This document shows positions 1-64,000 of a stretch of 64,000 nucleotides of DNA, in pieces. Below the pieces are notes generated by a model. The model ran no database searches. It worked only from the letters and a program-made list of their open reading frames with translations, and was not told the origin of the DNA. The stretch is taken from positions 1,568,001-1,632,000 of the forward strand of contig OZ255726.1 of NCBI GenBank assembly GCA_965277405.1. Reading direction: 5' to 3'. Made by a program: the position numbers and the translations under genes. Within the stretch, counting starts at the first letter, position 1. Every line of letters starts with the position of its first letter. Origin of the DNA: Gammaproteobacteria bacterium (GTDB lineage Bacteria > Pseudomonadota > Gammaproteobacteria > G965277405).

Positions 1-1
1 A

Positions 2-3000
2 GATTGGCAGGGCATTGCTGGGCGCAATTTTGCTGACGCAGCCACCTTGCAAAACAGCAATCAAGCCAACAGTGTTTGGCTCTACCGCAGTTTAGGGCGT
101 GGTTTGCGCGCCCATGCTTTTGGTAATAAACTATTGGCAAGTAACGCCAGCCAACAGCCAAATAGTTTCGACGCGGTCACCCAAACTCACACAGCAACAG
201 CTCCACAGCATTTAGCAACAGCTCCATATGCCCCATTGCTGCAAGATTTAGACACCGCCGACCAAGCATTGCAGCGTGCTAGTGCCACCAAGGTAATCGA
301 CGTCGGCTATATCAATCCAGCACAAGGCAAAGTAACAACCACCAATGTAATGCGCGCAGCAACCGATTATTCTGCAGATAGCACTAGCAACCTTGGGATG
401 AAAGGCCGCTACATTCTTCTATATAAAAACCGCGGTCCAGGCGCGTTTATGCGCCTCAATGAAATAGACGTCATGAGTAATGGTAATGACATCAGCGACC
501 GCATTCAACGCAATGCTGTAGATGGCGCAGGGGCTAGTATTAAATTGTACAGTGGTCGACAAAACTGGACAGAATACACGAATAAAAATAGTTTAATGCT
601 ACAAGAGTATAAGCTCGACCCAAGTATTGGTGATAATCCTAGTCCAGCACAGTTAACTACGTTGGATGATAACAACGAATTAGCGATGGAAACGCTGATA
701 GACGGTACTAATACAGCCGTTACCAATGCTGCCAATGATCCATATCAGTGTGCAGCTGGTAATAACCGGCTTTCTTCTGGCATATTAATTAACAACGATC
801 TTTCGCATGGCATACCACATAATACAGCTACTATCGATCAACCCCAGCACCATTGGTTTATGTATGGATCCAAGCGCAATGGCTCGAACACTCCAAATAT
901 CCAAACCACCTCAAGCTACGAAGTAACAAATGTATTGTTTGCCTATCCTGCGGCGATAGGGGCTGATAATCCATATGACTACATTCGCACATATGGCATG
1001 TGGATTCAACTCGACTTGGGCAAGGTTATGCCCATCGATTATATTGATCTGTTTGCCAGCTGTGGAGCAGAAGACGCCGCCGCTAATTTTGCAGGGATAC
1101 AAATATTTGTTGCTGAAACCACTATGGTGGATTTAAGCAAAGATACTGCGAGCCACATTCAGCAAGTCCTTGGCTTAGCTGCAGCAACAACAGCGTATTC
1201 AGTCACGGTTAAACCATTCGCAACAGCCGCGGCGGTGACAGTTGCCAATAACAAACAACGTTTCTACGCATCTGATTTTCGCAATCCAAATAATGCAACC
1301 AATTTATACAAACAATTTGCAACAACAGCTGGAGTAGTAACACCGCTGCAATTGTATTTGTTTAACGGACCACTGCAGGCATATGCCATGCAAAACCCTG
1401 TGATAGCGGAGTTGTTGTATTTCCCAAGTTATACCCATCAAGCTGCCAACAAAAAATATATCAACAGCTATTTAGCCATGAAGCATGGCAGTTGGCATCA
1501 TCCGCAGTTTTTTGGTGAAGCTGGGATAATAAGTAGTGCTGATAGCAGCGTATATGCATTTGCAAACAATGCCAACTATCTGCGTGCCACAGCAGCTGCA
1601 ACTGACGACACCTTCTCACACAATTTAATCGTCCTCGGCAATGACCCAGGCTATCAGTTTATCCGCAATGCCGGCGCAGCCTTGGTCGAAGACGGCAGTT
1701 ACAACCCGTTAACGGTAGAATTATTAGCCCCTGCACCCGCGTATGCATTTATTGCGATTGCTGATGATGACGGCAGCCCAGGTCGCGACATGACCGACTA
1801 TGTCAATACAAGAAATGGCAACGACATATCCTATGACGTACCACGCCGCTGGCGGATACAACGCACTGCTAATTCACCGGCTTTCAGGCTAAAGTTTGCA
1901 TTACCTCCTTTAATTGCCGCTAAAGCAGTCAGCGCACAAGTTATCCGCAGTCACTCAAATTCTACCCCAATCCGTATGTCACTGGTGGGCAACGTTGCCC
2001 AAACCGATGATTTTGCTAGCGCACTCAACGGCGACCTCACCGCAGAGTTTACCTTTGCATTTATATTTCAAAACGACAGCCCAATCCAAACAAACAAGAT
2101 TAAAGCTATCAAAATCGATGCGGATACCAGCCGTGTATACGTTAGCGACGAAACGATAATTATTGACGTGGAATATACAGAGCCATTGCAAGCTGCCGCA
2201 TTTTTGAATTCAACCAGTTTGCAATTGCAAATTGGCGATGCAACAGCTGATATAAGCCAGGTTGAGTTGCTCAGTTACCGCAACACCTTGCGTTTTAGCT
2301 ATACGGTTCAACCTAGTCATCGCGATGCTGATGGCATTACTGTTAAGCAACTGATCCCAGGCACCATGAGAGATGCCCAAAATCTGGCGCTAGATACCAC
2401 ATTGATCGCCAGCGAGGGTACAGCCAGAGTAAATGGTAGTACTGTTGGGGTAGCATCGATACGATTCATCGCACCAGATCCAGAAATTTTACAAAACGGT
2501 GCCGGATATTCCAATGTTGGCAACGCTAGCATCCAAGTCTTACTCAATCAACCCAGCTCAAGCGCACAAATCAAGGTGTATAACAACGCTACATGTACAG
2601 GAGCAGCAGCAACACATAACCTTACCTCCAAGCAGCGCAGCCATATTATAACAACAGCTAGCAATACCACGCCTGGCACAACCCAATATTCTTTTAAGGT
2701 AGCACCAGCTAACGACTTAATGGGTGACACCGCCTGCGCAGCAACCATATTGAGCTATGTGTATGAAACTACCAAGCCAGATCTATCTGGCGATGTCGTC
2801 GTCAGCGACCCAGTTCTACCCAACCAAGCAAGAAATAATTTTATAGGGCTGCGCCTCAAGCTACAGTTTAATGTTCCAGTCTACAAAAATAGCGTAACAC
2901 TCGATAATTTACGCATTAAAACTACCATACCAGCTAATCCGTCAACTGAGCACTTTGCCGCTGATGATGTGTTGACATGGATTACAACAGCTAACTCCAC

Positions 3001-6000
3001 AGCTAAGCTAGCGCAGACCGCCTATATCACCATCGGCAGGCAAACAACATTGCCCAAACAAGCCACAATTCAATTCGCCGACCCCACACTAGTTATAGCG
3101 AGAAATGGCGCGAGCAACGACGCGAACGAAATAGCAGCACAGCTTGGCTACGACCGCCTAGCTCTGCATATAGGACCAGTCGCAGCTAGCGTCAATGTGA
3201 TTGAGACTGAAGCCAATAAGATCAATAATGGTCATACTGCGTATGGCATCGTTGGCAATAGTGTATACGACAGCGGTGATAGATTTGAATTGCTATTTGA
3301 TACATCATTTGACGGTTTGACCGGTTTGACCAGTTTAACTGACAACCAACACATCCAAGTATTACGCCAAGGTGATTCAGCCGCCAGCTTTGCAAGCGCA
3401 GCTACCGCAACCCATAACAACAATACCAACAAGATTACCATTACTTTAGCGACTGACTCACTCCTACCAAATGATACAATAATCGTTAAAAAAGCAGTAT
3501 TTGGCGCTGGTGTGGCATGGGATGACGCAATATTTATTGTCCCAGATAAAATACAACCAGTGTTGCTAACCGCCAATATATACAACCCCAATGGGACTGC
3601 AAACCCGTATACAGCAGGCAATGCCATTGTACTGGGCTTTAGTGAACCGTTGCGGCTTGTTCAAGATGTAACTGCAGATGCTTTTCAAATAAAACCACTG
3701 AATCAAATCTTGGATTTTAGTGTTGATACCAGTCCAGAGACATTGGCTAAAGGACAAATTCGCTTAGTAATCAATACAACTCAGAATATAACTGCAGTGC
3801 CTACCATAGCTGTGCGACATTCCATGACGACAAAAATCACAGATAACGCTGGCAACCCTTATCTATACCTGAAACAAACGGGTAGCGCTGGCAACAGAGC
3901 TATAGAACATCGATTACCAACCTCAAACGTTCCTCATATAGGGAATATGACCATAAATTCTGGCACCTATACATCTGGCGATACCCTCACTTTAGTTATG
4001 ACTTTCAACAAGTTTGTTCGTCCATCGCGTACAGCAGGTAGAGGAACTGTTACTTTAACTATTGGCGGTAAAGATGTATTGCTGTATTACGTTGACGGCA
4101 TACCAGATGCTAACAACTCGTTTGCCCTGACAAAAACAGTGGAATTTGCTACTGTTGTTTCTGGCATGATAGACCTAGACGGCATCAGTTTGCAGGCAAA
4201 CACTGATCGACAATTTTATAACGACAATCCTACTGGATTTTCGATTGGTGGCAATGCACTTCATGCTATCTACCCCGCGCAGGACTTTCCAGGCGTCAAA
4301 ATAAACGCACCATTTCGTATTGGCAACGGTGTTGCTATATGGCTTGACTCAGCAGACCTCGATGCTGACGGTACCCGTGATGCGCCACTCGGGTTTAATG
4401 GTCTGAGTTATATGAAGTATGATAAGGAAGGAACCAGAAAATATGACATTACCAATGATGACCTGCCAGAGAGTTTGCAAGTCAACCATTTTGATGATAT
4501 GCGCGCTGTTTGGCGCAGCAAAGCTGCTGCCCCATGGGATGGGCTGTATGTGATCAATGGAGCTGACATGAGGCCGCCTGGTAATATTGAGGGTAAAAGC
4601 AGATATTCAGGGCGGTTGCGCGTTGGTCAACATGTTTGCCGCAATGAAACTCCGGGAATAACACCTGGTGATAACGAAGGAAGTTCTAGAGGAAGTAGTT
4701 GCGCTGAGGTTAAAAAATACAATTTGTATGTTGGTGAAATGCGTCTTGCACCGCTGAGTCATGAAATCCAGCAAAATTATTTTAACGGGCTGCCGGTTAT
4801 CGGCGCGGTACCAACAGAACCTGATTCAAAAGCAATTGCTCGTAATTCAGCTGGGTATATGCAGCATCTGGCCTCAACAGATAGCTCAATATCGATTGCT
4901 AATTATCAACCTAACCGTCTCTACACAGATACACGGGTATGGTCTATTTTTGATAAAAAACTAGAAGCAATAACCGAATTAACGCTGATGGGCTTAATTA
5001 AATCTATCCCAAGATTTATCCCTACTCCAGCAGGTAGTGGAAGGAATGCGGCAGACAACTATAACGCTATTTTTACTACTAGATTAGCTGCGATAAAAGG
5101 AATCTTTCTAGGGTATTTATATGATTCAAATCAAGTAGACCAGAATTTTAATACCTATAATTTACTGATAGGGTTTAGAGGGCAACGTCCAGGGTATAAT
5201 ATACGACCACTACTTGGTGAATTAACGAATGTCAGCAGCAATCAGCGATCGGGATATGGAAGCGATGAGGATGTCAGAGCCACACAGGTTATTCCTAATA
5301 TTACCGAGCCGACATTGATGGAAGCCGTATTAGCTCTTGGTAATAATCCAACTCGTTTTCAAATGTATTATGGCGGCAGACAAAACTCTAACTACGGTAG
5401 CAGCAATTCAAATTTAACTTCATATACTAGATCTTCAGTATTTGCTTCAACCAGTATATCGCCATCCAGGAGAACTCCCTACGACCCGCATAAAGCACCA
5501 ACTATAGATCCTTTCAGTACCGCGTATTATCCTGAAGTACTGTATTACAGCAGAGTGCTAAGCCAAGCTGAACGCCTAGTCGTACGCAACTACCTGAAAG
5601 CCAAGTGGGGGCAGCTTGGTTCTATGCCCAGTGGCAAGCAAACCAATGGCTGGAATGGCGATTTTACCAGCGATGATAAATATCGCTTTGACCCAACCAG
5701 CGATACTGCTAATGATATTAGCTCATTTCGTGAAAACGTTACGGGTATTGTCAATATGACACCACCACCAGACTTACTACCAAATCGAGGAGGAGCAATA
5801 CAAAATGTTACTGACGACACCAGCAAAGTAGCTGTTGCGCAAACCGAAGATGGCGTTGTTGCCATACAAGACAATAGCTTTTTGCTTGACCGTGGCGATT
5901 CAATTTTTATCGGCACCAACCATTACCAGCCAACCAAAAGGTTGATGACACAGGTGAATGATGCGTACCGCAACATCGGCAAAGTATTCGACTATGTCTG

Positions 6001-6469
6001 GGCGATGGATATTCGCGATTTAACAACTATTAAAGATGGCGGTGGCGTTTCTATTATTGTGGATATTAGCAAGATTGTGAATGCAATTGATTTAGCGTTG
6101 CTGCAGCAAGCTGCTGAATTTGATGAAAATCATGGCAATATTGTGTATTCATTTAGCGAAGATATCAGCGCGGATACCGCTACCTCGCAACTCATTGCCA
6201 AGAAAAATAATGTGTATTTGCTTGGCGCTGCGGACTCAGGCACCTACTCCATATCCGCACTATCTGAACCTATGATTAGCTCGTACCAACGCATTGCCAA
6301 AGCCAGCAGCTATATGGTGGAAATAACGGCAGATAACAAAATAGTTGCTATTTACGTCTCTTTTAACAATTTAAATGTAGATACGGACCGTCCATTTACC
6401 GATTTACAACAAACGCTTAACACAGGTTTTTATCGCGTCAGTATTGGTCTGCCTGGCATTTTTGAATGA
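2..6469 (+). CDS. Giant secreted/surface adhesin-like protein, 5'-truncated by the window edge
   Basis: Frame is open from base 2 (no stop before the TTG at 47). Rich in T/A/N/S. Contains a discoidin/F5-8C-like motif (WIQLDLGKVMPIDYIDLF), Ig-like beta repeats and two related LamG-like segments (ELLYF...INSYLAMKHG; EVLYYSRVLSQAERLVVRNYLKAKWG). Confidence 0.7.
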   Translation, partial: DWQGIAGRNFADAATLQNSNQANSVWLYRSLGRGLRAHAFGNKLLASNASQQPNSFDAVTQTHTATAPQHLATAPYAPLLQDLDTADQALQRASATKVIDVGYINPAQGKVTTTNVMRAATDYSADSTSNLGMKGRYILLYKNRGPGAFMRLNEIDVMSNGNDISDRIQRNAVDGAGASIKLYSGRQNWTEYTNKNSLMLQEYKLDPSIGDNPSPAQLTTLDDNNELAMETLIDGTNTAVTNAANDPYQCAAGNNRLSSGILINNDLSHGIPHNTATIDQPQHHWFMYGSKRNGSNTPNIQTTSSYEVTNVLFAYPAAIGADNPYDYIRTYGMWIQLDLGKVMPIDYIDLFASCGAEDAAANFAGIQIFVAETTMVDLSKDTASHIQQVLGLAAATTAYSVTVKPFATAAAVTVANNKQRFYASDFRNPNNATNLYKQFATTAGVVTPLQLYLFNGPLQAYAMQNPVIAELLYFPSYTHQAANKKYINSYLAMKHGSWHHPQFFGEAGIISSADSSVYAFANNANYLRATAAATDDTFSHNLIVLGNDPGYQFIRNAGAALVEDGSYNPLTVELLAPAPAYAFIAIADDDGSPGRDMTDYVNTRNGNDISYDVPRRWRIQRTANSPAFRLKFALPPLIAAKAVSAQVIRSHSNSTPIRMSLVGNVAQTDDFASALNGDLTAEFTFAFIFQNDSPIQTNKIKAIKIDADTSRVYVSDETIIIDVEYTEPLQAAAFLNSTSLQLQIGDATADISQVELLSYRNTLRFSYTVQPSHRDADGITVKQLIPGTMRDAQNLALDTTLIASEGTARVNGSTVGVASIRFIAPDPEILQNGAGYSNVGNASIQVLLNQPSSSAQIKVYNNATCTGAAATHNLTSKQRSHIITTASNTTPGTTQYSFKVAPANDLMGDTACAATILSYVYETTKPDLSGDVVVSDPVLPNQARNNFIGLRLKLQFNVPVYKNSVTLDNLRIKTTIPANPSTEHFAADDVLTWITTANSTAKLAQTAYITIGRQTTLPKQATIQFADPTLVIARNGASNDANEIAAQLGYDRLALHIGPVAASVNVIETEANKINNGHTAYGIVGNSVYDSGDRFELLFDTSFDGLTGLTSLTDNQHIQVLRQGDSAASFASAATATHNNNTNKITITLATDSLLPNDTIIVKKAVFGAGVAWDDAIFIVPDKIQPVLLTANIYNPNGTANPYTAGNAIVLGFSEPLRLVQDVTADAFQIKPLNQILDFSVDTSPETLAKGQIRLVINTTQNITAVPTIAVRHSMTTKITDNAGNPYLYLKQTGSAGNRAIEHRLPTSNVPHIGNMTINSGTYTSGDTLTLVMTFNKFVRPSRTAGRGTVTLTIGGKDVLLYYVDGIPDANNSFALTKTVEFATVVSGMIDLDGISLQANTDRQFYNDNPTGFSIGGNALHAIYPAQDFPGVKINAPFRIGNGVAIWLDSADLDADGTRDAPLGFNGLSYMKYDKEGTRKYDITNDDLPESLQVNHFDDMRAVWRSKAAAPWDGLYVINGADMRPPGNIEGKSRYSGRLRVGQHVCRNETPGITPGDNEGSSRGSSCAEVKKYNLYVGEMRLAPLSHEIQQNYFNGLPVIGAVPTEPDSKAIARNSAGYMQHLASTDSSISIANYQPNRLYTDTRVWSIFDKKLEAITELTLMGLIKSIPRFIPTPAGSGRNAADNYNAIFTTRLAAIKGIFLGYLYDSNQVDQNFNTYNLLIGFRGQRPGYNIRPLLGELTNVSSNQRSGYGSDEDVRATQVIPNITEPTLMEAVLALGNNPTRFQMYYGGRQNSNYGSSNSNLTSYTRSSVFASTSISPSRRTPYDPHKAPTIDPFSTAYYPEVLYYSRVLSQAERLVVRNYLKAKWGQLGSMPSGKQTNGWNGDFTSDDKYRFDPTSDTANDISSFRENVTGIVNMTPPPDLLPNRGGAIQNVTDDTSKVAVAQTEDGVVAIQDNSFLLDRGDSIFIGTNHYQPTKRLMTQVNDAYRNIGKVFDYVWAMDIRDLTTIKDGGGVSIIVDISKIVNAIDLALLQQAAEFDENHGNIVYSFSEDISADTATSQLIAKKNNVYLLGAADSGTYSISALSEPMISSYQRIAKASSYMVEITADNKIVAIYVSFNNLNVDTDRPFTDLQQTLNTGFYRVSIGLPGIFE

Positions 6470-6501
6470 GCGTGTCTAGCAAATGCAGCTTGCTATGTTT
6501 A

Positions 6502-6580
6502 GGGAAGCTCTGACTAATTCGCTGAGTGTGCGCGGTTGTTGCTCTTTTTTAGCCCATCATTGCTTTAATCATAGCTGGCG
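6502..6580 (+). mobile_element. Internally deleted, degenerate MITE copy (both ends only)
   Basis: GGAAGCTCTGACTAATTCGCTGA matches the left end and GCCCATCATTGCTTTAATCATAGCT matches the right end of the family, about 80 bp in total. Confidence 0.6.
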
Positions 6581-6633
6581 TAATGGCAGTTATCTTGTTG
6601 CACAATGCGTGTCAGAGTTGGGCGGTGTTGCCA

Positions 6634-7407
6634 TTATTTTGGTGGGCGCGGGTTATCTACTTGTTGTTGATACAGTTCAATGAGTTTGGCATATTTCATA
6701 TACGAATGGAAGGCGGAGGTTATGGCGACAGTTGTGCCATCAATTCCTTGAAATATCCCGCCCTTGAAAATCAATTTCTTGATAAACGCATACGCGCCAT
6801 GCCGCAATGGCGCGAGTGGCGATGGCTTTTTTTTGCCAGTAGATTTTAATGCCCATGCATCATGAGAGCTGAGCCAATTGATCCGCATTATCCAATGTGA
6901 ATAATTTTCATACGTATAGTGCAGCATGTGGCAATCAAGTTGTTTGATCCGTTTGGCTTTGACACGGGCGTGTTTTTTTTGTGGCAGATACGCTGCAGTA
7001 TGTTTATTGTATAGGCGGATAACATAGTCTGGATAAAATCCCGCAGCACGTATCCAATGACTGCCAACAAAATTTTTGCGTTTGATGGCGTAGCCGTCAC
7101 ATGCTTTAGAAAACGCTAATATGGGTATTTGTTGCTGGGCATCAATATCGAGGCGTTCATCTGCATCGATGCTCAAAATCCAATCGAATTTGGCGTATTG
7201 CACGCCAAATGCCTTTTGTGGCCCGTCGCCTAAATATTCCTGCAGATATACTTCAGCACCATGTGCCTTGGCGATAGCAACCGTGTCGTCTGTGCTCAGT
7301 GAATCAACAACAATCACTTGGTCACACACACCTTGCAGCGATGCAATGCAGCCTGCGATAGTTGCAGCCTCGTTTAAGGTAATAATCGTTGCGGTAATTC
7401 CTGTCAT
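6634..7407 (-). CDS. Glycosyltransferase family 2 (WaaE/KdtX-like LPS core glucosyltransferase)
   Basis: IITLNEA, VVDSLSTDDT, WILSIDADE and YPDYVIRLY motifs. Confidence 0.9.
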   Translation of the reverse strand: MTGITATIITLNEAATIAGCIASLQGVCDQVIVVDSLSTDDTVAIAKAHGAEVYLQEYLGDGPQKAFGVQYAKFDWILSIDADERLDIDAQQQIPILAFSKACDGYAIKRKNFVGSHWIRAAGFYPDYVIRLYNKHTAAYLPQKKHARVKAKRIKQLDCHMLHYTYENYSHWIMRINWLSSHDAWALKSTGKKKPSPLAPLRHGAYAFIKKLIFKGGIFQGIDGTTVAITSAFHSYMKYAKLIELYQQQVDNPRPPK

Positions 7408-7556
7408 CGTCTGTGCTCAAAAGTTAGCTAATAAATATACCGCCACTCGATGGAAATTGCGATGCTTTACCAGTATGGATTTTAATCAATACGCATAACA
7501 ATAACCAATTATCAGTATTTAAAAAAATAATCAGAGGTTCGCAAAGGGTAACTGGA

Positions 7557-8468
7557 TCAGATTTTCAGTAGCGCAATCGCGATATCAGCAGCTAAAGCAG
7601 CATTGTTTTTGACTAAAGCAATATTGGCTTGTAAGGTTTTACCGTGTGAAAGATCGTTCAGCTTTGCCAATAAAAATGGGGTAACAGCTTTTCCTTGAAT
7701 GCCTTGATCATCGGCTTGTTGCAGCGCAGCTGTAATCAATCGCTCCATAGTTGCAAGCGGTATTTCGTCGCTGACTGCAATAGGATTGGCAATCAACTGC
7801 CCTTGCTGGAAGCCTAGCATACCTCGCAGCTGATGGAGCTTAGCTATTTCCTGCGGGGTATCAACACGTAATGGCGCGGATATAGTCGATGTGCTCGACC
7901 AAAAAGCCGGCAAGAAATCTGCACGGTACGCCATGAGTGGCACACCATGAGATTCAAGAACTTCTACCGTTTTTGGAATATCTAAAATTGCCTTCGCTCC
8001 TGCTGCCACCACACTAACAGGAGTAATTGCCAATTCATATAAGTCAGCTGAAACATCAAAGCTGTGCTCAGCACCACGGTGGACACCGCCAATCCCTCCA
8101 GTGGCAAACACCGCAATATTAGCAAGATGGGCAATTGTCATAGTTGCGGCGACAGTCGTCGCGCCTACATATCCGGCTTGGATACAATGGGCAATATCAC
8201 TGCGGCTTATTTTTTTGGCATCTTGTTGCTGCGCCAGGGCTGTTAGCTCAGCAGTGGTGTGACCAACATGCACAACATGGTTGCTTACCGCAATCGTGGC
8301 AGGGGTGGCTCCAGCGTCAATAATAATTTGCTCCACTGCCAATGCGGTTTCTATATTCTGGGGAAAGGGCATGCCGTGGGTGATGATGGTGCTTTCTAAC
8401 GCAACAATTGGGTCGCCATTTGCCCGTGCTTGAGCAACTGCAGGGCTATAGCTAATTGGCAGTGACAT
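7557..8468 (-). CDS. psuG: Pseudouridine-5'-phosphate glycosidase
   Basis: VALESTIITHGMPFPQN, FATGGIGGVHRGA, SADLYEL and GKAVTPFLL motifs. Confidence 0.95.
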   Translation of the reverse strand: MSLPISYSPAVAQARANGDPIVALESTIITHGMPFPQNIETALAVEQIIIDAGATPATIAVSNHVVHVGHTTAELTALAQQQDAKKISRSDIAHCIQAGYVGATTVAATMTIAHLANIAVFATGGIGGVHRGAEHSFDVSADLYELAITPVSVVAAGAKAILDIPKTVEVLESHGVPLMAYRADFLPAFWSSTSTISAPLRVDTPQEIAKLHQLRGMLGFQQGQLIANPIAVSDEIPLATMERLITAALQQADDQGIQGKAVTPFLLAKLNDLSHGKTLQANIALVKNNAALAADIAIALLKI

Positions 8469-9411
8469 CTTGATGGCTCACGGTTGTACTGATATGCAAA
8501 GCTGTGTCAGCCAGCGCAAATTTGAGTGCTGCTGCTGGTTGCTGCCCACGCACTTCGGCAGCAATATGCGCCGCCATAAATCGATCCCCTGCACCAGTAA
8601 CACGGGCGACACGCACAGGCGGTGGTATTGCTGTAATCAATCCTGTTGTGGTTGCCTCCGCAGCAGCTAATGCGCCATTGGTAACAAGCGCGCGTTGTGC
8701 TCCAGCCGTAACTAATGCTCGAGCAGCGTCTGCAGCACTGGTGAATGTTTGGTTGGTTATGGTTGCTGCTTCTAGTAAGTTGGTATACATCGTAACGTGG
8801 TTATATTGTAAAAATAAACGCATTCTATCAGCTTTTTCGGGGCTAGCTGGCGCAACACGCAGGTCTGCAGCCGCAAACACTCCTGCATCGATGAATTGTT
8901 GCAGGTTCTCAGCTGTAATATTAGTATCAACCGTAATAATACCTGACCACGGTTGTTGTTGCCTTGCTAACAACCCATTGCGCAAAGGTTGTATAATTGC
9001 AGTGCCGGCAAGCTCTAGCGAATTTGCATCAGCAACCGCCCCGACCAATTGCTGAGCGCTTTCGATTGCCATATACATGCCTGTTGGCAGGCTGTCGCTG
9101 CGATGGACAAAAGAAGTATCAACTCCCATGCTGTTGGCAACTGCAATCAGCTCATTGCCATTGGCATCGTTCCCAACCACGGAGAGTAGTCCAGCATCAA
9201 TGTTTAGCATGCATAATGCGTGAGCAATGTTATAGGCAACGCCGCCTGGCATGCGTATAATCTTCCCTGGCACGTCCGCACCATAGTCCATATGTAGCGT
9301 GGTTTGACCAATAATGTCCCAGTGCATTGCCCCGATGCACAGTACCTGTGGCTGGCGATTATTTGCTGATCTCAATATATGTATTGTTGGTAAATGATGG
9401 GTGAATATCAT
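8452..9411 (-). CDS. psuK: PfkB-family kinase, probable pseudouridine kinase (start uncertain)
   Basis: PGGVAYNIA and VTGAGDRF PfkB signatures; overlaps psuG. Confidence 0.75.
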   Translation of the reverse strand: MIFTHHLPTIHILRSANNRQPQVLCIGAMHWDIIGQTTLHMDYGADVPGKIIRMPGGVAYNIAHALCMLNIDAGLLSVVGNDANGNELIAVANSMGVDTSFVHRSDSLPTGMYMAIESAQQLVGAVADANSLELAGTAIIQPLRNGLLARQQQPWSGIITVDTNITAENLQQFIDAGVFAAADLRVAPASPEKADRMRLFLQYNHVTMYTNLLEAATITNQTFTSAADAARALVTAGAQRALVTNGALAAAEATTTGLITAIPPPVRVARVTGAGDRFMAAHIAAEVRGQQPAAALKFALADTALHISTTVSHQDVTAN

Positions 9412-9470
9412 ATTGTATGAGAAACTAGCTAAATGCAAAATTTATTTTAAGGTCAAATTTTAAGGTCAAT

Positions 9471-10838
9471 ATGTCAGGCAATCTAACTTTTCCCAAACTA
9501 CAGCAAGCATTCAAAGACGGTGCAATTGATACAGTGATTGTGGCGATGGTAGATATGCAAGGCAGGCTGATGGGAAAGCGCTTCCATGCAGCAAATTTTA
9601 TTGAGACAGCGCATACCCAGACCCATACATGCAATTATTTACTGGCGACAGATTATGCAATGGCAACCGTGGCCGGATACGCAGCAACATCGTGGTCACA
9701 AGGGTATGGCGACTATACCATGAAGCCAGATATGGCGACGCTGCGCTATGTGCCATGGCTTGAAAAAACTGCGCTGGTCCTGTGTGACACCTATGATCAT
9801 CACGGCAACAAGCCAATCGAACATGCCCCGCGCACCATGCTAAAACAACAAATTAAGCGCCTCCAAGCCATGGGGATGCAAGCAAAAATGGCATCTGAAT
9901 TAGAATTCTTTTTATTTCAACAAAGCTATGAGCAGGCTTTACAGCAAAGTTATTTAAGCATGGAGTTTATGAGTGGTCAAAATGAAGACTACCATGTTTT
10001 TCAGACCAGCAAAGAAGAGCAGGTTATGCGCGCGATTCGCAACGGATTATACGGCGCAGGGATTGACGTTGAATGCTCAAAAGGCGAGGCATCTGCTGGA
10101 CAAGAAGAGATAAATGTTAAATATGACTACGCATTGATTGCCGCTGACAACCATGTAATAATAAAAAACGCATGCAAAGAAATAGCATGGGGAAAAGGTC
10201 AGGCAGTGACATTCATGGCAAAGTGGCATAACGGCTCGGCAGGGTCGTCATCCCATGTGCATCAGTCGTTGTGGAGCCCCGCAGGTGAACCACTTTTCTA
10301 TGACGCGGATCAGCAATACGGGATGTCGCAGACCATGCAACACTACGTTGCAGGATTATTACAACATAGTAGTGCAATGACATATTTCCTTGCCCCGAAT
10401 ATTAACTCGTACAAACGCTTTGTCCCTGGCTCTTTTGCGCCAACGCAAGCGGTGTGGAGTCTCGATAACCGCACAGCAGGATATCGTGTATGCGGTGATT
10501 CTAGCCAAGGCATTCGCATTGAATGCAGAGTTGGCGGGTCAGACTTAAACCCATATTTAGCATTCGCCGCACTGCTTGCAGCTGGGATTGATGGCATGCA
10601 AAACAACCGCGAACTTGGTGCAGAATGTAGCGGCGATGCATATGCAAACAGTGACATAGCAGCTATTCCCTCCACACTTGATGCCGCAATTACTCAGTTA
10701 CGCGCTTCCAACGTATACCGTCAAGCATTTGGAGACGCTGTAGTCGATCATTATTGCCGTGCGGGGGAATGGGAGATACAGCAACACCAACAAAGCGTCA
10801 CAGATTGGGAGGTCAAACGTGGTTTTGAGCAAGCATAG
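9471..10838 (+). CDS. Glutamine synthetase-family gamma-glutamyl-amine ligase (PuuA-like)
   Basis: DMQGRLMGKR, ASELEFFLF, GQEEIN, GSSSHVHQSL, NSYKRF, DNRT and IECRVGGSDLNPYL motifs. Confidence 0.9.
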   Translation: MSGNLTFPKLQQAFKDGAIDTVIVAMVDMQGRLMGKRFHAANFIETAHTQTHTCNYLLATDYAMATVAGYAATSWSQGYGDYTMKPDMATLRYVPWLEKTALVLCDTYDHHGNKPIEHAPRTMLKQQIKRLQAMGMQAKMASELEFFLFQQSYEQALQQSYLSMEFMSGQNEDYHVFQTSKEEQVMRAIRNGLYGAGIDVECSKGEASAGQEEINVKYDYALIAADNHVIIKNACKEIAWGKGQAVTFMAKWHNGSAGSSSHVHQSLWSPAGEPLFYDADQQYGMSQTMQHYVAGLLQHSSAMTYFLAPNINSYKRFVPGSFAPTQAVWSLDNRTAGYRVCGDSSQGIRIECRVGGSDLNPYLAFAALLAAGIDGMQNNRELGAECSGDAYANSDIAAIPSTLDAAITQLRASNVYRQAFGDAVVDHYCRAGEWEIQQHQQSVTDWEVKRGFEQA

Positions 10839-10868
10839 CAGCCACAATACCCAATATTGATGCGTTAT

Positions 10869-10940
10869 TTACAGCTTATTACAGCTTATTACATTACAGC
10901 TTACAGCCAGCTACAGCCAGCTACAGCCAGCTACAGCCAG
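10869..10940. repeat. Short tandem repeats (TTACAGCTTA units then about four CTACAGCCAG units)
   Basis: Directly visible 10-bp units with no spacers. Confidence 0.85.
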
Positions 10941-10988
10941 CAAAAAACTGCATGTAGCTATCATCCAAGCAACAGCACCTTAACCTAT

Positions 10989-11093
10989 GGAAACTCTGAT
11001 TAACGCGCTGATGGAGCGAGTTTGCCTGCAATTGCTGCTGATGGCAAGGCGCAAACCGCTGCGCGCATGACCTAGCGATACGCCAAGGGATGC
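10989..11093 (+). mobile_element. Truncated MITE copy (left ~105 bp)
   Basis: GGAAACTCTGATTAACGCGCTGATGGAGCGAGTTTGCCTGCAATTG...CGCCAAGGGATGC matches the family; the right half is absent. Confidence 0.85.
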
Positions 11094-11283
11094 TACCACT
11101 AGCCCCTGTTTGGAAAAAGATTTTTACCCAGACCTGCCAACGTCATACGCAGATGGTGTTTTCAAGTATAATAATGGCAGTGAAATTTCTATACAACCGT
11201 CGAATACTCTGTATTTTTTTGTATTCTGCTCATCACTACAATCTTATACAATCTTATTTTAAATACTGGAGTACATCTTGAGT

Positions 11284-12498
11284 ATGAACAACATCAACAA
11301 AATTGTCCTCGCTTATTCTGGCGGGCTGGATACTTCAGTCATCGCCAAGTGGCTGATGGACACGTATCAAGCTGAAATCATCACTTTTACGGCGAATATT
11401 GGTCAAGGAGAAGAGGTTGAGCAGGCGCGAGCAAAAGCGCAGCAGCTTGGCATTGATAATATCTATATTGAAGACCTGCAAGAGGAATTTGTTCGTGACT
11501 TTGTCTACCCGATGTTGCGCGCCAATGCGCTTTACGAAGGTGAGTATTTGCTCGGCACTGCGATTGCACGACCATTGATTGCCAAGCGACTAATTGCGAT
11601 TGCTGCTGCACATAACGCTGAGGCAATTGCCCATGGTGCCACTGGCAAAGGCAATGACCAAGTACGCTTTGAATTGAATGCGTATGCATTGAATCCAAAC
11701 ATTCAAGTCGTCGCACCTTGGCGTGAGTGGGATTTAAATTCCCGCAGCTCGCTATTAGCGTATTGCCAACAACATGGGATTGCTGTCGAGCAACAACGTG
11801 ACGATAAACCTCCATATTCGACCGATGCAAACCTGCTGCATACTTCGTTTGAAGGTGGTCAACTTGAAGACCCAAACACAACCGCTCCTGAAAACATGTG
11901 GCAACGCACCGTATCTATTGAAAACGCCCCTAATCAAAGTGAGGATATCGCCATCACTTTTGACCAAGGCGATGCGGTTCGATTGCACGATACCCCATTC
12001 ACCCCGGCGCAATTACTCACTGAGTTAAACCTGATAGCAGGCAAACATGGTGTAGGTCGTGCAGATATTGTTGAAAACAGATACGTAGGGATGAAGTCGC
12101 GCGGCTGCTATGAAACCCCAGGCGGGACAGTATTGTTAAAAGCACACCGGGCGATTGAGTCAATAACGCTTGACAGAGAACAAGCCCATTTGAAAGATTC
12201 ATTGATGCCACGCTACGCTGAAATGATTTATAACGGCTATTGGTTTGCCCCAGAACGCCACAGCCTGCAGCAATTGATCGATCATACCCAGCACAACGTT
12301 AATGGTGTGGTGCGGCTACGCATTTATAAAGGCAACGTGATTGTGCTTGGACGCAGCTCGCCAAACAGCTTGTATGACGCCAATATTGCCAGTTTTGAAG
12401 CAGACCAGGGCGCGTATAACCAACAAGACGCCGCAGGGTTTATTCGCTTACACGCGCTGCGCCTCAAACTGCAACATAACAGTCGCGGTGGTCAATAG
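11284..12498 (+). CDS. argG: Argininosuccinate synthase
   Basis: [23 protein letters not shown] and [18 protein letters not shown] motifs. Confidence 0.98.
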
Positions 12499-12525
12499 AG
12501 GTGGAAATTACGCTGGCTACGCTAA

Positions 12526-12806
12526 GGAAGTTCTGATTAAGTCCATGACGGGCGAGACGGAGAAAAAACGCTGATGATAACTAGACTCAGTGCGCAGATA
12601 ATACTGGTGGTATTATCAAGTGCTGCAACGACGTTAGCGCAGCGTTTTTTCCCGTCCTTCTGTTGAATATACTTTGGGTTTGCTGCCATTGCTGCGCTTG
12701 CTGTGTTGCATCCCTTTGCGTATATGCTACGGCATGCGCTTAGCGCCTTGCAATCATCAGCAATGGCAGGCAAACTCGCTCCATCAGCGACTTAATCAGA
12801 GGTTCC
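12526..12806 (-). mobile_element. Complete MITE copy, reverse orientation
   Basis: Terminal inverted repeats GGAAGTTCTGATTAAGTC / GACTTAATCAGAGGTTCC; CTAA direct repeat at 12522-12525 and 12807-12810. Confidence 0.92.
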
Positions 12807-12902
12807 CTAACATCCAATACTTCCTACCGCCAATTGAAATCTTGTCGCTGTTTCATATTTGGTGGAATGGGATAGTTGGGAGTGTGTGGTATCAGCTTTA
12901 CT

Positions 12903-13493
12903 ATGGATAACGTGACTATGGATAACGCGCCACGACAGCCAATAATCGCTGGAGTAGATGAAGCTGGTCGTGGCCCATTAGCCGGGGCAGTATATGCCGC
13001 TGCGGTGGTGCTCGACCCTACGCATCCGCTGCAAGGCTTAGCAGATTCAAAAAAATTATCGGCGGCAAAACGCGCAACGTTGCGGGTGCAAATCCAGCAA
13101 CACGCGCTTGACTGGTGCATTGCCAGTGCCAGCGTTGCAGAAATTGACACGCTTAATATTCTGCAAGCAACCTTACTGGCGATGCGGCGTGCCGTTGCTG
13201 GACTATTAACTATACCACAGCAAATCCTTGTTGATGGTAATGCCAATCCAGCCAAACATGACCCGCGCTTTGTATGCCATGTTAGCGGAGATGCAACGTT
13301 TGCCTGCATTAGCGCGGCATCTATTTTGGCGAAAACAGAGCGTGATGCAGCAATGCTGGTGCTCGATAGCTATTATCCACAATATGGGTTTGCTCAACAC
13401 AAGGGCTATCCGACAGCTGTGCATCGCCAGAATATTGCAGCATATGGCGCTAGTATTGTGCATCGTCACAGTTTTCGTTTAACGAAAGCCTGA
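12903..13493 (+). CDS. rnhB: Ribonuclease HII
   Basis: AGVDEAGRGPLAG, DSKKLS, ISAASILAK and HKGYPT motifs. The start region is a 15-bp tandem duplication, so ATG 12918 is an alternative start. Confidence 0.95.
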   Translation: MDNVTMDNAPRQPIIAGVDEAGRGPLAGAVYAAAVVLDPTHPLQGLADSKKLSAAKRATLRVQIQQHALDWCIASASVAEIDTLNILQATLLAMRRAVAGLLTIPQQILVDGNANPAKHDPRFVCHVSGDATFACISAASILAKTERDAAMLVLDSYYPQYGFAQHKGYPTAVHRQNIAAYGASIVHRHSFRLTKA

Positions 13494-13677
13494 TGAAATC
13501 AAGCAATTGCAACAAACTCGCCCCGTCAGCGCGTTAATCAGCAGTTGCGAATGGATGCTTGGCAGATAGCACATCTACTAAGATGTTGGCTCGCTTGCTG
13601 GATGATTCCAATATGATGCAAAATTGCGTTGCAATCATCAAGATTGGTTTGCGCATTCGCTTGAATAAGAAGGTATT

Positions 13678-14712
13678 ATGCCAGCTATGATTAAAACTGA
13701 TGTTGTCGTTATTGGTGCTGGCCCTTGCGGTATTTTCCAAATTTTCGAGCTGGGTATTCATGGGCTGCAAGTCCATGTTGTAGAAACCTTAGCCGTAGCA
13801 GGCGGACAATGCGCCGAACTGTATCCTGATAAACCTATTTACGACATCCCCGCTTTGCCAGTATGCAGCGCCCAAGAACTGACTGACCGGCTCCTCGAAC
13901 AAGTAGCGCCGTTCAACCCTGTATTTCACTTTAATCAGGAAGCTGTCGCTATCACCAAAAATGCTGATGGTAGCTGGATTGTCCACACCAATGCTGCCAA
14001 CAGCATTCAGTGCAAGGCCGTTGTTATTGCCGCAGGTGTTGGTGCATTTCAACCAGTGAAGTTAGCACTTGATGGTATAGATGCTTTTACCAACACTCAA
14101 TTATTCTATCGAATCATCAACCCTGCTGCGCATCATGGCAAGCAGCTTGTGGTATTTGGTGGTGGTGACTCCGCGCTTGATTGGGCGTTAGCACTCGCTA
14201 AGCATAGCTTTGTCACCTTAGTCCATCGCAGCAATTCTTTTAAAGCGCAGCAAGCATCCATCGATGCAATGCAAGCACTGTGTGCGGCCGATAAAATGGC
14301 ATGTGTCATCGGCACTGCGCAGGGGTATACCACCAACTCCGCTGGTAAAATCACCGCGGTGATTCTCCAAAGTGCCAGCGGTGCACAGTCCATTCCTTGT
14401 CAGCATATTCTTTGTTTTTACGGACTGTTACCAAAAATCGGCGCAATTGAACATTGGGGGTTAAAGATTGATAAGCGTAAGATTGTGGTTGATACAGAGC
14501 ATTTTGTCTCCTCGTCAGCAGGAATTTATGCCGTTGGTGATATTAATACGTATCCTGGGAAAAAGAAACTAATTCTTTCGGGGTTTCACGAGGCTGCATT
14601 AGTGGCTTTTTCGATTAAACAAATGCTTGAACCTAAAAAAAAGGTACACTTACAATACACAACAACTAGCCCAGCAATTCAAAAGCGTCTTGGGGTATAC
14701 TCCGATAAATAG
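13678..14712 (+). CDS. Thioredoxin-reductase-type ferredoxin-NADP+ reductase
   Basis: IGAGPCG, GGQCAELYPDKPIYDIP, GGGDSALDWA, GDINTYPGKKKLILSGFHEA and QYTTTS motifs. Confidence 0.88.
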   Translation: MPAMIKTDVVVIGAGPCGIFQIFELGIHGLQVHVVETLAVAGGQCAELYPDKPIYDIPALPVCSAQELTDRLLEQVAPFNPVFHFNQEAVAITKNADGSWIVHTNAANSIQCKAVVIAAGVGAFQPVKLALDGIDAFTNTQLFYRIINPAAHHGKQLVVFGGGDSALDWALALAKHSFVTLVHRSNSFKAQQASIDAMQALCAADKMACVIGTAQGYTTNSAGKITAVILQSASGAQSIPCQHILCFYGLLPKIGAIEHWGLKIDKRKIVVDTEHFVSSSAGIYAVGDINTYPGKKKLILSGFHEAALVAFSIKQMLEPKKKVHLQYTTTSPAIQKRLGVYSDK

Positions 14713-14736
14713 CAGTATTTCAACCAGAATATCAAC

Positions 14737-15363
14737 ATGGCAAAAGATTTTTTCTTACAACAATGCGATACAGCGCTCAAAGTACTCAGCAACGTAGCAA
14801 CTGGAACCAACAGACCTAGCCCTGCAAGCGGTGTCGCAGCAACAGCGTTGTCGACGCAGCAAAAAAAAATTGCGGGACAACTGATGCGGATAAATCATTG
14901 TGGTGAAGTCTGCGCTCAAGGTCTATATCAAGGGCAATTAGTAGGAGCGTCAAAACCCGAAATTCGCGAGCATTTGCAAGCCGCTGCAAAAGAAGAAATT
15001 GACCACCTAATTTGGTGCAAACAACGCTTAAACGAAGTCGGGGCAAAGCCCAGTGTATTGAACCCGTTGTGGTATGCAAGCTCGTTTGTGCTAGGAGCGG
15101 TCACCAGTTTGATTAGTGACCGCGTTAGCCTTGGTTTTGTTGAGGCAACAGAGAGCCAAGTCATTAGTCATTTACAACATCATCAACAAATATTGCCGCC
15201 AAAAGATAAAAGAACCCACGCGATTATCGAAGAAATGATACTCGAAGAAGAACGTCACGGACAACAGGCTATTGACGCTGGTGGCACCAGATATCCAGTG
15301 GCTATTAAACGCATAATGGCAGTGCTGGCGAAAACAATGACTGCCACGACTAAATGGATATAG
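14737..15363 (+). CDS. coq7: Demethoxyubiquinone hydroxylase (di-iron)
   Basis: MRINHCGEVCAQGLYQGQ, EEIDHL, SLGFVEATE and EEERH motifs. Confidence 0.93.
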   Translation: MAKDFFLQQCDTALKVLSNVATGTNRPSPASGVAATALSTQQKKIAGQLMRINHCGEVCAQGLYQGQLVGASKPEIREHLQAAAKEEIDHLIWCKQRLNEVGAKPSVLNPLWYASSFVLGAVTSLISDRVSLGFVEATESQVISHLQHHQQILPPKDKRTHAIIEEMILEEERHGQQAIDAGGTRYPVAIKRIMAVLAKTMTATTKWI

Positions 15364-15395
15364 CTGCATGGATATAGCTGCATGGATATAGCTGC
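15354..15395. repeat. 14-bp unit ATGGATATAGCTGC, three perfect tandem copies
   Basis: Units at 15354, 15368 and 15382; each contains both the coq7 stop context and the next gene's ATG. Confidence 0.95.
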
Positions 15396-16056
15396 GCAAC
15401 GTTCACCATTTGTTGATAACGTTCGCGGTTGGGCTGTTATCAATATGGTGGTATTTCATGCAATTTGGTTTGCTGCATTCACCGAGTTATTACCAAAGAG
15501 TATTCGTTTTGAGCGCTGGTATGACATCTGGGGGGAATGTATTTTAGCGGTATTTTTATTTTGCATGGGCTGGGGATTTTCACTTGCCAACGCCAATGGC
15601 ATACAGATACAAAAATTTTTGCGGCAATGGCTCAAAGTAGCCGCAGCCGCAGTTGCCATCACAGCCGCATCATATTGGTTTGCACCTAGTTATTTTATTT
15701 GGTTTGGAGTACTTCATTCCATGCTGGCAAGCTTGCCATTGGCGCTGCTATTGCGCGCAGCACCGTTTGCGGCAATTGCAGTTGGGCTGGTGTTAATGAC
15801 ACCGTATGTTACTACGCTGAATCAATATGTTTTTCCACCGCTGAGCAGCAGTTTTGATCACGTTGGTCTTGCCCCTTGGTTTGGCATGATCGCCTTTGGC
15901 TTAGCAGCTGGTAACTGCTCGTTGCATACATGGAGACCAATCGGCATGCATACCGCTATTGCTTGGTGCGGCAGGCATTCGTTGCTTATTTACTTACTCC
16001 ACCCACTGGTGCTGCTGGTAACTGTCAAGGGGATGAACGCCGTGCTTGAGCACTAA
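15382..16056 (+). CDS. DUF1624 / heparan-alpha-glucosaminide N-acetyltransferase-like membrane protein
   Basis: DNVRGWAVINMVVFH, FGVLH and GRHSLLIYLLH motifs; multi-TM. Confidence 0.8.
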   Translation: MDIAAQRSPFVDNVRGWAVINMVVFHAIWFAAFTELLPKSIRFERWYDIWGECILAVFLFCMGWGFSLANANGIQIQKFLRQWLKVAAAAVAITAASYWFAPSYFIWFGVLHSMLASLPLALLLRAAPFAAIAVGLVLMTPYVTTLNQYVFPPLSSSFDHVGLAPWFGMIAFGLAAGNCSLHTWRPIGMHTAIAWCGRHSLLIYLLHPLVLLVTVKGMNAVLEH

Positions 16057-16131
16057 AACCGTCGGTAATGTGCTAACAAGGAAGCTCTGTCAGTAGCTAA
16101 AATTAGCCGCAATATGCCAAGCTGGATGTGG

Positions 16132-17127
16132 TTATCTACGTTGAATGCCGCGTGCTGTTGTTTGGATAACTCCGCTCACCTCAAGCTCGAATAGTTTTTC
16201 TTGCAGTGCTATTACTTCATAACCTGTATGCTGCAATAGCTCTGCAAAGCTGATGGGCGCATCACCAATGGCACTTAGCACCGCGCATGGTGTTGCTGGT
16301 TGTTTTGGTATCGGCTTTGGTATCGGCTTTGGTATCTGCTTTGGTATAGTTAGTGGCGCTGCTATTGTGGCGTTCAGCAGCAATGCATGAGTACGCACTA
16401 TCGGCGCAATAAACTCGTGAACTTCTGCTGGAGATTCAACCAACACCGCGCCATCACGAATCAATTGATTGCAGCCTTGCGCATATACATTATCTATTGA
16501 CCCAGGTAGCACAAACACATCGCGATTTTGTTCTAATGCAGCGCGGGCACTCGTCAATGAACCGCTTTTTACTGCGGCCTCAACAATAATCACTGCCACA
16601 CACATGCCAGTAATAATGCGATTGCGTTTTGGAAAGCGCCAGGGGAGGGGGGGTGTTCCAAGCGGGAATTCGCTGATAATACAACCTTTTTCAGCAATGC
16701 GTTGGTAGAGCGTTGTATGGCATTTGGGATAGATTATATCGATGCCACAACCAAGCACAGCAACTGTTGTGCCGGTACTGAGCGCACCATGATGCGCACT
16801 ACCATCAACACCGATGGCCATACCGCTGACAACAACATATCCTAATGCGCTTAAATGCGCGGCAAAATCACGGGCATGGCGTAGCCCAACCGCAGTACCG
16901 TGGCGGCTACCAACGATGGCAATACTAGGTTGTAATAGCTGGTTGGTATCTCCATTGCCAAACAACACCGCTGGAGGCGCGGGTATTTCTCGCAGCATTG
17001 GCGGATACAATGGATCGTCTACACACAATAACTGATGTTGTGGTTGCGCTAGCCATTGCTGTGTTTGCGCAATATGCGCGGGAGAATAGCCAGAACGGCG
17101 CAAGGCCTGTTGTTGTTGTGGTGTCAT
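16132..17127 (-). CDS. dprA: DNA-protecting protein DprA (short N-terminus)
   Basis: IAIVGSR, VVSGMAIGVDGSAH, FPKRNRII and SGSLTSA motifs; IPKP-repeat linker before a winged-helix tail. Confidence 0.93.
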   Translation of the reverse strand: MTPQQQQALRRSGYSPAHIAQTQQWLAQPQHQLLCVDDPLYPPMLREIPAPPAVLFGNGDTNQLLQPSIAIVGSRHGTAVGLRHARDFAAHLSALGYVVVSGMAIGVDGSAHHGALSTGTTVAVLGCGIDIIYPKCHTTLYQRIAEKGCIISEFPLGTPPLPWRFPKRNRIITGMCVAVIIVEAAVKSGSLTSARAALEQNRDVFVLPGSIDNVYAQGCNQLIRDGAVLVESPAEVHEFIAPIVRTHALLLNATIAAPLTIPKQIPKPIPKPIPKQPATPCAVLSAIGDAPISFAELLQHTGYEVIALQEKLFELEVSGVIQTTARGIQRR

Positions 17128-17210
17128 CGCACTAGCATAAACACTAATACCCTAGTTGCAGACGCAATGCCTAATTGACTGGTACTTTAGGCATTTTGTG
17201 TTGCAGCTTG

Positions 17211-18353
17211 TTACCAACAAGCCTCCAGTAGGCGCGTGGTGTTTGCTACAGTCATCGCCACTGGGTTGCTGGCTGCGCAAGGGTCTTGTAGCGCAGCTGC
17301 GACTATTGTATCAATATCAATATCGTCAGTGCCTAACAGCGCGCTGATGGATTTGGGGATGCCAAGCGCGTGGTTTAACGTGCCGACATATTCACAAAAG
17401 CCGTCAAATCCTCCATCAATTTGTAAATATGCTGCTAATGCTGCAATCCGCGGGTGTATCACGCTGCGATTCATAGCGAGGACTGGTTGAATAAACACCG
17501 CATTTGTTGTCCCATGGTGGGCATGGTAGATTGCGCCAATTGGATGCGACACTGCGTGGATGGCTCCCAAACCTTTTTGAAATGCCACTGCTCCCATAGA
17601 TGCAGCAATCAACATCTGCTCTCGCGCCACAAGATTGCTACCATCGGTATACGCAGCGAGTAAGTTTTCCTTAACCAGCCGCATCCCTTCAATGGCGATG
17701 CCTTGAGACATTGGATGAAACGTCTTGGTGCAGTATGCCTCTAAGCAATGCGCAAAGGCATCCATCCCTGTTCCTGCTGTAATCTGTGGCGGCATACTAA
17801 CCGTCAGCTGCGCGTCAGCTATCACAATTCTCGGCATTATATTTGGATGAAAAATTATTTTTTTAGTAGCTGTTGCCGAATTCGTCAATATCCCAGATCG
17901 ACCAACCTCAGAGCCTGTCCCTGCGGTCGTAGGCACGGCAATAATTGGTGCAATCACGTTGGCGTTAGCACGTTGCCACCAATCGTCAATATCCTCAAGC
18001 TGCCATACGTCAATTGTCTGTTTTGCCATTAAAGCGACTAACTTGGCAACGTCAATCCCAGAACCACCACCAAGCGCAATCACTCCATCGTGGTTACCTG
18101 CTAAAAACTTGCTACAGCCGTGCGTTAAATTTTGTTCGGTTGGGTTCGCATCGACCGCACTAAACACCGCATATTTAATATGTGCGTCTGCTAACACAGT
18201 GCAGACGGTTTGCAGTAGCGGTAACGTTGCTAGTATTTTATCAGTGACAATCAACGGGTTGGCACAACCGATGGCAGTACATGCTGCGGATAGTTCTGCA
18301 ATACGACCAGAGCCAAAGAGAATTTTGGTAGGATAACTCCAATTTGCATGCAT
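17211..18353 (-). CDS. Iron-containing alcohol dehydrogenase
   Basis: ALGGGSGID, VPTTAGTGSE, GMDAFAHCLEAY and HHGTTNA motifs. Confidence 0.92.
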   Translation of the reverse strand: MHANWSYPTKILFGSGRIAELSAACTAIGCANPLIVTDKILATLPLLQTVCTVLADAHIKYAVFSAVDANPTEQNLTHGCSKFLAGNHDGVIALGGGSGIDVAKLVALMAKQTIDVWQLEDIDDWWQRANANVIAPIIAVPTTAGTGSEVGRSGILTNSATATKKIIFHPNIMPRIVIADAQLTVSMPPQITAGTGMDAFAHCLEAYCTKTFHPMSQGIAIEGMRLVKENLLAAYTDGSNLVAREQMLIAASMGAVAFQKGLGAIHAVSHPIGAIYHAHHGTTNAVFIQPVLAMNRSVIHPRIAALAAYLQIDGGFDGFCEYVGTLNHALGIPKSISALLGTDDIDIDTIVAAALQDPCAASNPVAMTVANTTRLLEACW

Positions 18354-18411
18354 TAGTTTTGCCCAGTAAATGAAACGGTTTTTTGGCTCGCTTGTTTGCT
18401 AGCCACGTTGA

Positions 18412-18437
18412 GGAAGCTCTGGTTAACTCCATCAAGG
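18412..18437 (-). mobile_element. Solo right-end remnant of the MITE
   Basis: GGAAGCTCTGGTTAACTCCATCAAGG compared with family right end GGAAGCTCTGATTAAGTCCATGATGG. Confidence 0.55.
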
Positions 18438-18689
18438 AGCGTGGGGGGGAGTGTCCTTCTTACTTTGTGTAGTTGTAATCAGTCTAGCACCTTGCAGCGT
18501 GAAGATAATCGTAGCGATGCAATAAACTGGATTCATCATATTGTCAATATGCTGTTTTACTGTTGTACTTGGATCCGTTGTTGGTAAATATGTTGCAATA
18601 TTTAATCGTGTGCTGGAACTTAGCGTGGCAATGTGGCAATGATGTGCATATTTGTGCCCCGTAGCATGACGACTGTCAGTGGCTACAAA

Positions 18690-19226
18690 TCAGCGCAGCA
18701 ACGCTTGTACGTGTTGGATAACTGCTTGAGCAGTTATAGTTGCCCCAGTCAAGCCATCAATTGTAGCGCCATCAACACTCAACTCCGCTTGGCTGCCAGT
18801 ATTTGGGCATTGTTGTAATTGCGCCAGCCATTTTGCTGTAAGTATACGTGCGCCGATTCCTGGTGTTTCTGCATGCTTAACTGCGCTAACGGCAATGATG
18901 CAACCAGTATCATTATTTATACCAATAAGCATCTCTATTGCTGCGGTGTATGCTTGAGCAGTCTGAGAATACAAAATGCGATATTTGCCCAACTGGTAGC
19001 TTGCAAGTATCTCGCCAAAATCGAGTTTTTGTGCTTGTTTGGTAAGCAATTGTAATTGCTTACCGGTTGCTTGTGGCAGCAACGCTTGTATTGCAGCATT
19101 TGTATGTGCTTTTTTTGCTGCGGTAAAACTAGGACGCAACGCTGTACCAATGGTAGCTAAACCTATAATGAGTGCCATGACCCATACCCCTGCAAAACAA
19201 TAGCGAAAATAGCGCATTTGATTCAA
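18690..19226 (-). CDS. RnfG-like FMN-binding protein
   Basis: N-terminal TM helix, HAETPGIGARI and flavinylation motif DGLTGATITA. Confidence 0.8.
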   Translation of the reverse strand: MNQMRYFRYCFAGVWVMALIIGLATIGTALRPSFTAAKKAHTNAAIQALLPQATGKQLQLLTKQAQKLDFGEILASYQLGKYRILYSQTAQAYTAAIEMLIGINNDTGCIIAVSAVKHAETPGIGARILTAKWLAQLQQCPNTGSQAELSVDGATIDGLTGATITAQAVIQHVQALLR

Positions 19227-19405
19227 GTGTATCCGTTGGCAAACAGGGGTGTTGGAAAAAATTCTTTTGCTTTATGCTTGCCGCATAGATTATTGGCAGG
19301 TCAGTAAAATTTTGCGGTGAACTGGTAGCGTTTGCTGACGCTAATCATAATTATTCAATACGTAGCTTATTTGCAACGGTGAGTTACTGCAATTATAGGT
19401 AATTG

Positions 19406-19451
19406 GGATAATGCCAAATCCAGTTATGGCTTGGCATTATCCATTTTTTTA
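19406..19451. terminator. Strong hairpin 3' of nrdB (possible intrinsic terminator)
   Basis: Perfect 12-bp stem GGATAATGCCAA / TTGGCATTATCC. The T-tract is on the + strand, so polarity does not obviously match nrdB. Confidence 0.5.
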
Positions 19452-19506
19452 CAGATTCTGTGTGTACAAATATTATCAGCAGCACATGCAGAACGTGTCA
19501 AAACCA

Positions 19507-20739
19507 TCAATCCCAGCTTAAGGCACCACCCATTTGGTATTCAGTCACTTTCGTTTCAAAGAAGTTTTTTTCTTTGCGCAAATCAATAATCTCAGCCATC
19601 CATGGGAATGGATTTTCTGCGTGTAGATATACTGCAGGCAGTCCAAGTTGGTTCAGCCTGCGGTTGGCGACAAAGTGTAAATATTCTTCCATCATTTTTG
19701 CATTCATCCCCAGCACACCTTCTTGCATGGTTTCGCGGGCAAATTCAACTTCTAGCTCGGTACCTTCGATAATCATTTGAATAACTTCTTGCTGAAACTC
19801 TTTTGTCCACAACTGGGGGTTTTCTGCTGCAATTCCGTTGATCAAGTCGATGCCAAAATTCACATGCATTGACTCATCGCGCAAAATATATTGAAACTGC
19901 TCAGCGACACCCATCATTTTTTTAGCACGCCCCATAGATAGAATTTGCGAAAATCCACAATAAAAAAACATCCCTTCAAGCACACAATAAAATGCGACTA
20001 AATTACGCAGTAGTTCTTGATCAGTGGCAACAGTTCCTGTTTTAAAAGCTGAATTGGCAACTTTTGCGGTGTATTTAATCCCCCAAGCTGCCTTGCGAGC
20101 AACACTGTCTACCTCATGATACATATTAAATATTTCACCAATATCCAGACCGAGTGATTCAACACAATATTGATATGAATGGGTATGCACAGCTTCTTCA
20201 AACGCTTGGCGTAATAGAAATTGGCGGCATTCAGGATTGGTAATATGGCGGTATATTGCTAGGACTAAGTTATTTGCTACCAGTGAGTCTGCTGTGGCAA
20301 AAAAACCAAGCGAGCGTTCGATTATTTGCCGCTCATTTGCCGATAATTTATCGGACTTCCATAGGGCAATATCTGCAGCCATGGATATTTCTTGCGGCAT
20401 CCATGTATTGGCACAACCTGCTAGATACCGCTTCCATGCCCAATCATATTTCATCGGTTCAATTTGATTGACGTCAGCACGGCAGTTAATTATTTTCTTG
20501 TCATCAACGCTCACTCGTAGCGCCGCTGCTTGACCTTCTAGCTCTTGCGTGCCATCTTCTAAGTTGATGTCTTGAATACTTGCTAATGCGCGTCGATAAA
20601 TTTGTTCTGCGTTGGTGCGTGGAATAGTCTGTGTTGCTACTGTGGATTGTATTGAGTTTTTCATAAGTTTCTCGTGTTGTTGTTCCTGTTTTGGCTCTGT
20701 TGCTGAGCCGCTAAATATGTCGTCTATGGGTGTTACCAT
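19507..20739 (-). CDS. nrdB: Ribonucleotide reductase class Ia beta subunit
   Basis: [18 protein letters not shown] (radical Tyr present), EGMFFY, RDESMH and [11 protein letters not shown] motifs. Confidence 0.95.
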
Positions 20740-20782
20740 GGTCTATTTTCTCCAGTTAGTGCCGCTAAGATTGCAGTTGCCC

Positions 20783-23509
20783 TTATTGGCAAACATCACA
20801 TATTCCACTATCTTGATCATTTTTTTTCAGTGGTTTGTTGATGGTTTTGCTTGTAGACATTTCTGCCTGAGTTGCGCCGAGTGTGCGCAAGTAATACGTG
20901 CACTTCACCCCATTGCGCCATGCTGATTTATATAATTGATCCAGATCTCGACCTGAGGAGGTATCAAGATATAAATTGAGTGATTGTGATTGATCAATCC
21001 ATTTTTGCCGTCGCGCTGCTGCGCGCACCAACCATTGTTGATCTATTTCAAATGCGGTTTTAAACCGGCTACGAATTGCTGCTGGGATTTTTTCAATACT
21101 GCTAATGCTGCCTTGTTGCTCTTTCAGTAACTCTTGCATATCGGCGTCCCAAATACCTGATTTTTTAAGTTCGCCGATCAATTCTGGGTTAATTATAACG
21201 AATTCGCCTGAGAGCGTGCTAATGGTATGCAAATTGCTATACATCGGCTCGATTGAGCGGCTGGCACCAGTAATATTAGCTATTGTCGCCGTTGGCGCAA
21301 TTGCCATTACATTTGAGTTACGCATCCCTTGCTCCGCAACCTTTGCACGAATACCACTCCAATCTAGGCTTGATCCATAATTAAAAACTGAATATTTTGC
21401 GCCGCGTTGCTCCTCGAGCATTTTTAAAGAATCTATTGGAAAAATATCTTTGCTCCATAACGACCCAGCATAGCTTGGATATGCGCCACGTTCGCCAGCA
21501 AGGTCACTGGAAGCCTCGATCGCATACAAGCTAATGCTTTCCATTGAGAAATCGGCAAATTCAACGGCTGCATCTGAATCGTAGGTATACCCCAATATAT
21601 TTAGCGCGTCCTGAAACCCCATCAGCCCCAGACCAACTGGTCGATGCCGCATATTGGAGGTGCGCGCCTTGTCAACAGCATAAAAGTTAATATCAATCAC
21701 GTTATCTAACATCCGCACCGCTGTGCGTACTGTGCTGCGCAGACTCTGTTGATCAATGGCAATATTGCCGCTGGCATCAGTGTGCATGTGTCTGGCAATA
21801 TTTATAGAGCCAAGATTGCAGACAGCAATTTCGTCTTTATTAGTATTTAAGGTAATTTCTGTACACAAATTTGATGAGTGCACCACCCCTACATGCTGCT
21901 GCGGTGAGCGAATATTGCACGGGTCTTTAAACGTCAGCCATGGATGCCCTGTTTCAAACAACATTGTCAGCATTTTTCGCCATAAATAGACAGCTTGTAC
22001 CTCTTTACCAGCAATAATTTTTTGTTGCGCCTGACGCTCGTAATGCTGATAGCGTTGGCGAAATTCACTACCATAGACTTCGTGTAAATCTGGAGTTTCG
22101 TTTGGTGAGAACAAGGTCCATACACCATTTTCATGCACCCGTTGCATAAACAAATCTGGCACCCACAACGCCGTGTCAATATCTGGTGTTCTGCGGCGGT
22201 CGTCGCCAGTGTTTTTTCGCAACTCTAGAAATTCTTCGACGTCGCCGTGCCACACTTCTAAATACGCACAGACTGCCCCTTTGCGCTTGCCGCCTTGGTT
22301 GACAGCGCCCGCTGTTGCATCGAGAATATTTAAGAAGGGTACGACACCTTGGGAATGACCGTTCGTTCCTTTTATCCGTGAGTTGAGCGCGCGCACTGGG
22401 GTCCAATCGTTGCCTAGACCACCTGCCCATTTTGATAACATTGCGTTATCGTGAATGCTGTTAAAAATCCCGTCTAAATCATCAGGAATAGTTGTTAAAT
22501 AGCATGAGGACAGTTGGGGTCGCCGCGTACCAGCATTAAATAAAGTAGGCGTTGATGCCATATAACCAAACTGTGACAACAAATGATAAAACTCGATGGC
22601 CCGCGCTGTAGGTTGATCTTCATTAATTGCTAACCCCATTGCTACGCGCATATAAAATGTTTGCGGCAATTCAAATCGATTGCCATTTTTATGCAAAAAG
22701 TAGCGGTCTTCAAGTGTTTGTAACCCCACATATTGAAACTGTAAATCACGGCTGGGGACAATTTCCTTCCCCAGCGCTGCAAGGTCAAAGCGTGTTAGCA
22801 GCACCGGGTTTAGGAGCTCATGCTCAACGCCTATTTTTAGACCTGCTACAAATATCTCTGGGTATAATTGGTTTAAATGTGTGTGGTCAGCATGTTGGTG
22901 TACGCCAGTAAACAAACAGACACGGACAACCAAATAATCGAGCAGTACGCGAGCACTTGCATACGTTGCTTCTGGTACGCGTCCTACCAATGTGTGAATT
23001 TCAAGAATAATTTCTCGGGTAATGTCTTCATATGAAATATCTGGACACAAATTCTCCAACACCCGTTCAAAAATAATGCGAACATTTAATCCTGAGAAAG
23101 GCTCACAAACGGCGGCAATATAATCAAATAGCCACTTTTTATCTAATTGCGCAACAGTATTTCCTGCTGAATCAATGTACGGATACTCTTGCTTGTTATT
23201 TTTACTTCTGTTAAGAATTAATTGACGGGCAAATTTCTTATAATCCCGCGCAATAGATACCGCATATATAGCATCGGTCAGATGCTCTGGAAAGATATCA
23301 TTGCCAGGTCGCTCTTGCTGCTCTTGGTAAACTACTGCAGCTATAAAATCATCAAGATGGTCAATATGCTCAACATCATGCCTGCTGGTAATGGTAAAAA
23401 TGCTTTGTTTTAACTGCTGGTAATCAAATGGCTGCTGGTTGCCTTCGCTGTGTCGTATCGATTTGTTGGCGACGCTAATGATCTTCTGTTGTGTTGTGTC
23501 CACGTACAT
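20783..23509 (-). CDS. nrdA: Ribonucleotide reductase class Ia alpha subunit
   Basis: STPTLFNAG, QLSSCYL, SSNLCTEI, VCNLGS, AIAPTATI, TYYLR and C-terminal CDVCQ; degenerate ATP-cone region. Confidence 0.96.
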   Translation of the reverse strand: MYVDTTQQKIISVANKSIRHSEGNQQPFDYQQLKQSIFTITSRHDVEHIDHLDDFIAAVVYQEQQERPGNDIFPEHLTDAIYAVSIARDYKKFARQLILNRSKNNKQEYPYIDSAGNTVAQLDKKWLFDYIAAVCEPFSGLNVRIIFERVLENLCPDISYEDITREIILEIHTLVGRVPEATYASARVLLDYLVVRVCLFTGVHQHADHTHLNQLYPEIFVAGLKIGVEHELLNPVLLTRFDLAALGKEIVPSRDLQFQYVGLQTLEDRYFLHKNGNRFELPQTFYMRVAMGLAINEDQPTARAIEFYHLLSQFGYMASTPTLFNAGTRRPQLSSCYLTTIPDDLDGIFNSIHDNAMLSKWAGGLGNDWTPVRALNSRIKGTNGHSQGVVPFLNILDATAGAVNQGGKRKGAVCAYLEVWHGDVEEFLELRKNTGDDRRRTPDIDTALWVPDLFMQRVHENGVWTLFSPNETPDLHEVYGSEFRQRYQHYERQAQQKIIAGKEVQAVYLWRKMLTMLFETGHPWLTFKDPCNIRSPQQHVGVVHSSNLCTEITLNTNKDEIAVCNLGSINIARHMHTDASGNIAIDQQSLRSTVRTAVRMLDNVIDINFYAVDKARTSNMRHRPVGLGLMGFQDALNILGYTYDSDAAVEFADFSMESISLYAIEASSDLAGERGAYPSYAGSLWSKDIFPIDSLKMLEEQRGAKYSVFNYGSSLDWSGIRAKVAEQGMRNSNVMAIAPTATIANITGASRSIEPMYSNLHTISTLSGEFVIINPELIGELKKSGIWDADMQELLKEQQGSISSIEKIPAAIRSRFKTAFEIDQQWLVRAAARRQKWIDQSQSLNLYLDTSSGRDLDQLYKSAWRNGVKCTYYLRTLGATQAEMSTSKTINKPLKKNDQDSGICDVCQ

Positions 23510-23820
23510 GTTGCTGAGTATTATGTTGATTGGTTAAATACAGTCATATTATGCTGCTATTTCCTGCCAGCTACGGCAGCAAAACCCACGCAAAGCGTAT
23601 GTAGTGCAACTGATTTTTTAATGGAGGACTGTGTTGTTACTGTTATCTAATTATTGGGAGGCAGGCTCTATTATCGCGTGAACCTACCCGTGCTGTGATG
23701 TAACATATACATGTATAGTTGTATATTATTGGTGTTGAAGTGCCGATGTCACTCAACTGCAGCACAATGTTGTGCTGCAATGAATTATGTATTACCACTT
23801 CTTATTACTACAACTTACTA

Positions 23821-23877
23821 CCACAACATATAGTGTGTTTTTTTGTAATTTTGTTCTAAAAGCACTATATGTTGTTT
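23821..23877. promoter_or_regulatory. Tandem NrdR boxes upstream of nrdAB
   Basis: CCACAACATATAGTGT (23821-23836) and GCACTATATGTTGTTT (23862-23877) match consensus acaCwAtATaTwGtgt at 14/16 and 13/16, 41 bp apart. Confidence 0.8.
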
Positions 23878-24362
23878 TTATATTGTCAGAGCTTTGTAAT
23901 GATTGCAATACGATATTACCTGGCACAACATGCCCTTACCAGCAAAGCCATTGTTTACCGCAACTTTCATCTAAAAAAAAATTCTCTGATTTCTTGCCGA
24001 TATCATTGACATATATTTTTTGTGAAAATATAGGGATACCGTAATAATCGTCCCGAATTTGTAATACAAATGCACGAGAAATAATGATGAAATATCAAGG
24101 ATATATAATTTTAAGCTAGCCTCATTGCCTGGGCAGGCCTTGGTAGGACGCCAGCACAACTGCCATTACTCATGCTCACAACATGCACGGTCAGTGCTGC
24201 AGCATGCGCTTGCTTACATATTGTATTTACTAAATGCTGATGATCGTTGTCAATACCGAGCTTCCCTAATGATGTGTCACCAACACCAACAATATTGGAC
24301 TGGATGCCGCATCGTTGTTACTCCGTCTCACCCATCTTGGACTGCAGCAGAGTTACCATAAT

Positions 24363-25049
24363 TTAGCAGGCAGGTATCACGGCCTGTGTGGCGATTTTAG
24401 GGAGTGGCAAATCGAGGCGCTCCCAGGTGGAGCAGTATTTTTGTAGTGCTGCGTCTGGATTGACCACAACCGGATGTGCAACACGCTGCAGCAACGGCAG
24501 ATCGTTGATTGAGTCTGAATAAAACCAAGTGTTTGCATACGATAAATCGGGCTTGGCGGCGAACCATTGTTCAACGACGACGCATTTGCCAACATTGAAT
24601 GTTGCGGTGCCGAGAATTTTCCCAGTAAAACGACCTGCCACTTGTGCTAGCATCGTTCCAAATGCCGCGTCCACATCAAACAGCTGTGCTGCGGCTTTGA
24701 CCAAATACATATTTGATGCTGAAACGATAATAATATCATCGCCTGCGGCGCGATGTTGCGCAATCCGCTCAACAAGTTCAGGGTATATCCAATATTGGAC
24801 AACGGTTTCCATATATTCTTGCAACAATACTGTGCGTTGTGCACCGACAGCATTCAAGACATCTGCAACGAACACAATATAGTCGGTCATCTGCAATTCG
24901 CCGGTATCATACAAGCGCATGAAGCCACGGTTACGTTGCTCATACCACTGTGCATCTACCACGTTTTTGTGGATCAAAAATCGCCCCCAACCGTAATCGC
25001 TGTCCGCAGCAATCAGCGTTTTATCTAAATCAAAGACAGCTAATTGCAT
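24363..25049 (-). CDS. HAD-IB family hydrolase (possible histidinol-phosphatase)
   Basis: FDLDKTLI, IVSAS and FYSDSINDLPLL motifs. Confidence 0.88.
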   Translation of the reverse strand: MQLAVFDLDKTLIAADSDYGWGRFLIHKNVVDAQWYEQRNRGFMRLYDTGELQMTDYIVFVADVLNAVGAQRTVLLQEYMETVVQYWIYPELVERIAQHRAAGDDIIIVSASNMYLVKAAAQLFDVDAAFGTMLAQVAGRFTGKILGTATFNVGKCVVVEQWFAAKPDLSYANTWFYSDSINDLPLLQRVAHPVVVNPDAALQKYCSTWERLDLPLPKIATQAVIPAC

Positions 25050-25062
25050 GGCTATGAACTAA

Positions 25063-25346
25063 GGAAGCTCTGATTAACTTGCTGATGGAGCGAGGTTGCC
25101 TGCAATTGCTGATGATTGCAAGGCGCATTCCGCAGGTGCATGCCGTAGCATATACGCCAAGGGATGCAACACAGCAAGTACCGCTTGTAGGCAAACCATC
25201 ATATATTCAATAGAAGGACGGGAAAAAACGCTGCGATCCGTTGTTGCAGAACTTGATAATACCACCAGTATTATCTGCGCACTGCGTCTAGTTATCATCA
25301 GCGTTTTTTCTCCGTCTCGCCCATCATGGACTTAATCAGAGCTTCC
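25063..25346 (+). mobile_element. Complete MITE copy overlapping the argF 3' end
   Basis: TIRs GGAAGCTCTGATTAA / TTAATCAGAGCTTCC; CTAA duplication at 25059-25062 and 25347-25350. Confidence 0.95.
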
Positions 25347-26248
25347 CTAAGTGAAATCATCAACGCTTTTTGGCTATGCAACCGATTTTCTGTGCCATGC
25401 CAAACCCCAGAGCATGCGTCATGCAATACATATTCATCGACTTCTTCACCGCGGTTTGCGGGTAAACAATGCAAAAACAATACATTTGTACTTGCTTGTG
25501 CGATCAATGCTCTATTGACTTGATACGGGGAAAACTTCATATTTCTTGCTGCTGACCCCGTATCACCCATCGAAGCCCAGACATCGGTAACGATTAAATC
25601 TGCACCGCGCACTGCTACCACAGGGTCTGCTTCTTTGGTATAATTCCTGCCATATTGCGCGACTATGGCTTGGTCAGGTTCATAGCCATCAGGACCGGCG
25701 TGAACCAGTTCAAATTTGAGCAAATATGAGGCTTCAATATATGAGTTAAGAATATTATTGCCGTCGCCCATATAGGCGACTTTCCTTCCTGCAATATCGC
25801 CGCGCAATTCAGAAAATGTTTGCATATCCGCAATGATTTCACACGGGTGATGCGTGTCTGTTAAGCCGTTGATAACTGGCACTTTGGCTACAGCTGCAAA
25901 CCTCTCTACCTCAGCTTGCTCAAAGGTGCGAATCATCACCATATCGACCATTGATGTCACCGCCATTGCAGTGTCTTCAATCGATTCGTTGCGGCTCAAC
26001 TGCAATGCATCTCTTTGTAAAAACATCGCGTGACCACCAAGATGGTAAAACCCAGCCTCAAATGACACCCGCGTGCGTGTGGAAGGTTTTGCAAAAATCA
26101 TTGCCAAGGTTTTGCCCTGAAATACCTTGGGGTTTTTTCCTTGGTAATGATCCCGCTTAATTTGCTTTGCGGCATCTATCAGTGCCACAAATGACTGGGC
26201 TGATAGGTCAGCTATTCTCAAAAAATGTTTCATAAATATAGTTGTCAC
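25298..26248 (-). CDS. argF: Ornithine carbamoyltransferase with MITE-derived C-terminal tail
   Basis: KPSTRTRVSF, HPCE, TDVWASMG, FLHCLPA and ENRLH motifs; the last 16 codons lie in the element. Confidence 0.95.
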   Translation of the reverse strand: MTTIFMKHFLRIADLSAQSFVALIDAAKQIKRDHYQGKNPKVFQGKTLAMIFAKPSTRTRVSFEAGFYHLGGHAMFLQRDALQLSRNESIEDTAMAVTSMVDMVMIRTFEQAEVERFAAVAKVPVINGLTDTHHPCEIIADMQTFSELRGDIAGRKVAYMGDGNNILNSYIEASYLLKFELVHAGPDGYEPDQAIVAQYGRNYTKEADPVVAVRGADLIVTDVWASMGDTGSAARNMKFSPYQVNRALIAQASTNVLFLHCLPANRGEEVDEYVLHDACSGVWHGTENRLHSQKALMISLREALIKSMMGETEKKR

Positions 26249-27849
26249 TCAACTGGTTGGAATGCTTGCAATGTGAAGGCACGCTCGTTTTTTATTTGTT
26301 CAATTTGTTTTTTGACAACTTCAGATTGCTTATTCGCAATCCCGTTATTATCGATGCCAGTAATCCGGCTACAATTATCCGTGCAGACAGAGCGTAATGG
26401 ATAACATTGCGGGTTCGATTGCTGCGCCAGGGCATATTTTAATTGTAATTCCCATAGGCCTGCAACGGTGTTTCCTGCAACAATTTTCCCTTGCACTTTA
26501 AATAACAACGCCTCTAGCACTTGGGCGTTGGTGTTCAGCGTATGGCTTGCTATCAACTCCTGACTCCTTTCATACACGCCTTCATACAGACCACGCTCTT
26601 GGTGTATTAGCGCACTGGCGCGATTAAACAACATTGTGGTAAACGGCGAATCCCATAATACCCACATTGCAATAGCTGCTTTGGTAGTCATTGCCGTATA
26701 TTGCGGCACACCTTCGCCGAGCTCATTAATTGTATTCCACGCTTTTCCATTAGCATATATTGTGTCATACACAAAATACGGCGGTCCTGGTAATTCGTAT
26801 TCGCTCTTAGCTGTGAGTAAGCTGGTACGCTCAAAGCGTTGGCGTTGCGCTGTATATAAACGTTGGGCTTGTTGATACGAAAAAGTGTCTGTGTACAGAG
26901 TTTCCTTGCTGGTGGTGTCGCGTGGGTTATCCCAAGCATATTCAATGCCGTCGAGCAAATAACTATCGGCCATCAAAAAACTCTTCTCGCTGAGGCTATT
27001 GACATCACGGCTATCAATGTAGACATTTTGTTTCTCAACTTGTACTTGTATTACCGGCTCAATTGTTGCTGCAGCGTCTGCATTAAACCCCCACATCCGA
27101 AACCCTTTCGCAGCATATTCTTCATAGCCCAGCCGCCCCTGTTGCAATACATGCAGTACATTATCACGATCTATGGAACCAGCGTATAATACACCTTGAT
27201 CTATAACCCCACAATAATTCCAGCGCAAGGTGATTCGATCTATCAATCCAGCAAGTTCTGGGTTTTTCTCACGCAATATACGCAACCAAGTAAGCAAGCG
27301 GCCAATCTCAATCGGCGAATAACCAAATTCGCCTGCTTTACCTTTATAATTGATTGGCTTCCCTGAATTAACTGAGTAAAACCTATTGGGAATTTTATCT
27401 TGAAACAACTTCTGTTGGTGTAAAGTAAGCAGCAAGGCGTTCACGCGCCGGCGATACTCAATATTGTCAATAAGCTGCAGTTGTACTGCCGACACCAACG
27501 CCGCAATTGTTGAGCCCACATGCCACATGCTGGCAACAGGTTCATGGTGTATTGCATTGACTAGTCCTGTTTTTGGATTGGTGTTGGCAATAAAATACTG
27601 CCAAGCTACGCCTGCAAGCTGCTGTTCTTCAATTGATAATGGACCGTGACGAGGGTGTATTTGTAGCACATTTTCTTGTAGCACCCGCCCTGAAACATGC
27701 TTAAATTGCTTGAGGGTTGCCGCTCCATACACGCTACCTTTTTCTGTAATATAGCTATATCCACTGGTCCATATGTCATTTGACGCCACCCACAACACTA
27801 CTACAATCAGCAGTCCTTTTCTGGAGAGAACACGTGAAAATAACTGCAT
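26245..27849 (-). CDS. DUF3131-like exported protein (putative glycoside hydrolase fold)
   Basis: AWQYFIANTNPKTGLVN, SMWHVGS, GRLGYEEYAAKGF and YFVYDT motifs; N-terminal TM. Confidence 0.7.
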   Translation of the reverse strand: MQLFSRVLSRKGLLIVVVLWVASNDIWTSGYSYITEKGSVYGAATLKQFKHVSGRVLQENVLQIHPRHGPLSIEEQQLAGVAWQYFIANTNPKTGLVNAIHHEPVASMWHVGSTIAALVSAVQLQLIDNIEYRRRVNALLLTLHQQKLFQDKIPNRFYSVNSGKPINYKGKAGEFGYSPIEIGRLLTWLRILREKNPELAGLIDRITLRWNYCGVIDQGVLYAGSIDRDNVLHVLQQGRLGYEEYAAKGFRMWGFNADAAATIEPVIQVQVEKQNVYIDSRDVNSLSEKSFLMADSYLLDGIEYAWDNPRDTTSKETLYTDTFSYQQAQRLYTAQRQRFERTSLLTAKSEYELPGPPYFVYDTIYANGKAWNTINELGEGVPQYTAMTTKAAIAMWVLWDSPFTTMLFNRASALIHQERGLYEGVYERSQELIASHTLNTNAQVLEALLFKVQGKIVAGNTVAGLWELQLKYALAQQSNPQCYPLRSVCTDNCSRITGIDNNGIANKQSEVVKKQIEQIKNERAFTLQAFQPVE

Positions 27850-27876
27850 GGCTATTAGCAGGGACTTTCCATGAAT

Positions 27877-28353
27877 TTACACATATTCCACAACCTCTAT
27901 TTCATAGTCAATGTCACCGCTTGGTGTTGTCACAGTCACAATATCGTCAACTTCTTTTCCCATCAACGCACGTGCAATTGGCGAAGTTACAGAAAGTTTT
28001 TGCACGGCAACATCGGCCTCATCCTCTCCGACTATTCGCCATGTTAAACTTTTATCAGTAGCACAATTTAAAATAGTAACCGTTGTGCCAAACACCACTT
28101 TGTTACTTGGAGTAAGCGAGGTAATATCAATCACTTGCGCTGCACTAATCCGTCCTTCTATGTCGCTAATCCGCGCTTCATTCAGACCTTGTTCCTCACG
28201 GGCAGCGTGGTATTCGGCATTCTCCTTCAAGTCGCCATGCGCACGCGCTTCAGCAATAGCATTGGTGATGCGCGGACGATCTATTTTAGTTCGCTGAGCT
28301 AATTCGTGGCGTAAGGCCTCAAGCCCAGCTGGAGTCATTGGATAACGCTGCAT
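27877..28353 (-). CDS. greA: Transcription elongation factor GreA
   Basis: [17 protein letters not shown] and [10 protein letters not shown] motifs. Confidence 0.97.
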
Positions 28354-28634
28354 AATTCAATTCAAATTAAATGATGTTGCACATGTTGCCATGCCAGAAA
28401 AGAGTTCAAAGGAGATAGTGGCTTGTGGTATGGAATTATTTACTGCTGCAAGCTATACATCATCAATGACACATGTTGAGTGAGTATAGTAATCGCCTCA
28501 AATAGAGTTGCCATAAATCAAGCGGATTGATTGTCACCAACTATGATAATTATGTCTTCATGAAATACCAGCGTAGTCAACATCACTCAATATACCAGCG
28601 ATCAGGCATATTTACAATTTAAGATGGACAACTA

Positions 28635-28911
28635 GTAAGCTCTGATTAACTTGCTGATGGATCGAGTTTGCCTGCAATTGCTGATGATTGCAAGGCGCAT
28701 TCCGCAGGTGCATGCCGTAGCATATACGCCAAGGGATGCAACACAGCAAGTACCGCTGCAGCAAACCGTTATATATTCAACAGAAGGACGGGAAAAAACG
28801 CTGCGCGCCGTCGTTGCAGCACTTGGTAATACCCACCAGACCCACCAGTATTATCTGCGTACTACGCTTAAGTTATCATCAGCGTTTTTTCTCCGTCTCG
28901 CCCATCATGGA
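28635..28911 (+). mobile_element. Near-complete MITE copy lacking the right TIR, abutting the rne stop
   Basis: Full internal sequence is present and ends at CCCATCATGGA, about 6 bp from the rne TAG. Confidence 0.9.
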
Positions 28912-28916
28912 GTCAA

Positions 28917-30629
28917 CTAACGGCTGCGATTTACTGGATTATTTTGCTTGCGCCTGCGGCGTTGTTGTTGCGTCTGTCTTTTGTTACGGTTTTGTTGTTG
29001 CATTGGTTTTGGCGGCGTTTTCTCTGCAGAAAACAGTGATTGTAATACACGGATGAACGCAGATGATGGCTTGACAACCTTGATGCTACTATTATCAATT
29101 TTAGGCTTCATATGGCGATGAATGGTATTGCGTAAGGCGGCGTTGACGTCTGCTGTATGTAATTCAACGTGGGTATTATTGCTAATCACAAACGATTTAT
29201 TGTCTTCGTCAATCCGCGTGATTTCAAACCACGGCGGGAGCATTTCAGCAGATGGTAGAATAATAATGCTCAGGCTAAATACATTTTCTAGTTCAGCAAT
29301 TTGTTCCTTCTTCTCATTTAAAATATACGTTGCGGTGCTCAACGGTAACGATGCCCGTAGTTGTGCTACTTTATCTTTACATGCCTGCTCTTGCAGAATA
29401 CGAATAATGGAGAGCGCAAATGATTCTGTACTGCGTATAAAGCCATTACCGTGGCAACGTGGACAACTCATTGTTGTCGATTCCGACAAAGAAGAACGGA
29501 GGCGTTGCCGTGACATCTCTAATAAACCAAATTTGGATATACCGCCAATTTGAATGCGGGCACGATCAATTTTTAAGGCGCTTTGTAGCGTGTCTTCAAC
29601 GATTTTTTGATTCTTGGTTTGCGTCATATCAATGAAGTCAATAATGATGAGTCCGCCAATATCGCGCAGCCTGAGTTGACGTGCTATTTCTACTGCAGCC
29701 TCAACGTTGGTTTGCAAGGCTGTATCTTCAATGCTTTTTCCTTTGGTTGCTCGTGATGAGTTGATATCTATTGCGACAAGTGCCTCTGTGGTGTCAATTA
29801 TAAGGGATCCACCAGAAGGGAGTTGTACTTCACGGAGAAAAGCAGTGTTGAACTGCTCTTCTATTTGATGCCGAGAGAATAAAGGAATTAATTCGTCGTC
29901 ATACAGCTTTATCCGCTCACGCAAACTGGAATGGAGTTTTGACACTTGCTCAATCATTTCTGCGTATATTGTCGGGTCGTCAATAATACATTCTTCGACA
30001 TCGTCAAAGAAGTAATCACGAATAACACGGCTGACTAAATTATTCTCTTGATAAATTAAGCAAGGTTTGTCTTGTTGTGCTGCGACATCTTGTATGGTCT
30101 GCCAAAGCGCCCCAAGGTAGTTAAGGTCAACAGTAATATCACCAATAGGTCGATCCAAGCCTGCGGTTCGCATGATAATGCTAGCACCACTAGGGACGGT
30201 AAGTTGTGCAATAATCGACTTCATTGCTTGACGATCATGCTCTGATACCCGACGGCTGATACCGCCACCATTTGGCTTATTCCCTAAAAACACTAAATAT
30301 CGACCTGCTAAAGAGATATATGTAGTGAGTGCTGCTCCTTTAGTGGCACGTTCCTCTTTTTCTACTTGGACAAGTATTTTTTGACCTTCTTGGATATCAG
30401 CAATGTTGGCGATATCTTTAAATGGTAAAAAACCATGTTTTTCTGTGCCAAAATTAACAAACGCAGCATCGAGGCTGTTTTCAATACGGGTAATAATGCC
30501 GACATAAACGCTTGATTTTATCTGGTACTTACGTGCTGACTCTATTTCGACATCATACAGCCAATTGTCTTCGACTAAAGCAACACGTTGCTCTTCGCTG
30601 TGTGTTGCATTGATAAGAATTTTTTTCAT
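28917..30629 (-). CDS. rne: Ribonuclease E (compact, 570 aa)
   Basis: AAFVNFG, KGAALTT, IDINSSRAT, LRDIGGLIIIDFIDM and CPRCHG motifs, then an amphipathic helix and an Arg-rich tail. Confidence 0.93.
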   Translation of the reverse strand: MKKILINATHSEEQRVALVEDNWLYDVEIESARKYQIKSSVYVGIITRIENSLDAAFVNFGTEKHGFLPFKDIANIADIQEGQKILVQVEKEERATKGAALTTYISLAGRYLVFLGNKPNGGGISRRVSEHDRQAMKSIIAQLTVPSGASIIMRTAGLDRPIGDITVDLNYLGALWQTIQDVAAQQDKPCLIYQENNLVSRVIRDYFFDDVEECIIDDPTIYAEMIEQVSKLHSSLRERIKLYDDELIPLFSRHQIEEQFNTAFLREVQLPSGGSLIIDTTEALVAIDINSSRATKGKSIEDTALQTNVEAAVEIARQLRLRDIGGLIIIDFIDMTQTKNQKIVEDTLQSALKIDRARIQIGGISKFGLLEMSRQRLRSSLSESTTMSCPRCHGNGFIRSTESFALSIIRILQEQACKDKVAQLRASLPLSTATYILNEKKEQIAELENVFSLSIIILPSAEMLPPWFEITRIDEDNKSFVISNNTHVELHTADVNAALRNTIHRHMKPKIDNSSIKVVKPSSAFIRVLQSLFSAEKTPPKPMQQQNRNKRQTQQQRRRRKQNNPVNRSR

Positions 30630-31329
30630 AAAGGGTCTCCATTAAAAACCCTCTGTAACGGTGCAAAACGTTTGTTTGGTAATACCTATCTACAAAAACA
30701 AATACTGCTGAGCCTATTAAGACCCTGGTCATTTTTGCAGTATTATTCAAACCATTAAGTAACATTGAATATGTAAATTGAAGTGATAAACATCAAGGTG
30801 TTTAGATAGAAAGGTAGGATGTGTGTGTATTATATTTATTTCCCAAACAACGACTCATCCATACGAGGGTGTTGAAAATACTACTAATTTGGTTTGCAAA
30901 TACCTGTCTTGTGAATCTTTAAAAGCCAGTTACTTGCATCGTGCAGCGTACTGCGAACGAGGCATAGCCAGTATTCACGCGAATGCATTGATGGTGTTCG
31001 TAAGTCATATAAAAATTGGTAGCATATAAATCCTATTCAAGGATATAAGCCAAAATTTATGGCTTCTTTGAAACATCATTGCATGGTGATCATTCAATAT
31101 TTGCTACAAAATGTATTCGGACAGTGCTTCTTGTGTGATAAGAGTGCAAAGACATTTTCACTATTGTACGCTATAAACCGGTTGAACGGTTATGTAATAA
31201 TCAAATATTCGCACCTTAGATGTCAAAACTACACACGTTGTTTACAAAAACCAACAATTCTAGCAGTTGGTGGTAGATTCCATAAAGCGGAATGTGTGCG
31301 ACTGAGGTTATAGCTGTTAAGATATTTTG

Positions 31330-31700
31330 GAAGAGCTTTGTTGCGTTCATCACTTGGTTGCTATGGCTGCGAAAACGCCCATTCCTTGCTAAGCGTTTGT
31401 ATAATCCTTGCTGCTTTTCCGTTGGTCTGAGGCCTGTATGGTTTGGTAAAAACGTGCTTGATTTGACATGCATCAAGATATCTATTAACGAACTTTGATC
31501 AATATGCAGGTCCGTTGTCTGTCATCTAGAGAGGAAAAGCAGGGGCAGGGCTTGCCGTGGCTGTTTGTATCTGAGCAAGGGACTAGCTTTTACCGTGACA
31601 GCATCAACTAAATTGTGACTGCCAGCTACAAGAGGGCATGGTTACGGTTATGCTCTGAATAATAAGGGGTATGATGTACGTGTAGTTCAAGACTATCTAG
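31330..31700 (+). pseudogene. Decayed FimB/FimE-like tyrosine recombinase, cut by an IS5 end
   Basis: Frameshifted fragments GLRP...DLT..ISINEL, LPWLFVSEQGT and HGYGYALNNKGYDVRVVQDYLG (box II-like). The left boundary is approximate. Confidence 0.6.
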
Positions 31701-31940
31701 GGAAGCTCTGATTAAGTCCCAAGCAACAGCAATATCAGCTAGAAAGATATACAATGGTGAATCTATTTGAATATTTGAATAAGCGGATAATCTTATGAAA
31801 CAAACAACTTTTGCCAGTGCTGCATACGACCACAAGAAAGTAACAACGAAACCAAAAAAAATTCTTGCAGTTAATGGACAAATTAGCTCCATGGCAACAG
31901 TTGTTAGAGTTAATAGAACCGCATTATCCCAAGAAAGGTA
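31701..31940 (+). mobile_element. IS5-family (IS5 group) left end and frameshifted transposase N-terminus
   Basis: CTAG then GGAAGCTCTGATTAAGTC. ATG 31795 gives MKQTTFASAAYDHKK, continuing after a frameshift as FLQLMDKLAPWQQLLELIEPHYPK. Confidence 0.85.
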
Positions 31941-32167
31941 TGTGGGATTAAATGGAAAAGTCTTTTATTGGAAAAGACTAAACCTATTGATAATGTAAAA
32001 TTTGTGGTATTCTCTGTTTGGTCAAATTTATTTTTGGCTTTTCTAAAGATGCAAGGGAGTTGTAGTCAAGAATAAATCTACCCCCCTGGCGTTTTCAACT
32101 TTGAGCAGGGTGCTCAACACCAGATATTGCCTTGCTTAATTCTTTAAATTCAGGTTTGGAGATTAAT

Positions 32168-32961
32168 ATGTTGAAGAAATCTTTATTTGTTGTAGGAATG
32201 GTCGCGTCCGTTATTTTTACGACATCAGCAAATGCTGGGTGGGAGCGATACCCTTATCTTTCCAGTACTTATGACCAAAAAATTAATGGGAAACTTGTCG
32301 CACGTTGGTTTGGTGTCCCGCAATACGGTCAGCCTACCACTTACACATGCGGCGCGACAACTACTTCAATGCAGATGGCTTGGGAAACTCATAAGAGAAA
32401 TAAAACGCTTAAATACAGTCCAACTGGTATACATAGAAAAATTTTTGGCTATCAATACCTCTGGTGGTTCTACTAGTGGCTTGACATCAGACGAATTGAA
32501 GGCAGGACAAAAGAAAATAGTTGACCATATTAACCGTACCCAAGGTCTTGGGTTAACAGTTTCTATGGCTGAAAGAAAAGATAGTTCAATAAAAAATGCA
32601 GTATCTACACTTGCTACAACGATATGTAGAAATTTTAGTCCTGCTATTCTTTATGGGAATGTAAAATATGCCTCATGGGAATGTAAAATATGCCTCAGCA
32701 AGTGGTCATTATCTTTTAGCAACGGGAATGATTTATTGTCCTCAAGGAACATGCTCTAGTGATGTAGTTGGGCTATTCATTAATGACAGTGCTTATAACT
32801 CGCCAGCGTATAGTTCTTCTCATCTGGTAAGGCGTCTTGCTGTAAGTCCAAGAAAATACCTAAGTCAAAATGAGTTAGCTTCTTACTGGAAGCCAACAGG
32901 AAGTAGACTTCCTTGGTTACGTGGTTATATGTATTTGTATAATGCAAGCCCACGAGTGTAA
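32168..32961 (+). pseudogene. Secreted C39-like (papain-fold) peptidase, two frameshifts
   Basis: Signal peptide, Q...TCGATT, GHY and INDS catalytic-type motifs spread over three frames; a 22-bp tandem duplication at 32653-32696 causes one shift. Confidence 0.65.
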
Positions 32962-33014
32962 GGGTAAATACCATGGGGCTTCTTTGTAGGCTCCATGGTT
33001 ATTGTTTAGTTGCT

Positions 33015-33776
33015 ATGAATAAAAAAACAATCTCAATACTTATAATATTCGTCATTGTTTTGGTTGTTCTGTTTGTATGGTTTGACATAACTAAGCCCAT
33101 TGAGCAGAAAACAAGCACAACAACAGAAATAACTGATAGTCCTGTTGTTGTAGCTCACAATATTGGTAGTGTAAGTTTGCCGATACGAACTTCTCCTTCA
33201 GATGAAGAGACTAGCGATATAAAAGTTATTGCTTCTTCACCTGAAGAAGCTGAAAAATTGGCAAAAGATTTTTATAAAGATATGTTCTCAGTTGTTACAG
33301 AAGAAGATGGTTATATTTTGGACGTGTACTCAGGCGACTCAATAAATGTTAATAACTTTTATTCGGAAACAGAGACGCCATCACAGTTTGTTCCTTTGTT
33401 CTCAAATAATAAAGTTGTTGGTGTGTCAATATTTAGAGAATATACAGCAGACCAGAGAGAATTGGGAAGAATGTCAGAGATAACTGCTGAATGGTATTCT
33501 TATCCTCCGGTGTCTTTTCAAGAAGCAGAGCATAAATTTCTTTCATCAAACCCATCTCTGTATTATAAAATTATATCAGGATATTACTTTATTGAAGATG
33601 GCGAGACGCCATATTATTTATTTAAAAATAATGAAGACTCTGAAAAAAAATGCTTTCTAGTAAGTGCGTATGATAAAAATATCATCACTAAAGATTCTAA
33701 ATTACTTAACGCAGCACATCAGGAAAAATTACCAGTGAAGCTTGATGAAAATGGCTTAATTGCGGTTGATATGTAA
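33015..33776 (+). CDS. Hypothetical membrane-anchored acidic protein, possibly truncated by a premature stop
   Basis: N-terminal TM helix; the same frame stays open with protein-like sequence after the TAA. Confidence 0.55.
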   Translation: MNKKTISILIIFVIVLVVLFVWFDITKPIEQKTSTTTEITDSPVVVAHNIGSVSLPIRTSPSDEETSDIKVIASSPEEAEKLAKDFYKDMFSVVTEEDGYILDVYSGDSINVNNFYSETETPSQFVPLFSNNKVVGVSIFREYTADQRELGRMSEITAEWYSYPPVSFQEAEHKFLSSNPSLYYKIISGYYFIEDGETPYYLFKNNEDSEKKCFLVSAYDKNIITKDSKLLNAAHQEKLPVKLDENGLIAVDM

Positions 33777-34094
33777 ATAGCTGCTAATCTTTCAAATGAA
33801 GAGCTAGAAAAACTAAAGTCCGACATTGAATTAACTAATAAATATATTAGAGACGGAACAATGCGGTTTGATGAAAATATGAATATTGTCCATGATGGAC
33901 GTAAAGAGACAACACAAAATATTTTTTGGAGGAAGGGGAAAACCAGAATTATTACAATTATGACACATCTGATGACAATACAATGACTGGGGCAATGGAG
34001 CCAGCAAAGTTAAAATAATGTGAAAGTATGTAGTTCTGTCAATATCCGTAATTTCTGGAACTATATATTTTTTTGATAAAATATATCCAAAAAT

Positions 34095-35118
34095 GGCTCT
34101 ATTTGAATAAATTGTTGAAATATGATATGCTACAAGTATCAATCACATCCACAATGCTCTAAATCATGAAGACCTCTGAATTTAATCAGTTAAAACAAGC
34201 AGTTAATGGGCTTTCTCCAAAGCAAAAGGCTGACTTAGAACAGCATTTAATCAATCCAGAATCGCAACCTCAAGTGCTGAAATTACTTGAACAAGCGGTA
34301 CATGGATGCCCTCATTGCCAACATGACAGTACCTATAAGTGGGGCACGTCAAAAGGACGTCAGCGGTATCGTTGTCGATCATGCTTAAAAACCTATAATG
34401 CACTAACGGGTTCAGAATTGAATGGTCTGCATAAGCCTGAACTCTGGGAACAATACTGCCAAACGATGGTTGATTCAAAATCGCTGCGCATTGCAGCAAA
34501 GGAATGCGGCATCAACCTCACCACGGCATTCACATGGCGTCATAAATTTCTTAAATTGGCTGATTTACTTATGAGCAAGCAGCTTGAAGGCATTGTCGAA
34601 ATGGATGAAACTTGGTTTAAATATTCTGAAAAAGGCAGTCGCTATTTAACCACTGGCAAGCCGCGAAAACGCGGTAATAGCAAAGCATCTACAGTGAAAG
34701 CTGTTATTGGCATCGATCGAAGTGGCAACATTGTCGATCAGGTTGTAGAGCACTTTACGCTGGATCAATTACAGGCAACCTTTGTACCTAAACTCGCCGA
34801 CGATCTGGTTCTCTGTACCGACGGTCATATCAATTATGAGCATCTAGCCAAGCAGAAAAATATCAATCATGTCGTGTTAAATCAACGCCTTGGTGAGCGG
34901 GTCAAAGACAAAGTTTTTCATATTCAAACGGTGAACGCTTACCACATGAGGCTCAAGCAATGGCTAGCCCCTTTTCATGGTGTTGCAACTAAAAATCTTC
35001 ATAAATATTGTGGATGGTTTCGTTGGTTTGAGCTTAATAAACGGGGAGATATATCCCCTGCCAGCTTCATGAGGGATATGCTGTATACAGCATTTCAACA
35101 AACTATCAGAACATAGCC
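34095..35118 (+). mobile_element. IS1595-family insertion sequence
   Basis: Imperfect TIRs (GGCTCTATTTGAATAAATTGTTGAAAT / ATTTCAACAAACTATCAGAACATAGCC) and a 9-bp duplication TCCAAAAAT at 34086-34094 and 35119-35127. Confidence 0.92.
34166..35116 (+). CDS. IS1595-family transposase
   Basis: Zn ribbon CPHC...CRSC, HTH, VEMDETW, LCTDG, HIQTVNAYH and FHGVATKNL motifs. Confidence 0.93.
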   Translation: MKTSEFNQLKQAVNGLSPKQKADLEQHLINPESQPQVLKLLEQAVHGCPHCQHDSTYKWGTSKGRQRYRCRSCLKTYNALTGSELNGLHKPELWEQYCQTMVDSKSLRIAAKECGINLTTAFTWRHKFLKLADLLMSKQLEGIVEMDETWFKYSEKGSRYLTTGKPRKRGNSKASTVKAVIGIDRSGNIVDQVVEHFTLDQLQATFVPKLADDLVLCTDGHINYEHLAKQKNINHVVLNQRLGERVKDKVFHIQTVNAYHMRLKQWLAPFHGVATKNLHKYCGWFRWFELNKRGDISPASFMRDMLYTAFQQTIRT

Positions 35119-35629
35119 TCCAAAAATTGTGTATGAGGAGATAGGTGCTGTTAACAACATTGTTGTATACAAAAAGAGCAAAAAACTAATTTTATTTAAT
35201 AACGATATGCATATTAAAACCTATACTATTTCTTTAGGAAGAGTGCCACTTGGTAAGAAAGAAAAAGAGGGGGATCATAAAACGCCTGAAGGGGCTTACT
35301 ATATAGACTGGAAGCACCCAAATAGCTCATACCATCAAGCACTTCACATCTCGTATCCAAATAAAAATGAAAGAGAGCTAGCAATAAAAAAAGAGACTAA
35401 TCCTGGTGGAGATATTATGCTTCATGGTATGCCAAATTATCTAGGATGGCTTTACCCTTTATTTAAAGGAAAAGATTGGATAAATGGTTGTATAGCAGTA
35501 TCTAACGTAGAAATAGAGGAAATTGTATCAGCAGTAGAAACAGGAACTACAATTACTGTTTATCCCTAGCTATTGTCAAAAATCAGTATTTACATTCTCT
35601 ATCTTGCAACTGTTCACCAGCCTATCTAG

Positions 35630-36685
35630 GGCAACTCACAAAAACCCTACTAATCTGTCATAATGCTCTAACTATTGTTTTTGAGAATTGATATGCAGCA
35701 AATGACGTTTATAGAGTTGGAATACCCACATAAGCAACGCAAAACCCGTAGAGCAATATTTCTTGAGAAATTAGCAGCTGTTATTCCATGAAAGTAGTTA
35801 AATGAAGTTATCGCCAAACACTATACTAAAACTGCGCAAAACAGGCGGTCGACCGCAATATCCACTGTAAAGCATGCTGCGCGTACGCGTCATGCAAGTA
35901 GTGTATAATTTCAGTGATCCTGCGATGGAGGATATATTGTACGAAGTCCAATCAATGCGGCTGTTTGCTCGTTTAACCCTCGACAAAATACCCGACGAGA
36001 CCACCATCTTGAATTTCAGAAGATTGCTGGAACAGTATAACCTTTGTGAAAAAATATTCTTAAAGATAAGTAAACGGCTCACTAACCATGGATTATTACT
36101 CCGCGCAGGCAGTATCGTTGACGCATCAATCATCAATCATCAATGCGACCAACAACAACCTAAGAATTAACAGCAAGCCCGTAATCCAGAAATGCAGCAA
36201 ACGAAGGAAGGGAAAGCAGTGGTATTTTGGCATGAAAGTTCATGTTGGTGTTGATGAAAGTTCTAGAATGATTCATAGCTTTGAAACCACGGCGGGTAAT
36301 GTCAACGATGTGACCATGACTGATAAGCTCTTACATAGGGAGTGGACAGCAGCAGCTTGAGAAATTGAAAGCCAGTGTCCGCGCCAAAGTTGAGCATGTA
36401 TTTTTTTATATGAAGCACATGTTTGGATATAACAAAGTCAGATATCGTGGCTTAGCAAAGAATACCAACCGACTATACATGCTAGCTGGACTTACAAATC
36501 TTGTACGCAGTTACAAGTATTTGCCGCAAACACAGGGTTAGTGCGTCCAAAACATAGGAAATTCAGCAAAAAAGCATGAAAAACAATAAAAAGTGAACAA
36601 AAATAGCTTTTCAGCTTTTGACGTTATCGTTTTTGTGTATTGATGCGTCGAGAAAAATAATAGTAATTAGTTAATTAGAGTTTCC
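35630..36685 (+). mobile_element. Degenerate IS5-family element (transposase pseudogene from 35693)
   Basis: MQQMTF..RKTRRAIFLE, IPDETTILNFR, IVDAS, WYFGMKVHVGVD and KASVRAKVEH with stops and frameshifts; right end GTTAATTAGAGTTTCC. Confidence 0.9.
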
Positions 36686-36885
36686 TTAACTTTGAATGCA
36701 AAACCATGCAACAATCAGTCAAATCGGCGGTACTCTGCCAACTTCAGACAGGTTGTGTCTATGTTCAGATTTGAAAAACTCAAAAATCGGAAGTGTCACT
36801 TAAAAATATCTATATTTTATGTTTTTATTGACATGTAAGATATAAAATTATAACTTGTCATCTAATTACATTAAAAACATAATTC

Positions 36886-37767
36886 ATGGAAGCAAAACCT
36901 TTTTTAAAATGGGCAGGAGGTAAAACTCAATTAATTAAGCAAATTAAAGTACAACTACCTGAAAACATAGAATTAGAAAATTTCACGTTTATAGAGCCTT
37001 TTGTAGGAAGTGGTGCTGTATTATTTTGGATGTTTAGTTATTTTCCAAATTTAGAAAGAGCTGTTATTAACGATATTAATGCTGACCTAATAAACTCATA
37101 CTTAACAATCAAAAATAATGTACAAGAATTAATAAATACCCTTGCTACTTGGGAAACTGAATACCATAATCTCGTAGATGATCAAGACGCAAAAAAAAAA
37201 TATTATTACGAAAAAAGAGCTCTTTTTAACACTCGTAATTCTGAGCAAACCACACAAAGTGCTTTATTTATTTTATTAAATAGAACTTGTTTTAATGGAC
37301 TTTATAGGGTTAACCTTAAAAATAAATTTAACGTGCCAATGGGGGCTTATAAAAAGCCTCAAATATGTAATACAGAAAACTTATTAGCAGTTTCTAAAAT
37401 TTTGCAAAAGGTTGATATTTTAAACGGGGATTTTTCTGAAACACTTCCGTATGCAACTAAAAATACATTTTTCTACTTCGACCCACCATATAAACCATTA
37501 AGTGAAACTTCAAGTTTTAATTCTTATGCAAAGGACAAATTTAATGATGCCGAACAAATAAGATTAAAAGAATTTTGCGATGTATTAAACGAACAAAATC
37601 ATCAATGGATTTTAAGCAACTCTGATGTAAAAGGAAAAGATCCAAATAATAATTTCTTTGATGACTTATTTGCAAATTTTAATATTATTAGAGTAAATGC
37701 TCGTAGAAGTATAAATGCAAACCCAAATAAAAGAGGTCGATTAACTGAGTTGTTAATTAGAAATTAA
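36886..37767 (+). CDS. Dam/DpnM-type DNA adenine methyltransferase
   Basis: KWAGGKTQL, EPFVGSGAV, NRTCFNGLYR, YFDPPY and LSNS motifs. Confidence 0.93.
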   Translation: MEAKPFLKWAGGKTQLIKQIKVQLPENIELENFTFIEPFVGSGAVLFWMFSYFPNLERAVINDINADLINSYLTIKNNVQELINTLATWETEYHNLVDDQDAKKKYYYEKRALFNTRNSEQTTQSALFILLNRTCFNGLYRVNLKNKFNVPMGAYKKPQICNTENLLAVSKILQKVDILNGDFSETLPYATKNTFFYFDPPYKPLSETSSFNSYAKDKFNDAEQIRLKEFCDVLNEQNHQWILSNSDVKGKDPNNNFFDDLFANFNIIRVNARRSINANPNKRGRLTELLIRN

Positions 37768-37770
37768 TCT

Positions 37771-38703
37771 ATGAAAAAAATTACTCAAATATTAAATCTC
37801 AATTCAGACAATGAGTTTTTTGATTATTTCAAGGACAATTTAAATTTAAAAGGAATTACTCAATGGAGCTATTTTGTGAATTGGGAAAAGGTATATAAAA
37901 ATGTTGTTCCTTTTGAAAAAGAACTAAACCTCTTAAATATACTTATAGGTAAAGAAAACATACAACAAGAATTAAGCAATTTAATTTTAGAATATCCTAA
38001 AGTAGTAAACGCTATTCCTTTACTTTTAGCAATTCGGTTTAAAAACAAAAAAGAACAAAAAATCAACATCTTAATCAATACTGTTTCTTATCAATACGAC
38101 AATTTTGATCTCTCTGTTGAAACACCCGATCAACAAGAAGCAGAAAACATTGCTACGTTATTTGTAAATACAGGTTTAGGTGAACTTGTTAGAGATAAAA
38201 AAATTAAAAACTTAGTAGATTTTGCAACAGGAGTAGAAGTTGGTTTAGATAGCAATGGTAGAAAGAACAGAGGTGGGCATCAAATGGAAAATTTGATTGA
38301 AGGTTATATTCAAAATGTTTGTAAAGAACAGAATTTACCATATTTAAAAGAAGCAAATGCTAAAGCAATTAAAGAAAATTGGAATATAGATTTAGAAATA
38401 GATAAATCTTCACGTAGAATTGATTATGTAATCAACAAAAATGGAAAACTTTACTTTTTTGAAGTGAATTTTTACAATGGAGGCGGATCAAAACTCAAAT
38501 CTACTGCTGCGGAATATGTTAAAATGAATGATTACTGGAATAAACAAAATATTGAATTTATATGGATTACAGATGGTGCTGGATGGCTAAAAACGTTATT
38601 ACCATTAAGAGAATATTTTGATAAAGCAGAGTATTTATTGAATTTAGAAATGTTAAAAAATGGTATTTTAAAAAAAATATTACTTATTGGTCTGAAGACT
38701 TAA
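37771..38703 (+). CDS. DpnII/MboI-family type II restriction endonuclease
   Basis: YFVNWEKV, GVEVGLDSNGRKNRGG, EVNFYNGGGSKL and FIWITDGAGW motifs. Confidence 0.92.
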   Translation: MKKITQILNLNSDNEFFDYFKDNLNLKGITQWSYFVNWEKVYKNVVPFEKELNLLNILIGKENIQQELSNLILEYPKVVNAIPLLLAIRFKNKKEQKINILINTVSYQYDNFDLSVETPDQQEAENIATLFVNTGLGELVRDKKIKNLVDFATGVEVGLDSNGRKNRGGHQMENLIEGYIQNVCKEQNLPYLKEANAKAIKENWNIDLEIDKSSRRIDYVINKNGKLYFFEVNFYNGGGSKLKSTAAEYVKMNDYWNKQNIEFIWITDGAGWLKTLLPLREYFDKAEYLLNLEMLKNGILKKILLIGLKT

Positions 38704-38730
38704 ATTTTTTAATGCAGTAAAAAGTATTTA

Positions 38731-39594
38731 ATGATAAAACCCTATTTCAAATCAAAAGACAAAAAATTCTATCTTCTAAAAGGAAATACAATAGATTTAT
38801 TGCCAAAAATAAACCATAGGTTTGATATGGTTTTTGCAGATCCCCCATATTTTTTATCTAATGATGGATTATCAATACAAAACGGTCAAATAGTTTCTGT
38901 AAATAAAGGAAAATGGGACAAATTTAAAGATTATAATTCTGTGAATGATTTTAACCGAAAATGGTTAAAAGAAGTAAGAAAAAAAATGAAAGAGGATGCC
39001 ACTATTTGGGTCAGTGGCACTATGCATAACATCTTTAGTATTGGTCAAATTTTAACAGAATTAGATTTTAAGATTTTAAATATTATTACTTGGCAAAAAA
39101 CGAACCCACCACCAAATTTTTCGTGTCGCTACTTTACCTACTCTACCGAACAAATAATTTGGGCAAGAAAATCTAAAAAAGTTTCTCATTACTACAATTA
39201 TGAGTTAATGAAACAATTAAATGGAAATAAACAAATGAAAGATGTTTGGCAATTACCTGCAATTGCAAAATGGGAAAAATCATGTAAAAAACATCCAACA
39301 CAGAAACCACTGTCTGTACTTACAAGAATAATAATGGCTTCTACCAAACCCAATGCTTGGGTTTTAGATCCATTTGCAGGAAGTAGCACAACTGGAATTT
39401 CAGCTAATTTAGCATATAGAAGGTATTTAGGAATAGATCAAGAAACAGAGTTTTTAGAAATAAGTAAAAACAGAAAATTAGAAATACAAAACGAACAAAC
39501 TGCTGAAGCATATAGAAAAAAAATAGGCGGTTTTAATACTGAAAAAGAGTTTGTGAATTACTTGAAATCTGAACCTAACCAGGCCCATCTATAA
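38731..39594 (+). CDS. DpnA-type (beta class) DNA methyltransferase
   Basis: FADPPYFLSN, WQKTNPPPN, HPTQKP and LDPFAGSSTTG motifs. Confidence 0.93.
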   Translation: MIKPYFKSKDKKFYLLKGNTIDLLPKINHRFDMVFADPPYFLSNDGLSIQNGQIVSVNKGKWDKFKDYNSVNDFNRKWLKEVRKKMKEDATIWVSGTMHNIFSIGQILTELDFKILNIITWQKTNPPPNFSCRYFTYSTEQIIWARKSKKVSHYYNYELMKQLNGNKQMKDVWQLPAIAKWEKSCKKHPTQKPLSVLTRIIMASTKPNAWVLDPFAGSSTTGISANLAYRRYLGIDQETEFLEISKNRKLEIQNEQTAEAYRKKIGGFNTEKEFVNYLKSEPNQAHL

Positions 39595-39661
39595 ATTACC
39601 CTCAACGGTTTTTGTTATGGTTTTGAGTATTCACAGTACTAGATAAGGCTGGAGGCGAAGC

Positions 39662-39909
39662 ATGACACAAATGATTTTATTGATGTTACTTATTGATACG
39701 CGAGTTTTGATGCAAAGAAATACCCACTTGTTGAAACTGGCGCTGTCACAGTGGGATGCGTTGCGGACTGTGCTTGAGCAAGTCTGGCGTAATCAGGATA
39801 AGCAACGCAAATCGCGTGCTGAGCGCCACAAGACGATGGTCCACGGTATTGATGTTTAAGATGCTTGTTGCGCTCTACAACCTTGTAGATGATCAGCTCA
39901 AGTATCAGC
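39662..39909 (+). pseudogene. IS5-family transposase N-terminal remnant
   Basis: Frameshifted WDALRTVLEQVWR...RKSRA and VLMFKMLVALYNLVDDQLKYQ. Confidence 0.7.
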
Positions 39910-40120
39910 GTCTGAATTCCTTATTTGGAGTATTTAGCTTTTATGATTGCAATAATGTAATAACATTACATTATTGTAGAGTCCAACCAAAAATTAAGTT
40001 TAGTGAAATAATATATCGGCGTCATCGGTGCTATGCAGGTGATTGTTCAGATATAACTGCTTGTTATTGAGTTTTTTTACCAGCGCCAAATAAGGCCAAC
40101 CGCCAGCGCAAATGGCCGCT
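39910..40120. repeat. ~210-bp direct repeat, copy 1
   Basis: Near-identical to 40498-40707 from GTCTGAATTCCTTAT to CAAATGGCCGCT. Confidence 0.93.
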
Positions 40121-40496
40121 ATAAGGTGATGACAAAGTCGGGAATATTGCTGGAAAGGGCCGCATAAAGCTGGGGAAAACACCCCGCCTGCACACCATCG
40201 ACAGTATCTTTTGGTGTGACCTCGCCGCTTCCGCATTGTTCTAAGGTGCCATAGGCCATGTTGCGCCGAACGGCGCACTGGTCGCAGATCATGAGCAGGA
40301 TGTTTTGCTCCAGGGCAATTGCGGCGAGCCGTTCACCGATCGGATCACCCTGCCGTAGACAGAACATATTGTCGTCGAAGAAGAACATGCCAGCAATGGC
40401 CGCCCGGTGATTGCCCGCTTCGAGTTGCGGCAGGATCATTGTCCCTAGCTTGAATGTTGAGGCCATGTCGGTGGCGAAAATATATGCGATCTTCAT
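40119..40496 (-). CDS. SaoD/DsrE-family sulfur-relay protein
   Basis: MILPQLEAG, GMFFFDDN, ICDQCAVRR and GCFPQLY motifs. Confidence 0.75.
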   Translation of the reverse strand: MKIAYIFATDMASTFKLGTMILPQLEAGNHRAAIAGMFFFDDNMFCLRQGDPIGERLAAIALEQNILLMICDQCAVRRNMAYGTLEQCGSGEVTPKDTVDGVQAGCFPQLYAALSSNIPDFVITL

Positions 40497-40497
40497 T

Positions 40498-40707
40498 GTC
40501 TGAATTCCTTATCTGGTGTATTTGGCTTTTATGATTACAGTAATGTTATAACATTACATTATTGTAGAGTCAACCAAAAATTAAGTTTAGTGAAATAATA
40601 TATCGGCGTCATCGGTGCTATGCAGATGATTGTTCAGATATAACTACTTGTTATTGAGTTTTTTTACCAGCGCCAAATAAGGCCAACCACCAGCGCAAAT
40701 GGCCGCT
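40498..40707. repeat. ~210-bp direct repeat, copy 2 (upstream region of the SaoD/DsrE gene)
   Basis: Contains the RBS-like AAGGAA on the - strand and a perfect palindrome. Confidence 0.93.
40539..40556. promoter_or_regulatory. Perfect 18-bp palindrome GTAATGTTATAACATTAC, likely GntR-family operator
   Basis: Self-complementary; the core TGTTATAACA fits the GT-N-TA-N-AC pattern of HutC-subfamily GntR sites; about 45 bp upstream of the ATG. Confidence 0.6.
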
Positions 40708-40901
40708 GCGCGAGATATCGAACACTATCCTATATATTGGCAGCACCGGCTGTCAATACCGACGCATCGCCAAGACACAGGAATCAATAATCGCTTTTTT
40801 ACAGGCTCGGCTTGGTATCGCATCCATCGACCAACAGCTAGATTTGCCGCAAAATTGAAATTAGCTGATGTCTGAACAACCTCCGTAGCATTTACACTTA
40901 G

Positions 40902-41185
40902 GGAAGCTCTGATTAAGTCGCTGATGGAGCGAGTTCGCTAGAAAATTATGATGATTGCACGGAGCGGCTTGCGTCTGTATGCCGTAGCAATACGGCAAAA
41001 ACCGCAACACAGCAAGTACCGCTTGTAGGCAAACCATCATATATTCAATAGAAGGACGGGAAAAAACGCTGCGCTAACGTCGTTGCAGCACTTGATAATA
41101 CCACCAGTGTTATCTGCGCACTGCGTCTAGTTATCATCAGCGTTTTTTCTCCGTCTCGCCCATCATGGACTTAATCAGAGCTTCC
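40902..41185 (+). mobile_element. Complete MITE copy
   Basis: TIRs intact; TTAG duplication at 40898-40901 and 41186-41189. Confidence 0.93.
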
Positions 41186-41213
41186 TTAGCGTTGTATACT
41201 TTACCTTCCCAAT

Positions 41214-41617
41214 TCAATAAACGATATTTTTTTTCTTTACGCTGTAGGGGATACAGCGCGGATGTGGCTGGTTTAAGAAAACCAATGGCAATGTGCGAAC
41301 ATTGGCTGCGCTAGTAAGCAGCAGGGCATACAAGTATTCGTTCCAGTTTCCAAGAAACATCATAATACCTGCAGTGAGGAGCCCTGATTTTACCAAGGCA
41401 GATTAATTTTGTTAAAAACCTCCCAGAAACTGGCTCCCTCGATATAAGCGGTTTCGCTCAAAAAATGCGGAATGAACATGAAGGTTGTCCTCAAAATAAA
41501 AATTGAAATGACCATACCAAATGAAAGACACACAAAGATCAGCTCAACTCTGGTATCGAAGAGACCCAAGACGTTGATCAAGGAAAATATGGGTTGGGCC
41601 TTGGGATGCACAGTCAC
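41214..41617 (-). pseudogene. Carbohydrate ABC permease fragment
   Basis: EAA-loop-like ETAYIEGASFWEVFNKINLP and FLGNWNEYLYAL...RTLP split over two frames; the N-terminal half is missing. Confidence 0.75.
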
Positions 41618-42960
41618 TAGGAGGGTAATGGTGAAGGTAATCTAATGATATTTATTTTTCTCTTCTTCAGCATCCAAACAAACATTGCGTATGTAAGCAG
41701 GCTATCAAAGCCTATCCCAACACCAAACATGATAGCAATTAACTGCAGATTTGGAGTATAAATTCCAAACTTATATAATATAAATAGAGTTCCATAAAAT
41801 ATAGTATTAACTATGATAGACTGGAACAGCATATAATTAGATTTACCAATACCATAAAAAATACTGTCTATAACATTATTAAACGCAAATAAAATGTAAA
41901 ACAAAGTAGAAACCAAAACTATCTGATAGACATCTTTGTAGTTAGTGACATTCATAACATTTTTAATAAAAAATGTCCAATAAGGCAATGTACAACACCA
42001 GATTAACACGATTGCTCCACTTATAGTAAAGTACCCTAGAGTTCTCAGTTGGATCGCATCGTTCCCATACTCTCCACAGTCTTGCTTCACAAGTTGCCCT
42101 AGCTGAAGCACCGGCCATAACAGCCATCCCCAGATAAAACTGTTGGCAACCCAAAAAGTTCCAGGTTCACCTACAATATTAACCATTTGGAGAACCATTA
42201 ATATAAAAGCTGCATTACGTACAAGGCTTTCTAATCCAGAGTAACCACCTACCTTTAGCCATTCACGCATCCAGTTGAAGGATAATTTTTCATTAAAATC
42301 AATATTAAACCCTTCATTTTTTAAGAACAAAACCATTACAAATAATAAAATTATGTTCGTTATAATGTTACTGATAGCAATCCCTGTAACGCCTAAATCA
42401 AGTGATATAGGCAATTTTGAAACCAGAAAAGTATCCGTAAATACGGATAAAATCATTTGTAATACAAGGAACATGTATAAACACTTATATTTTTTTGTTA
42501 TTATAAGAACAAGCAGTAAAAACTGGACAACCGTAAAAAAAATCGATGCTATTGTTTCAAGTCGAATATAGTTTACTGTGACAGAAACAAGCTCATCCTT
42601 TTGCGCCATGAATACTGTTAATGGTTCAGTAAATAAAATTATGAAAGTTGAAATAAAAGCATATACCCCAAAAGTAACTATCATTCCTGTTTTTACTTTA
42701 TTTGCTAGTTCAATTTTATTTGATAAAGATTTACCCATAAGATAAAATAAAGGTAGCATTATTGCTTCCTGTAGCACCTCATATATTACATTTACCCAAG
42801 CCAACTGACTTGCTATATTGAACCCCCAATCTGTTGGCAAGTCTCCCAAAAAGTAAATTCGTACTGTTTTATATATTGTTGGGATTATACCAATAATCAT
42901 AAGAGCAGCTAAAAGCCTGAAATTAATCTGCTTTAATGAAATTTTTATACTTGTTAACAT
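41617..42960 (-). CDS. MATE-family efflux transporter
   Basis: About 12 hydrophobic segments, LGVTGIAISNII motif; AT-rich DNA. Confidence 0.75.
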   Translation of the reverse strand: MLTSIKISLKQINFRLLAALMIIGIIPTIYKTVRIYFLGDLPTDWGFNIASQLAWVNVIYEVLQEAIMLPLFYLMGKSLSNKIELANKVKTGMIVTFGVYAFISTFIILFTEPLTVFMAQKDELVSVTVNYIRLETIASIFFTVVQFLLLVLIITKKYKCLYMFLVLQMILSVFTDTFLVSKLPISLDLGVTGIAISNIITNIILLFVMVLFLKNEGFNIDFNEKLSFNWMREWLKVGGYSGLESLVRNAAFILMVLQMVNIVGEPGTFWVANSFIWGWLLWPVLQLGQLVKQDCGEYGNDAIQLRTLGYFTISGAIVLIWCCTLPYWTFFIKNVMNVTNYKDVYQIVLVSTLFYILFAFNNVIDSIFYGIGKSNYMLFQSIIVNTIFYGTLFILYKFGIYTPNLQLIAIMFGVGIGFDSLLTYAMFVWMLKKRKINIIRLPSPLPS

Positions 42961-43334
42961 ATATTTTGTAAGGTAAATAATTTTATGCTGCTAACCTTTA
43001 GGATCAAATCTTTCATAGTAAAGCTCCTTTGAGCATGACTAAAAATAAAACAGTCTTTGTCTGTACTGCCAGCAGCAACCTGTAAATCATATATTAAGAA
43101 GAAACCAGCAGAAGTTGCTCTGAATTTCCATAACCGACCCCAATCTTCTAAAAGTTTAATACGGAGTGAAAAGTTTCACCACAAAAAATGTGTGCGCGAG
43201 CAAAAAATCCTCCGTAGCATTTACACTTAGGGAGCTGTCTGCGCCAGCTAGCAGCAATTAAATAGCAACGTCTTTTAATTACTACAAGTATGGTCGTGGT
43301 AATTATTGTCAGAGTTGGGTGCAAATGCCAGTTA

Positions 43335-44897
43335 TTATGGTGTTTCGTTAAAAATAACTCGCATCCCAATAGATGGTGAGCGGTGATATGCTGGTGCTTT
43401 GGCGATGTAGTCAATCCGTGCTCCTGTGGCGCCATCAACAACATAATTGCCACCTTTAACGACCAAAAAATAATCGTTTCTGCCAACCACAATTGAGCTG
43501 GTCCATTCAGAGACATTTCCTGCCATTGCAACAACGCCGTATGGGTTGACATCGTTGCGGCGATCATCTACCGCTAATGCCTTTGAATATGGAGCGCGGG
43601 AAACCACCAAAGCAGCATCAAAGATATTGCCCCATGGATATATGGTTGTACTGTTTGCTGCAAAAATGGCAGTCCACTGTTCTTGGGTAGGTAGCCTGCC
43701 GCCGGCCCAGCGTGCAAAAGCATCGGCATCCCACCAACTAATACCAGTTACTGGGGCATGAAGTTGGCTGAGTTGATTGCTCCATCGTGCTGGTGTGTAG
43801 TCATGGTTTGCAGGTTCTTTGGTGTTCGCATAAAACCCAAATGCTACCAATGGGTCACGCATGAAAGATTGATATTGAGATACTGTGATTTCATATTTTG
43901 AAATAACGAATGCTGTTGCTGGCTGATTTGGATGAAAAATATCTTTGATAGCTGCGTAGTCGGCTTTACGCAAGCCGCGCAGCATTGGCGGCAGCTTGGC
44001 TTGATCTGGCACTCCAAGCGTTACCGTTTTCGATGGTATAAATCGTGTCGTAGTCTCGCCCCATGGGGTGGGTTTGTCGGCAGCAGCAGTCGGCGGATAC
44101 ACGCAGCGAAACCCAACAAATTGTGAGCGAAAGTTTTGAGGAATTTGGCGGCGAATAAACCGTAGTGCGTGCAAAGAAGCTGGTTTACTCGCTCCATTGG
44201 CCCCCATTATCATCGATTGGTTCGTCCATTCAGAAACTCCAAAACCCATAGCTTGCACGCCTTCTGCGGTTGCCATGGTGGGGTAAACTGCGCAACTTTG
44301 TCCAGCATTTAACAATGGATTGGAAAACCGCCACGGCATGTTATTAAAGGTGTTTCCCCATGGGTAGATGCGGTCATCATTGCTGGCGGCAATTGCTTCC
44401 CATTCATCAGCACTTGGCAGCCGTCCTGCTGCTGCTGTACAATATGCCTGCGCATCGTAATGGTTTATTCCTGTGACTGGTGCGTTGCTTTTTCCAAGAA
44501 TTTTATGGGCTTGATAATCACTTTTCGGCTGCCAGTCAACAGGTGCCTGTGCTGGTCTCCATTGCTGTTGCAGATTATACAAACTCATATATTGCGCAAA
44601 TTCAGCGAATTTACTTTGGGTAACGGGGCATTGATCAACAGATATTGGCGGACGCTGGAACTCAGCAGCGCTGGGCTGTAACAATAGCGTGTCAAATGCA
44701 CTGCTGCGCTGTAGATATGCTAATTGTTGCATCAACACAGTATCAAGCGGGTGTTGCTGTGGTGCTGTTGCTGTGAGCGCGTTGATATCAATACGTTCGA
44801 TTTGTCGTGCGCTAATCCGATACTGATACATGGAAAATATCAGTATCACTACCATCAAACTTAAAAATAATATTGAAGAAACTCGTCGGATTGCCAT
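43335..44897 (-). CDS. Membrane-anchored protein with two FGE-sulfatase (SUMF1-type) domains
   Basis: Twice PVTGI...DA.A...GRLP...W, YPWGN, VSEWT and GFRC/GMRV; the catalytic cysteine pair is not visible. Confidence 0.85.
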   Translation of the reverse strand: MAIRRVSSILFLSLMVVILIFSMYQYRISARQIERIDINALTATAPQQHPLDTVLMQQLAYLQRSSAFDTLLLQPSAAEFQRPPISVDQCPVTQSKFAEFAQYMSLYNLQQQWRPAQAPVDWQPKSDYQAHKILGKSNAPVTGINHYDAQAYCTAAAGRLPSADEWEAIAASNDDRIYPWGNTFNNMPWRFSNPLLNAGQSCAVYPTMATAEGVQAMGFGVSEWTNQSMIMGANGASKPASLHALRFIRRQIPQNFRSQFVGFRCVYPPTAAADKPTPWGETTTRFIPSKTVTLGVPDQAKLPPMLRGLRKADYAAIKDIFHPNQPATAFVISKYEITVSQYQSFMRDPLVAFGFYANTKEPANHDYTPARWSNQLSQLHAPVTGISWWDADAFARWAGGRLPTQEQWTAIFAANSTTIYPWGNIFDAALVVSRAPYSKALAVDDRRNDVNPYGVVAMAGNVSEWTSSIVVGRNDYFLVVKGGNYVVDGATGARIDYIAKAPAYHRSPSIGMRVIFNETP

Positions 44898-46658
44898 TTA
44901 TTGCGCAAGTATTTTACGGCTATTATTCATTGTATTTCCAAACATGATGAAGATAAGAATCAGCGTAATTGCAATTCCTAACACCACATACAGCCATGTT
45001 AAATGGCTGGAATTGCGCTGTTTAGTAATGTCTGTAAATGCACTGGTCAGCGGTATTCCGTCAATCCGCACTTGGTTGACATCCGCAGGTATTTGCAGCG
45101 TACCGTTGGCAAAACCCGCAAAAATATATCCTAGAGTAACCTGTGCCATCGTTGGGTCGAATATCGCAACCGCACGCCAGCTCTGAGTTGTGTTGCCAAG
45201 GTCATCTGGATGCATCAACATAAAATAGTTGTCATACACAGGAATACGCTCACCACGATGAACATAAGGATACAACCGCAACAATACATCTGGTTTGCCT
45301 GCGCCCAGTTGTTGCCAGCTGCCAGTTTGCAGCGGTTTGCCAAGTAATGTCATGGTATGCAACGCTTGATTTGCTGGTACTTTATATATCAGCGGCGGTG
45401 ATGATTCTGATTGCAAGACTTCAATCGGCAAAGACGCTGCTGCGCTTTTTTGGGTGTTGCGCAGTACCAGCGCCATGCTTTTCACCCAGTTAGCAAGATG
45501 AAACTTCTGAATTGAATCTGGGTTTATAACAATCCTTGCAAGGAGCTGCTGCAGCTGTTTATAGTCAAATCCGCGTTGTAATTGGGCTGTTTCGATAGCT
45601 TGGAGTAAATACGTCAGCATCACTATTTCGTATTGCTCTGGTGGGATTTCTAATATTGTTTGCGGTGCACCGCTTGGTTGTGCAGGCGCATCTAAGTTTG
45701 GCAGATTTACCGAAAATTGGCGACGCTCATCTTGCGTTGATTTACCATTGCGCTGTTCATCAATCTCACCAAGGAGTTGCTCAAACAATGCTTGCCCACG
45801 GTTTTCGCCAGCGTCGAGTCCAGCAAGCTGTGGCTGGCTGGCTGCTGCGCTTTGACCATCGCCATCGCCCTGTGCTGCGGCACTTGCTGCGTGTTGTTCG
45901 ATGTTCGCCGGTGGAATAAGCGAATCATCTTCCAGAGCATTAAATGCATTCGGGTCAACGGCAGATGTTCCAGTTGGTAGATTAGCTCCGGCTAGATGGG
46001 TTTGACTGGTGCTACTGCCATCAGCTGCACTTTCTCCAGTTGTATTTCCAAGTTGTCCTGCTGCTAGTTGTTCAGCAAATGACTTGTTATCACCAATGCT
46101 TTGCTGGCGTGATGGAGGTGTATGCAATTCTCCAAGAAAATGCCAATGCCACAGCGGTGCGTTATGTTCGCGTAAAATGGAAATAGCTAAATAAAACATC
46201 GATATGTCGTATACATCAACGCGGATATTATTCACAAGCGTTGCATCCCATGTAGATATTAGTGCGTCAAACCGGTTGTCAGTTTGTTGTTGCAAGCCTG
46301 TCGCAGTAAAAATACTGCCGCTATTAAACTCACGAACAAACCCTTTATGCAGCTCGATGATCGGGTACAAACTCGGTTGGCAGTCGTGAGGAATCGAGCA
46401 ATCATGATAGTTGTGCAAATACGCAGGTTTGGAGCTTGGCAATGCATTCATCACCACAGAGTCGCTTATTTTTCTGGCCATAAGGATATTAAAATCCACC
46501 GCTGTGTTTATTTGTTCCTCTGCTTGTTGCTGTTTGATGGTGTATGACAGGGTGATTAACACCAACATCACCGCAACACTATTCGCCAAAATATCAGCTA
46601 ATGCAACGCCACCGCTGCTTAGCCAGTGTGATTTGTTACTGTGGCTGCGCCTAGTCAT
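44898..46658 (-). CDS. Hypothetical protein with MotB/ExbD-like N-terminal TM and a C-terminal TM
   Basis: LADILANSVAVMLVLITL (Asp in TM), CSIPHDC motif, long low-complexity linker, C-terminal hydrophobic helix. Confidence 0.65.
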   Translation of the reverse strand: MTRRSHSNKSHWLSSGGVALADILANSVAVMLVLITLSYTIKQQQAEEQINTAVDFNILMARKISDSVVMNALPSSKPAYLHNYHDCSIPHDCQPSLYPIIELHKGFVREFNSGSIFTATGLQQQTDNRFDALISTWDATLVNNIRVDVYDISMFYLAISILREHNAPLWHWHFLGELHTPPSRQQSIGDNKSFAEQLAAGQLGNTTGESAADGSSTSQTHLAGANLPTGTSAVDPNAFNALEDDSLIPPANIEQHAASAAAQGDGDGQSAAASQPQLAGLDAGENRGQALFEQLLGEIDEQRNGKSTQDERRQFSVNLPNLDAPAQPSGAPQTILEIPPEQYEIVMLTYLLQAIETAQLQRGFDYKQLQQLLARIVINPDSIQKFHLANWVKSMALVLRNTQKSAAASLPIEVLQSESSPPLIYKVPANQALHTMTLLGKPLQTGSWQQLGAGKPDVLLRLYPYVHRGERIPVYDNYFMLMHPDDLGNTTQSWRAVAIFDPTMAQVTLGYIFAGFANGTLQIPADVNQVRIDGIPLTSAFTDITKQRNSSHLTWLYVVLGIAITLILIFIMFGNTMNNSRKILAQ

Positions 46659-47194
46659 TGGCTGGGATCATGCAAAATTGTTGTGCGGATAGAGCGCTTG
46701 ACCTCTGCTGGAATTTCATCCAGATTGATGGCTTTGAGCAGTTGCTCATTGGCAATAATCCAGCCGATTACTATAGGCTGTCTGCCAAGTACCGCCAACA
46801 TGCAGTTCCTTGCGATTGCCATGGTGCCAACCCCACCTTCGGTAATCGCAAAAATCAATTGCGATGTTTGCTTGGAATATATTTGTCTAATATAGTTTAC
46901 AAATGCACTGTTGGGCAGACAAATTTTATCGGGTGCTACCGAGGTATTTTGCTGCAAAATTTGCAAATGATCGGCGAACGTTAACACTACAAACCCTTCG
47001 CTGCCGTTTTCCCATGAAATCCTATACGCGCTTTCTTCGCTGGCATCATCTAGCATCGCGGTAATTTCATTATCGGTAATGGCATTCATCAACACCAATA
47101 GAATCAATAGCAAGCCAAACGCACCGCCGAATATTTCTACCATTGGCACGTTGATTGAGTCACGAATACGAATAGAACGTTTTGGCGTTCTCAT
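46655..47194 (-). CDS. Hypothetical ExbD/TolR-like single-TM protein
   Basis: Basic N-terminus then INVPMVEIFGGAFGLLLILLVL (Glu at the ExbD Asp position). Confidence 0.65.
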   Translation of the reverse strand: MRTPKRSIRIRDSINVPMVEIFGGAFGLLLILLVLMNAITDNEITAMLDDASEESAYRISWENGSEGFVVLTFADHLQILQQNTSVAPDKICLPNSAFVNYIRQIYSKQTSQLIFAITEGGVGTMAIARNCMLAVLGRQPIVIGWIIANEQLLKAINLDEIPAEVKRSIRTTILHDPSQ

Positions 47195-47202
47195 GTGCTA
47201 TG

Positions 47203-48300
47203 TTACTTGCTGTTATGCATTAGTGATCTGCTTTTGAATAGTTGCTCAGCATCTGACAAGTTGCGGTCTTCCCAACGTTGAAATAACGTTTGTACCAGCA
47301 TCAATACAACAGAAAGTGTCAAGGCAACAAGTGTGGTATCAAAGGCAATACCTAATGGTGATATTGCCGCACCTAGCCCCGAGCTGAGGCTGGTTTCACT
47401 CGTTGAAATAATTAAACCAATGCTTTCAGCTGCGAGTGAAATCCCCAACACCGTGCCAATAAATCCTAGAATAGGAATCGACCAGTTGATATAGCGTGGG
47501 ACGGATAAGAAAAAATCTGCCTTCTGCCACGCTAGATCAAATAGTCGCTCTACTGATTGTGCGGTGCTGTCGCCTTTTTTTTGCAATGCAAGATATGCTT
47601 GTACTAGCACCGCAGTATTGATATCAATGTTGAGTTGATCAGCAGCAAATATTTTTTTCCACTCGCTTTGTAACTGCAACCACTTACCAAGGAACAAGAA
47701 AATTGCCCAAAAAAACATCACTAAAATAATCGGTGGAATGACGCCACGTTGCACCAGTTTTGTGTGCAATATTGCAGCAAAAGGTTGTTCTGCAAATACC
47801 ACCAATACCACCATAACAATGCTGGTTAATAGCACCGACACACACACTGGCAGTGCTAATGAAGGACCTGCAAATAACCCATGCAGCAATGTCGACGCAT
47901 CGAGTTGCTCATCTTGTTTGACCAGCTCAAGCTGCATCACGCGCAAACACGCACTTAATCCCAGAGAAAAAATAAGTGTCGTCATATGAGCTGGTAAAAA
48001 CACCTTTCCTTGTGAAAGCCATTGGTATAAATTGGTAAAGGCAACTGCAACGGTAATGAATAATACTACGGTACCAACTGTCATGTTTAAGTGAATAATT
48101 CGTTGAGTCGGGCCTTGAGAAAGCCCAAGCATTGGGGCAATAGCAAACGCAGCACCAATACACGTGCCGACATAAAAAAAGTTTGGTTGTAAAATCCAAC
48201 CAAGACCAGAAAGGGCTGCGATGTAAAAGAGTATTGCGAGTAAGAAAATGAGTCGCGTCATAGTTGTTAGACCGTCAAAAAAAGGCAGTATCATATACAA
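47203..48300 (-). CDS. MotA/TolQ/ExbB proton-channel family protein with extra N-terminal TMs
   Basis: IPILGFIGTVLGI and LGIAFDTTLVAL channel helices. Confidence 0.85.
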   Translation of the reverse strand: MYMILPFFDGLTTMTRLIFLLAILFYIAALSGLGWILQPNFFYVGTCIGAAFAIAPMLGLSQGPTQRIIHLNMTVGTVVLFITVAVAFTNLYQWLSQGKVFLPAHMTTLIFSLGLSACLRVMQLELVKQDEQLDASTLLHGLFAGPSLALPVCVSVLLTSIVMVVLVVFAEQPFAAILHTKLVQRGVIPPIILVMFFWAIFLFLGKWLQLQSEWKKIFAADQLNIDINTAVLVQAYLALQKKGDSTAQSVERLFDLAWQKADFFLSVPRYINWSIPILGFIGTVLGISLAAESIGLIISTSETSLSSGLGAAISPLGIAFDTTLVALTLSVVLMLVQTLFQRWEDRNLSDAEQLFKSRSLMHNSK

Positions 48301-48607
48301 CTTCTCAGCAACTAGTTGCTGATTGTCGCGATGCTTTAATATTAAGTATCAGTTGTATTGCACTGCAAAATAATCACAAACTGTATCCTGGCGCAGCTAT
48401 GCCTGCCAAGTTTGCAGGTTTCATTGCGCTCCAACATCACAAAACTGTATCACATTGATGGCTGGATAGATGTCAGATTAAGCAAAAATGTGCGCGTTTG
48501 TTATTGGCTAGCAGCGCTTGTATGGTTGCTGTTGGTGTTGACGCGACTGCGGCTGTCGTTGCGAACAAGGCGTGGCAGAATGTTGCAGAGCCGCGATTAT
48601 TGTTTAG

Positions 48608-48887
48608 GGAACCTCTGATTAAGTCGCTGATGGAGCGAGTTTGATGGCAATTGCTGATGATTGCAAGGCGCAATCCGCTAAGCGCATGCTGTAGCATATA
48701 CGCCAAGGGATGCAACACAGCAATTACCATCAAACCCAAAGTATATTCAACAGAAGGACGGGAAAAAACGCTGCGCTAACGTCGTTGCAGCACTTAATAA
48801 TACCACCAGTATTATCTGCGCACTGCGTCTAGTTATCATCAGCGTTTTTTCTCCGTCTCGCCCATCATGGACTTAATCAGAGGTTCC
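48608..48887 (+). mobile_element. Complete MITE copy overlapping the bolA 3' end
   Basis: TIRs GGAACCTCTGATTAAGTC / GACTTAATCAGAGGTTCC; TTAG duplication at 48604-48607 and 48888-48891. Confidence 0.95.
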
Positions 48888-49195
48888 TTAGGGTGACATT
48901 GTGGTGATGGTGCGGGGTTTGCCGTTTGCCATTGACTCGCTGTATACGTATGCAGCGCCAGTGCATGGATAGGGTTTTGCATAAGATGCCGCACTGTTGC
49001 ATACACAATTTGATGGGATTGTACTCGAGACTTATTCGTGAATGCTTCACTAACAATAACTACACGAAAATGCGTTTCGCTATTAGCAGGAACGCTGTGG
49101 TTATTGCTTTCGTTGACGATGTCAAGGTGCAATGGCTGTAGCTTGGTTAACAACGACTGTTGTAAGGATGCGGCGATGCCAACGTGTTTGGTCAT
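48839..49195 (-). CDS. bolA: BolA family protein with MITE-derived C-terminal tail
   Basis: NESNNHSVP, SETHFRVVIVSEAF, IHALALHTYT and SPQC motifs; the tail is encoded by the element. Confidence 0.92.
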   Translation of the reverse strand: MTKHVGIAASLQQSLLTKLQPLHLDIVNESNNHSVPANSETHFRVVIVSEAFTNKSRVQSHQIVYATVRHLMQNPIHALALHTYTASQWQTANPAPSPQCHPKEPLIKSMMGETEKKR

Positions 49196-49197
49196 TA

Positions 49198-49893
49198 TTA
49201 AATCGGTATTGGTATCGGATTGATTTTTTTCAGAGTGTAGAGCACTTCACTGCCATCTGCGCGGAGTTGATAATATACAGCAATTCGATACTCAAGTTTG
49301 GGGATGAGCCAAAAATATTCCTTGCGCACCGGGTCAGCAAACAGCACTTCTAATTTAACAGTTTGAAAGGTAGCAACAAGCGTTTCCTTTGTTTCCATGC
49401 CATGATTACGAAACGTCACTTTTTTGCGGGATTTCCCGTTGTATGTTTGATACATGAAAAGCTGTTGCTGCGGATTCTTCTGTAAATCTTGCGCCAGCTG
49501 CAATGCCATTGCAGCCGGGTCAATGCTTGATTGCCTACTTTGGGCATCGAACTGTACCCGCACTGTTTTATCTTGAAATATCCCCCGTCCAGAATCCGCA
49601 TAACTGCGTACATAGATGCGACCATTCTCCCAAATAAAAGAACTTTCAGTGACAGCACCAAACCCCAGAATATTGGCATCTACCACAAATATAAATCCAG
49701 CGCCGACTTCAGTTAGCGTTTGCTTGAGTAAACCAGTTATCGGCAAAAAGCCGAAATGTGTTTTAATTTCATATGTGTAGGCAAATGGCTTTGGATCTGC
49801 TCGAATAGGAAGCGCTATTGAGGATAGTATGCCCAGTATACATCCAGCAACGCCCCATTTGCTTGCGTGATTTTTTATGGGTAATAACCACAT
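49198..49893 (-). CDS. Exported protein, DUF3108-like
   Basis: Signal/TM segment, beta-rich body, DPAAMALQLAQDL and FWLIPKLEY motifs. Confidence 0.55.
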   Translation of the reverse strand: MWLLPIKNHASKWGVAGCILGILSSIALPIRADPKPFAYTYEIKTHFGFLPITGLLKQTLTEVGAGFIFVVDANILGFGAVTESSFIWENGRIYVRSYADSGRGIFQDKTVRVQFDAQSRQSSIDPAAMALQLAQDLQKNPQQQLFMYQTYNGKSRKKVTFRNHGMETKETLVATFQTVKLEVLFADPVRKEYFWLIPKLEYRIAVYYQLRADGSEVLYTLKKINPIPIPI

Positions 49894-50222
49894 CTTAATT
49901 CATCTCAATTCAACTCATACAATAATAACAAGCAGGTATGCAACCAGTGCTTGCAAACTAGCCTGCGCATGCGTTGGCTTATAAACACTATATCACTAAC
50001 CTGAGTATATAGTTTTCTAATCAAAGTTGGCTTGGCATTACGGGAATATAAGTTGCGCAGCGCAAATATACATATTTAGCGGCTTCTTAATAGTCGGCAG
50101 ATATATGCTAGTACACGTTAATAATTTGTAAGTACCGAGTTTAGATCAACATGTTTGCTGATTACTTGGCGCACATCCTGTAGCAGACACTGCAGGAACG
50201 AGCATTAAAATCCAACTTGTAG

Positions 50223-50320
50223 TTGCCAGCATATGGTATTGTGACCTTGACACGGGGTAATGTTGCAGCAATAGATCGCGACAACAACGTGTTGGCAATT
50301 AAACATTCATCAACAAATAT
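50223..50320 (+). pseudogene. Remnant of L-ribulose-5-phosphate 4-epimerase (AraD-like) N-terminus
   Basis: LPAYGIVTLTRGNVAAIDRDNNVLAIKHS resembles AraD [29 protein letters not shown]; nothing further follows. Confidence 0.65.
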
Positions 50321-50435
50321 GGGACGACATGCAACAGCTTACACAATTGCCTGCATACACGTCTATTCCTTAATACTACAAATAGTGTTAAAGGGGCTTT
50401 TCAGTTAAGTTCTAGTGCTGAGTTGGAGTGAAAAT

Positions 50436-51383
50436 ATGGTAACCATTGAGAAATTTGATTCCAGAATTGAACGAATTTTTCTGGCAGACGCAACGCTGGA
50501 AAAAGTTTGTACTGGATCGCTATGGAATGAAGGTCCTGTCTGGCTAGAAACAGCGCAAACCTTACTTTGGAGTGATATTCCAAATAACAGAATATTAAGT
50601 TGGAATAGTAAGCAAGGTTTGCAGGTATGGCGCTCCCCAGCGAATTTTACCAACGGCCATTATTTAGATTTACAGGGCAACCTATTGCATTGCAGTCATG
50701 GTGGTCGCTCCATTGAGAAAACCGACTTACAAACGGGGGAAATACTCACCTTGGTGGATCGTTATCTTGACAAACGGCTGAACTCACCGAATGATTTAGT
50801 AGTCAAGTCTGATGGTAGTATTTGGTTTACTGACCCGCCTTACGGCATCTTATCTAATGTGGAAGGCTATCAAGCGGCGTCTGAGCAGCAAGGCAATTTT
50901 GTGTTTCGTTATGACCAAGCTAGCAATGATTTATCGGTGGTTTGTAGCAGTATGGAAGAACCCAATGGTCTTGCCTTTTCCCCAGATGAATCCCTGCTGT
51001 ATATTGCCGACACTTCTGCGGCTTTGCGTAAAGACGGTGCAGGCAATCACCATATTCAGGTATTTGATGTGGTGCAGGGCAGTGAGTTAGCTAATGAAAG
51101 GCTGTTTGCCGTGGTAGCGCCGGGTGTAGCGGACGGTTTTCGAGTAGATGAACAAGGTTGGATCTACACTTCCTCAGCAGACAGCATCCAGATTTATCAT
51201 CATGATGGCACCTTATTGGGTAAAATATTAGTCCCTGAAAAAGTATCGAACTGTACTTTTGCCGCCGACTATGCAACAAGCCATCTTGGCGCAACGTTGT
51301 ATATAACCGCGTCTACTTCTATTTATCGGATTAGACTTAATACCAGCGGAGCACATATTGCAACTTCACATAGTAGTATGTGA
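50436..51383 (+). CDS. SMP-30/gluconolactonase family protein
   Basis: WNEGPVW, LNSPNDLVV, WFTDPPYG, EPNGLAFSPDE and ADGFRVD motifs. Confidence 0.92.
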   Translation: MVTIEKFDSRIERIFLADATLEKVCTGSLWNEGPVWLETAQTLLWSDIPNNRILSWNSKQGLQVWRSPANFTNGHYLDLQGNLLHCSHGGRSIEKTDLQTGEILTLVDRYLDKRLNSPNDLVVKSDGSIWFTDPPYGILSNVEGYQAASEQQGNFVFRYDQASNDLSVVCSSMEEPNGLAFSPDESLLYIADTSAALRKDGAGNHHIQVFDVVQGSELANERLFAVVAPGVADGFRVDEQGWIYTSSADSIQIYHHDGTLLGKILVPEKVSNCTFAADYATSHLGATLYITASTSIYRIRLNTSGAHIATSHSSM

Positions 51384-51420
51384 TTGCTCGTTTCTAATTT
51401 AAATTTATAATGGAAATAGC

Positions 51421-51681
51421 ATGAGTTTTACAGAATATGTAGCTATTTTAACAGATTTTAAGAGCAGTGTTGTATCTGTTAATAACAATAACTACGCTGA
51501 CATTTGTCGCGCACAAGACCTGTTGATTGCTGAGCTAACGCAGCAAGGAGCAGTGATTAAAGGGTGGAAGTTGGTGGATGATGACGGCAGTTTCATCATA
51601 TCTCCTATTTTCGATTTTCAGATTTTTGCCAATCATGGCGAAGTTGTATCAGAGGTTCCACAGGAATGTCAGCAGCAGTAA
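51421..51681 (+). CDS. Short hypothetical protein, probably truncated
   Basis: ATG preceded by a GGA RBS-like sequence; IKGWKL motif; ends near a TIR-like TCAGAGGTTCC. Confidence 0.35.
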   Translation: MSFTEYVAILTDFKSSVVSVNNNNYADICRAQDLLIAELTQQGAVIKGWKLVDDDGSFIISPIFDFQIFANHGEVVSEVPQECQQQ

Positions 51682-51734
51682 ATAACAGCTACCCTGCCAC
51701 TAAATTCTTTTGACAAAAAGACCCTTGCTTGGCG

Positions 51735-53282
51735 TTAAAACACCACACTGGGCAGCCATATTGCCAACGACGGCCACAGCCAGAGCACAGCAATGCCCAG
51801 CACCTGCAACGCGATAAACGGCATCACGCCAGCATAAATATGCCTAGTAGTAATTTCTGGTGGGGCGGCACTGCGCAGGTAAAACAGCGAGAAACCAAAG
51901 GGCGGCGTTAAGAACGATGTCTGCAGATTGATGGCAATTAATATTGCCAGCCAGACAGGATCATGACCCATCATAATCAAGCTCGGCACAATCAACGGCA
52001 GCAGAATTACGCTGATTTCGACAAAATCCAAGAAAAATCCCAGCATGAAAATCAGTACCATGCAGAAGATCAACGCCCCTGTTGGACCGTGGGGCAGCGA
52101 CGCAAGGATTTGTATAACATGGTCCTTACCGCCCAAGCCGATAAACACCAGCGAGAACATGCTGGCCGTCAGGATGGTAGCAAAAATCATCGCTGTTATG
52201 GTCATGGTTGATGTCAATGCCGATGTCAGCACACCACTCTTCCAAGCCTGTTGTAGAGATAACGCCAGCGCAGCAACGCCAGCAATTGCCAGCACGACAT
52301 ATCCTGCACCAACAACGTAGTCAAACCCAGTCAAATCACTGCGCTGCAGCCGTACTGGCACAATCCTTGCGACCACAGCAACGAGCAGCAACGCAGCCGT
52401 GCCAGCCAATATTAGCTGGCGATTGGGACTTTGGCGGATGCCAGCCATCAGCATCGCCCCAATTGCGCCCACCGATGCCGCCTCGGTTGGGGAGGCGATC
52501 CCAACAAGAATCGCGCCCAGTACCGCAATGATCAGCAACACTGGCGGCAAAATGGCGCGCAATACCTCGCCCATGTGCGGGCGGCCATCGTCACTTTGCA
52601 CAGGGGGCATGTCCTGAGGCCGCAAATAGCCCAAAATCAGAACATAGCCAATATAGATGGCTACCAGCGTCAGACCTGGGAACAATGCAGCAGCAAATAT
52701 CTGCCCGACAGAAATGGTTTCGATGCTAAATTTACCATGTTCATACTGCGCCTGCTGATAGGAAGACGACATCACATCCGACAAAATAATCAGTAAAGTT
52801 GACGGTGGAATGATCTGCCCGAGCGTGCCCGCCGTGCAAACAAGCCCAGACGCCAGTTTAGGATTGTATCCAGTGCGCAACATGGTCGGCAGCGCAATCA
52901 TACCCATGGCAATCACGGTCGCCCCAACAATCCCAGTAGATGCCGCCAATAATGTGCCGACCAAAATCACCGCAATGCCGAGACCACCGCGTAACTGACC
53001 AAACAACCTACCCATGGTATGCAGCAGTTCTGCGGCGATGTGCGATCGTTCCAGGACTACACCCATCATCACAAATAGCGGAATCGCAATCAGGACATCA
53101 TTGGTCAGCGTGCCAAAAAACCGCTGCCCCAGCGAACGCAGCAACGCGATATTCATGACGTCTGACGCCCAGCCGATATAGGCGAAAATCACCGCCACCC
53201 CAGCAATCGAGAACAACACTGGAAATCCCAACAGGATGCAGCCGAGCAGGGCGGCAAACATCAAAAAATCAAGATATTCCAT
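51735..53282 (-). CDS. dctM: TRAP transporter large permease
   Basis: LIAIPLFVMMG, GTLGQIIPPS and QTSFLTPPFG motifs. True start is MEYLDF at 53282; the longer track ORF starts inside the MITE. Confidence 0.92.
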   Translation of the reverse strand: MEYLDFLMFAALLGCILLGFPVLFSIAGVAVIFAYIGWASDVMNIALLRSLGQRFFGTLTNDVLIAIPLFVMMGVVLERSHIAAELLHTMGRLFGQLRGGLGIAVILVGTLLAASTGIVGATVIAMGMIALPTMLRTGYNPKLASGLVCTAGTLGQIIPPSTLLIILSDVMSSSYQQAQYEHGKFSIETISVGQIFAAALFPGLTLVAIYIGYVLILGYLRPQDMPPVQSDDGRPHMGEVLRAILPPVLLIIAVLGAILVGIASPTEAASVGAIGAMLMAGIRQSPNRQLILAGTAALLLVAVVARIVPVRLQRSDLTGFDYVVGAGYVVLAIAGVAALALSLQQAWKSGVLTSALTSTMTITAMIFATILTASMFSLVFIGLGGKDHVIQILASLPHGPTGALIFCMVLIFMLGFFLDFVEISVILLPLIVPSLIMMGHDPVWLAILIAINLQTSFLTPPFGFSLFYLRSAAPPEITTRHIYAGVMPFIALQVLGIAVLWLWPSLAIWLPSVVF

Positions 53283-53285
53283 TAG

Positions 53286-53580
53286 GGAACCTCTGATTAA
53301 CTCGCTGATGGAGCGAGTTTGATGGCAATTGCTGATGATTGCAAGGCGCATTCCGAGAGCGCATGACCTAGCATATACGCCAAGGGATGCAACCCAGCCA
53401 GCGTAAGCAATTGCCGCAAACCGTTATATATGCAACACAACGACGCGAAAAAACACTGCGCTGCGTCGTTGCAGCACTTGGCAACACCCACAAGACCACC
53501 AGTATTAGTTGCGCACTGCGCTTAAGTTTCATCAGCGTTTTTTCTCCGTCTCGCCCGTCATGGACTTAAGCAGATCTTCC
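53286..53580 (+). mobile_element. Complete MITE copy between dctQ and dctM
   Basis: TIRs present; TTAG duplication at 53282-53285 and 53581-53584. Confidence 0.93.
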
Positions 53581-54096
53581 TTAGTAATCCTTGCTGGCAA
53601 CGCCACCGCGCAAAATAATAATTTGCCGCAGCAGGCAGGATACAGACTGAATAAGCAACAGAACACAAAATGCTAAAATAAATGATTTAAGCAACCACAC
53701 CGCAGGAATACCGCCTACCGAAATTGCGCCTTCCATAATCAAGACTGAATTCAGCACCGATGGCCAGGTCCAGTATAACAATGCCGACATTGATGGGATC
53801 GCTAATACGGCAAAGCCAAACGTATCAATTCGCGCCTTGGTCATCTTGCGTGCAGTCGCATAGAAAATATCGACGCGCACATGGCGGTTGACCAACAACG
53901 TATAGCCAGCACCTAGCATAAAAAGCCCAGCATGCAGATAAAGAACGCTTTCATTGAGCGCGATTGAACTGAACCCGAAAACATAGCGCAGCAACACCAC
54001 AGCAAACTGCACAAGAACCATTAGCAGAGCAAACCAACGCACAGTCATTCCTGTCCACAGGTTGACTTGATCGAGCATATCAGCAATACGTTGCAT
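53581..54096 (-). CDS. dctQ: TRAP transporter small permease
   Basis: VVLLRYVF and GYTLLVNRHVRVDIFY motifs; four TMs; start approximate. Confidence 0.9.
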   Translation of the reverse strand: MQRIADMLDQVNLWTGMTVRWFALLMVLVQFAVVLLRYVFGFSSIALNESVLYLHAGLFMLGAGYTLLVNRHVRVDIFYATARKMTKARIDTFGFAVLAIPSMSALLYWTWPSVLNSVLIMEGAISVGGIPAVWLLKSFILAFCVLLLIQSVSCLLRQIIILRGGVASKDY

Positions 54097-54159
54097 GCAA
54101 TTTCTTAGCAAATGCCACAACCAGCGCAACGGATAGCCCCCGCACTGGTTTAATTTGCA

Positions 54160-55257
54160 TCAATAGCCAAGCACTTTGGCGCGTGCATTCATCTGACCAT
54201 TATCAGCATAGGTCATGTAACCCCCAATCAAATCGCGATAGGCAACGAAGCTTGCCACGATTTTGCGCGTCAGCGCATCATCGCTTGCTCGTAATTCGTC
54301 AATCACTGCGGCTGCGGCCTTACCCATGGCGTCAATGACATCAGCTGGCAGCATCCGGACTTTAACGCCTTGATCCGCAACTAGTTGCTGCAATGCGATG
54401 GCATGCTTCGTCTCGTATTCGGTCCAGACCTCATTATACAAGCTGTCACAGGCAAACTTGACCACTACTTGCAAATCTTGAGGAAGATCGGCAAACGTCT
54501 TGGCATTGATCGCACATTCTTCGGCCGAGGACGGCTCACCTACACCAGGCCAATAATAGTTTTTGGCAACCTGATAGAAACCAAGCGCACTATCTGACCA
54601 TGGACCAATAAACTCGCCAGCATCAAGCGCTCCTGACTGCAGCGCCTGAAACATGTCACGCCCGCCCATCGCCTGCACCGCCATGCCAAGTTTGGAACAC
54701 ATTTCTGATGCCAGCCCAGTGGTGCGGAATTTTAGTCCTTTCAAATCATCGACTGAATTGATTTCTTTGTGGAACCATCCAGCCCATTGCGGGCCAGAAT
54801 TGCCGCATAGGAATGGCTTTAAGCCAAATTTCGCATACATTTCATCGTAGAGTTGCTGACCGCCTCCATGGGCAAGCCAGCCTACCTGTTCATCGGCACG
54901 CAGACCAAATGGCTGCGAACCGAACAACAAAATACCCTTGGATTTCGACCCCCAATACGCTGGAATTGCATGGTACAATTCAACCGTGCCTTCGGAAACA
55001 GCATCAAAAACGCCATTGCCAGGCACTAATTCGCCAGCAGCATGGAGCTTGACTTCTATCCGTCCTCCAGAAAGAGTCGTGATACGATCAGCCAGTTTTT
55101 GTGCTGCCACCCCAGGACCTGGTAAGTTTTTAGGCCATGCGGTGACCATGTTCCACTGGCGTTTATCCTTTGCAAGCGCAGGCGTTGCCAATGTTGCGGC
55201 TGCTGCGGCTGCTCCCATGCTGGTCACGCCAGCTGTCAAAAATTCACGTCTTTTCAT
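54160..55257 (-). CDS. dctP: TRAP transporter substrate-binding protein (Tat signal)
   Basis: KRREFL twin-arginine signal, DLKGLKFR, ALQSGALDAGE and YYWPG motifs. Confidence 0.92.
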   Translation of the reverse strand: MKRREFLTAGVTSMGAAAAAATLATPALAKDKRQWNMVTAWPKNLPGPGVAAQKLADRITTLSGGRIEVKLHAAGELVPGNGVFDAVSEGTVELYHAIPAYWGSKSKGILLFGSQPFGLRADEQVGWLAHGGGQQLYDEMYAKFGLKPFLCGNSGPQWAGWFHKEINSVDDLKGLKFRTTGLASEMCSKLGMAVQAMGGRDMFQALQSGALDAGEFIGPWSDSALGFYQVAKNYYWPGVGEPSSAEECAINAKTFADLPQDLQVVVKFACDSLYNEVWTEYETKHAIALQQLVADQGVKVRMLPADVIDAMGKAAAAVIDELRASDDALTRKIVASFVAYRDLIGGYMTYADNGQMNARAKVLGY

Positions 55258-55352
55258 GTTATAAATCCTCCTTGATTGAACTGCGAATAAGTTTGTAATA
55301 CAGGTATTTCCCCCGTTTTGTTACTCTCACTTGATTTTCTTGAACCCCGATT

Positions 55353-57038
55353 TTAGGAAGCAAGAATCCCGGGCAGATGCAGCCCGTGTTGCTGCGCGCA
55401 TTCGATGGCAATGTCGTAGCCAGCATCGGCATGACGCATCACACCGGTTGCTGGGTCATTCCAAAGCACGCGTTTAATCCTAGCTGCGGCGTCTGCGCTG
55501 CCGTCGCAACAGATCACCATGCCGGCATGCTGCGAAAATCCCATGCCAACCCCGCCGCCGTGATGGAACGAGACCCAAGTCGCCCCTGAGGCGCAATTCA
55601 GTAGCGCATTCAGCAACGGCCAGTCACTGACGGCATCCGACCCATCTTTCATAGCTTCTGTTTCACGGTTGGGACTTGCGACCGATCCGCTATCTAGATG
55701 GTCGCGGCCGATCACCACTGGGGCTTGCAGCTCGCCATTTTTGACCATTTCATTAAATGCCAGCCCCAACCGATGCCGCTGCCCCAGACCAACCCAGCAA
55801 ATACGCGCGGGCAGCCCTTGAAAGGCGATGCGATCGCGCGCCATGTCCAGCCAATTATGCAGGTGTTCATCATCTGGGATCAGTTCCTTTACCTTATGAT
55901 CGGTCTTATAAATATCTTCGGGGTCACCAGAAAGTGCTACCCAACGGAATGGTCCGATCCCCTGACAAAATAACGGGCGGATATAAGCCGCGACAAACCC
56001 TGGAAACGCAAACGCTGTTGCCAAACCTTCTTCAAGCGCCACTTGTCGAATATTGTTGCCATAATCAACTGTCGGGATTCCAGCATTATGGAAGGCAACC
56101 ATGGCTTCGACCTGAACACGCATCGATGCCCGCGCAGCTGTTGCGACTGCCTGCGGATTACTTTGCTGTTGTTCGCGCCATTGCGCCACATTCCAGCTTT
56201 GCGGCAAATACCCATGCACAGGGTCATGTGCCGATGTCTGATCAGTGACGATATGCGGGCGCACGCCGCGTTTGACCAGCTCTGGAAACACATCGGCAGC
56301 ATTCCCAATCAGGGCAACCGATTTGGTTTCGCCCGCCTGTATCCAGCGATCAATCATCGCCAATGCCTCGTCCAGCGCATCGGTTTTTGCATCGACATAG
56401 CGAGTCCGTAGGCGGATATCGGCGCGCGCTTCATCGCATTCAACCGCCAAACAACACGCCCCAGCCATTACCGCTGCCAATGGCTGGGCGCCACCCATGC
56501 CACCTAGCCCTGCCGTCAGTATCCAGCGCCCCTTCAGGCTGCCGTTATAATGTTGGCGTCCAGCCGCGACGAAGGTTTCATAAGTCCCCTGCACAATGCC
56601 CTGTGAGCCGATATAAACCCACGAACCAGCTGTCATCTGCCCATACATTGCCAGACCCTTTTTGTCGAGTTCATTGAAATTATCCCAGTTCGCCCAATGC
56701 GGCACCAGGTTGGAATTGGCGATCAAAACGCGGGGCGCATTGGTATGCGTACGGAACACACCGACCGGCTTGCCCGACTGCACCAGCAACGTCTCGTCAT
56801 CTTCCAACTCTTTCAGGCTGGCAACGATCAGGTCAAAATCCTTCCATGTGCGCGCCGCCCGACCAATCCCGCCATACACCACCAACTCATGCGGGTTTTC
56901 GGCAACATCGGGGTGCAGGTTGTTCATCAGCATGCGCATCGGCGCTTCAGTCATCCAGCTTTTTGCGGTGATGACGCTACCAGTTGCGGGAAAAACATCA
57001 CGCCGACTATGACGCGGATTGTGATTCTGTGTACTCAT
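55353..57038 (-). CDS. hutU: Urocanate hydratase
   Basis: [37 protein letters not shown] and HHGGGVGMG motifs. Confidence 0.98.
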
Positions 57039-57859
57039 AATGTGCCTCTTAGAGGATCTCTGATTAAAGTCGGTGCCAATCTGGTCAAAGTTGCAAGAAT
57101 AGCAGTCAGATAGCCACGCAGCTGCGCCGCACGCCTCTTATCATAGCTCCAAGGGGGCGCCTCGGCCGACAGATACGCCGACTGGGCTAGCTCCATTTGG
57201 ATAGCATGTTGACAGATATCGGGGCGGCCGTAATGACGCGTGGTCCAGCCACCCTGAAAACGACCGTTACAAACGGATGAATAGCCGCTGGCCGCTGCGC
57301 AAATCTTGCGGGTTGCAGCTTCAATCACCGCTGCACATGTTGTGCCCAGATTGGTGCCGATATTAAAATCTGGCAGCGTGCCGGCAAACAGGAACGCAAT
57401 ACGCGAGCGAATAGAATGACAGTCATACAGGATTACCACACCATGTTGGTGACGCACGCGTTCAAGCTCGCGGGATAATGCCTGATGATATGGTGCGTGG
57501 AAATTATCAGTTCGCAACGCGATATCATTGGTATCTGGAACGTGGTTCCAAATATTGTTACCGTCAAAATCGGTTAGCGGCACGAGGGCTGTGATATTTT
57601 GGCCAGGGTATAAGCTAGCCCCTGCTGGATCACGGTTAGCATCAATTACATAGCGGTGAAAGGTCGCCCTGACACTGGTCACACCTGGCAACAAGCCGTC
57701 ATACAGCTGCTGGATATGCCAATCGGTATCGGTCAACTTTCTGCCCCGGTCGTTTAGTTTAGCGGCAATATCAGCGGGTATAAAAGTCCCAGTATGGGGC
57801 ATTCCCAGCACAATCGGCCCGTCGCCACGCTGGATTTCTACCGCGTCAACCTTAGTCAT
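57035..57859 (-). CDS. hutG: N-formylglutamate deformylase
   Basis: [25 protein letters not shown] and [14 protein letters not shown] motifs. Confidence 0.95.
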
Positions 57860-59397
57860 ACGCCACCGCCCACCACAAAACCTGAAAGTTTTGCTGTTGC
57901 GACAACATGACCATCGCTGACAAGTTCGGCAGACTTAGCCATATCTGGCGCCATATAACGGTCTTGTTGCATGGATTGAATATCTTTGCGCAGCATCGCT
58001 ACCACCGCCTGCAGAGCGCTGCTGGTTGTAAGTGGAGCACGAAATTCGACCCCCTGCGCGCCACAGATCAGCTCAACCCCTAGAATATTGGAGAGATTGG
58101 CATTCATGCTCGCCAGCCGCCGTGCGCCGTAGGCCGCCATCGACACATGATCTTCCTGGTTGGCACTGGTCGGTGTTGAATCGGTCGAGCAGGGATTGGC
58201 AAGATGCTTGTTTTCGCTCATCAGCGCTGCCGTTGTGACCTCGGCAATCATCAGGCCAGAGTTTAAGCCTGGTTCTGGTGTAAGGAACGGCGGCAAGTCA
58301 TGCGACAGGGTCGGATCAACCATCAACGCTACGCGGCGCTGGGCAATCGCGCCAATCTCGGCAATAGCCAAAGCAATCAGATCGGCAGCAAATGCCACTG
58401 GTTCGGCGTGAAAATTACCCCCAGAGACAATACGGCCGTCTGCTTGCAAGACCAGCGGGTTGTCGGTGGCAGCATTCGCCTCGATTGCTAATGTCTGCCC
58501 AGCAAAGCGCAACAGATCCATCGCCGCTCCAGTGACTTGCGGTTGACAGCGGATGCAATACGGGTCCTGAACACGGGTATCGTTGTCGCGGTGGCTTTCT
58601 CGGATTGCCGATCCTGCCATCAGGTTGCGCATCGCCCGCGCTACATTGATCTGCCCTAGATGCCCGCGCAGGGCATGGATTTCTGCTGTCAGCGGCTCGG
58701 TTGACCCCATGATGGCATCGGTCGATAACGACGCGCTGACAAGCGAGGTTGCGGCATTGCGCCAAGCAGAAAACAGCCCCACCAGCGCGCATGCGGTTGA
58801 AAACTGCGTGCCATTGATCAGTGCCAGTCCTTCTTTTGGCCCCAGTACCACAGGCTTGAGACCAGCCCTAGCCAATGCCTTAGCACCAGTAAGCGTTTCA
58901 CCTTGATACACCGCCTTACCTGCGCCAATCATCACCGCGGACATATGGGCGAGAGGAGCCAAATCGCCAGAAGCGCCAACCGACCCTTGTGATGGCACGA
59001 CTGGGGTCACACCATGTTGCAGCATTTCCTCAATCATCGCGATGATGTCCCAGCGCACACCCGACGCTCCACGGCCAAGCGACAGTAATTTTAACGCCAT
59101 CATCAAACGGACTGTCGGCATATCAAGGGCAGTCCCCACCCCACAGCAATGACTCAGGATCAAGTTGCGCTGCAGTGTTTCGGTATCTGTTTTGGCAATC
59201 TTGACCGCTGCCAGTTTGCCAAAACCAGTATTGACCCCGTAAACTGCCTTGCTGCCTGCGGCGGCGGCGCATACCAGAGCGTTTGCGGCCTCGACCCCAG
59301 CCTTGGACGCTGGGTCTAGCTTGACCGCTGCCTCGCTGCGCAAAATATGTTCAAAATCAGCTAGTTTCGCCAAAGTAGGGGTGAGGATGACCGTCAT
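57856..59397 (-). CDS. hutH: Histidine ammonia-lyase
   Basis: [20 protein letters not shown] (MIO) and [10 protein letters not shown] motifs. Confidence 0.98.
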
Positions 59398-60677
59398 TTG
59401 CCATCCTGGAAAAACGCTGGGCTGGCTGGGCTAGGGCGCGTTGCTGCGCGCTGATATCGCGCTGGGGCATCGCCAAAAATACGTTCAAACAACGGGTTAA
59501 ACCCGATACGGTACGAAAGTTCAGCGGGGTGTTGCACATCCCAGATCGCAAGATCAGCACGCATGCCAGCTTTGACCTGACCAGTATCTAACAGCCCCAA
59601 CGCCCGTGCGGCATGGACTGTCGCCCCGACCAAGGATTCTTCTGGTGTTAATTTGAACAATGTGCAGCACATATTCATCGCCAATAGGATAGATGTCAGC
59701 GGTGATGTCCCAGGATTGCAATCAGTGGCGACGGCCATTGGCACGCCATGCTGGCGCAACGCAGCAAGCGGCGGCAACTGCGTTGCTTGTAGCGTGTAAA
59801 ACGCGCCAGGCAGCAACACTGCGACCGACCCAGCTGCCGCCATTGCCTTGACGTCGTCTTCATTGGCATATTCGATATGATCAACGGAAATCGCGCCATA
59901 TTCAGCAGCCAATTTGCTGCCGCCGCTGTTAGAAAGCTGCTCTGCATGCAGCTTGACTGGTATCTCAAGCTTGGCAGCCACGTCAAACACACGTTTGATC
60001 TGCACAGTGTCAAAGGCAATCCCTTCACAGAATCCGTCGACTGCATCGACCAGCCCTTCGGCATGGGCAGCACGCAGGGTCGGGATGCAGACCTCGTCGA
60101 TATAACGATCTGCATCGCCTTGATATTCTGTAGGGGTAGCGTGCGCGCCAAGGAACGTGGTTTTGATCCGCACCGCACGATAATCGGCAATCAAACGGGC
60201 AGCGCGCAGCATATTTAGTTCCGTCTGCCGATCCAGTCCATATCCAGATTTGACCTCGATTACGCTAACACCTGTGGCGAGCAGCGCATCCACACGCGGC
60301 AATGCGCTTGCCAGCAATTCGTCAACATTGGCTTGGCGCGTTGCGGACACGGTCGACATAATGCCGCCACCTGCACGGGAAACTTCTGCATAACTTGCCC
60401 CTTCCAGCCGCATCGCAAACTCAACCGCACGATTGCCGCCATATAGCAGATGGGTGTGGCAGTCGATCAAGGCTGGGGTGATCAGGCGACCTGCAAGGTC
60501 GCGAACAGGGAAGTGTTGTCGGTCTGTATATTCTGCGGGGATGGAGTCGGCGTTACCGACCCAGACGATCTTGTTGGCTGCGATCGCAACCGCGCCGTTA
60601 TCCCTCATACAATAAGAATACTGGCTCGCGCCTGGTGCGTGTTCAATCGTGGCGATTTTCGCGTTTTTTAACAACAT
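59394..60677 (-). CDS. hutI: Imidazolonepropionase
   Basis: [21 protein letters not shown] and ATDCNPG motifs. Confidence 0.97.
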
Positions 60678-60717
60678 GACGGCGCATCACTCCTTGATAA
60701 GTCTAGTATTGAATTAT

Positions 60718-60735
60718 ATTATGTCTATACATAAT
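60718..60735. promoter_or_regulatory. HutC operator in the divergent hutI/hutF promoter
   Basis: Near-perfect palindrome ATTATGTCTATACATAAT whose core resembles the HutC site TGTA-N2-TACA. Confidence 0.8.
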
Positions 60736-60760
60736 ATCTCTGTCAAGACGGACATACACA

Positions 60761-62125
60761 ATGCAAGTTATTTGGACAAATCAGGCGTTAACGACTGCTG
60801 GTTGGGAACAAAACGTGCGAGTCGTAATTGGTGATGATGGTAGAATTGCTAGCATTCAGGCAGATGTAGCTGCGACGGGCACCACTGTTGGCATATTATT
60901 GCCCGCCATTTCTAACCTGCACAGCCATGCCTTTCAGCGCGCCATGGCTGGCTTAACCGAAAAACGCGGTCTTAATCCGCTGGATACGTTTTGGACATGG
61001 CGGCAATTGATGTTTCGCTTTCTTAACCAGTTGACCCCCGATCATGTCGAAGCGATCGCAGCCTTTGTCCAGATGGAAATGCTGGAAGCCGGTTATGCCA
61101 ACAATACTGAGTTTCATTACCTACATCACCAGCCAGGTGGGCATTTGTATGACAATATCGCCGAAATGGCCGAACGCATTGCCAGTGCGACCAGCCACAC
61201 TGGTATCGGTCTGACATTATTGCCCGTACATTACCAGTTTGGCGGATGTGACAAACGCCCACTGGGTCTAGGACAAATCCGCTTTGGCAACGATCAGGAT
61301 CGCTTCGCTAAATTGTATCAAAAATCTGTACAGACCCTGCAACACCTGCCAGCAGATACCCGCATGGGAGTGGCGCCGCATTCGCTGCGCGCGATCGACC
61401 GCGCTGACTTGGTTTTGACAGCCCAGTTGTCTAGAGACGGCTTGGTGCACATGCATCTGGCCGAACAGATCGCCGAAGTCGAGGAAGTAGCCGCATGCTG
61501 GGGTAGACGCCCGGTCGAATGGCTGCTTGATAACGTCAACATTGATGAAAACTGGTGTCTGATTCATTGCACCCAAATGCAGGAACACGAAACACAGGGT
61601 CTTGCCAAAACAAGGGCGGTGGTGGGACTGTGCCCGATCACAGAATCAAGCTTGGGTGACGGTATTTTTGACGGCGTGCGCTATCTTGCAGGCGGCGGCA
61701 AGATTGGCATCGGCTCGGATGCCAATATCCGCATTTCCTTATCCGAGGAAATCCGCACCTTGGAATACAGCCAGCGTTTGCGCGACAATTCGCGCGCGGT
61801 CTTTGCCAACACTGCAAAATCCACGGGGCGTCGCCTGTACGAGGAAGTTGCGCGCGGCGGTGCGCTGGCAGCTGGTCGCGACGCAGGAAGAATTGAGGTT
61901 GGCGCGCTAGCTGATCTGCTGGCGCTTGACGCTGCGGCAGTTAATCTGATCGGGCGGACAGGCGATACGATTCTGGATACGTATATCTTTGCTGGAGATG
62001 ATCGCATGGTGCGTGATGTCTGGTCTGCTGGTCGCCATATGGTGAAAAATGGGCAGCATGTTGCCCATGATGCGCTTACCAACAACTACCGGCAGGTGAT
62101 GAAACAACTCAGGGAAGTAGTCTGA
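60761..62125 (+). CDS. hutF: Formimidoylglutamate deiminase
   Basis: NLHSHAFQRAMAG, EFHYLHH, APHSLRA and HMHLAEQ motifs. Confidence 0.97.
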   Translation: MQVIWTNQALTTAGWEQNVRVVIGDDGRIASIQADVAATGTTVGILLPAISNLHSHAFQRAMAGLTEKRGLNPLDTFWTWRQLMFRFLNQLTPDHVEAIAAFVQMEMLEAGYANNTEFHYLHHQPGGHLYDNIAEMAERIASATSHTGIGLTLLPVHYQFGGCDKRPLGLGQIRFGNDQDRFAKLYQKSVQTLQHLPADTRMGVAPHSLRAIDRADLVLTAQLSRDGLVHMHLAEQIAEVEEVAACWGRRPVEWLLDNVNIDENWCLIHCTQMQEHETQGLAKTRAVVGLCPITESSLGDGIFDGVRYLAGGGKIGIGSDANIRISLSEEIRTLEYSQRLRDNSRAVFANTAKSTGRRLYEEVARGGALAAGRDAGRIEVGALADLLALDAAAVNLIGRTGDTILDTYIFAGDDRMVRDVWSAGRHMVKNGQHVAHDALTNNYRQVMKQLREVV

Positions 62126-62154
62126 GCGCAGCAGCACCAACCAACTGGCAAAGT

Positions 62155-62823
62155 GTGCATGACGCGGTGTTACACCGCATTCATAGCCGTGAATGGCAGC
62201 CAGGGGGTAAGATTCCCAAGGAAGCCGACCTTGCTGAACAGTTAGGCTGCGCGCGCGCCACGGTCAACCGCGCATTGCGCCAGCTCGCAGCTGACGGTTT
62301 TTTGGAGCGCCGCCGCAAAGCCGGAACCCGCGTTGCCGCCTATCCGGTCAAACGAGTCAAACTTAATATTCCGGTGATCCGGCTTGAGATCGAGGGTCGC
62401 GGTCAGCAATACGAGTATGACCTGCTAGCTAGCCAACGCCGCCATCCGCCACCAGCAATATGCGCCGAGCTTAGGGTCACGCCCGCAAGCGATATGCTGT
62501 ATATCACCTCGTTACATTTGGCCGATGGCAGACCGTATATGTTTGAAGAACGCTGGGTAGCGGTTGCGGCTATACCGCAAATCGTCACTGCCGACCTGGC
62601 TACAATAAGTGCCAATGAATGGCTGGTGCTGCATGCGCCCTATACCAAGGGCTGCATGTCATTTTCTGCAGTGCTGGCATCAGCTAACGACGCTAGTATC
62701 CTGCGCACCAACAAGGATGCGCCGCTATTTTTGATTAACCGTAACACGTGGGCAGGCGATCGTGGCATTACATCGGTGCGGCTGTTATTTGCTCCTGGCT
62801 ACCGCATGCACATTGGCATTTAA
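62155..62823 (+). CDS. hutC: Histidine utilisation repressor (GntR HTH + UTRA)
   Basis: IPKEADLA...RATVNRAL...GTRV HTH plus UTRA domain; the real start may be further upstream. Confidence 0.88.
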   Translation: MHDAVLHRIHSREWQPGGKIPKEADLAEQLGCARATVNRALRQLAADGFLERRRKAGTRVAAYPVKRVKLNIPVIRLEIEGRGQQYEYDLLASQRRHPPPAICAELRVTPASDMLYITSLHLADGRPYMFEERWVAVAAIPQIVTADLATISANEWLVLHAPYTKGCMSFSAVLASANDASILRTNKDAPLFLINRNTWAGDRGITSVRLLFAPGYRMHIGI

Positions 62824-62837
62824 TTTTTTTGAATTAG

Positions 62838-63074
62838 GGAAACGCTGATTAACTCGCTGCTGGGGCGAGTTGGCTGCAATTGCTGATGATTGCCAGGCGC
62901 AAACCCAAAGTATATTCAACACAACGACGGGAAAAAGACTGAGCTAACTTCGTTGCAGCACTTGGCAGCACCCACAAGTCCCCACCAGTGTTAGCTGCGC
63001 ACGCACCTTGCTATCCATCAGCCATCTAGCGTTGTTGCTGCGTCTCGCCCGTCATGGACTTAATCAGAGCTTCC
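62838..63074 (+). mobile_element. Diverged, internally deleted MITE copy
   Basis: TIRs GGAAACGCTGATTAA / TTAATCAGAGCTTCC; TTAG duplication at 62834-62837 and 63075-63078. Confidence 0.9.
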
Positions 63075-63999
63075 TTAGGTCGATAACCCTGCCAAGATGG
63101 AAGATGCGGTTGTCGTTGTGTTGGTGGCAGAATACTCGTAGTCCTGCAAATGTTTTGCCATTGTGGTGTTCTTCGCCTGTGCTAATGGGGGTGATGACGC
63201 GGGTGCTTTTGCTATCGTTGGGTTTGAGGTAGGTCATTGTCAGGTCGCGTTTATCGGCAATAGCTTGTTGCAGGATTGCTGTTTTTTCTGAGTTTGGAAA
63301 ACTCGCTGCAATGCGCTGATATGTTAAGTTGGTCATAAAGTTGCAGATAGTAGGATCAGTGCGAATATGTTGGCTCTTAATAGGCACTTCAAGGCGAATA
63401 CCAGCCAGCGATGTGCAGCGACTCATCGCGACATATAATTGCCCGCATGCGAAGGTGCCTCTGCCAATATCAATGCATATTTTTTCGAATGTTTTGCCTT
63501 GGCTTTTGTGAATCGTGACTGCCCATGCCAGCCGCATTGGCAATTGAGTAAAGCTGCCAATTGGTTCTGCAATCATTTCGTCATCAATCACGCTAAATGT
63601 ATAGACCTCCCAGGTGTGGGCGGTAACGGTGACAGTTTTGTTATTGTCGCGCAGTTGCACGCGTAAGCTTTTCTCTGCGTCTTTGTCAACATTTCGTGAT
63701 TTAATAATCCCAATCGAGCCGTTATACCAGCGGTCTTCTTGGTCGTTATTTAACATCATTATTTGCGAGCCTATTTTGTAATGTAGCTCGGTTGCTGTGG
63801 GGTAGTATTCTCGTCCAAAATCCCCCTTAATCGTGGCAATGTTGCTGTGTTGTTTGCCTTTAAGCCGTTGGAGATGGGCGACATTGATTTCGTCTGCTTT
63901 TTGGTTGGTGGGGGTCAGTGTTATGGCAATTTCTTTCGTGTTAACGGTGCTTTGCTGGTCGTGTTGTTGATTGAGTACATGCAAATCTGCAGCGGTTGT
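63064..63999 (-). CDS. PIF1/RecD-like SF1 helicase C-terminal part with WYL-like tail, 5'-truncated by the window edge
   Basis: QLPMRLAWAVTIHKSQGKTF and GQLYVAMSR motifs, then MTYLK...RVITP...FCHQHNDNRIFHLGRV. Confidence 0.88.
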   Translation of the reverse strand, partial: TTAADLHVLNQQHDQQSTVNTKEIAITLTPTNQKADEINVAHLQRLKGKQHSNIATIKGDFGREYYPTATELHYKIGSQIMMLNNDQEDRWYNGSIGIIKSRNVDKDAEKSLRVQLRDNNKTVTVTAHTWEVYTFSVIDDEMIAEPIGSFTQLPMRLAWAVTIHKSQGKTFEKICIDIGRGTFACGQLYVAMSRCTSLAGIRLEVPIKSQHIRTDPTICNFMTNLTYQRIAASFPNSEKTAILQQAIADKRDLTMTYLKPNDSKSTRVITPISTGEEHHNGKTFAGLRVFCHQHNDNRIFHLGRVIDLRKL

Positions 64000-64000
64000 T

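Follow-up and report, generated by a model that had tools for sequence, protein, structure and literature searches.

Small IS5-type repeats with a paired-hairpin interior in a gammaproteobacterial genome: a probable MITE family and its resident partner insertion sequence

What are the short, similar sequences that recur along the 64-kb window (the whole stretch of 64,000 nucleotides that was analysed), what moves them, and what accounts for their position near the ends of genes? They are very probably a small, gene-less MITE family of the IS5 type that is moved by the enzyme of an IS5-type insertion sequence (IS) resident in the same genome. This non-coding MITE of approximately 285 bp carries inverted ends of 16 bp (GGAAGCTCTGATTAAG) and lies between 4-bp CTAA/TTAG duplications. 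The family, its ends, its duplications, the partner IS, recent movement and a module shared with other bacteria are all six matters of observation. With the exception of its folded interior the element belongs to an ordinary class of selfish DNA in bacteria; the unusual part is this interior, a hairpin module that recurs in many other bacteria, there enclosed by quite different transposon ends.

A profile search of the window found five full MITE copies, one without the right end and one internally deleted, plus fragments (Table 1); MITE-derived sequence amounts to 2,339 bp or 3.7% of the window. Six copies have identical 4-bp flanks (CTAA once, TTAG five times), as an earlier note made from the letters of this DNA had counted them, and its description of the inverted ends also held. 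Its seven near-complete copies turned out to be five full ones, a near-complete one at 28635 and an internally deleted one at 62838, and of its three fragments the one at 10989 was recovered, the one at 6502 is a 77-bp miniature that has both ends, and the one at 18412 is a solitary end only. The decayed fragment at 13402–13546 is absent from that list. The note had also seen four scars resembling the ends: the one placed near 24258 is the fragment 24308–24359, some 50 nt off, nothing was found near 16080, and those at 7526–7541 and 51644–51659 have 4/16 mismatches and are at chance level, about five such 16-bp matches being expected by arithmetic in 64 kb on both strands. Sites with exactly four mismatches number five in the window, one of them (6564) being part of the 77-bp miniature. 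Thus sorted, the note's main observation was confirmed, its observation as a whole partly confirmed, and its interpretation partly supported.

Table 1. MITE copies, MITE fragments and partner-IS sequence in the 64-kb window (profile positions refer to the MITE profile)
Feature	Position	Strand	Remarks
77-bp miniature, both ends	6503..6579	+	left end 2 mismatches, right end decayed
5' MITE fragment, profile positions 2-110	10989..11096	+	nhmmer E 1e-31
Full MITE copy, 281 bp, TTAG/TTAG	12526..12806	-	profile search
Decayed MITE fragment, profile positions 4-139	13402..13546	-	nhmmer E 9e-9
Solitary end, 2/16 mismatches	18412..18427	+	no profile match past the end
3' MITE fragment, profile positions 247-298	24308..24359	+	nhmmer E 5e-7
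Full MITE copy, 284 bp, CTAA/CTAA	25063..25346	+	profile search
Near-complete MITE copy without right end, profile positions 2-287	28635..28918	+	profile search
Parent IS, first 238 bp, 96.6% identical, perfect left end	31701..31938	+	
Full MITE copy, 284 bp, perfect ends, TTAG/TTAG	40902..41185	+	
Full MITE copy, 280 bp, TTAG/TTAG	48608..48887	+	profile search
Full MITE copy, 295 bp, TTAG/TTAG	53286..53580	+	profile search
Internally deleted MITE copy, positions 2-70 joined to 129-298, TTAG/TTAG	62838..63074	+	

The genome-wide copy count and duplication table that the earlier note had proposed gave 170 full and 153 partial copies (non-overlapping profile matches), which cover 66,005 bp or 3.0% of the 2.17-Mb genome; the profile matches are split between the strands as 82 plus and 88 minus. 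Before overlapping matches were removed, those spanning the model (n = 170) measured 256–331 bp, with a median of 289. The consensus has no frame that is open throughout, its longest stop-free stretch being 74 codons. The left 16-bp end has 0–2 mismatches in 137 of the 170 full copies and is perfect in 42; the corresponding numbers for the right end are 142 and 61. Paired ends form three size classes of approximately 47, 285 and 1,228 bp. Identical 4-bp flanks were found in 67/170 full copies versus about 0.7 expected by chance, and the tetramers include CTAA (31), TTAG (19) and ATAG (5). The flanks of 103 of the 170 now differ, and against the consensus the copies have a median identity of 90%, which indicates that many copies are old and possibly immobile; eight copy pairs are at least 99% identical. 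Rfam, which the earlier note had proposed for a check, gave no match to the MITE: there were none at gathering scores in the window, and one MITE copy gave chance-level matches only (E 1.7 and 2.1).

The note's view of a non-autonomous IS5-type element with YTAR targets is borne out, and a partner IS with the same ends lies in the same genome. This IS5-family IS of 1,228 bp carries the MITE's 16-bp ends and encodes a 315-aa transposase, for which NCBIfam NF033581 (IS5 family transposase; cut-off 140) gives 330 bits and PF01609 up to 108 bits. Of its 36 full-length copies three are 100% identical, and a frame of 319 codons is open in at least ten copies. The copies are flanked by tetramers of the CTAA/TTAG/CTAG type, and TTAA also occurs among the flanks of IS and MITE. 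IS5 itself duplicates YTAR targets. The partner IS resembles the IS5 group in its single DDE transposase of approximately 315 aa, its 16-bp ends that start with GGAA and its 4-bp CTAA/TTAG-type duplications, but differs from the group's members in that its protein is, among the proteins compared, at most 76% identical to any outside its own cluster. The nearest named record, from a Candidatus Endonucleobacter bathymodioli MAG, is 75% identical and has ends GGAATCTCTAAATAAG and CTAG flanks; given this distance and the differing ends, the partner is probably an unnamed IS. MITE and IS have in common only the terminal 24 and 19 nt, and the MITE interior is not derived from the IS; the MITE is therefore not a simple deletion derivative. 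The DDE transposase (315 aa) would be supplied by the IS in trans, would recognise the ends common to both elements and would insert the MITE at CTAA/TTAG (YTAR) sites, 4 bp becoming duplicated. That it is this particular transposase which mobilises the MITE we infer.

Movement of the MITE is seen inside this genome, the evidence being paralogous throughout. A unit of MITE, CTAA and IS (1,516 bp) is identical at 1516/1516 positions at three loci with differing flanks and has its own duplication at each of them (CTAA, TTAG and TTAG), from which it follows that the MITE's outer end acted as a transposon end. Another copy (genome 391054–391339), with a TTAG duplication, is nested inside a second MITE whose halves, once rejoined, can be aligned over the junction to well over 100 further copies. 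Empty sites, by which the earlier note proposed to judge the family, exist as paralogous ones: one MITE copy separates two ISs in tandem, and it is missing from six IS-IS junctions. Recurring deletion derivatives have the same breakpoints. For example, the deletion in copy 62838..63074, which has lost the first hairpin, recurs in two further genomic copies, so that the short form has also moved. The contigs of three public runs stop at the locus inside element ends and display neither filled nor empty alleles.

Being small, non-coding, bounded by inverted ends and a target duplication, accompanied by an autonomous partner and mobile, the element has the characters of a MITE. It can be compared by kind with BrickBuilt/MITEPgRS from Porphyromonas gingivalis (PMC4596501) and MITEPsy from Pseudomonas syringae (PMC3189936), which are likewise reported to be short, non-coding, mostly intergenic, present in many copies and equipped with the ends of resident IS5-family elements. 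That it is lineage-specific, as the earlier note held, is true of the ends and of the complete element, which the searches of other genomes did not recover, but not of the interior, the hairpin module being found in many other Proteobacteria.

Inside the MITE a hairpin of approximately 110 nt is present in two copies that are inverted and have diverged, each oriented from the MITE centre outward to the nearest end. In copy 25063..25346, for example, the inverted core is at 25089–25200 and the sense core at 25212–25322. Covariance models found the hairpin between other inverted ends in 37/151 genomes of one proteobacterial order, and also in 11/150 genomes of a phylum sample, in 1/151 genomes from the phylum of a MAG titled Nitrospiria, and on an Azotobacter plasmid. 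In the other Proteobacteria the module lies between different, mostly TAG-flanked, inverted ends. Model R3, built from 35 sequences none of which is from the source genome (they were, however, collected with model R2, itself partly built from that genome), finds the second hairpin in all six window copies that possess one (39–87 bits, the top match being copy 40902..41185) and the inverted first hairpin in five (E 6e-8 to 0.06). The plasmid, pAcX50f of Azotobacter chroococcum NCIMB 8003 (NZ_CP010421.1, at about 19.1 kb), carries an element of approximately 270 bp with a module of 42.6 bits under R2. This element has the double-hairpin layout of the MITE between inverted ends and a TAG-containing flank, and similar elements occur in 50 other genomes; its ends (GGTCTGTTGACG...) are unlike those of the MITE, and BLAST aligns the two over only 53 nt at 83%. 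There is no annotation under the module match in the plasmid gene tables, which are incomplete.

Does the interior have a role of its own? It may, and we say this tentatively, be a functional structured module, either RNA or single-stranded DNA, that is recognised and bound by a conserved factor of the host or of a mobile element and has the MITE as its current vehicle. This is compatible with the MITE reading, as it concerns the role of the interior; where it lands behind genes, the module may terminate or stabilise their transcripts. Covariation of the pairs across genomes is strong: in 35 matches, drawn from 28 other genomes plus one plasmid, 37/42 pairs have changes on both sides, with 356 cells of two-sided change versus 107 in shuffles (reached by 0/500 shuffles; slid controls 49–115), but the alignment counted was fitted to the model and so favours structure, and a palindrome retained for reasons at the DNA level would yield the same counts. 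Within the source genome four pairs covary, which is not above shuffled controls (75/500 shuffles reach this), so that the genome's own copies are uninformative on selection for the fold. Also in favour are conserved unpaired or asymmetric stretches (CGTTGC, CTTG, an AACAA-type loop and GCGCCTTG), the single orientation kept relative to the nearest end, and a very stable MITE fold (−118 and −121 kcal/mol, z −8.1 and −9.0). G-U pairs outnumber A-C mismatches (67 versus 44, p = 0.036), a strand asymmetry that is weak. Against a functional module it speaks that consensus scans of a 13.5-kb stretch found no terminator- or promoter-like site that recurs at one and the same place in its three MITE copies, that the module at six loci of other genomes has no Rfam match, and that MITE orientation to neighbouring genes has no significant bias (41 same and 61 opposite, p = 0.06; 28 and 44, p = 0.08). 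Our guess is that the hairpins are kept because such a fold-back form makes it easier for the ends to meet and renders insertions harmless.

The earlier note further held that the MITE targets gene 3' ends. In the window a gene 3' end lies within 27 nt of, or inside, six of the seven near-complete copies: copy 12526..12806 is 27 nt beyond the stop of ORF 11278..12498, copy 28635..28918 abuts the RNase E gene stop (28917..30629, −), the stop codon of ORF 53581..54129 (−) sits within the duplicated target of copy 53286..53580 (distance 0), and copy 62838..63074 lies 14 nt past the stop of ORF 62155..62823, with an opposite-side ORF terminating 11 nt inside it. ORF 25298..26248 (−) extends 49 nt into copy 25063..25346, whose other end is 13 nt from the start codon of ORF 24363..25049 (−). 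The fragment 24308..24359 is 3 nt from the stop of that same ORF, and the 77-bp miniature is 33 nt downstream of a giant ORF's stop. When the 67 copies that have clean duplications were excised in silico, 9/51 non-disruptive insertions proved to be on a stop codon, which is 17.6% versus 8.4% for the whole set of non-disruptive CTAA/TTAG sites (p = 0.037), and 17/42 intergenic insertions to be between convergent genes versus 18.7% expected (p = 0.001). It should be noted that the gene calls are crude (greedy ORFs, minimum 100 aa) and the p-values uncorrected. An element that actively seeks 3' ends, for example through recognition of terminators, stop-codon contexts or structures of replication or transcription, would give such a bias, yet we regard this as improbable, because the last 60 nt of ORFs received 20/62 insertions, no different from the null of 23.6% (p = 0.13), the nearest gene end of intergenic insertions was 3' in 23 and 5' in 19, as under the null (p = 0.28), and 35/170 copies lie between two gene starts. 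The 3'-end association is a real pattern that fits a stop-codon-containing target plus selection, without need for active targeting: since the target includes TAA/TAG and the ends carry TGA and TAA, insertion on or just before a stop leaves the gene closed. Insertions between convergent genes would also be harmless, and harmless insertions would outlast selection and produce the pattern, selection being its probable cause.

It is very improbable that the repeats are instead hairpins of the REP/RAYT or NTS/Ssn kind, spread or cut by a tyrosine HUH transposase or a small GIY-YIG nuclease. The Y1 transposase domain PF01797 has no matches at E ≤ 0.01 in this 98%-complete genome, and PF01541 (GIY-YIG) matches only one weak fragment and one frame of 653 codons, which from its length we take to be UvrC. 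With no Y1 gene and no small single-domain GIY-YIG gene found, this identity is largely refuted; moreover, IS-type inverted ends with 4-bp duplications are not made by such systems. A hairpin interior with an oriented conserved flank is indeed reminiscent of NTS repeats, but the NTS consensus printed in the accessible part of the same paper is unlike the hairpin core (PMC11893778). Hardly conceivable is an assembly artefact or a segmental duplication without transposition, for which no supporting point was found and against which stand copies with unrelated flanks and individual 4-bp duplications, nested insertions, and contigs of the independent runs X1 and X2 (one study, possibly the assembly's source) that enter element ends from unique flanks.

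ERIC of enterobacteria and the Rickettsia palindromic elements, to which the MITE can be likened by behaviour, are small palindromic repeats too, which lie at gene ends or in frame inside genes and are co-transcribed. The Correia elements of Neisseria (CREE/NEMIS) work alike, being abundant, small, near genes, hairpin-folding and bounded by inverted ends, but their ends and duplication differ from those of the MITE. The available part of one paper documents promoters, an IHF site and RNase III cleavage for Correia elements and an influence on mRNA decay for ERIC at 3' ends (PMC10969869). A likeness of the Correia interior to the hairpin module is unsupported: R2 gave no matches at E ≤ 1 in 2/2 genomes picked for their richness in the Neisseria uptake-sequence motif. 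A gonococcal paper of 1987 (PMC2188519) has one 12-mer of the module at two places of its indexed text, but the readable part is without it.

It is possible, if doubtful, that the hairpin of approximately 110 nt, which mostly occurs as two copies in inverted orientation, forms a structured module of wide distribution that has yet to be described and that has either a conserved binding partner or its own function. Different IS5-family ends would then have acquired it repeatedly among the Proteobacteria and, in the phylum of the Nitrospiria-titled MAG, on at least one occasion. If so, MITE families of distant bacteria would be vehicles of one selected cargo, and the breadth of the module would be comparable to that of REP or attC hairpins.

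The ~285-bp non-coding repeat with 16-bp inverted ends (in the following, MITE) was searched for in the window with a profile for which 166 near-full-length BLAST matches from the same genome had been used, and this search bore out the repeat family where the earlier note had placed it (see the table). A repeat scan of the window returned families with 4–6 copies of 86–162 nt. Six of the copies in the window are flanked on both sides by the same tetramer, CTAA or TTAG, as had been claimed, and elements make up 3.7% of the window. The scars of inverted ends that the note had also listed did not hold: those at 7528 and 51648 differ from the 16-nt end at 4 positions, and as many matches of this quality would be expected by chance in 64 kb, and near 16080 nothing was found.

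Copies and forms of the MITE in the window, and identical composites of MITE and insertion sequence (IS) in the genome
Feature	Position	Strand	Remark
Full MITE copy	12526-12806	minus	profile search
Full MITE copy	25063-25346		profile search
Full MITE copy	40902-41185		profile search
Full MITE copy	48608-48887		profile search
Full MITE copy	53286-53580		profile search
MITE copy without right end	28635-28918		profile search
MITE copy with internal deletion	62838-63074		profile search
MITE fragment	10989-11096		
MITE fragment	13402-13546		
MITE fragment	24308-24359		
Miniature MITE form, 77 bp	6503-6579		
Solitary MITE end	18412		
Identical 1,516-bp MITE+IS composite	genome 53721-55236		own 4-bp duplication
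Identical 1,516-bp MITE+IS composite	genome 1248041-1249556		own 4-bp duplication
Identical 1,516-bp MITE+IS composite	genome 1528045-1529560		own 4-bp duplication

Some neighbors of these copies deserve mention. The open reading frame (ORF) ending at 6469 (window 47–6469, plus strand) extends upstream of the window, being open for 27,110 nt (~9,000 codons), and the miniature element begins 33 nt past the 3′ end of this giant gene. The RNase E gene (28917–30629, minus strand) has only 570 codons, matches the first 516 of 1,068 profile positions and stops exactly at the MITE copy that lacks its outer end; the C-terminal scaffold part of the enzyme may be absent or cut off. Just upstream of the copy at 40902 lies a local tandem duplication (direct repeats 39905–40120 and 40493–40707, ~588 bp apart, 88–98% identical). 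Weak DDE_Tnp_1 fragments (36199–36339, 37 bits; 36359–36502, 27.5 bits) lie near a 16-mer resembling the right end (36670–36685, 3 mismatches); with the IS described below as BLAST query there was no match in 36199–36685, a stretch that resembles the decayed remnant of a different kind of IS5-family element.

The host genome is a single contig of 2,174,577 bp with 44.8% G+C, in which the profile census, after removal of overlapping opposite-strand matches, counted 170 full and 153 partial copies, together 66,005 bp or 3.0% of the genome. The full copies are distributed over both strands (82 plus, 88 minus), and copies occur in all 100-kb bins except the last, short one. The consensus has 295 nt and no reading frame open throughout; the median identity of the copies to it is 90%, and a small number of variant blocks recur in mosaic fashion among the copies. 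Identical 4-bp flanks were found at 67 of the 170 copies (31 CTAA, 19 TTAG, 5 ATAG), where ~0.7 would be expected. Pairs of ends in the genome are spaced in three size classes of ~47 bp, ~285 bp and ~1,228 bp.

Genes for IS5-family transposases are numerous in the genome (70 matches to PF01609), and one such gene sits in a 1,228-bp element with the 16-bp ends of the MITE and CTAA flanks (the partner IS). Its transposase (315 amino acids) scores 330 bits on NCBIfam NF033581, and there are 36 full-length copies of the partner IS, of which three are 100% identical. The sequence common to MITE and partner IS is confined to the terminal 24 and 19 nucleotides. Relatives of the transposase number thousands, with up to 76% identity; the nearest named record, from a Candidatus Endonucleobacter bathymodioli metagenome-assembled genome (MAG), shows 75% protein identity, but the ends there are related and not the same. 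The MITE family thus belongs to an unnamed IS5-group insertion sequence, a new family of a known type of element.

That the family has moved recently and that its ends are in use follows from three arrangements. Three loci whose flanks are unrelated carry the same 1,516-bp unit, in which one CTAA links a MITE to an IS; the three agree at 1516 of 1516 positions, which means that MITE and IS travel together as a composite. One MITE copy is nested in the center of another with a TTAG duplication, and when the two halves of the copy that was hit are put back together, they can be aligned over the junction to well over 100 further copies. Finally, a MITE copy separates two tandem ISs at one place, and at six other IS-IS junctions there is none. 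In addition, identity reaches at least 99% in eight pairs of copies, and deletion forms with the same breakpoints are found repeatedly. The family is genuine, abundant and recently active. Element ends stand 4 nt apart from each other in 34 places; these tandem junctions need no special targeting of ends, because by a rough estimate about one fifth of the harmless YTAR sites (the target of the IS5 group) are duplications beside elements.

As to empty sites, the species representatives searched share at most the class with this genome, none being of its order, family or genus. The locus is contained in three public sequencing runs, all from one study and none listed as RNA, whose contigs break inside the element ends, so that neither an empty nor a filled allele is visible. 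One contig each of the runs X1 and X2 joins 40898 to 41312, skipping 413 bp, i.e., the MITE plus 126 further bases. One side of this joint has only 27 nt, and the skipped right junction is covered by other contigs; the joint could reflect a deletion variant, or else an artefact of repeats.

The earlier note had the family targeting gene 3′ ends. Indeed, in six of the seven near-complete window copies a gene 3′ end lies inside the element or at most 27 nt away. Genome-wide, with crude gene calls (greedy ORFs of at least 100 amino acids; 1,725 ORFs covering 83% of the genome), a stop codon ends exactly at the element edge, in the duplicated target, at 21 copies, and at nine copies an ORF is terminated by the TGA at positions 9–11 of the element end, which also has a TAA at positions 13–15. 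When the 67 cleanly duplicated copies were excised in silico and the ORFs re-called, nine of the sites were in stop codons, 42 were intergenic and 16 were inside ORFs; 20 of the 25 sites touching an ORF were in its last 60 nt. Stop-codon sites are enriched (9/51 vs. 8.4% of all non-disruptive CTAA/TTAG sites, p = 0.037), as are convergent regions among the intergenic insertions (17/42 vs. 18.7%, p = 0.001). No significant excess was seen in the last 60 nt of ORFs (20/62 vs. 23.6%, p = 0.13), nor for 3′ over 5′ as the gene end nearest to intergenic sites (23 vs. 19, p = 0.28). Within 15 nt the element ends stop two of the three reading frames, and the third closes after 16 codons. The pattern is thus real, but active targeting is not needed to explain it, since a target containing TAA or TAG, ends that close reading frames and the loss of harmful insertions suffice. 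In window 40500–54000, consensus scans detected 36 promoter-like sites where 29.4 were expected, and 23 terminator-like sites against an expectation of 14.0; none of these fell at the same position across the three MITE copies there.

One copy was predicted to fold at −118 kcal/mol on one strand and −121 kcal/mol on the other (z = −8.1 and −9.0) into a terminal stem and two long internal hairpins. Because of indels, RNAalifold recovered hardly any structure from the 170 copies or from sub-alignments, and the consensus fold was used in its place. Within the genome, double changes are far rarer than broken pairs (101 vs. 1,792 cells), and shifted controls give double changes in equal number. Likewise, for the second hairpin the covariation in 26 of the 170 copies (six from the window and 20 spread evenly over the identity range) did not exceed that in shuffles.

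From these 26 copies of the second hairpin only, a covariance model (R1) was built, which found the ~110-nt hairpin module in 3 of 150 genomes of the class, with 20 matches in one (best E 6.6e-9) and one each in two, module copy numbers per genome being lower bounds here and below because at most 25 candidates per genome were scored. In the R1 alignments letters are conserved as well as pairs. The genome with 20 matches carries the hairpin between different inverted ends (TGTACTGCRCCRCTCTTGGAGG), of which there are 50 matches at no more than 2 mismatches (0 for a control), with pairs spaced ~188 or 264 bp apart. A second model (R2), made from the R1 sequences and those found with R1 in other genomes, detected the module in 11 of the 150 other genomes sampled across a phylum, in 37 of 151 from the order of a genome titled Thauera aromatica, in 1 of 151 from the phylum of a MAG titled Nitrospiria, and in none of 5 genomes reached through transposase loci. 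A named example is the Azotobacter chroococcum plasmid pAcX50f; when plasmids were searched by BLAST, one module query gave no match and the other a single Azotobacter plasmid. Wherever flanks were inspected, the module lay in an element of ~190–300 bp with inverted ends of its own; it is often half of an inverted hairpin pair, and outside the ends there is mostly a TAG-containing tetramer. At three loci in other genomes (L129 1501–1714, L150 1501–1714, L145 1393–1611) two module copies stand side by side in opposite orientation with a CCCGAAGGG-type center, the layout being as in the MITE here.

For pair statistics, 34 loci were submitted, with one near-duplicate locus omitted, which gave 35 matches from 28 genomes and the plasmid. 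Changes on both sides were present in 37 of 42 pairs, with 356 cells as compared to 107 after shuffling (none of 500 shuffles came up to 356; slid controls 49–115), and G-U pairs exceeded A-C mismatches (67 vs. 44, p = 0.036); it should be noted that the alignment behind these counts was fitted to the model, which favors structure. A third model (R3), built solely from the 35 sequences of other genomes, recognized the second hairpin in all six window copies possessing it (39–87 bits) and the first hairpin, on the opposite strand, in five copies, R2 giving the same picture; in the IS interior there was no match to the module. The MITE thus contains a widespread hairpin in two copies, inverted and diverged, which are enclosed by ends that fit the local IS, and this folded interior is common to MITEs with other end types across many Proteobacteria.

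BLAST of one copy found no match in 40 genomes of the class or in four genomes with related transposases, an exact interior 22-mer had 0 matches in genome and metagenome contig collections (from which the genome's own records are possibly excluded), and in Rfam neither a MITE copy nor the module, taken from six loci in other genomes, had a match. Links to two known systems were rejected. NTS repeats, which are cut by Ssn nucleases, have a different consensus as given in the text of PMC11893778, and the genome is without a small GIY-YIG gene; a RAYT link is rejected for want of a Y1 transposase in the genome. A likeness to Correia elements was not borne out, R2 having no match in two genomes that are rich in the Neisseria uptake-sequence motif. 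A core common to MITE families with different ends is not described in the main texts of the literature searched, including a 2024 review of prokaryotic MITEs (PMC10969869) and a 2024 survey preprint, according to whose main text MITE sequences are mostly confined within genera (10.1101/2024.01.18.576219). A full-text literature search with four 12- to 13-mers of the module returned unrelated papers only.

As such, the MITE family is ordinary. With 3% MITE and 36 IS copies it reflects a heavy colonization by mobile DNA of a small, phylogenetically isolated genome, and its insertions account for spurious ORF extensions and gene-end annotations there. The one feature beyond the ordinary is the shared interior: the interiors of MITEs are usually regarded as filler, and in this case one and the same folded module, which shows compensatory changes and conservation of unpaired bases, stands between unrelated ends in many genomes. 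If the module is functional, then what makes certain MITEs successful, and what role their hairpins have, would be questions open to testing.

Follow-up and report, generated by a model that had tools for sequence, protein, structure and literature searches.

On the minus strand of the window, by which we mean the whole stretch of 64,000 nucleotides that was analysed, the ornithine carbamoyltransferase gene argF is followed by a gene for a HAD-IB family hydrolase, and a MITE lies between the two with one of its ends inside the argF reading frame. The genome to which the window belongs is a single contig of 2,174,577 bp with 44.8% G+C. The locus contains, in the direction in which argF is read:

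25298–26248, minus strand: argF, ornithine carbamoyltransferase, 316 aa from a GTG start (the database form has 311 aa and starts MKHFL)
25840–25851: HPCE codons of argF
25347–25350: target-site duplication CTAA, right copy; TTAG on the argF strand, divided between codons L300 and R301
25301–25348, minus strand: tail codons REALIKSMMGETEKKR, 16 codons, of which the first two bases are duplicated target and the remainder is element
25063–25346: MITE, argF copy, non-autonomous IS5-type, 284 bp, 93.3% identical to the family consensus (rank 48 of 142)
25332–25346, minus strand: right terminal inverted repeat, the exact reverse complement of GGAAGCTCTGATTAA with 0 mismatches; argF enters the element here
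25292–25300, minus strand: triple in-frame stop TGA TGA TAA within the element, the first being the current argF stop; present in the family consensus too
25074–25298, minus strand: 74-codon ORF inside the element, its ATG overlapping the argF stop (TGATG) and its end lying in the far inverted repeat; not conserved across the family
25063–25077, plus strand: left terminal inverted repeat GGAAGCTCTGATTAA, 0 mismatches, with TGA and TAA in two of three frames
25059–25062: target-site duplication CTAA, left copy
25052–25054, minus strand: former argF stop TAG, 2 nt upstream of the next gene's ATG
24363–25049, minus strand: HAD-IB family hydrolase gene downstream of argF (TIGR01490, 144.7 bits, cut-off 98.3); histidinol-phosphatase-like, below the cut-off of that model

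Inspection of the sequence shows that the 284-bp element has inverted ends, 15 nt long and perfect, and is flanked by a duplicated CTAA target; in an inverted-repeat search its arms reach 29 nt at 83% complementarity. The 15-mer GGAAGCTCTGATTAA recurs throughout the window: with at most 3 mismatches allowed there are 23 matches against 1.49 expected, a count reached in 0 of 100 shuffles. A decayed MITE end is found at 24258–24361, directly after the stop of the hydrolase gene (52 nt at 79% identity to the right end of the argF copy, plus 12 nt exact), so that the two-gene argF–hydrolase unit has an element both within it and behind it. Upstream of argF there is a 534-aa ORF (26245–27849) with no NCBIfam match, the stop of which overlaps the GTG of the long argF form.

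The empty site was reconstructed by removing 25063–25346 and one CTAA, and was then translated by script. The restored frame ends ...HGTENRLHSQKALMISLSS and a stop (...KALMISLSS). The translation of the filled site is ...KALMISLREALIKSMMGETEKKR and then three stops, i.e. ...KALMISL joined to REALIKSMMGETEKKR; a further translation of the same site gives ...MISLREALIKSMMGETEKKR, then TGA TGA TAA. An independent pass over all copies of the element returned a 302-aa ORF for the argF empty site, in which the target lies 2.3 codons short of the end. The preliminary description had proposed that the C-terminus of ArgF was rewritten by the element, the empty site ending in MISLSS and a stop; the two reconstructions agree on this and the proposal is exact. 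Its view that the enzyme carries a tail encoded by a mobile element is likewise borne out, as the duplicated target, together with 49 nt at the end of the element, encodes the last 16 residues of the annotated ArgF and the stop codon. The resulting 316-aa ORF ends ...HSQKALMISLREALIKSMMGETEKKR.

A blastn search of the 2,174,577-bp genome with the argF copy gave 296 HSPs and 142 full-length copies; when merged, the matches form 236 intervals covering 59,322 bp, or ~2.7% of the genome. A perfect 4-bp duplication flanks 60 of the 142 copies, and in 47 of these 60 it is TTAG (25 copies) or CTAA (22 copies). With 93.3% identity to the consensus against a family median of 90%, the argF copy is neither among the youngest nor among the oldest. 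The longest ORFs per frame within the MITE have a median of 43–58 codons and are unconserved. An exact 37-nt sequence from the end of the MITE was found in 0 genomes of other species and in 0 JGI metagenome contigs.

A likely source of the transposase is resident in the same genome. Inverted-repeat pairs 1200–1249 bp apart occur 35 times, corresponding to about 35 copies of a 1.2-kb IS5-family parent element, and PF01609 (DDE_Tnp_1) has 70 matches, the best of them in the 319-aa open frames of the 1.2-kb units. The parent transposase scores 330.3 bits on the IS5-family model NF033581 of NCBIfam (cut-off 140). The 15-nt ends of the MITE match those of a 1228-bp IS (genome position 54009–55236) exactly or with a single nucleotide changed. 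The two elements have only these terminal 15–19 nt in common, and the argF MITE is therefore not a simple internal deletion of the resident IS. IS5 itself has ends of the GGAAG type and a target of the CTAA/TTAG type. The argF MITE is like IS5 (IS5 group) and its MITEs in all of these respects, i.e. the NF033581 transposase family, ends beginning GGAAG and 4-bp CTAA/TTAG duplications. Judged by its sequence, the element is a MITE that uses an IS5-family transposase, and the common ends and target are what point to the parent enzyme as the one that mobilises it. Many copies across the genome are flanked by ...TTCC CTAA GGAA..., which places elements end to end or at the junction of an earlier copy; a MITE end together with its duplication may recreate the preferred target.

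The body of ArgF can be compared with a large number of relatives. The protein scores 382.8 bits on NF001986 (cut-off 306) and 335.5 bits on TIGR00658 (cut-off 280.85), with the profile aligned to residues 5–301 of 316, and the alignment with the best solved homologue, 7x99, stops at residue 297 of the 311-aa form. Among 5.8 billion proteins searched, the best homologue apart from the window's own protein is 58% identical, and all 40 of the 40 relatives found belong to other families. At E ≤ 1e-50 there are 26 matches from the relatives, and every one terminates at query residues 298–306 (one of the 26 is from an unpublished genome, G038). In the homologue alignment a conserved ...NRLHxQKALxEFLL is followed by unconserved residues. 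Beyond this final conserved stretch, 114 of the 120 listed proteins have 1–6 residues, five have 8–12, and this ArgF alone has 15, the longest of all. The tail is accordingly absent from every orthologue in the three comparisons made (the 26 relatives' matches, the homologue alignment and the 120 listed proteins). Since the ends of orthologues vary freely past the conserved stretch, what the element replaced were two residues in a freely variable zone.

We consider it very probable that a MITE inserted just before the argF stop and that the tail is a tolerated by-product of this event in dispensable last codons. The 1.2-kb IS5-family element resident in the genome would have mobilised a non-autonomous IS5-family MITE, which inserted at TTAG/CTAA, 2.3 codons before the stop, and duplicated its target. 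Translation from codon L300 would now enter the terminal repeat in the sole open frame of the three, adding the 16 new residues REALIKSMMGETEKKR where Ser-Ser once stood and terminating at TGA-TGA-TAA inside the element. The junction lies beyond the final conserved residues of the enzyme's last helix, and the new tail would be expected to extend the C-terminal helix into solvent. Because orthologues have 1–12 unconserved residues at this point, the tail is probably tolerated, and a functionless appendage is the most likely description of it. From the open reading frame alone we infer that the tail is translated; the tailed ArgF is presumably made and active, with the tail neutral. As a side effect of the insertion, argF and the hydrolase gene, once arranged as stop-CC-ATG, would have been parted by strongly folding RNA, and any translational coupling between them lost.

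This side effect could also be the principal one. It is possible, although rather unlikely, that the insertion acts mainly at the level of the RNA or the operon and that the protein tail is incidental, a reading which is compatible with that of a tolerated tail. A hairpin holding the argF stop would then be cut by a double-strand RNase or would impede ribosomes, yielding less ArgF, and the hydrolase gene would be uncoupled from argF translation. The arrangement of the genes is consistent with this, in that the empty site has argF TAG-CC-ATG hydrolase and there are now 248 nt from the argF stop to the hydrolase ATG. The 20 nt that precede the hydrolase ATG show no Shine-Dalgarno-like sequence, whether the site is filled or empty, and this, together with the 248-nt gap, makes lost translational coupling a plausible cost. 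The element RNA on the argF strand is also predicted to be very stable (-130.7 kcal/mol, z -7.86, with 0 of 100 shuffles as stable), and the tail codons and stop are inside the stem. A hairpin of this predicted stability could reduce expression, in which case the insertion would not be neutral, and by analogy the same idea has been put forward in a passage on a MITE-extended gene of Coxiella (PMC5896051). Several observations speak against a major effect of this kind: the element contains no terminator-like site, the region has about as many promoter-like sites as chance would give (5 found against 4.4 expected), and the hydrolase ORF is intact. Moreover, no hydrolase hit was obtained in the argF loci of 19 relatives (1.5-kb flanks each), and the pairing is therefore not a conserved operon. 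No Rfam family matched in 23500–26500 at E ≤ 1. A ribosome relay via TGATG into the 74-codon ORF, which ends 24 nt before the hydrolase ATG, was considered as well and rejected, as it is not a family feature: TGATG is kept in 119 of 142 copies, with an ORF that reaches the far repeat in only 15 of these 119 and a usual length of 30 codons.

The enzyme itself shows some unusual substitutions. In ornithine carbamoyltransferases HPxQ and STRTR are carbamoyl-phosphate motifs, and DxxxSMG and HCLP are ornithine-side motifs. The preliminary description had the motifs of ArgF as otherwise intact, which stands for STRTR, for DxxxSMG (as DVWASMG) and for HCLP, with NRLH and its arginine also kept, but fails at two positions. 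HPxQ is HPCE in this protein, where each of the other 117 listed homologues with a match to the motif has HPCQ (2 of 120 were not matched by the regular expression), and HCLPAHR, present in 119 of 119 others, is HCLPANR; each change is unique among the 120 nearest listed proteins. At columns that are invariant in 19 aligned homologues, ArgF has 17 private deviations against at most 5 in any other row, a count that is inflated by the other rows having been picked as the best hits of ArgF. The HPCE and HCLPANR changes may reflect relaxed selection or altered chemistry. If argF were under relaxed selection, as it could be, a 'tolerated' tail would mean little.

The stronger form of this argument is that argF is decaying in a genome laden with copies of the IS and the MITE, the tail being a further lesion in a protein which is no longer an ornithine carbamoyltransferase. 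We think this improbable. The substitutions and private deviations favour it, but the ORF is full length and above two curated cut-offs, the motifs listed above are retained, and an AlphaFold2 model of ArgF is confident (mean pLDDT 90.4, pTM 0.90), with the last helix, residues 277–310, continuing through the tail at a pLDDT of ~74 over 301–310. The pathway context points in the same direction: the genome has argG, argH, argC and argB, each in an open frame that scores above its cut-off, and no second ornithine carbamoyltransferase was found in the genome, the sole other carbamoyltransferase-like match being 26% identical. This context supports ArgF working as an ornithine carbamoyltransferase. 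The argininosuccinate synthase gene argG (469.3 bits) lies in the same window and, within the interval 11299–12806, is followed by a MITE copy (12526–12806) that starts ~50 nt past the end of the argG match.

The preference for a tolerated insertion is in keeping with where copies of the family survive. We compared 60 reconstructed empty sites with the 12,087 CTAA/TTAG sites outside copies, with ORFs of at least 100 codons serving as a proxy for genes and some spurious ORFs thus in both sets:

intergenic: 30 of 60 empty sites, 16.4% of available sites
last 10 codons of a long ORF: 12 of 60 empty sites, 3.9% of available sites
on the stop codon: 8 of 60 empty sites, 3.1% of available sites
codons 11–30 from the end: 1 of 60 empty sites, 6.2% of available sites
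first 30 codons: 4 of 60 empty sites, 10.3% of available sites
deep inside an ORF: 5 of 60 empty sites, 60.2% of available sites

Enrichment over the last ten codons and on the stop codon equals or exceeds that of intergenic DNA, and the argF site is well within the tolerated zone. A more adventurous reading of this distribution is that the ends of the MITE are 'safe-landing' cassettes, with which the family settles last codons and stops as freely as it does intergenic DNA, and that the host could use the common helix as a shared handle. Safe landing would follow from the stops in two frames of each 15-nt repeat, the triple stop after 15 codons at one end and a YTAR target that contains TAA or TAG, and an amphipathic 15-residue helix would be added as a by-product to proteins as unrelated as ArgF, GspD, rhodanese and BolA. 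Taken as a whole, this proposal is very doubtful.

Such an ending is not peculiar to ArgF, which is one of 31 ORFs in the genome that have at least 100 codons outside a MITE yet end inside one, and the reading frames are used as chance predicts. Pfam domains were found in 19 of the 30 others, giving 20 Pfam-supported genes with ArgF included; the 19 are a GspD secretin, rhodanese, BolA, PGI, Sir2, RodZ, an RCC1-repeat protein, DctQ, ZnuA, a thioesterase, an MFS transporter, a PIF1-type helicase, MsrA, alanine racemase, an M20 peptidase, an HflX-like GTPase, a ferredoxin, CoaE and a periplasmic binding protein. With TGA and TAA in two frames of the inverted repeat, most tails are 2–4 residues long (...GKL or ...GSSD and a stop), and the third frame leads to 15–16 residues. 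The element is entered by the same end as in argF in 14 of the 20 Pfam-supported genes and by the other end in 6. Entrants by the argF end take the open frame in 4 of 14 cases (29%, against 33% expected) and stop within 2–4 codons in the other 10. The open frame of the other end, ~50–55 codons long, is used by 0 of 6 Pfam-supported entrants where 2 would be expected; selection against such a long tail is suggested by this figure, which is not significant (P of 0 = 0.088).

Three genes with such ends deserve mention. A BolA-family gene in the window (48839–49195, minus strand) ends in a MITE copy at 48608–48887 with nearly the same tail, ...KEPLIKSMMGETEKKR and a stop, and here too the reconstructed target precedes the old stop by 2.3 codons. 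A PIF1-like helicase that has a WYL domain (62838–64000, the gene exceeding the window end) ends 2.7 codons inside a MITE copy at 62838–63074, with the tail ...RKL. The type II secretion secretin GspD (genome C1:289005–291233, locus L058) has lost ~21 original C-terminal codons and gained the same 15-residue tail, the deepest cut of the Pfam-supported genes among the tail cases listed.

The same 15–16-residue tail ends seven long ORFs, four of them Pfam-supported (ArgF, the GspD secretin, rhodanese and BolA). This raises the prospect of a selected functional tag, concerned with stability, localisation or interaction, that has been co-opted on these four proteins. The tail is predicted to be helical, and in the argF copy it matches the family consensus exactly even though the copy differs elsewhere (93.3% overall). 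The frequencies described above run counter to such a tag, the open frame being taken at the chance rate, and the four carriers are unrelated in function and location. There is no excess of synonymous change: across 131 of the 142 copies we counted 30 synonymous and 205 non-synonymous changes in the tail frame, i.e. 12.8% synonymous against 20% for random change, and the control frames gave 19.7% and 11.4%. The commonest differences from the consensus in the stretch, in the first base of the second codon (41 copies) and the third base of the fifth codon (33 copies), change the amino acid and match the A/P and K/N variants of the tail. The stretch is conserved at the DNA level, not at the peptide level. 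A functional tail peptide was dropped on the frame frequencies and the absent synonymous excess, and we regard it as highly improbable. The chance-like reading frames and the lack of coding constraint across copies instead make the tail a tolerated by-product of insertion.

Both junctions are present in short-read contigs without a mismatch. Logan contigs were taken from three runs (X1, X2 and X3), all of one study that may be the source of the assembly itself. Contigs from X1 and X2 cover 24700–25097, with 35 nt within the element, and 25322–25800, with 25 nt within it, an overlap at the right junction that is under the 31-nt bridging rule; they contain 0 differing letters, and the flanks have equal depth (263.7 and 267.2 in X1). 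An X3 contig covers 24700–25110. No contig in X1–X3 joins 25062 to 25347, the joint of an empty site, contigs being able to drop rare variants. That an assembly artefact misplaced a repeat copy at the 3′ end of argF is scarcely credible: the element is a 142-copy repeat and the short-read contigs do break inside it, but contigs of 3.3–4.3 kb from two runs extend on either side from unique flank into the element, none links the two flanks directly, and the exact 4-bp duplication with a cleanly restored ORF and stop is the expected trace of a true insertion.

Small mobile elements that alter the ends of genes are known from several bacteria. The Correia elements of Neisseria are abundant small inverted-repeat elements which, when inserted close to the ends of genes, change transcripts and in some cases the ends of ORFs, and their RNA hairpins are RNase III substrates. 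They differ from the argF MITE in having another sequence, a TA target and no known IS5-type parent. The closest parallel is provided by QMITE1 and QMITE2 of Coxiella burnetii. In the passages of Wachter et al. (2018; PMC5896051) that describe them, these elements overlap the 3′ ends of functional genes, on which they confer up to 16 residues and a stop, with a tail common to different proteins (e.g. AQTHRRQLKGAR on PntAA and on a transporter); they are stable hairpins, and avoid the 5′ ends of known genes. The argF MITE shares the overlap with 3′ ends, the same tail on unrelated proteins and the stable hairpin. On those descriptions the QMITEs differ in their ends and direct repeats (7–9 bp for QMITE2, from a figure legend in the review PMC10969869), in the absence of an IS5-type YTAR target and in being from an unrelated organism and of unrelated sequence, whereas the argF MITE has an identified, active-looking parent IS and frame statistics that can be tested.

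In the same review, in-frame MITE fusions are called 'not unusual', with the Rickettsia RPEs as the extreme case (PMC10969869). As described there, the RPE, like the argF MITE, is a short palindromic mobile element found in frame in unrelated metabolic genes, and it adds a conserved peptide apparently compatible with the fold of the host protein. RPEs, however, lie inside ORFs and are read through, whereas the argF MITE ends the ORF after 15–16 codons, and in that account they have no identified IS5-type parent. As in the QMITE and RPE fusions, the argF ORF passes in frame from host sequence into the element, where it stops. Among the IS5-group MITEs, with which the argF element is to be placed, transposition has been demonstrated for MITEPsy1 of Pseudomonas syringae, as reported in PMC3189936. 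A literature search for a MITE in an ornithine carbamoyltransferase gene gave nothing on topic, as judged from titles and the starts of abstracts.

The argF finding is real, clean and well supported, yet it is one case among ~20 in this genome and reveals no new mechanism. Its value lies in showing how a mobile element has altered the end of a core enzyme in a way that can be reconstructed base for base. Across the genome, the ~20 such genes usefully show where in a gene an insertion is tolerated, the last ~10 codons acting like intergenic DNA. For annotators, the corollary is that C-terminal extensions in IS-rich genomes may be encoded by the element rather than by the host gene.

Follow-up and report, generated by a model that had tools for sequence, protein, structure and literature searches.

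A four-gene cassette of marine bacteria and the new Tol/Ton-related, ion-driven membrane motor that it likely encodes

The window, a 64,000-nucleotide stretch of DNA from a Gammaproteobacteria bacterium, contains four tightly linked minus-strand ORFs that together span about 5 kb (43335..48300; Table 1). Their close spacing was as claimed in the original prediction, with an 8 bp gap between genes 1 and 2, a 4-bp overlap between genes 2 and 3, and a 0 bp gap between genes 3 and 4. The start codon of gene 1 is uncertain, being either the TTG at 48300 or an in-frame ATG at 48261. The statement that no nuclease gene is adjacent holds for the direct neighbors, bolA/DUF3108 (bolA upstream) and a MATE pump. 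Further away, 3.7 kb downstream of the cassette, a low-GC island carries a DpnII-type restriction system. The GC3 of the cassette (0.39-0.47) agrees with the core of the window's genome (0.41 +/- 0.06), indicating a long residence, whereas that of the restriction genes (0.18-0.22) points to a later arrival.

Table 1. Coordinates of the cassette genes and of their main features in the window.
Feature	Position	Strand	Description and basis
Gene 1	47203..48300	-	365 aa, TTG start; MotA/TolQ/ExbB-family A subunit; PF01618, TM scan
Gene 1 pore residues	47332..47454	-	T283 (GFIGT), D321-T322-T323 (AFDTT); alignment
Gene 2	46655..47194	-	179 aa; predicted single-TM TolR/ExbD-like B subunit; model and structural match
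Gene 3	44898..46658	-	586 aa; predicted second B subunit, two TMs; model and TM scan
Gene 3 TolR-like region	46131..46415	-	residues 82-176; invariant H82, H171, H173
Gene 3 linker	45729..46127	-	residues 178-310; pLDDT <50; candidate built-in tether
Gene 3 C-terminal helical bundle and beta domain, second TM	44937..45641	-	residues 340-540, second TM 552-574; confident model blocks, TM scan
Gene 4	43335..44897	-	520 aa; N-terminal membrane anchor and two non-catalytic FGE/C-lectin-fold domains; PF03781 twice

Gene 1 matched PF01618 above the cut-off (E 1.1e-5; 25.6 versus 22.9 bits) and carries the pore-lining threonines, in agreement with the MotA/TolQ/ExbB channel assigned to it. Hydropathy gave eight TMs, five of them N-terminal additions to the three-TM ExbB/TolQ core; the approximately six extra TMs originally proposed are obtained only if counted besides the two pore helices. 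The pore Thr and Asp residues were invariant in all the aligned sequences (29/29, T283 and T323 included), the FDTT motif was present in 120/120 top homologues, and the threonines have aligned counterparts in the ExbB-like and MotA-like proteins of the same genome. D321 is specific to the family, with Asn in its place in three aligned sister-type proteins. The double Thr also occurs in the ExbB-like protein of the genome, so the motif does not discriminate between H+ and Na+.

Both acidic N-terminal TM motifs named in the original prediction were present: VEIFGG in gene 2 (Glu20; 47135-47137) and LADILAN in gene 3 (Asp22; 46593-46595). Asp22 was found in all the gene 3 sequences (24/24) and Glu20 in 33/36 gene 2 sequences, the other three having Ala. 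Residues C92 and C131 of gene 2 form a probable disulfide. Gene 3 comprises the acidic TM, a TolR-like domain, a disordered linker, a helical-plus-beta domain and a second TM (at about residues 552-574 in the TM scan), so that the large periplasmic region and second TM claimed for it were recovered. H82, H171 and H173 were each conserved in 24/24 sequences, the last two lying on the last strand of the modeled domain (171-174), while column conservation was approximately 0.25-0.3 in the linker against 0.5-0.67 upstream of it.

The best structural match of both B-subunit models was TolR (5by4), with Z 7.7, rmsd 3.2 and 82 aligned residues for gene 2 (pLDDT 77) and Z 7.3, rmsd 2.1 and 72 aligned residues for gene 3. 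TolR ranked first for both among 48,161 chains, 1.2-1.3 Z above the next row, and the Atlas ExbD lead was 0.76. With Foldseek, neither model had a match at E <= 0.001, no PF02472 sequence match was found in the B subunits, and the profiles of genes 2 and 3 matched each other weakly (probability 4.5%). PDB sequence searches gave no match for genes 1 and 3, and noise only for gene 2. TolR-like periplasmic folds are thus predicted for genes 2 and 3 with moderate confidence, both Z scores being under 8. From the ExbD/MotB-like character first assigned to these genes, the TolR/ExbD-like part was retained and the MotB-like part was not, as no OmpA domain (PF00691) was found. The C-terminal domain of gene 3, searched within the whole gene 3 model, had no clear structural match.

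Gene 4 contains two PF03781 stretches (E 1e-44) and one TM at residues 6-24, and its PDB sequence matches were FGE, PorK/GldK and TvpA. Alignment to human FGE revealed that the C-terminal catalytic cysteine pair is absent, which rejects a catalytic FGE (SUMF1) and confirms the two membrane-anchored, non-catalytic FGE folds described initially. Apart from a variable TM position, the conserved cysteines were limited to positions 90, 153, 202 and 265; C153 and C265 were present in 23/23 sequences and constitute a probable structural disulfide. His was found in the anchor region of only 3/23 sequences, at no fixed position. Assignment to GldK/PorK was rejected (20.5 versus an equivalog cut-off of 350 bits; TM anchor without a conserved lipobox), as was a role as the C-lectin variable target of a DGR, as the genome-wide search for a template repeat yielded nothing above 53 bp in length or below E 0.018. 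Gene 4 would be a non-enzymatic and probably ligand-binding partner of the motor.

An alignment of gene 2 was able to find loci in genome contigs, while a single-sequence scan with gene 3 found none. The order 1-2-3-4 was kept in 20/24 loci from other genomes, indicating that the linkage is not due to chance; two of the other four loci were cut by contig ends, and two had gene 1 elsewhere in the genome. Two sequences resembling gene 2/gene 3 joins (P0154 and P0160), which may be assembly or frameshift artefacts, were left out. The co-occurrence of the four genes elsewhere, by which the original prediction proposed to judge the operon, was also observed among about 400 genomes, with genes 1, 2 and 4 in the same 13 and gene 3 in all 13; one carrier (G126) keeps all four genes at separate sites (347, 1120, 1174 and 1960 kb). 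The four genes are thus co-inherited as a unit. The profiles were built partly from carrier genomes, which inflates the presence scores, the informative evidence being the absences and the gap between scores (E <= 3e-91 versus >= 9e-26); the counts include related genomes, and kin are not independent.

Gene 2 was fixed in three families (19/19, 5/5 and 5/5 genomes) and patchy in related lineages (1/16 in the genus of G051, and 0/17), where the cassette is dispensable. The cassette occurs across marine bacteria including sponge symbionts, in sponge-derived genomes of two phyla, and is retained in a 1.5-Mb genome (G317). The neighborhood survey of the loci detected no conserved fifth gene and no conserved effector gene. 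Five loci (L015 and L021-L024) have M23 peptidase/bactofilin genes on one side of the cassette and a SPOR-domain gene on the other, but these cell-wall neighbors are limited to one clade, and the neighbors in other clades are unrelated. DNA methylase-family genes were found near five loci, and the copy in G051 is flanked by Vsr and PIN genes.

The tests of membership in Ton, Tol-Pal, flagellar MotAB/PomAB and Zorya were negative, as the original prediction required for Ton, Tol and Zorya. Genes 2-4 contain no TonB_C domain and no conserved TM His, and TonB-dependent receptors were present in 9/13 carriers, with no receptor match in the remaining four (93-100% complete). No tolA, tolB or pal is linked, and TolB was found elsewhere than the cassette in 5/5 carriers, which already own Tol-Pal. 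Flagellar MotAB/PomAB was rejected by the lack of PF00691 in genes 2-3 and of flagellin (0/5 carriers). As for Zorya, the ZorA score was 14.8 versus 100 bits, PADLOC gave weak matches only, and no ZorA tail, OmpA domain or conserved effector was found. No T6SS sheath gene was detected in 13/13 carriers. Since carriers can lack TonB receptors, T6SS and flagellin, the cassette is none of the Ton, Tol-Pal, MotAB and Zorya systems.

The cassette shares with the TolQ-TolR(-TolA) and ExbB-ExbD(-TonB) 5:2 motors a PF01618 A subunit with pore threonines and acidic-TM B subunits of predicted TolR-like periplasmic fold. In contrast to them, its A subunit is enlarged by five TMs and has an invariant Asp in the pore, its two B subunits are different, one with a long tail and second TM, and an FGE-fold partner is present instead of TonB, TolA, TolB or Pal. 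The relative nearest to it is the predicted TolQ-like motor with paired TPH-vWA proteins (PMC12204202, section 8), whose TolQ-like part was the closest gene 1 paralogue in our searches and which shares the heterologous acidic-TM axle pair. In the two loci scanned, this paralogue is accompanied by a pair of vWA proteins with acidic TMs and by a PEGA-FGE protein, and the FGE-domain protein is in the same operon in loci of this type (L044 and L049). However, the cassette is not a member, as genes 2-3 have no vWA, which is present in the sister loci; it also lacks the coiled-coil stalk, PEGA repeats, lipoprotein and TPR gene, its axle heads are TolR-like by prediction and its FGE fold is doubled. 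The main text of PMC12204202 does not contain the words 'FGE', 'formylglycine' or 'sponge', and a search of mainly open-access literature retrieved no description of the four-gene cassette.

A further known system has one A gene and two different TolR-like genes, as here, but the cassette lacks its vWA transducer, conserved TM His and TPR gene. Myxococcus AglRQS likewise combines one A with two TolR-like B subunits, whereas the cassette has no linked Glt partners, its gene 3 is extended by a tail with a second TM, and the gene 2 acid is dispensable in some lineages; AglQ/AglS heterodimerisation itself is left open in PMC9389320. The FGE fold is shared with GldK/GldJ (PorK), TagR and FGE/SUMF1, and is non-catalytic, periplasmic and coupled to the GldLM 5:2 motor in Gld (PMC9389320), while gene 4 has tandem domains on an inner-membrane anchor, its motor is of the MotA family and not GldLM, and no T6SS sheath gene accompanied it in the carriers tested. 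Zorya ZorAB and MotAB/PomAB also pair a MotA-family channel with an Asp-bearing partner, but the cassette has no OmpA-type domain, ZorA tail, ZorC/D/E or flagellin.

Overall, the interpretation in the original prediction was supported, and the product of the cassette is likely a membrane motor, driven by ions and akin to Tol and Ton, for which we found no earlier description. A 5:1:1 architecture is probable, its stoichiometry and gene 2/gene 3 heterodimer being inferred; given this architecture, the odds of an envelope role are about even. Our preferred reading, to which we assign a probability of roughly 0.4, is an inner-membrane motor of the 5:2 type that, by means of the gene 3 tether and gene 4, would exert a pull on the cell wall or on an envelope ligand close by. 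Five copies of gene 1 would surround a heterodimeric gene 2/gene 3 axle, and H+ or Na+ would pass Asp22 of gene 3 and the Thr ring of gene 1, turning the ring against the axle, with Glu20 of gene 2 as a dispensable site. As the pore holds only two helices, the second TM of gene 3 would have to sit outside it, and rotation would then wind the 130-residue linker or put it under tension, so that it would replace a separate transducer such as TonB or TolA. Gene 4 would grip the load, most likely peptidoglycan or another periplasmic envelope polymer, because all the parts are inner-membrane-anchored and the gene 4 stalk is short; the purpose may be envelope upkeep or remodelling in host-associated life. 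In favor of this reading are the conserved gene order and co-inheritance, the invariant pore residues and Asp22, the top rank of TolR for both B models, the composition of the sister loci and, for the envelope, the cell-wall neighbors in five loci and bolA in the window. Against this reading, a second envelope motor beside Tol-Pal needs a distinct job and none was found, the cell-wall neighbors come from one clade, the cassette is dispensable in related lineages, and both the TolR matches (moderate) and the gene 2/gene 3 profile match (weak) count against it.

We regard as unlikely the alternative that the motor energizes the export of very large adhesin-like proteins, or their display at the cell surface, gene 4 then resembling the GldK/GldJ ring or track of type IX secretion. 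The window's genome encodes repeat-rich predicted lipoproteins of up to 9,566 aa, common to G317, one scanned member having He_PIG, S8 and P domains; He_PIG repeat proteins were found in 12/18 carriers, the only genomes counted, and both the PorK/GldK matches of gene 4 and the coupling of GldJ/GldK to GldLM fit this alternative. However, six of the 18 carriers had no He_PIG match, gene 4 is far below the GldK cut-off and lacks its conserved lipobox, no pore gene is linked, and the window's genome probably has another export route, since a secretin is present. A comparison of G000 with G317 gave 858 matching ORFs, 118 of which look exported. In a Pfam scan of 20 ORFs (18 of the 118, one other shared and one giant), 18 belonged to known families and two to none (L142 and L148); no unlinked partner was recognized among these or the others listed, inspected by eye.

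A defence or damage-sensing device, in which phage, toxins or host effectors would act via the FGE domains to trigger a Zorya-like ion channel or motor, seems distinctly unlikely. Weak ZorA profile matches (E 0.005-0.19), the restriction, methylase, Vsr and PIN genes near some loci and the single copy in the genus of G051 argue for it, as do the reported roles of FGE-like proteins in T6SS immunity and in damage sensing by TagQ/TagR. These points are countered by the missing Zorya features and T6SS sheath and by the later arrival of the restriction genes. Moreover, the cassette is fixed in whole families and kept when its genes are scattered, unlike most defence systems.

Gliding or surface motility driven as by AglRQS is improbable: the layout of one A and two different TolR-like B genes (PMC9389320) and the lack of flagellin in 5/5 carriers favor it, but no Glt-, AglZ- or adhesin-like gene was conserved near the loci, and the G000/G317 comparison yielded no outer-membrane partner. 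We give as little weight to a gated, non-rotary ion channel or transporter regulated by its periplasmic domains, possibly via a metal site formed by the three invariant histidines of gene 3. The extra invariant Asp in the gene 1 pore helix, the five extra TMs, these histidines and the loss of the gene 2 acid in 3/36 sequences agree with a channel; nevertheless, the Thr/Asp arrangement of 5:2 motors is intact, and the metal site is putative, deriving from alignment invariance. Ton-like energization of uptake through outer-membrane receptors, suggested by the ExbB- and ExbD/TolR-type core and by the carriers with receptors, is very improbable, and largely refuted as an obligate role, given the receptor-free carriers, the lack of TonB_C, the unfixed anchor His of gene 4 and the separate ExbB and TonB genes at approximately 863-867 kb in the window's genome. 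Among the functions offered originally, receptor-driven uptake, T6SS coupling and flagellar motility were thus argued against, and defence became less likely.

Among the known MotA/ExbB-type motors, every one serves a process of its own, be it flagella, uptake, outer-membrane upkeep, gliding or phage defence. We found no printed precedent for the layout proposed here, in which the TolR-like axle is asymmetric, the tether is built in and anchored in the membrane a second time, and the partner protein has tandem FGE domains. With four genes in 5 kb, the cassette should be easy to express and solve, and would show if a single essential acid is enough for a heterodimeric axle to drive a 5:2 motor, which is a question for AglRQS as well. 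Fixed in whole families and present in sponge-derived genomes of two phyla, the cassette is a candidate symbiosis factor. Tentatively, it may be a self-contained 'winch' 5:2 motor, with an axle subunit that carries its own tether, a double lectin-fold grip and no transducer or outer-membrane partner; such a machine could belong to the core of the symbiosis, having become fixed in several unrelated families and having moved between phyla within the sponge habitat, and would perform mechanical work needed for life in an animal.

The cassette occurs once in the window's genome (2.17 Mb, single contig, 98% complete), and ORF coordinates confirmed the tight coupling of its four genes, successive genes from 1 to 4 being 8 bp apart, overlapping by 4 bp and directly abutting (0 bp). 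Its GC3 (0.39-0.47) agrees with that of 857 genes common to this genome and the 1.5-Mb carrier genome G317 (0.41 ± 0.06), whereas a DpnII island 3.7 kb downstream is far lower (0.18-0.22), indicating that the cassette is long-resident and separate from the island. This recent island (window 35874-39594) comprises fragments of an IS5-like transposase and, after them, a DpnII-type restriction system of low GC that consists of a D12 methylase, a DpnII nuclease and an N6/N4 methylase, and ORF clustering of loci revealed no linkage to the cassette elsewhere. Directly downstream of the cassette (window 40119-42960) lie a gene of the SaoD/DsrE family and a low-GC gene for a Na+-driven MATE efflux pump, neither kept beside it at other loci.

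Coordinates of the cassette genes, giant repeat proteins and shared exported proteins (G000:C1, contig of the window's genome)
Feature	Location	Strand	Description
Gene 1	window 47203-48300	minus	ORF call
Gene 2	window 46655-47194	minus	ORF call
Gene 3	window 44898-46658	minus	ORF call
Gene 4	window 43335-44897	minus	ORF call
Giant repeat proteins	window 1-6469; G000:C1 1-24440, 137509-148891, 596925-625625, 1533625-1574469		
L142	G000:C1 2152804-2153427		predicted exported protein common to G317
L148	G000:C1 688038-688838		predicted exported protein common to G317

The proposal of a four-gene unit was upheld by a genome contig search, in which the order 1-2-3-4 was found in 20 of 24 loci; two of the others reach contig edges and two lack a local gene 1, which sits elsewhere in the same genome. 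Clustering of all ORFs from 27 loci yielded no conserved fifth gene. In a class-wide sample, gene 2 was present in 13 of 400 genomes (a set that overlaps the 24 loci, the two counts not being additive), strong gene 1 matches fell in the identical 13 genomes, gene 4 in those 13 again (13/401), and gene 3 in 13/13 genomes carrying gene 2. Genome G126 retains all four genes scattered over four widely separated sites, an arrangement that speaks for mutual dependence at the protein level. Pairwise distances between the cassette genes, among related and hence non-independent genomes, were correlated (Spearman 0.54-0.72). Near-duplicate and truncated rows were excluded from the alignments.

Gene 1 matches PF01618 with a score barely over the cut-off and has eight predicted TMs (alignment average). 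Residues T283, D321, T322 and T323 were invariant in 29/29 aligned sequences, and the FDTT motif was present in 120/120 homologues, the best 120 of 554 proteins found among 8,000 scored candidates in the database search. T283 and T323 line up with threonines in the ExbB-like and MotA-like proteins that the window's genome itself encodes, and according to section 8 of PMC12204202 the corresponding threonines line the ion path of ExbB, TolQ and MotA. The D321 position is Asn in all three aligned sister-type proteins.

No significant match was obtained for genes 2 and 3 in Pfam or NCBIfam, or for their models with Foldseek. The gene 2 model (pLDDT 77) runs, after the TM, through three strands, helix, strand, helix and strand; its top match among 48,161 chains was E. 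coli TolR, at a moderate Z of 7.7 (rmsd 3.2, 82 residues), while a further TolR ranked third and ExbD scored Z 4.7. Residues 100-174 of gene 3 are modelled with the same topology, and TolR ranked first here too, at a likewise moderate Z of 7.3 (rmsd 2.1, 72 residues). Since TolR came first for both proteins, both carry an ExbD-type acidic TM and a PF01618 gene adjoins them, genes 2 and 3 were accepted as predicted TolR-like B subunits at these moderate scores. The TM residue D22 of gene 3 was invariant (24/24); E20 of gene 2 was replaced by Ala in 3/36 aligned sequences, and Glu was kept in 13/14 distant representatives spanning the TM, as judged by eye. In gene 3 the TolR-like domain is followed by a disordered linker (178-310), then by a helical bundle plus beta domain (340-540), and finally by another TM; the invariant histidines of gene 3 are H82, H171 and H173.

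Gene 4 consists of a single N-terminal TM and two PF03781 stretches, with FGE, PorK/GldK and the DGR protein TvpA as PDB relatives. The alignment agreed with the original prediction that its FGE folds lack the catalytic cysteines; C153 and C265 are invariant, and the anchor has no conserved His. A role as DGR target was discarded, as the window's genome contains no DGR template repeat.

That the cassette is not a described Ton, Tol or Zorya system was likewise sustained. Tol-Pal is located separately in the carriers (TolB elsewhere in 5/5), which led us to reject a Tol-Pal identity; a TonB-dependent receptor match is missing in 4/13 carriers, and Zorya profiles scored far under the cut-off against the cassette. 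A T6SS sheath match was found in 0/13 carriers and flagellin in 0/5. Literature searches found no published description of the cassette, which belongs with the ExbBD/TolQR kind as an undescribed variant.

The gene 1 profile also returned a second, weak tier of matches, the sole match type in 37 further genomes, which include the unpublished G038, on which no claim is placed. By Pfam, two second-tier loci, L044 (genome G051) and L049 (G063), hold a lipoprotein, a PEGA-FGE protein, a MotA-like gene and acidic-TM vWA proteins, in agreement with the TPH-vWA motor predicted in PMC12204202; both genomes carry the four-gene cassette as well as this sister operon. On the basis of these matches, the cassette is a sister lineage of the predicted TPH-vWA motor, sharing its A + B + B' + FGE plan but having TolR-like heads and no periplasm-spanning stalks. 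Two further motor-like loci were observed. L045 (G000:C1 ~1145500-1152900), in a genome without flagellin, encodes MotA and MotB-OmpA together with a TPR protein, a MoxR/vWA module and a membrane protein of 670 aa that carries FliG domains; L050:5658-7489 (G051) holds a further divergent MotA-like gene, then a coiled-coil protein that has one TM and a WPSFTD motif.

Family-level counts cover gene 2 only, with search centres picked as carriers: it was found in 19/19 genomes of family f228, 5/5 of f233, 5/5 of f62 and 1/1 of f127, and was patchy or missing in others (f52 1/16, f241 0/17). In the single f52 copy (G051; L003:5651-6490), the cassette ends ~840 bp past glmS, with PIN and Vsr genes on the other side; Tn7-type elements insert just past glmS, and this position is consistent with a recent transfer. 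The gene 2 family is small, with E <= 0.001 reached by 41 clusters (50% identity), a few being spurious, its distant relatives, known from gene 2 sequence alone, being labelled Hyphomicrobiales and Bacteroidota. Habitat was looked up for 4 of 24 named records; the four, traced in the PMC8163846 supplement, all came from sponges (three host species), and one is a Myxococcota record, so the cassette crosses phyla. A largely sponge-associated distribution is a candidate pattern based on those four records and on naming conventions; the title of one further record suggests a sediment or vent origin.

The main rival to the proposed motor acting on the cell wall or periplasm is one that exports giant adhesins, in whose favour He_PIG occurs in 12/18 carriers, a count that covers carriers only. 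Giant repeat proteins of 1,100-9,566 aa, several with lipoprotein-like starts, were observed in the window's genome; one that was scanned combines an S8 peptidase and a P domain with He_PIG repeats, and the window starts in the tail of a 9,036-aa ORF. A defence role ranks after adhesin export, followed by a gliding or channel role, and uptake comes last.

For the cell-wall or periplasmic motor, the 5:2 biology in PMC9389320, with five A subunits around two B helices, suggests by analogy that gene 1 would form a five-subunit ring around a pair of B helices. Two different B genes strictly co-retained, with an invariant acid in just one, favour a 1:1 gene 2/gene 3 heterodimer in the pore. As the pore has no room for the second TM of gene 3, this would lie outside, the flexible linker tying the axle to an anchor beyond the ring, perhaps gene 1's extra helices or gene 4. 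Rotation would then wind or tension the linker, in the manner proposed for the pull of ExbD on TonB.

Neither the 27-locus clustering nor an inspection of predicted exported ORFs revealed an outer-membrane partner, the latter being ORFs common to the window's genome and G317 (partly judged by eye), of which L142 and L148 had no Pfam match at E 1e-4. Because all parts are inner-membrane and no such partner was found, the load is placed in the cell wall or periplasm, where gene 4 would grip it. The M23 peptidase, bactofilin and SPOR genes neighbouring the cassette in one clade, and bolA near it in the window, weakly support a cell-wall load. At L004, L006, L007, L008, L011, L012 and L027, the cassette is immediately preceded by a glycosyltransferase-sulfotransferase gene and by a second gene that looks sulfotransferase-like on visual inspection, probably reflecting one ancestral placement in that clade. 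Gene 4 may have a sulfated glycan as its ligand.

Follow-up and report, generated by a model that had tools for sequence, protein, structure and literature searches.

The bolA gene lies on the minus strand of a 64-kb window (the whole stretch of 64,000 nucleotides that was analysed) and in its present reading encodes a protein of 118 residues, of which residues 16–87 match the BolA family (Pfam PF01722) with an E value of 4.6e-26. Translation of the minus-strand ORF gives the C-terminal end ...SPQCHPKEPLIKSMMGETEKKR before the stop codon (in longer form, ...TANPAPSPQCHPKEPLIKSMMGETEKKR). Residues 1–102 are native and residues 104–118 are encoded by a repeated element; Lys103 is retained at the junction, where its codon AAG is composed of the target duplication (TSD) and the first base of the element. 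The features of the locus are given below, positions 48839–48900 spanning the bolA stop codon, the tail and the junction.

48839..49195, minus strand: bolA ORF in its present reading, 118 residues (translation and Pfam)
48842..48889, minus strand: the 16 tail codons in bolA, KEPLIKSMMGETEKKR, followed by TGA TGA TAA (48833–48841)
48608..48887, minus strand: element copy c5, core GGAACC...GGTTCC; in the direction of bolA transcription the B end (48887) comes first and the A end (48608) last
48604..48607, strand not given: left copy of the c5 TSD, TTAG (excision script)
48888..48891, strand not given: right copy of the c5 TSD, TTAG; CT AA within bolA CCT AAG

Excision in silico of the element core and one 4-bp copy of the TSD shortens the bolA product from 118 to 104 residues, with the end ...SPQCHPKQ. 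The preliminary description of this DNA had the empty site reading CAC CCT AAA CAA TAA (HPKQ and stop), and exactly this ...HPKQ end is recovered. Alignment of BolA with 40 relatives (41 sequences in all) shows that the family ends a few residues past a nearly invariant SPxC motif (Pro98 and Cys100), and the restored ...CHPKQ is much like the endings of the relatives (...CRHK, ...CSHKK and ...CAHKHK). A phmmer search of 1.84 billion representative sequences gave 2290 matches at E ≤ 0.001, the best being 52% identical; among the 150 matches listed of these 2290, none aligns past query residue 104. The AlphaFold2 model computed from the 41-sequence alignment has a mean pLDDT of 88.3 and its last helix at residues 86–92. 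Residues 93–118 are modelled as coil, with values of 76, 62 and 67 for blocks of ten residues, and the tail is predicted to be disordered. By calculation the peptide is basic (pI 9.5–9.7) and hydrophilic (GRAVY −1.2 to −1.4).

The repeated element and its copies

The element is a repeat of ∼280–290 bp with inverted repeats of ∼30 nt at its ends (TIRs) that begin GGAAsCTCTGATTAAGTC; the cores have the form GGAAs...sTTCC. In c5 the inverted-repeat arms (48605–48633 and 48862–48890) are 29 nt in length, 90% complementary and separated by 228 nt. The outer 17-mer of the TIR occurs 18 times in the window at three or fewer mismatches, compared with 0.15 occurrences expected from shuffled sequence. 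Copies were located by BLAST and with an nhmmer profile made from the copy alignment, fragments being kept at E ≤ 0.01, which gave seven full copies (c5 and the six listed first below) and four fragments in the window.

12526..12806, plus strand: MITE copy c1, the only flipped full copy; lies ahead of rnhB, 23 nt past the argG stop, and alters no protein
25063..25346, minus strand: MITE copy c2, TSD CTAA; between argF and a HAD-hydrolase gene
28635..28925, minus strand: MITE copy c3, adjoining the stop of an RNase E/G gene; outer ∼12 nt of the B end lost or degenerate
40902..41185, minus strand: MITE copy c4, intergenic; untranslated KEALIKSMMGETEKKR
53286..53580, minus strand: MITE copy c6, at the dctQ/dctM junction
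62838..63074, minus strand: MITE copy c7, with an internal deletion; 10 nt past the stop of a hutC-like gene (62823); alters the end of a WYL-domain ORF
6503–6539: element fragment between convergent genes, following the stop of a 2140-residue ORF
10989..11105, plus strand: element fragment of 119 A-end positions (E 2e-26), between a glutamine-synthetase-like gene and argG
13435–13546 by nhmmer (13494–13541 by BLAST), minus strand: A-end element fragment directly past the rnhB stop
24310..24354, plus strand: B-end element fragment directly past the stop of the HAD-hydrolase gene 24363..25049

The 2140-residue ORF (47–6469, plus strand) has no Pfam match at E ≤ 1e-5.

Core sizes range from 237 to 295 bp. 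Perfect 4-bp repeats flank each of the six copies whose two ends are intact; in plus-strand reading they are TTAG in five cases and CTAA in one. Conservation among the seven copies is highest at the ends: identity to the consensus, summed over all of them, is 303/322 for the B end and 292/322 for the A end, compared with 48–94% per copy for the middle. Further copies lie outside the window on the same contig, where they were seen via the proteins P0003, P0004 and P0155–P0158. By its size, TIRs, TSDs and dispersed copies with different flanks, and with no transposase, the repeat is a MITE; it is too short to carry a transposase gene of its own.

At E ≤ 0.01, Pfam has no match for the element-derived ORFs P0155, P0156, P0158 and P0159. 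Rfam gave nothing in the 64-kb window at the gathering score, the best match being a sub-threshold mir-19 hairpin (E ≤ 1) with 27 bits against the 50 required, and a search of PLSDB plasmids in distant mode returned no match to the element. The peptide and TIR strings were not found in a full-text literature search, and on that sole basis we call the element undescribed; the MITE family is newly seen and belongs to an already known phenomenon. A scan of genome contigs with an 18-nt B-end pattern gave at least 65 loci, and BLAST of the element on those contigs gave matches of only 20–23 nt around the pattern, at three loci, which are therefore chance matches.

The 64-kb window contains no autonomous parent insertion sequence with these TIRs. 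The TIRs begin GGAAG, which we take to be the start of IS5 as well. The 4-bp YTAR duplication is the target duplication of IS5 in the available part of PMC10359306, and is thus common to the IS5 family and to the present element, which differs in being without a transposase. The only IS5/IS1182-like trace is P0157, a protein of 146 residues encoded on the same contig outside the window; a DUF772 transposase fragment (E 2.3e-5) makes up its first ∼90 residues, and it ends in an A-end tail. It is possible that P0157 is a remnant of the parent IS family, itself struck by the MITE, and the element was probably mobilised by an IS5-like transposase. The only transposase in the window (34166..35116; PF12762) belongs to an IS1595-family insertion sequence (34095–35118), whose 27-nt imperfect inverted ends are unrelated to those of the MITE. 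Among plasmids its best relatives are at most 47% identical, an assorted set from mostly gammaproteobacterial hosts.

Reading frames of the B end

Three-frame translation shows that frame 0 of all six intact B ends encodes (K/R)E(P/A/V/D)L(I/L)KSM(M/T)GET(EKK/QQQ)R followed by a stop, the main form being (K/R)E(P/A)LIKSM(M/T)GETEKKR and then TGA TGA TAA. Frame 1 stops after a triplet of the RKL, RKF or GNL type in five of the six copies and after seven codons in c6 (RKICLSP), and frame 2 stops after GSSD or GTSD, such that all three frames are closed within 17 codons. Both bolA and argF entered the B end in frame 0. Since the target is CTAA or TTAG, a frame-0 junction reads [S/P/T/A]-K-E or [F/L/I/V]-R-E; the junctions seen are P-K-E (BolA, the rhodanese and the secretin described below) and L-R-E (ArgF).

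Other genes altered by insertions

The argF gene has an ending of the same origin.

25298..26248, minus strand: argF ORF, ornithine carbamoyltransferase (Pfam OTCace_N and OTCace), ending REALIKSMMGETEKKR

Its product has 316 residues counted from the first start and 311 in the database entry, and its translated C-terminal end is ...MISLREALIKSMMGETEKKR before the stop codon (...ENRLHSQKALMISLREALIKSMMGETEKKR in longer form). The BolA and ArgF translations both carry the 13-mer LIKSMMGETEKKR at their C-termini, in agreement with the preliminary description, which had reported an identical 13-mer at the ends of these two unrelated proteins. The peptide is not common to them by chance, because the DNA itself is shared: the 46 nt at the element end agree with the consensus at 45 positions in the bolA copy and at all 46 in the argF copy. 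Excision in silico at argF shortens the product from 316 to 302 residues and restores the native end ...KALMISLSS, and none of 33 solved chains of the OTCase family aligns past residue 297 of the 311-residue ArgF. With TIRs, perfect TSDs and the restoration of native ends on excision, the proposal that BolA and ArgF share an element-encoded tail is borne out. The BolA and OTCase domains are both intact and, as judged from Pfam and the alignments, retain their invariant family residues. Before the insertion, 2 nt separated the native argF stop (TAG) from the start codon (ATG) of the HAD-hydrolase gene 24363..25049 (window positions 25040–25066); copy c2 now separates argF from this downstream gene.

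The other two affected sites differ in outcome. A WYL-domain ORF (63064..63984, minus strand) entered copy c7 in frame 1, the short-stop frame, and now encodes 306 residues ending ...VIDLRKL; the restored product has 307 residues and ends ...VIDLIQKN. At dctQ (53581..54129, minus strand) the product has 182 residues before and after excision, with an unchanged C-terminus. Copy c6 sits exactly in the overlapping dctQ stop and dctM start (TAATG), and the two genes are now ∼300 bp apart, with strongly folding DNA between them. The dctQ TAA stop lies within the duplicated CTAA, in one copy of the TSD, and the dctM ATG (near 53279) follows the other copy; the A-end TIR of c6 puts a GAGG 7 nt upstream of this ATG.

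Proteins carrying the tail

The tail query was a profile of six 40-residue segments from the window, consisting of unrelated upstream parts and aligned 16-residue tails, and was run against 5.8 billion proteins of 71–2000 residues at E ≤ 10. Four of the 953 candidates carry the tail: BolA, ArgF, P0003 and P0004. P0003 (287 residues) has a rhodanese domain and ends ...MPKEALIKSMTGETEKKR (...SATMPKEALIKSMTGETEKKR in longer form). P0004 (729 residues) has GspD N0, Secretin_N and Secretin domains and ends ...IPKEPLIKSMMGETEKKR (...DDIIPKEPLIKSMMGETEKKR in longer form). The four genes share a single contig, of 2,174,577 bp, and each protein belongs to a cluster (90% identity) of one or two members; no tagged protein was found outside this 2.17-Mb contig among the 5.8 billion proteins of 71–2000 residues. 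The number of four is a lower bound, as it covers annotated proteins of 71–2000 residues, long proteins can crowd out matches and the profile is blind to the short-stop frames. The suggestion that many proteins genome-wide share the tag thus holds to the extent that a rhodanese and a secretin join the first two, 'many' amounting to at least four proteins on one contig. A single-sequence query (ArgF residues 277–316), weak for a 16-residue match, passed only ArgF itself of 27 candidates.

The A-end query was a profile of the frame (K/R)E(A/P)LI(K/N)SLMERV[CLQLLMIARR...]. Five of its 5672 candidates carry this frame, namely four element-made ORFs that match no Pfam family and P0157. The tails on genes with a recognizable host function number four from the B end and none from the A end. 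P0159, one of the element-made ORFs (45% identity to the query), lies on another contig, of 236,205 bp (ENA only), and the MITE family is therefore present in a second contig or assembly. The N-terminus of P0159, PLLKSKMGKTEQS, resembles a diverged B-end peptide, which suggests nested or adjacent copies of the element.

Conservation of the peptide

The preliminary description had proposed a check on whether fused copies conserve the frame and peptide more than untranslated ones do. As far as the window allows, there is no extra conservation. Unfused copies agree with the B-end consensus at 44, 37 (c3, damaged), 46 (c4), 43 and 42 of the 46 positions, and intergenic c4, at 46/46, equals the argF copy. 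The untranslated copies c1, c4, c6 and c7 retain the 16-codon frame and the position of its stop, and the P/A and M/T variants are present in translated and untranslated copies alike. With two fused copies available as DNA, and hence low power, the peptide is conserved no further than the DNA element itself. The tail profile (5.8 billion proteins) and the 150 BolA matches listed of 2290 contain no tailed orthologue, and the carriers belong to different compartments, with cytoplasmic enzymes among them as well as a secretin of the outer membrane. Nothing in these results supports a function of the tail peptide.

Comparison with known elements

The closest parallels are the QMITEs of Coxiella burnetii. 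As described in the available part of PMC5896051, the 3' ends of functional genes there run into QMITE1 or QMITE2, from which they take their last residues and stop; QMITE1 gives pntAA and CBU_2058 the common ending ...AQTHRRQLKGAR followed by a stop (Table 2 there), and in the Dugway strain a QMITE lengthens the enhC product by 33 residues. QMITEs are like the present element in their TIRs, very stable folds, location at 3' ends and the provision of one ending to two unrelated proteins, and differ in peptide and apparently in sequence. The direct repeats of QMITE2 are 7–9 bp (PMC10969869, available part), compared with 4 bp (YTAR) here. A further difference from the Coxiella case is that the present host carries arginine-biosynthesis and hut genes.

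In the accessible text of a 2024 review (PMC10969869), in-frame MITE–host fusions are said to be 'not unusual', with the Rickettsia RPEs cited as the most extreme example. According to the same source, citing Ogata et al. (2000, 2002), RPEs are, like the present element, selfish palindromic repeats with a conserved peptide in unrelated proteins; they differ in that these ∼150 bp units lie within genes, in frame, and translation continues through them. The present element has stops in all three frames and can therefore only replace a C-terminus: translation ends within 17 codons, with no read-through into downstream host sequence of the RPE type. The Correia elements of Neisseria are 100–155 bp in length and duplicate TA. 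They resemble the present element as an abundant MITE at gene borders and, in the available parts of PMC2649163 and PMC2229807, are co-transcribed, form hairpins and can give rise to promoters or to sites for RNase III. The element-encoded tail is an ordinary by-product of MITE insertion, of a kind known from other bacteria.

Orientation, position and RNA structure

In all six full copies that lie between genes of the same direction, it is the B end that faces the upstream gene, the ORFs that flank c4 being without Pfam support. Copy c7 and the fragment 6503–6539 lie between convergent genes and are uninformative. The fragments 13494–13546 and 24310–24354 follow the bias and 10989–11105 is the one opposite case, giving a total of eight against one (two-sided binomial probability ∼0.04, calculated by hand). 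A stop codon is found no more than 25 nt from six of the seven full copies, an effect to which the target itself contributes, since any YTAR includes TAA or TAG. The target does not account for the orientation bias, for which the candidate causes are an effect at the RNA level, a promoter within the element and the open frame of the consensus A end, which is longer (22–50 codons in c1, c2 and p1, compared with 16 at the B end). We take the bias and the clustering at stop codons to show that selection or targeting acts on the placement or persistence of copies and that something about the element is not neutral.

The c5 transcript is predicted to form a Y-shaped fold closed by the TIRs, with an energy of −144.4 kcal/mol compared with −78.6 ± 5.0 for shuffled sequences (z −13.3). 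In this fold the tail codons pair with the other TIR in a stem of ∼30 bp, and such a stem in the mRNA could lower the expression of the struck genes. The fold is kept across six copies; its 95 predicted pairs include one compensatory change, and the covariation term is +3.75. The fold is inherited, and covariation gives no support for selection on it. A simple promoter and terminator scan gave three promoter-like sites against 2.5 in shuffles, including a weak one (9/12) within the B end that faces downstream, and no terminator-like site.

Origin and role of the tail

The reading that we favour is that MITE insertions at gene ends, together with the open frame of the B end, produce the tail as a by-product without function; taking the observed anatomy, insertions, frames and four carriers together, we give it a probability of about 0.85. 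A copy inserted in the CTAA of bolA CCT AAA CAA TAA, two codons ahead of the stop, and a gene entering the B end in its open frame exchanges its last residues for the 16-residue element peptide. The argF, rhodanese and GspD secretin genes, struck in the frame of bolA, thereby acquired the common ending, and the tail is most likely tolerated as a disordered, hydrophilic and basic extension behind intact domains. The insertions appear to be recent, and the tail is probably neutral, although only two fused copies are available as DNA. The preliminary description had raised the alternative that the peptide acts as a stability or localisation signal. That it is a functional C-terminal tag (a degron, stabiliser or localisation signal) used on a set of proteins would fit its presence near consensus on four unrelated carriers; the suggestion is very improbable, however, given untranslated copies with the same frame, stop and variants, carriers confined to a single contig in a search of 5.8 billion proteins and drawn from different compartments, and a tail that is predicted to be disordered. 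Moreover, known C-terminal degrons such as the ssrA tag have non-polar ends, whereas this tail is hydrophilic and ends in KKR. The explanation of the shared ending as chance or as an artefact of assembly or annotation has nothing in its favour and is rejected: the copies differ from one another at many positions, each lies in its own flanks with its own perfect TSDs, and the repeat count is 18 against 0.15 in shuffles.

An RNA- or operon-level role, as a 3' stem–loop, processing site or internal promoter, would explain the orientation and position of the copies and leave the tail incidental. It is suggested by the eight-to-one orientation bias, the six of seven full copies near stop codons, the two copies in tight operon junctions (dctQ/dctM TAATG and argF TAG-CC-ATG), the very stable fold and the weak B-end promoter-like site, and by the tagging of four real genes by the B end where the A end tags only the P0157 transposase fragment. 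Against this, covariation is absent (one compensatory change in 95 pairs), promoter-like sites are at the shuffle level and terminator-like sites are missing from the scan, the counts are small with a clear counter-example at 10989–11105, and the YTAR target by itself enriches insertions at stop codons; we regard such a role as a tentative possibility. It is less probable, and in our view unlikely, that the insertions damage genes, the stem being cut by an enzyme of the RNase III type or stalling ribosomes such that non-stop messages, tmRNA-mediated loss of BolA and ArgF and gene decay would follow. The tail codons would form one arm of the ∼30-bp duplex, and the window is rich in repeats and long noncoding stretches; RNase III cutting of a MITE stem to give non-stop mRNA has been discussed for Coxiella, with a like idea put forward for QMITE2 in enhC (Wachter et al., 2018; PMC5896051, available part), and Correia elements bind RNase III (PMC2649163, available part). 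The intact BolA and OTCase domains with their invariant residues nevertheless argue against such damage. More speculative still, and quite improbable, is a B end selected as a 'soft-landing' module: copies would survive nearly exclusively in one orientation at 3' ends, providing stops in all frames, a stable RNA and perhaps a downstream restart, and the basic tail or its stem would co-regulate BolA, ArgF, the rhodanese and the T2SS secretin, for example via RNase III and tmRNA. Insertion at gene ends with a functionless tail remains our preferred account of the shared ending.

Genome setting and implications

The set of genes is proteobacterial in character (COQ7, a T2SS secretin, a TRAP transporter, and hut and arg genes) and the GC content is 44.8%. 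The small protein clusters (one or two members) and the 52% identity of the best BolA match suggest a poorly sampled lineage, and the cluster sizes speak against a much-sequenced pathogen. A DpnII-type restriction–modification cluster (36886–39594) comprises a D12-class N6-adenine methylase, the DpnII endonuclease and a second N6/N4 methylase. The stretches 23509–24363, 30629–32232 and 40496–41617 are unusually long for regions with no ORF of 100 residues or more. With its long ORF-free stretches and many repeats, the genome looks loosely packed and is possibly in decay.

The finding carries modest biological weight: Coxiella QMITEs and Rickettsia RPEs already offer like cases, and no result assigns the peptide a function. 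Further value, if any, would come from the biased orientation of the copies and from the insertions within operons. For annotation, protein ends of the form ...LIKSM[MT]GETEKKR should be marked as derived from the element, and they should not be carried over to BolA, OTCase, rhodanese or GspD as features of the family. The locus provides a case of a proliferating MITE that rewrites protein C-termini and splits tight operon junctions in a repeat-rich and loosely packed-looking genome.
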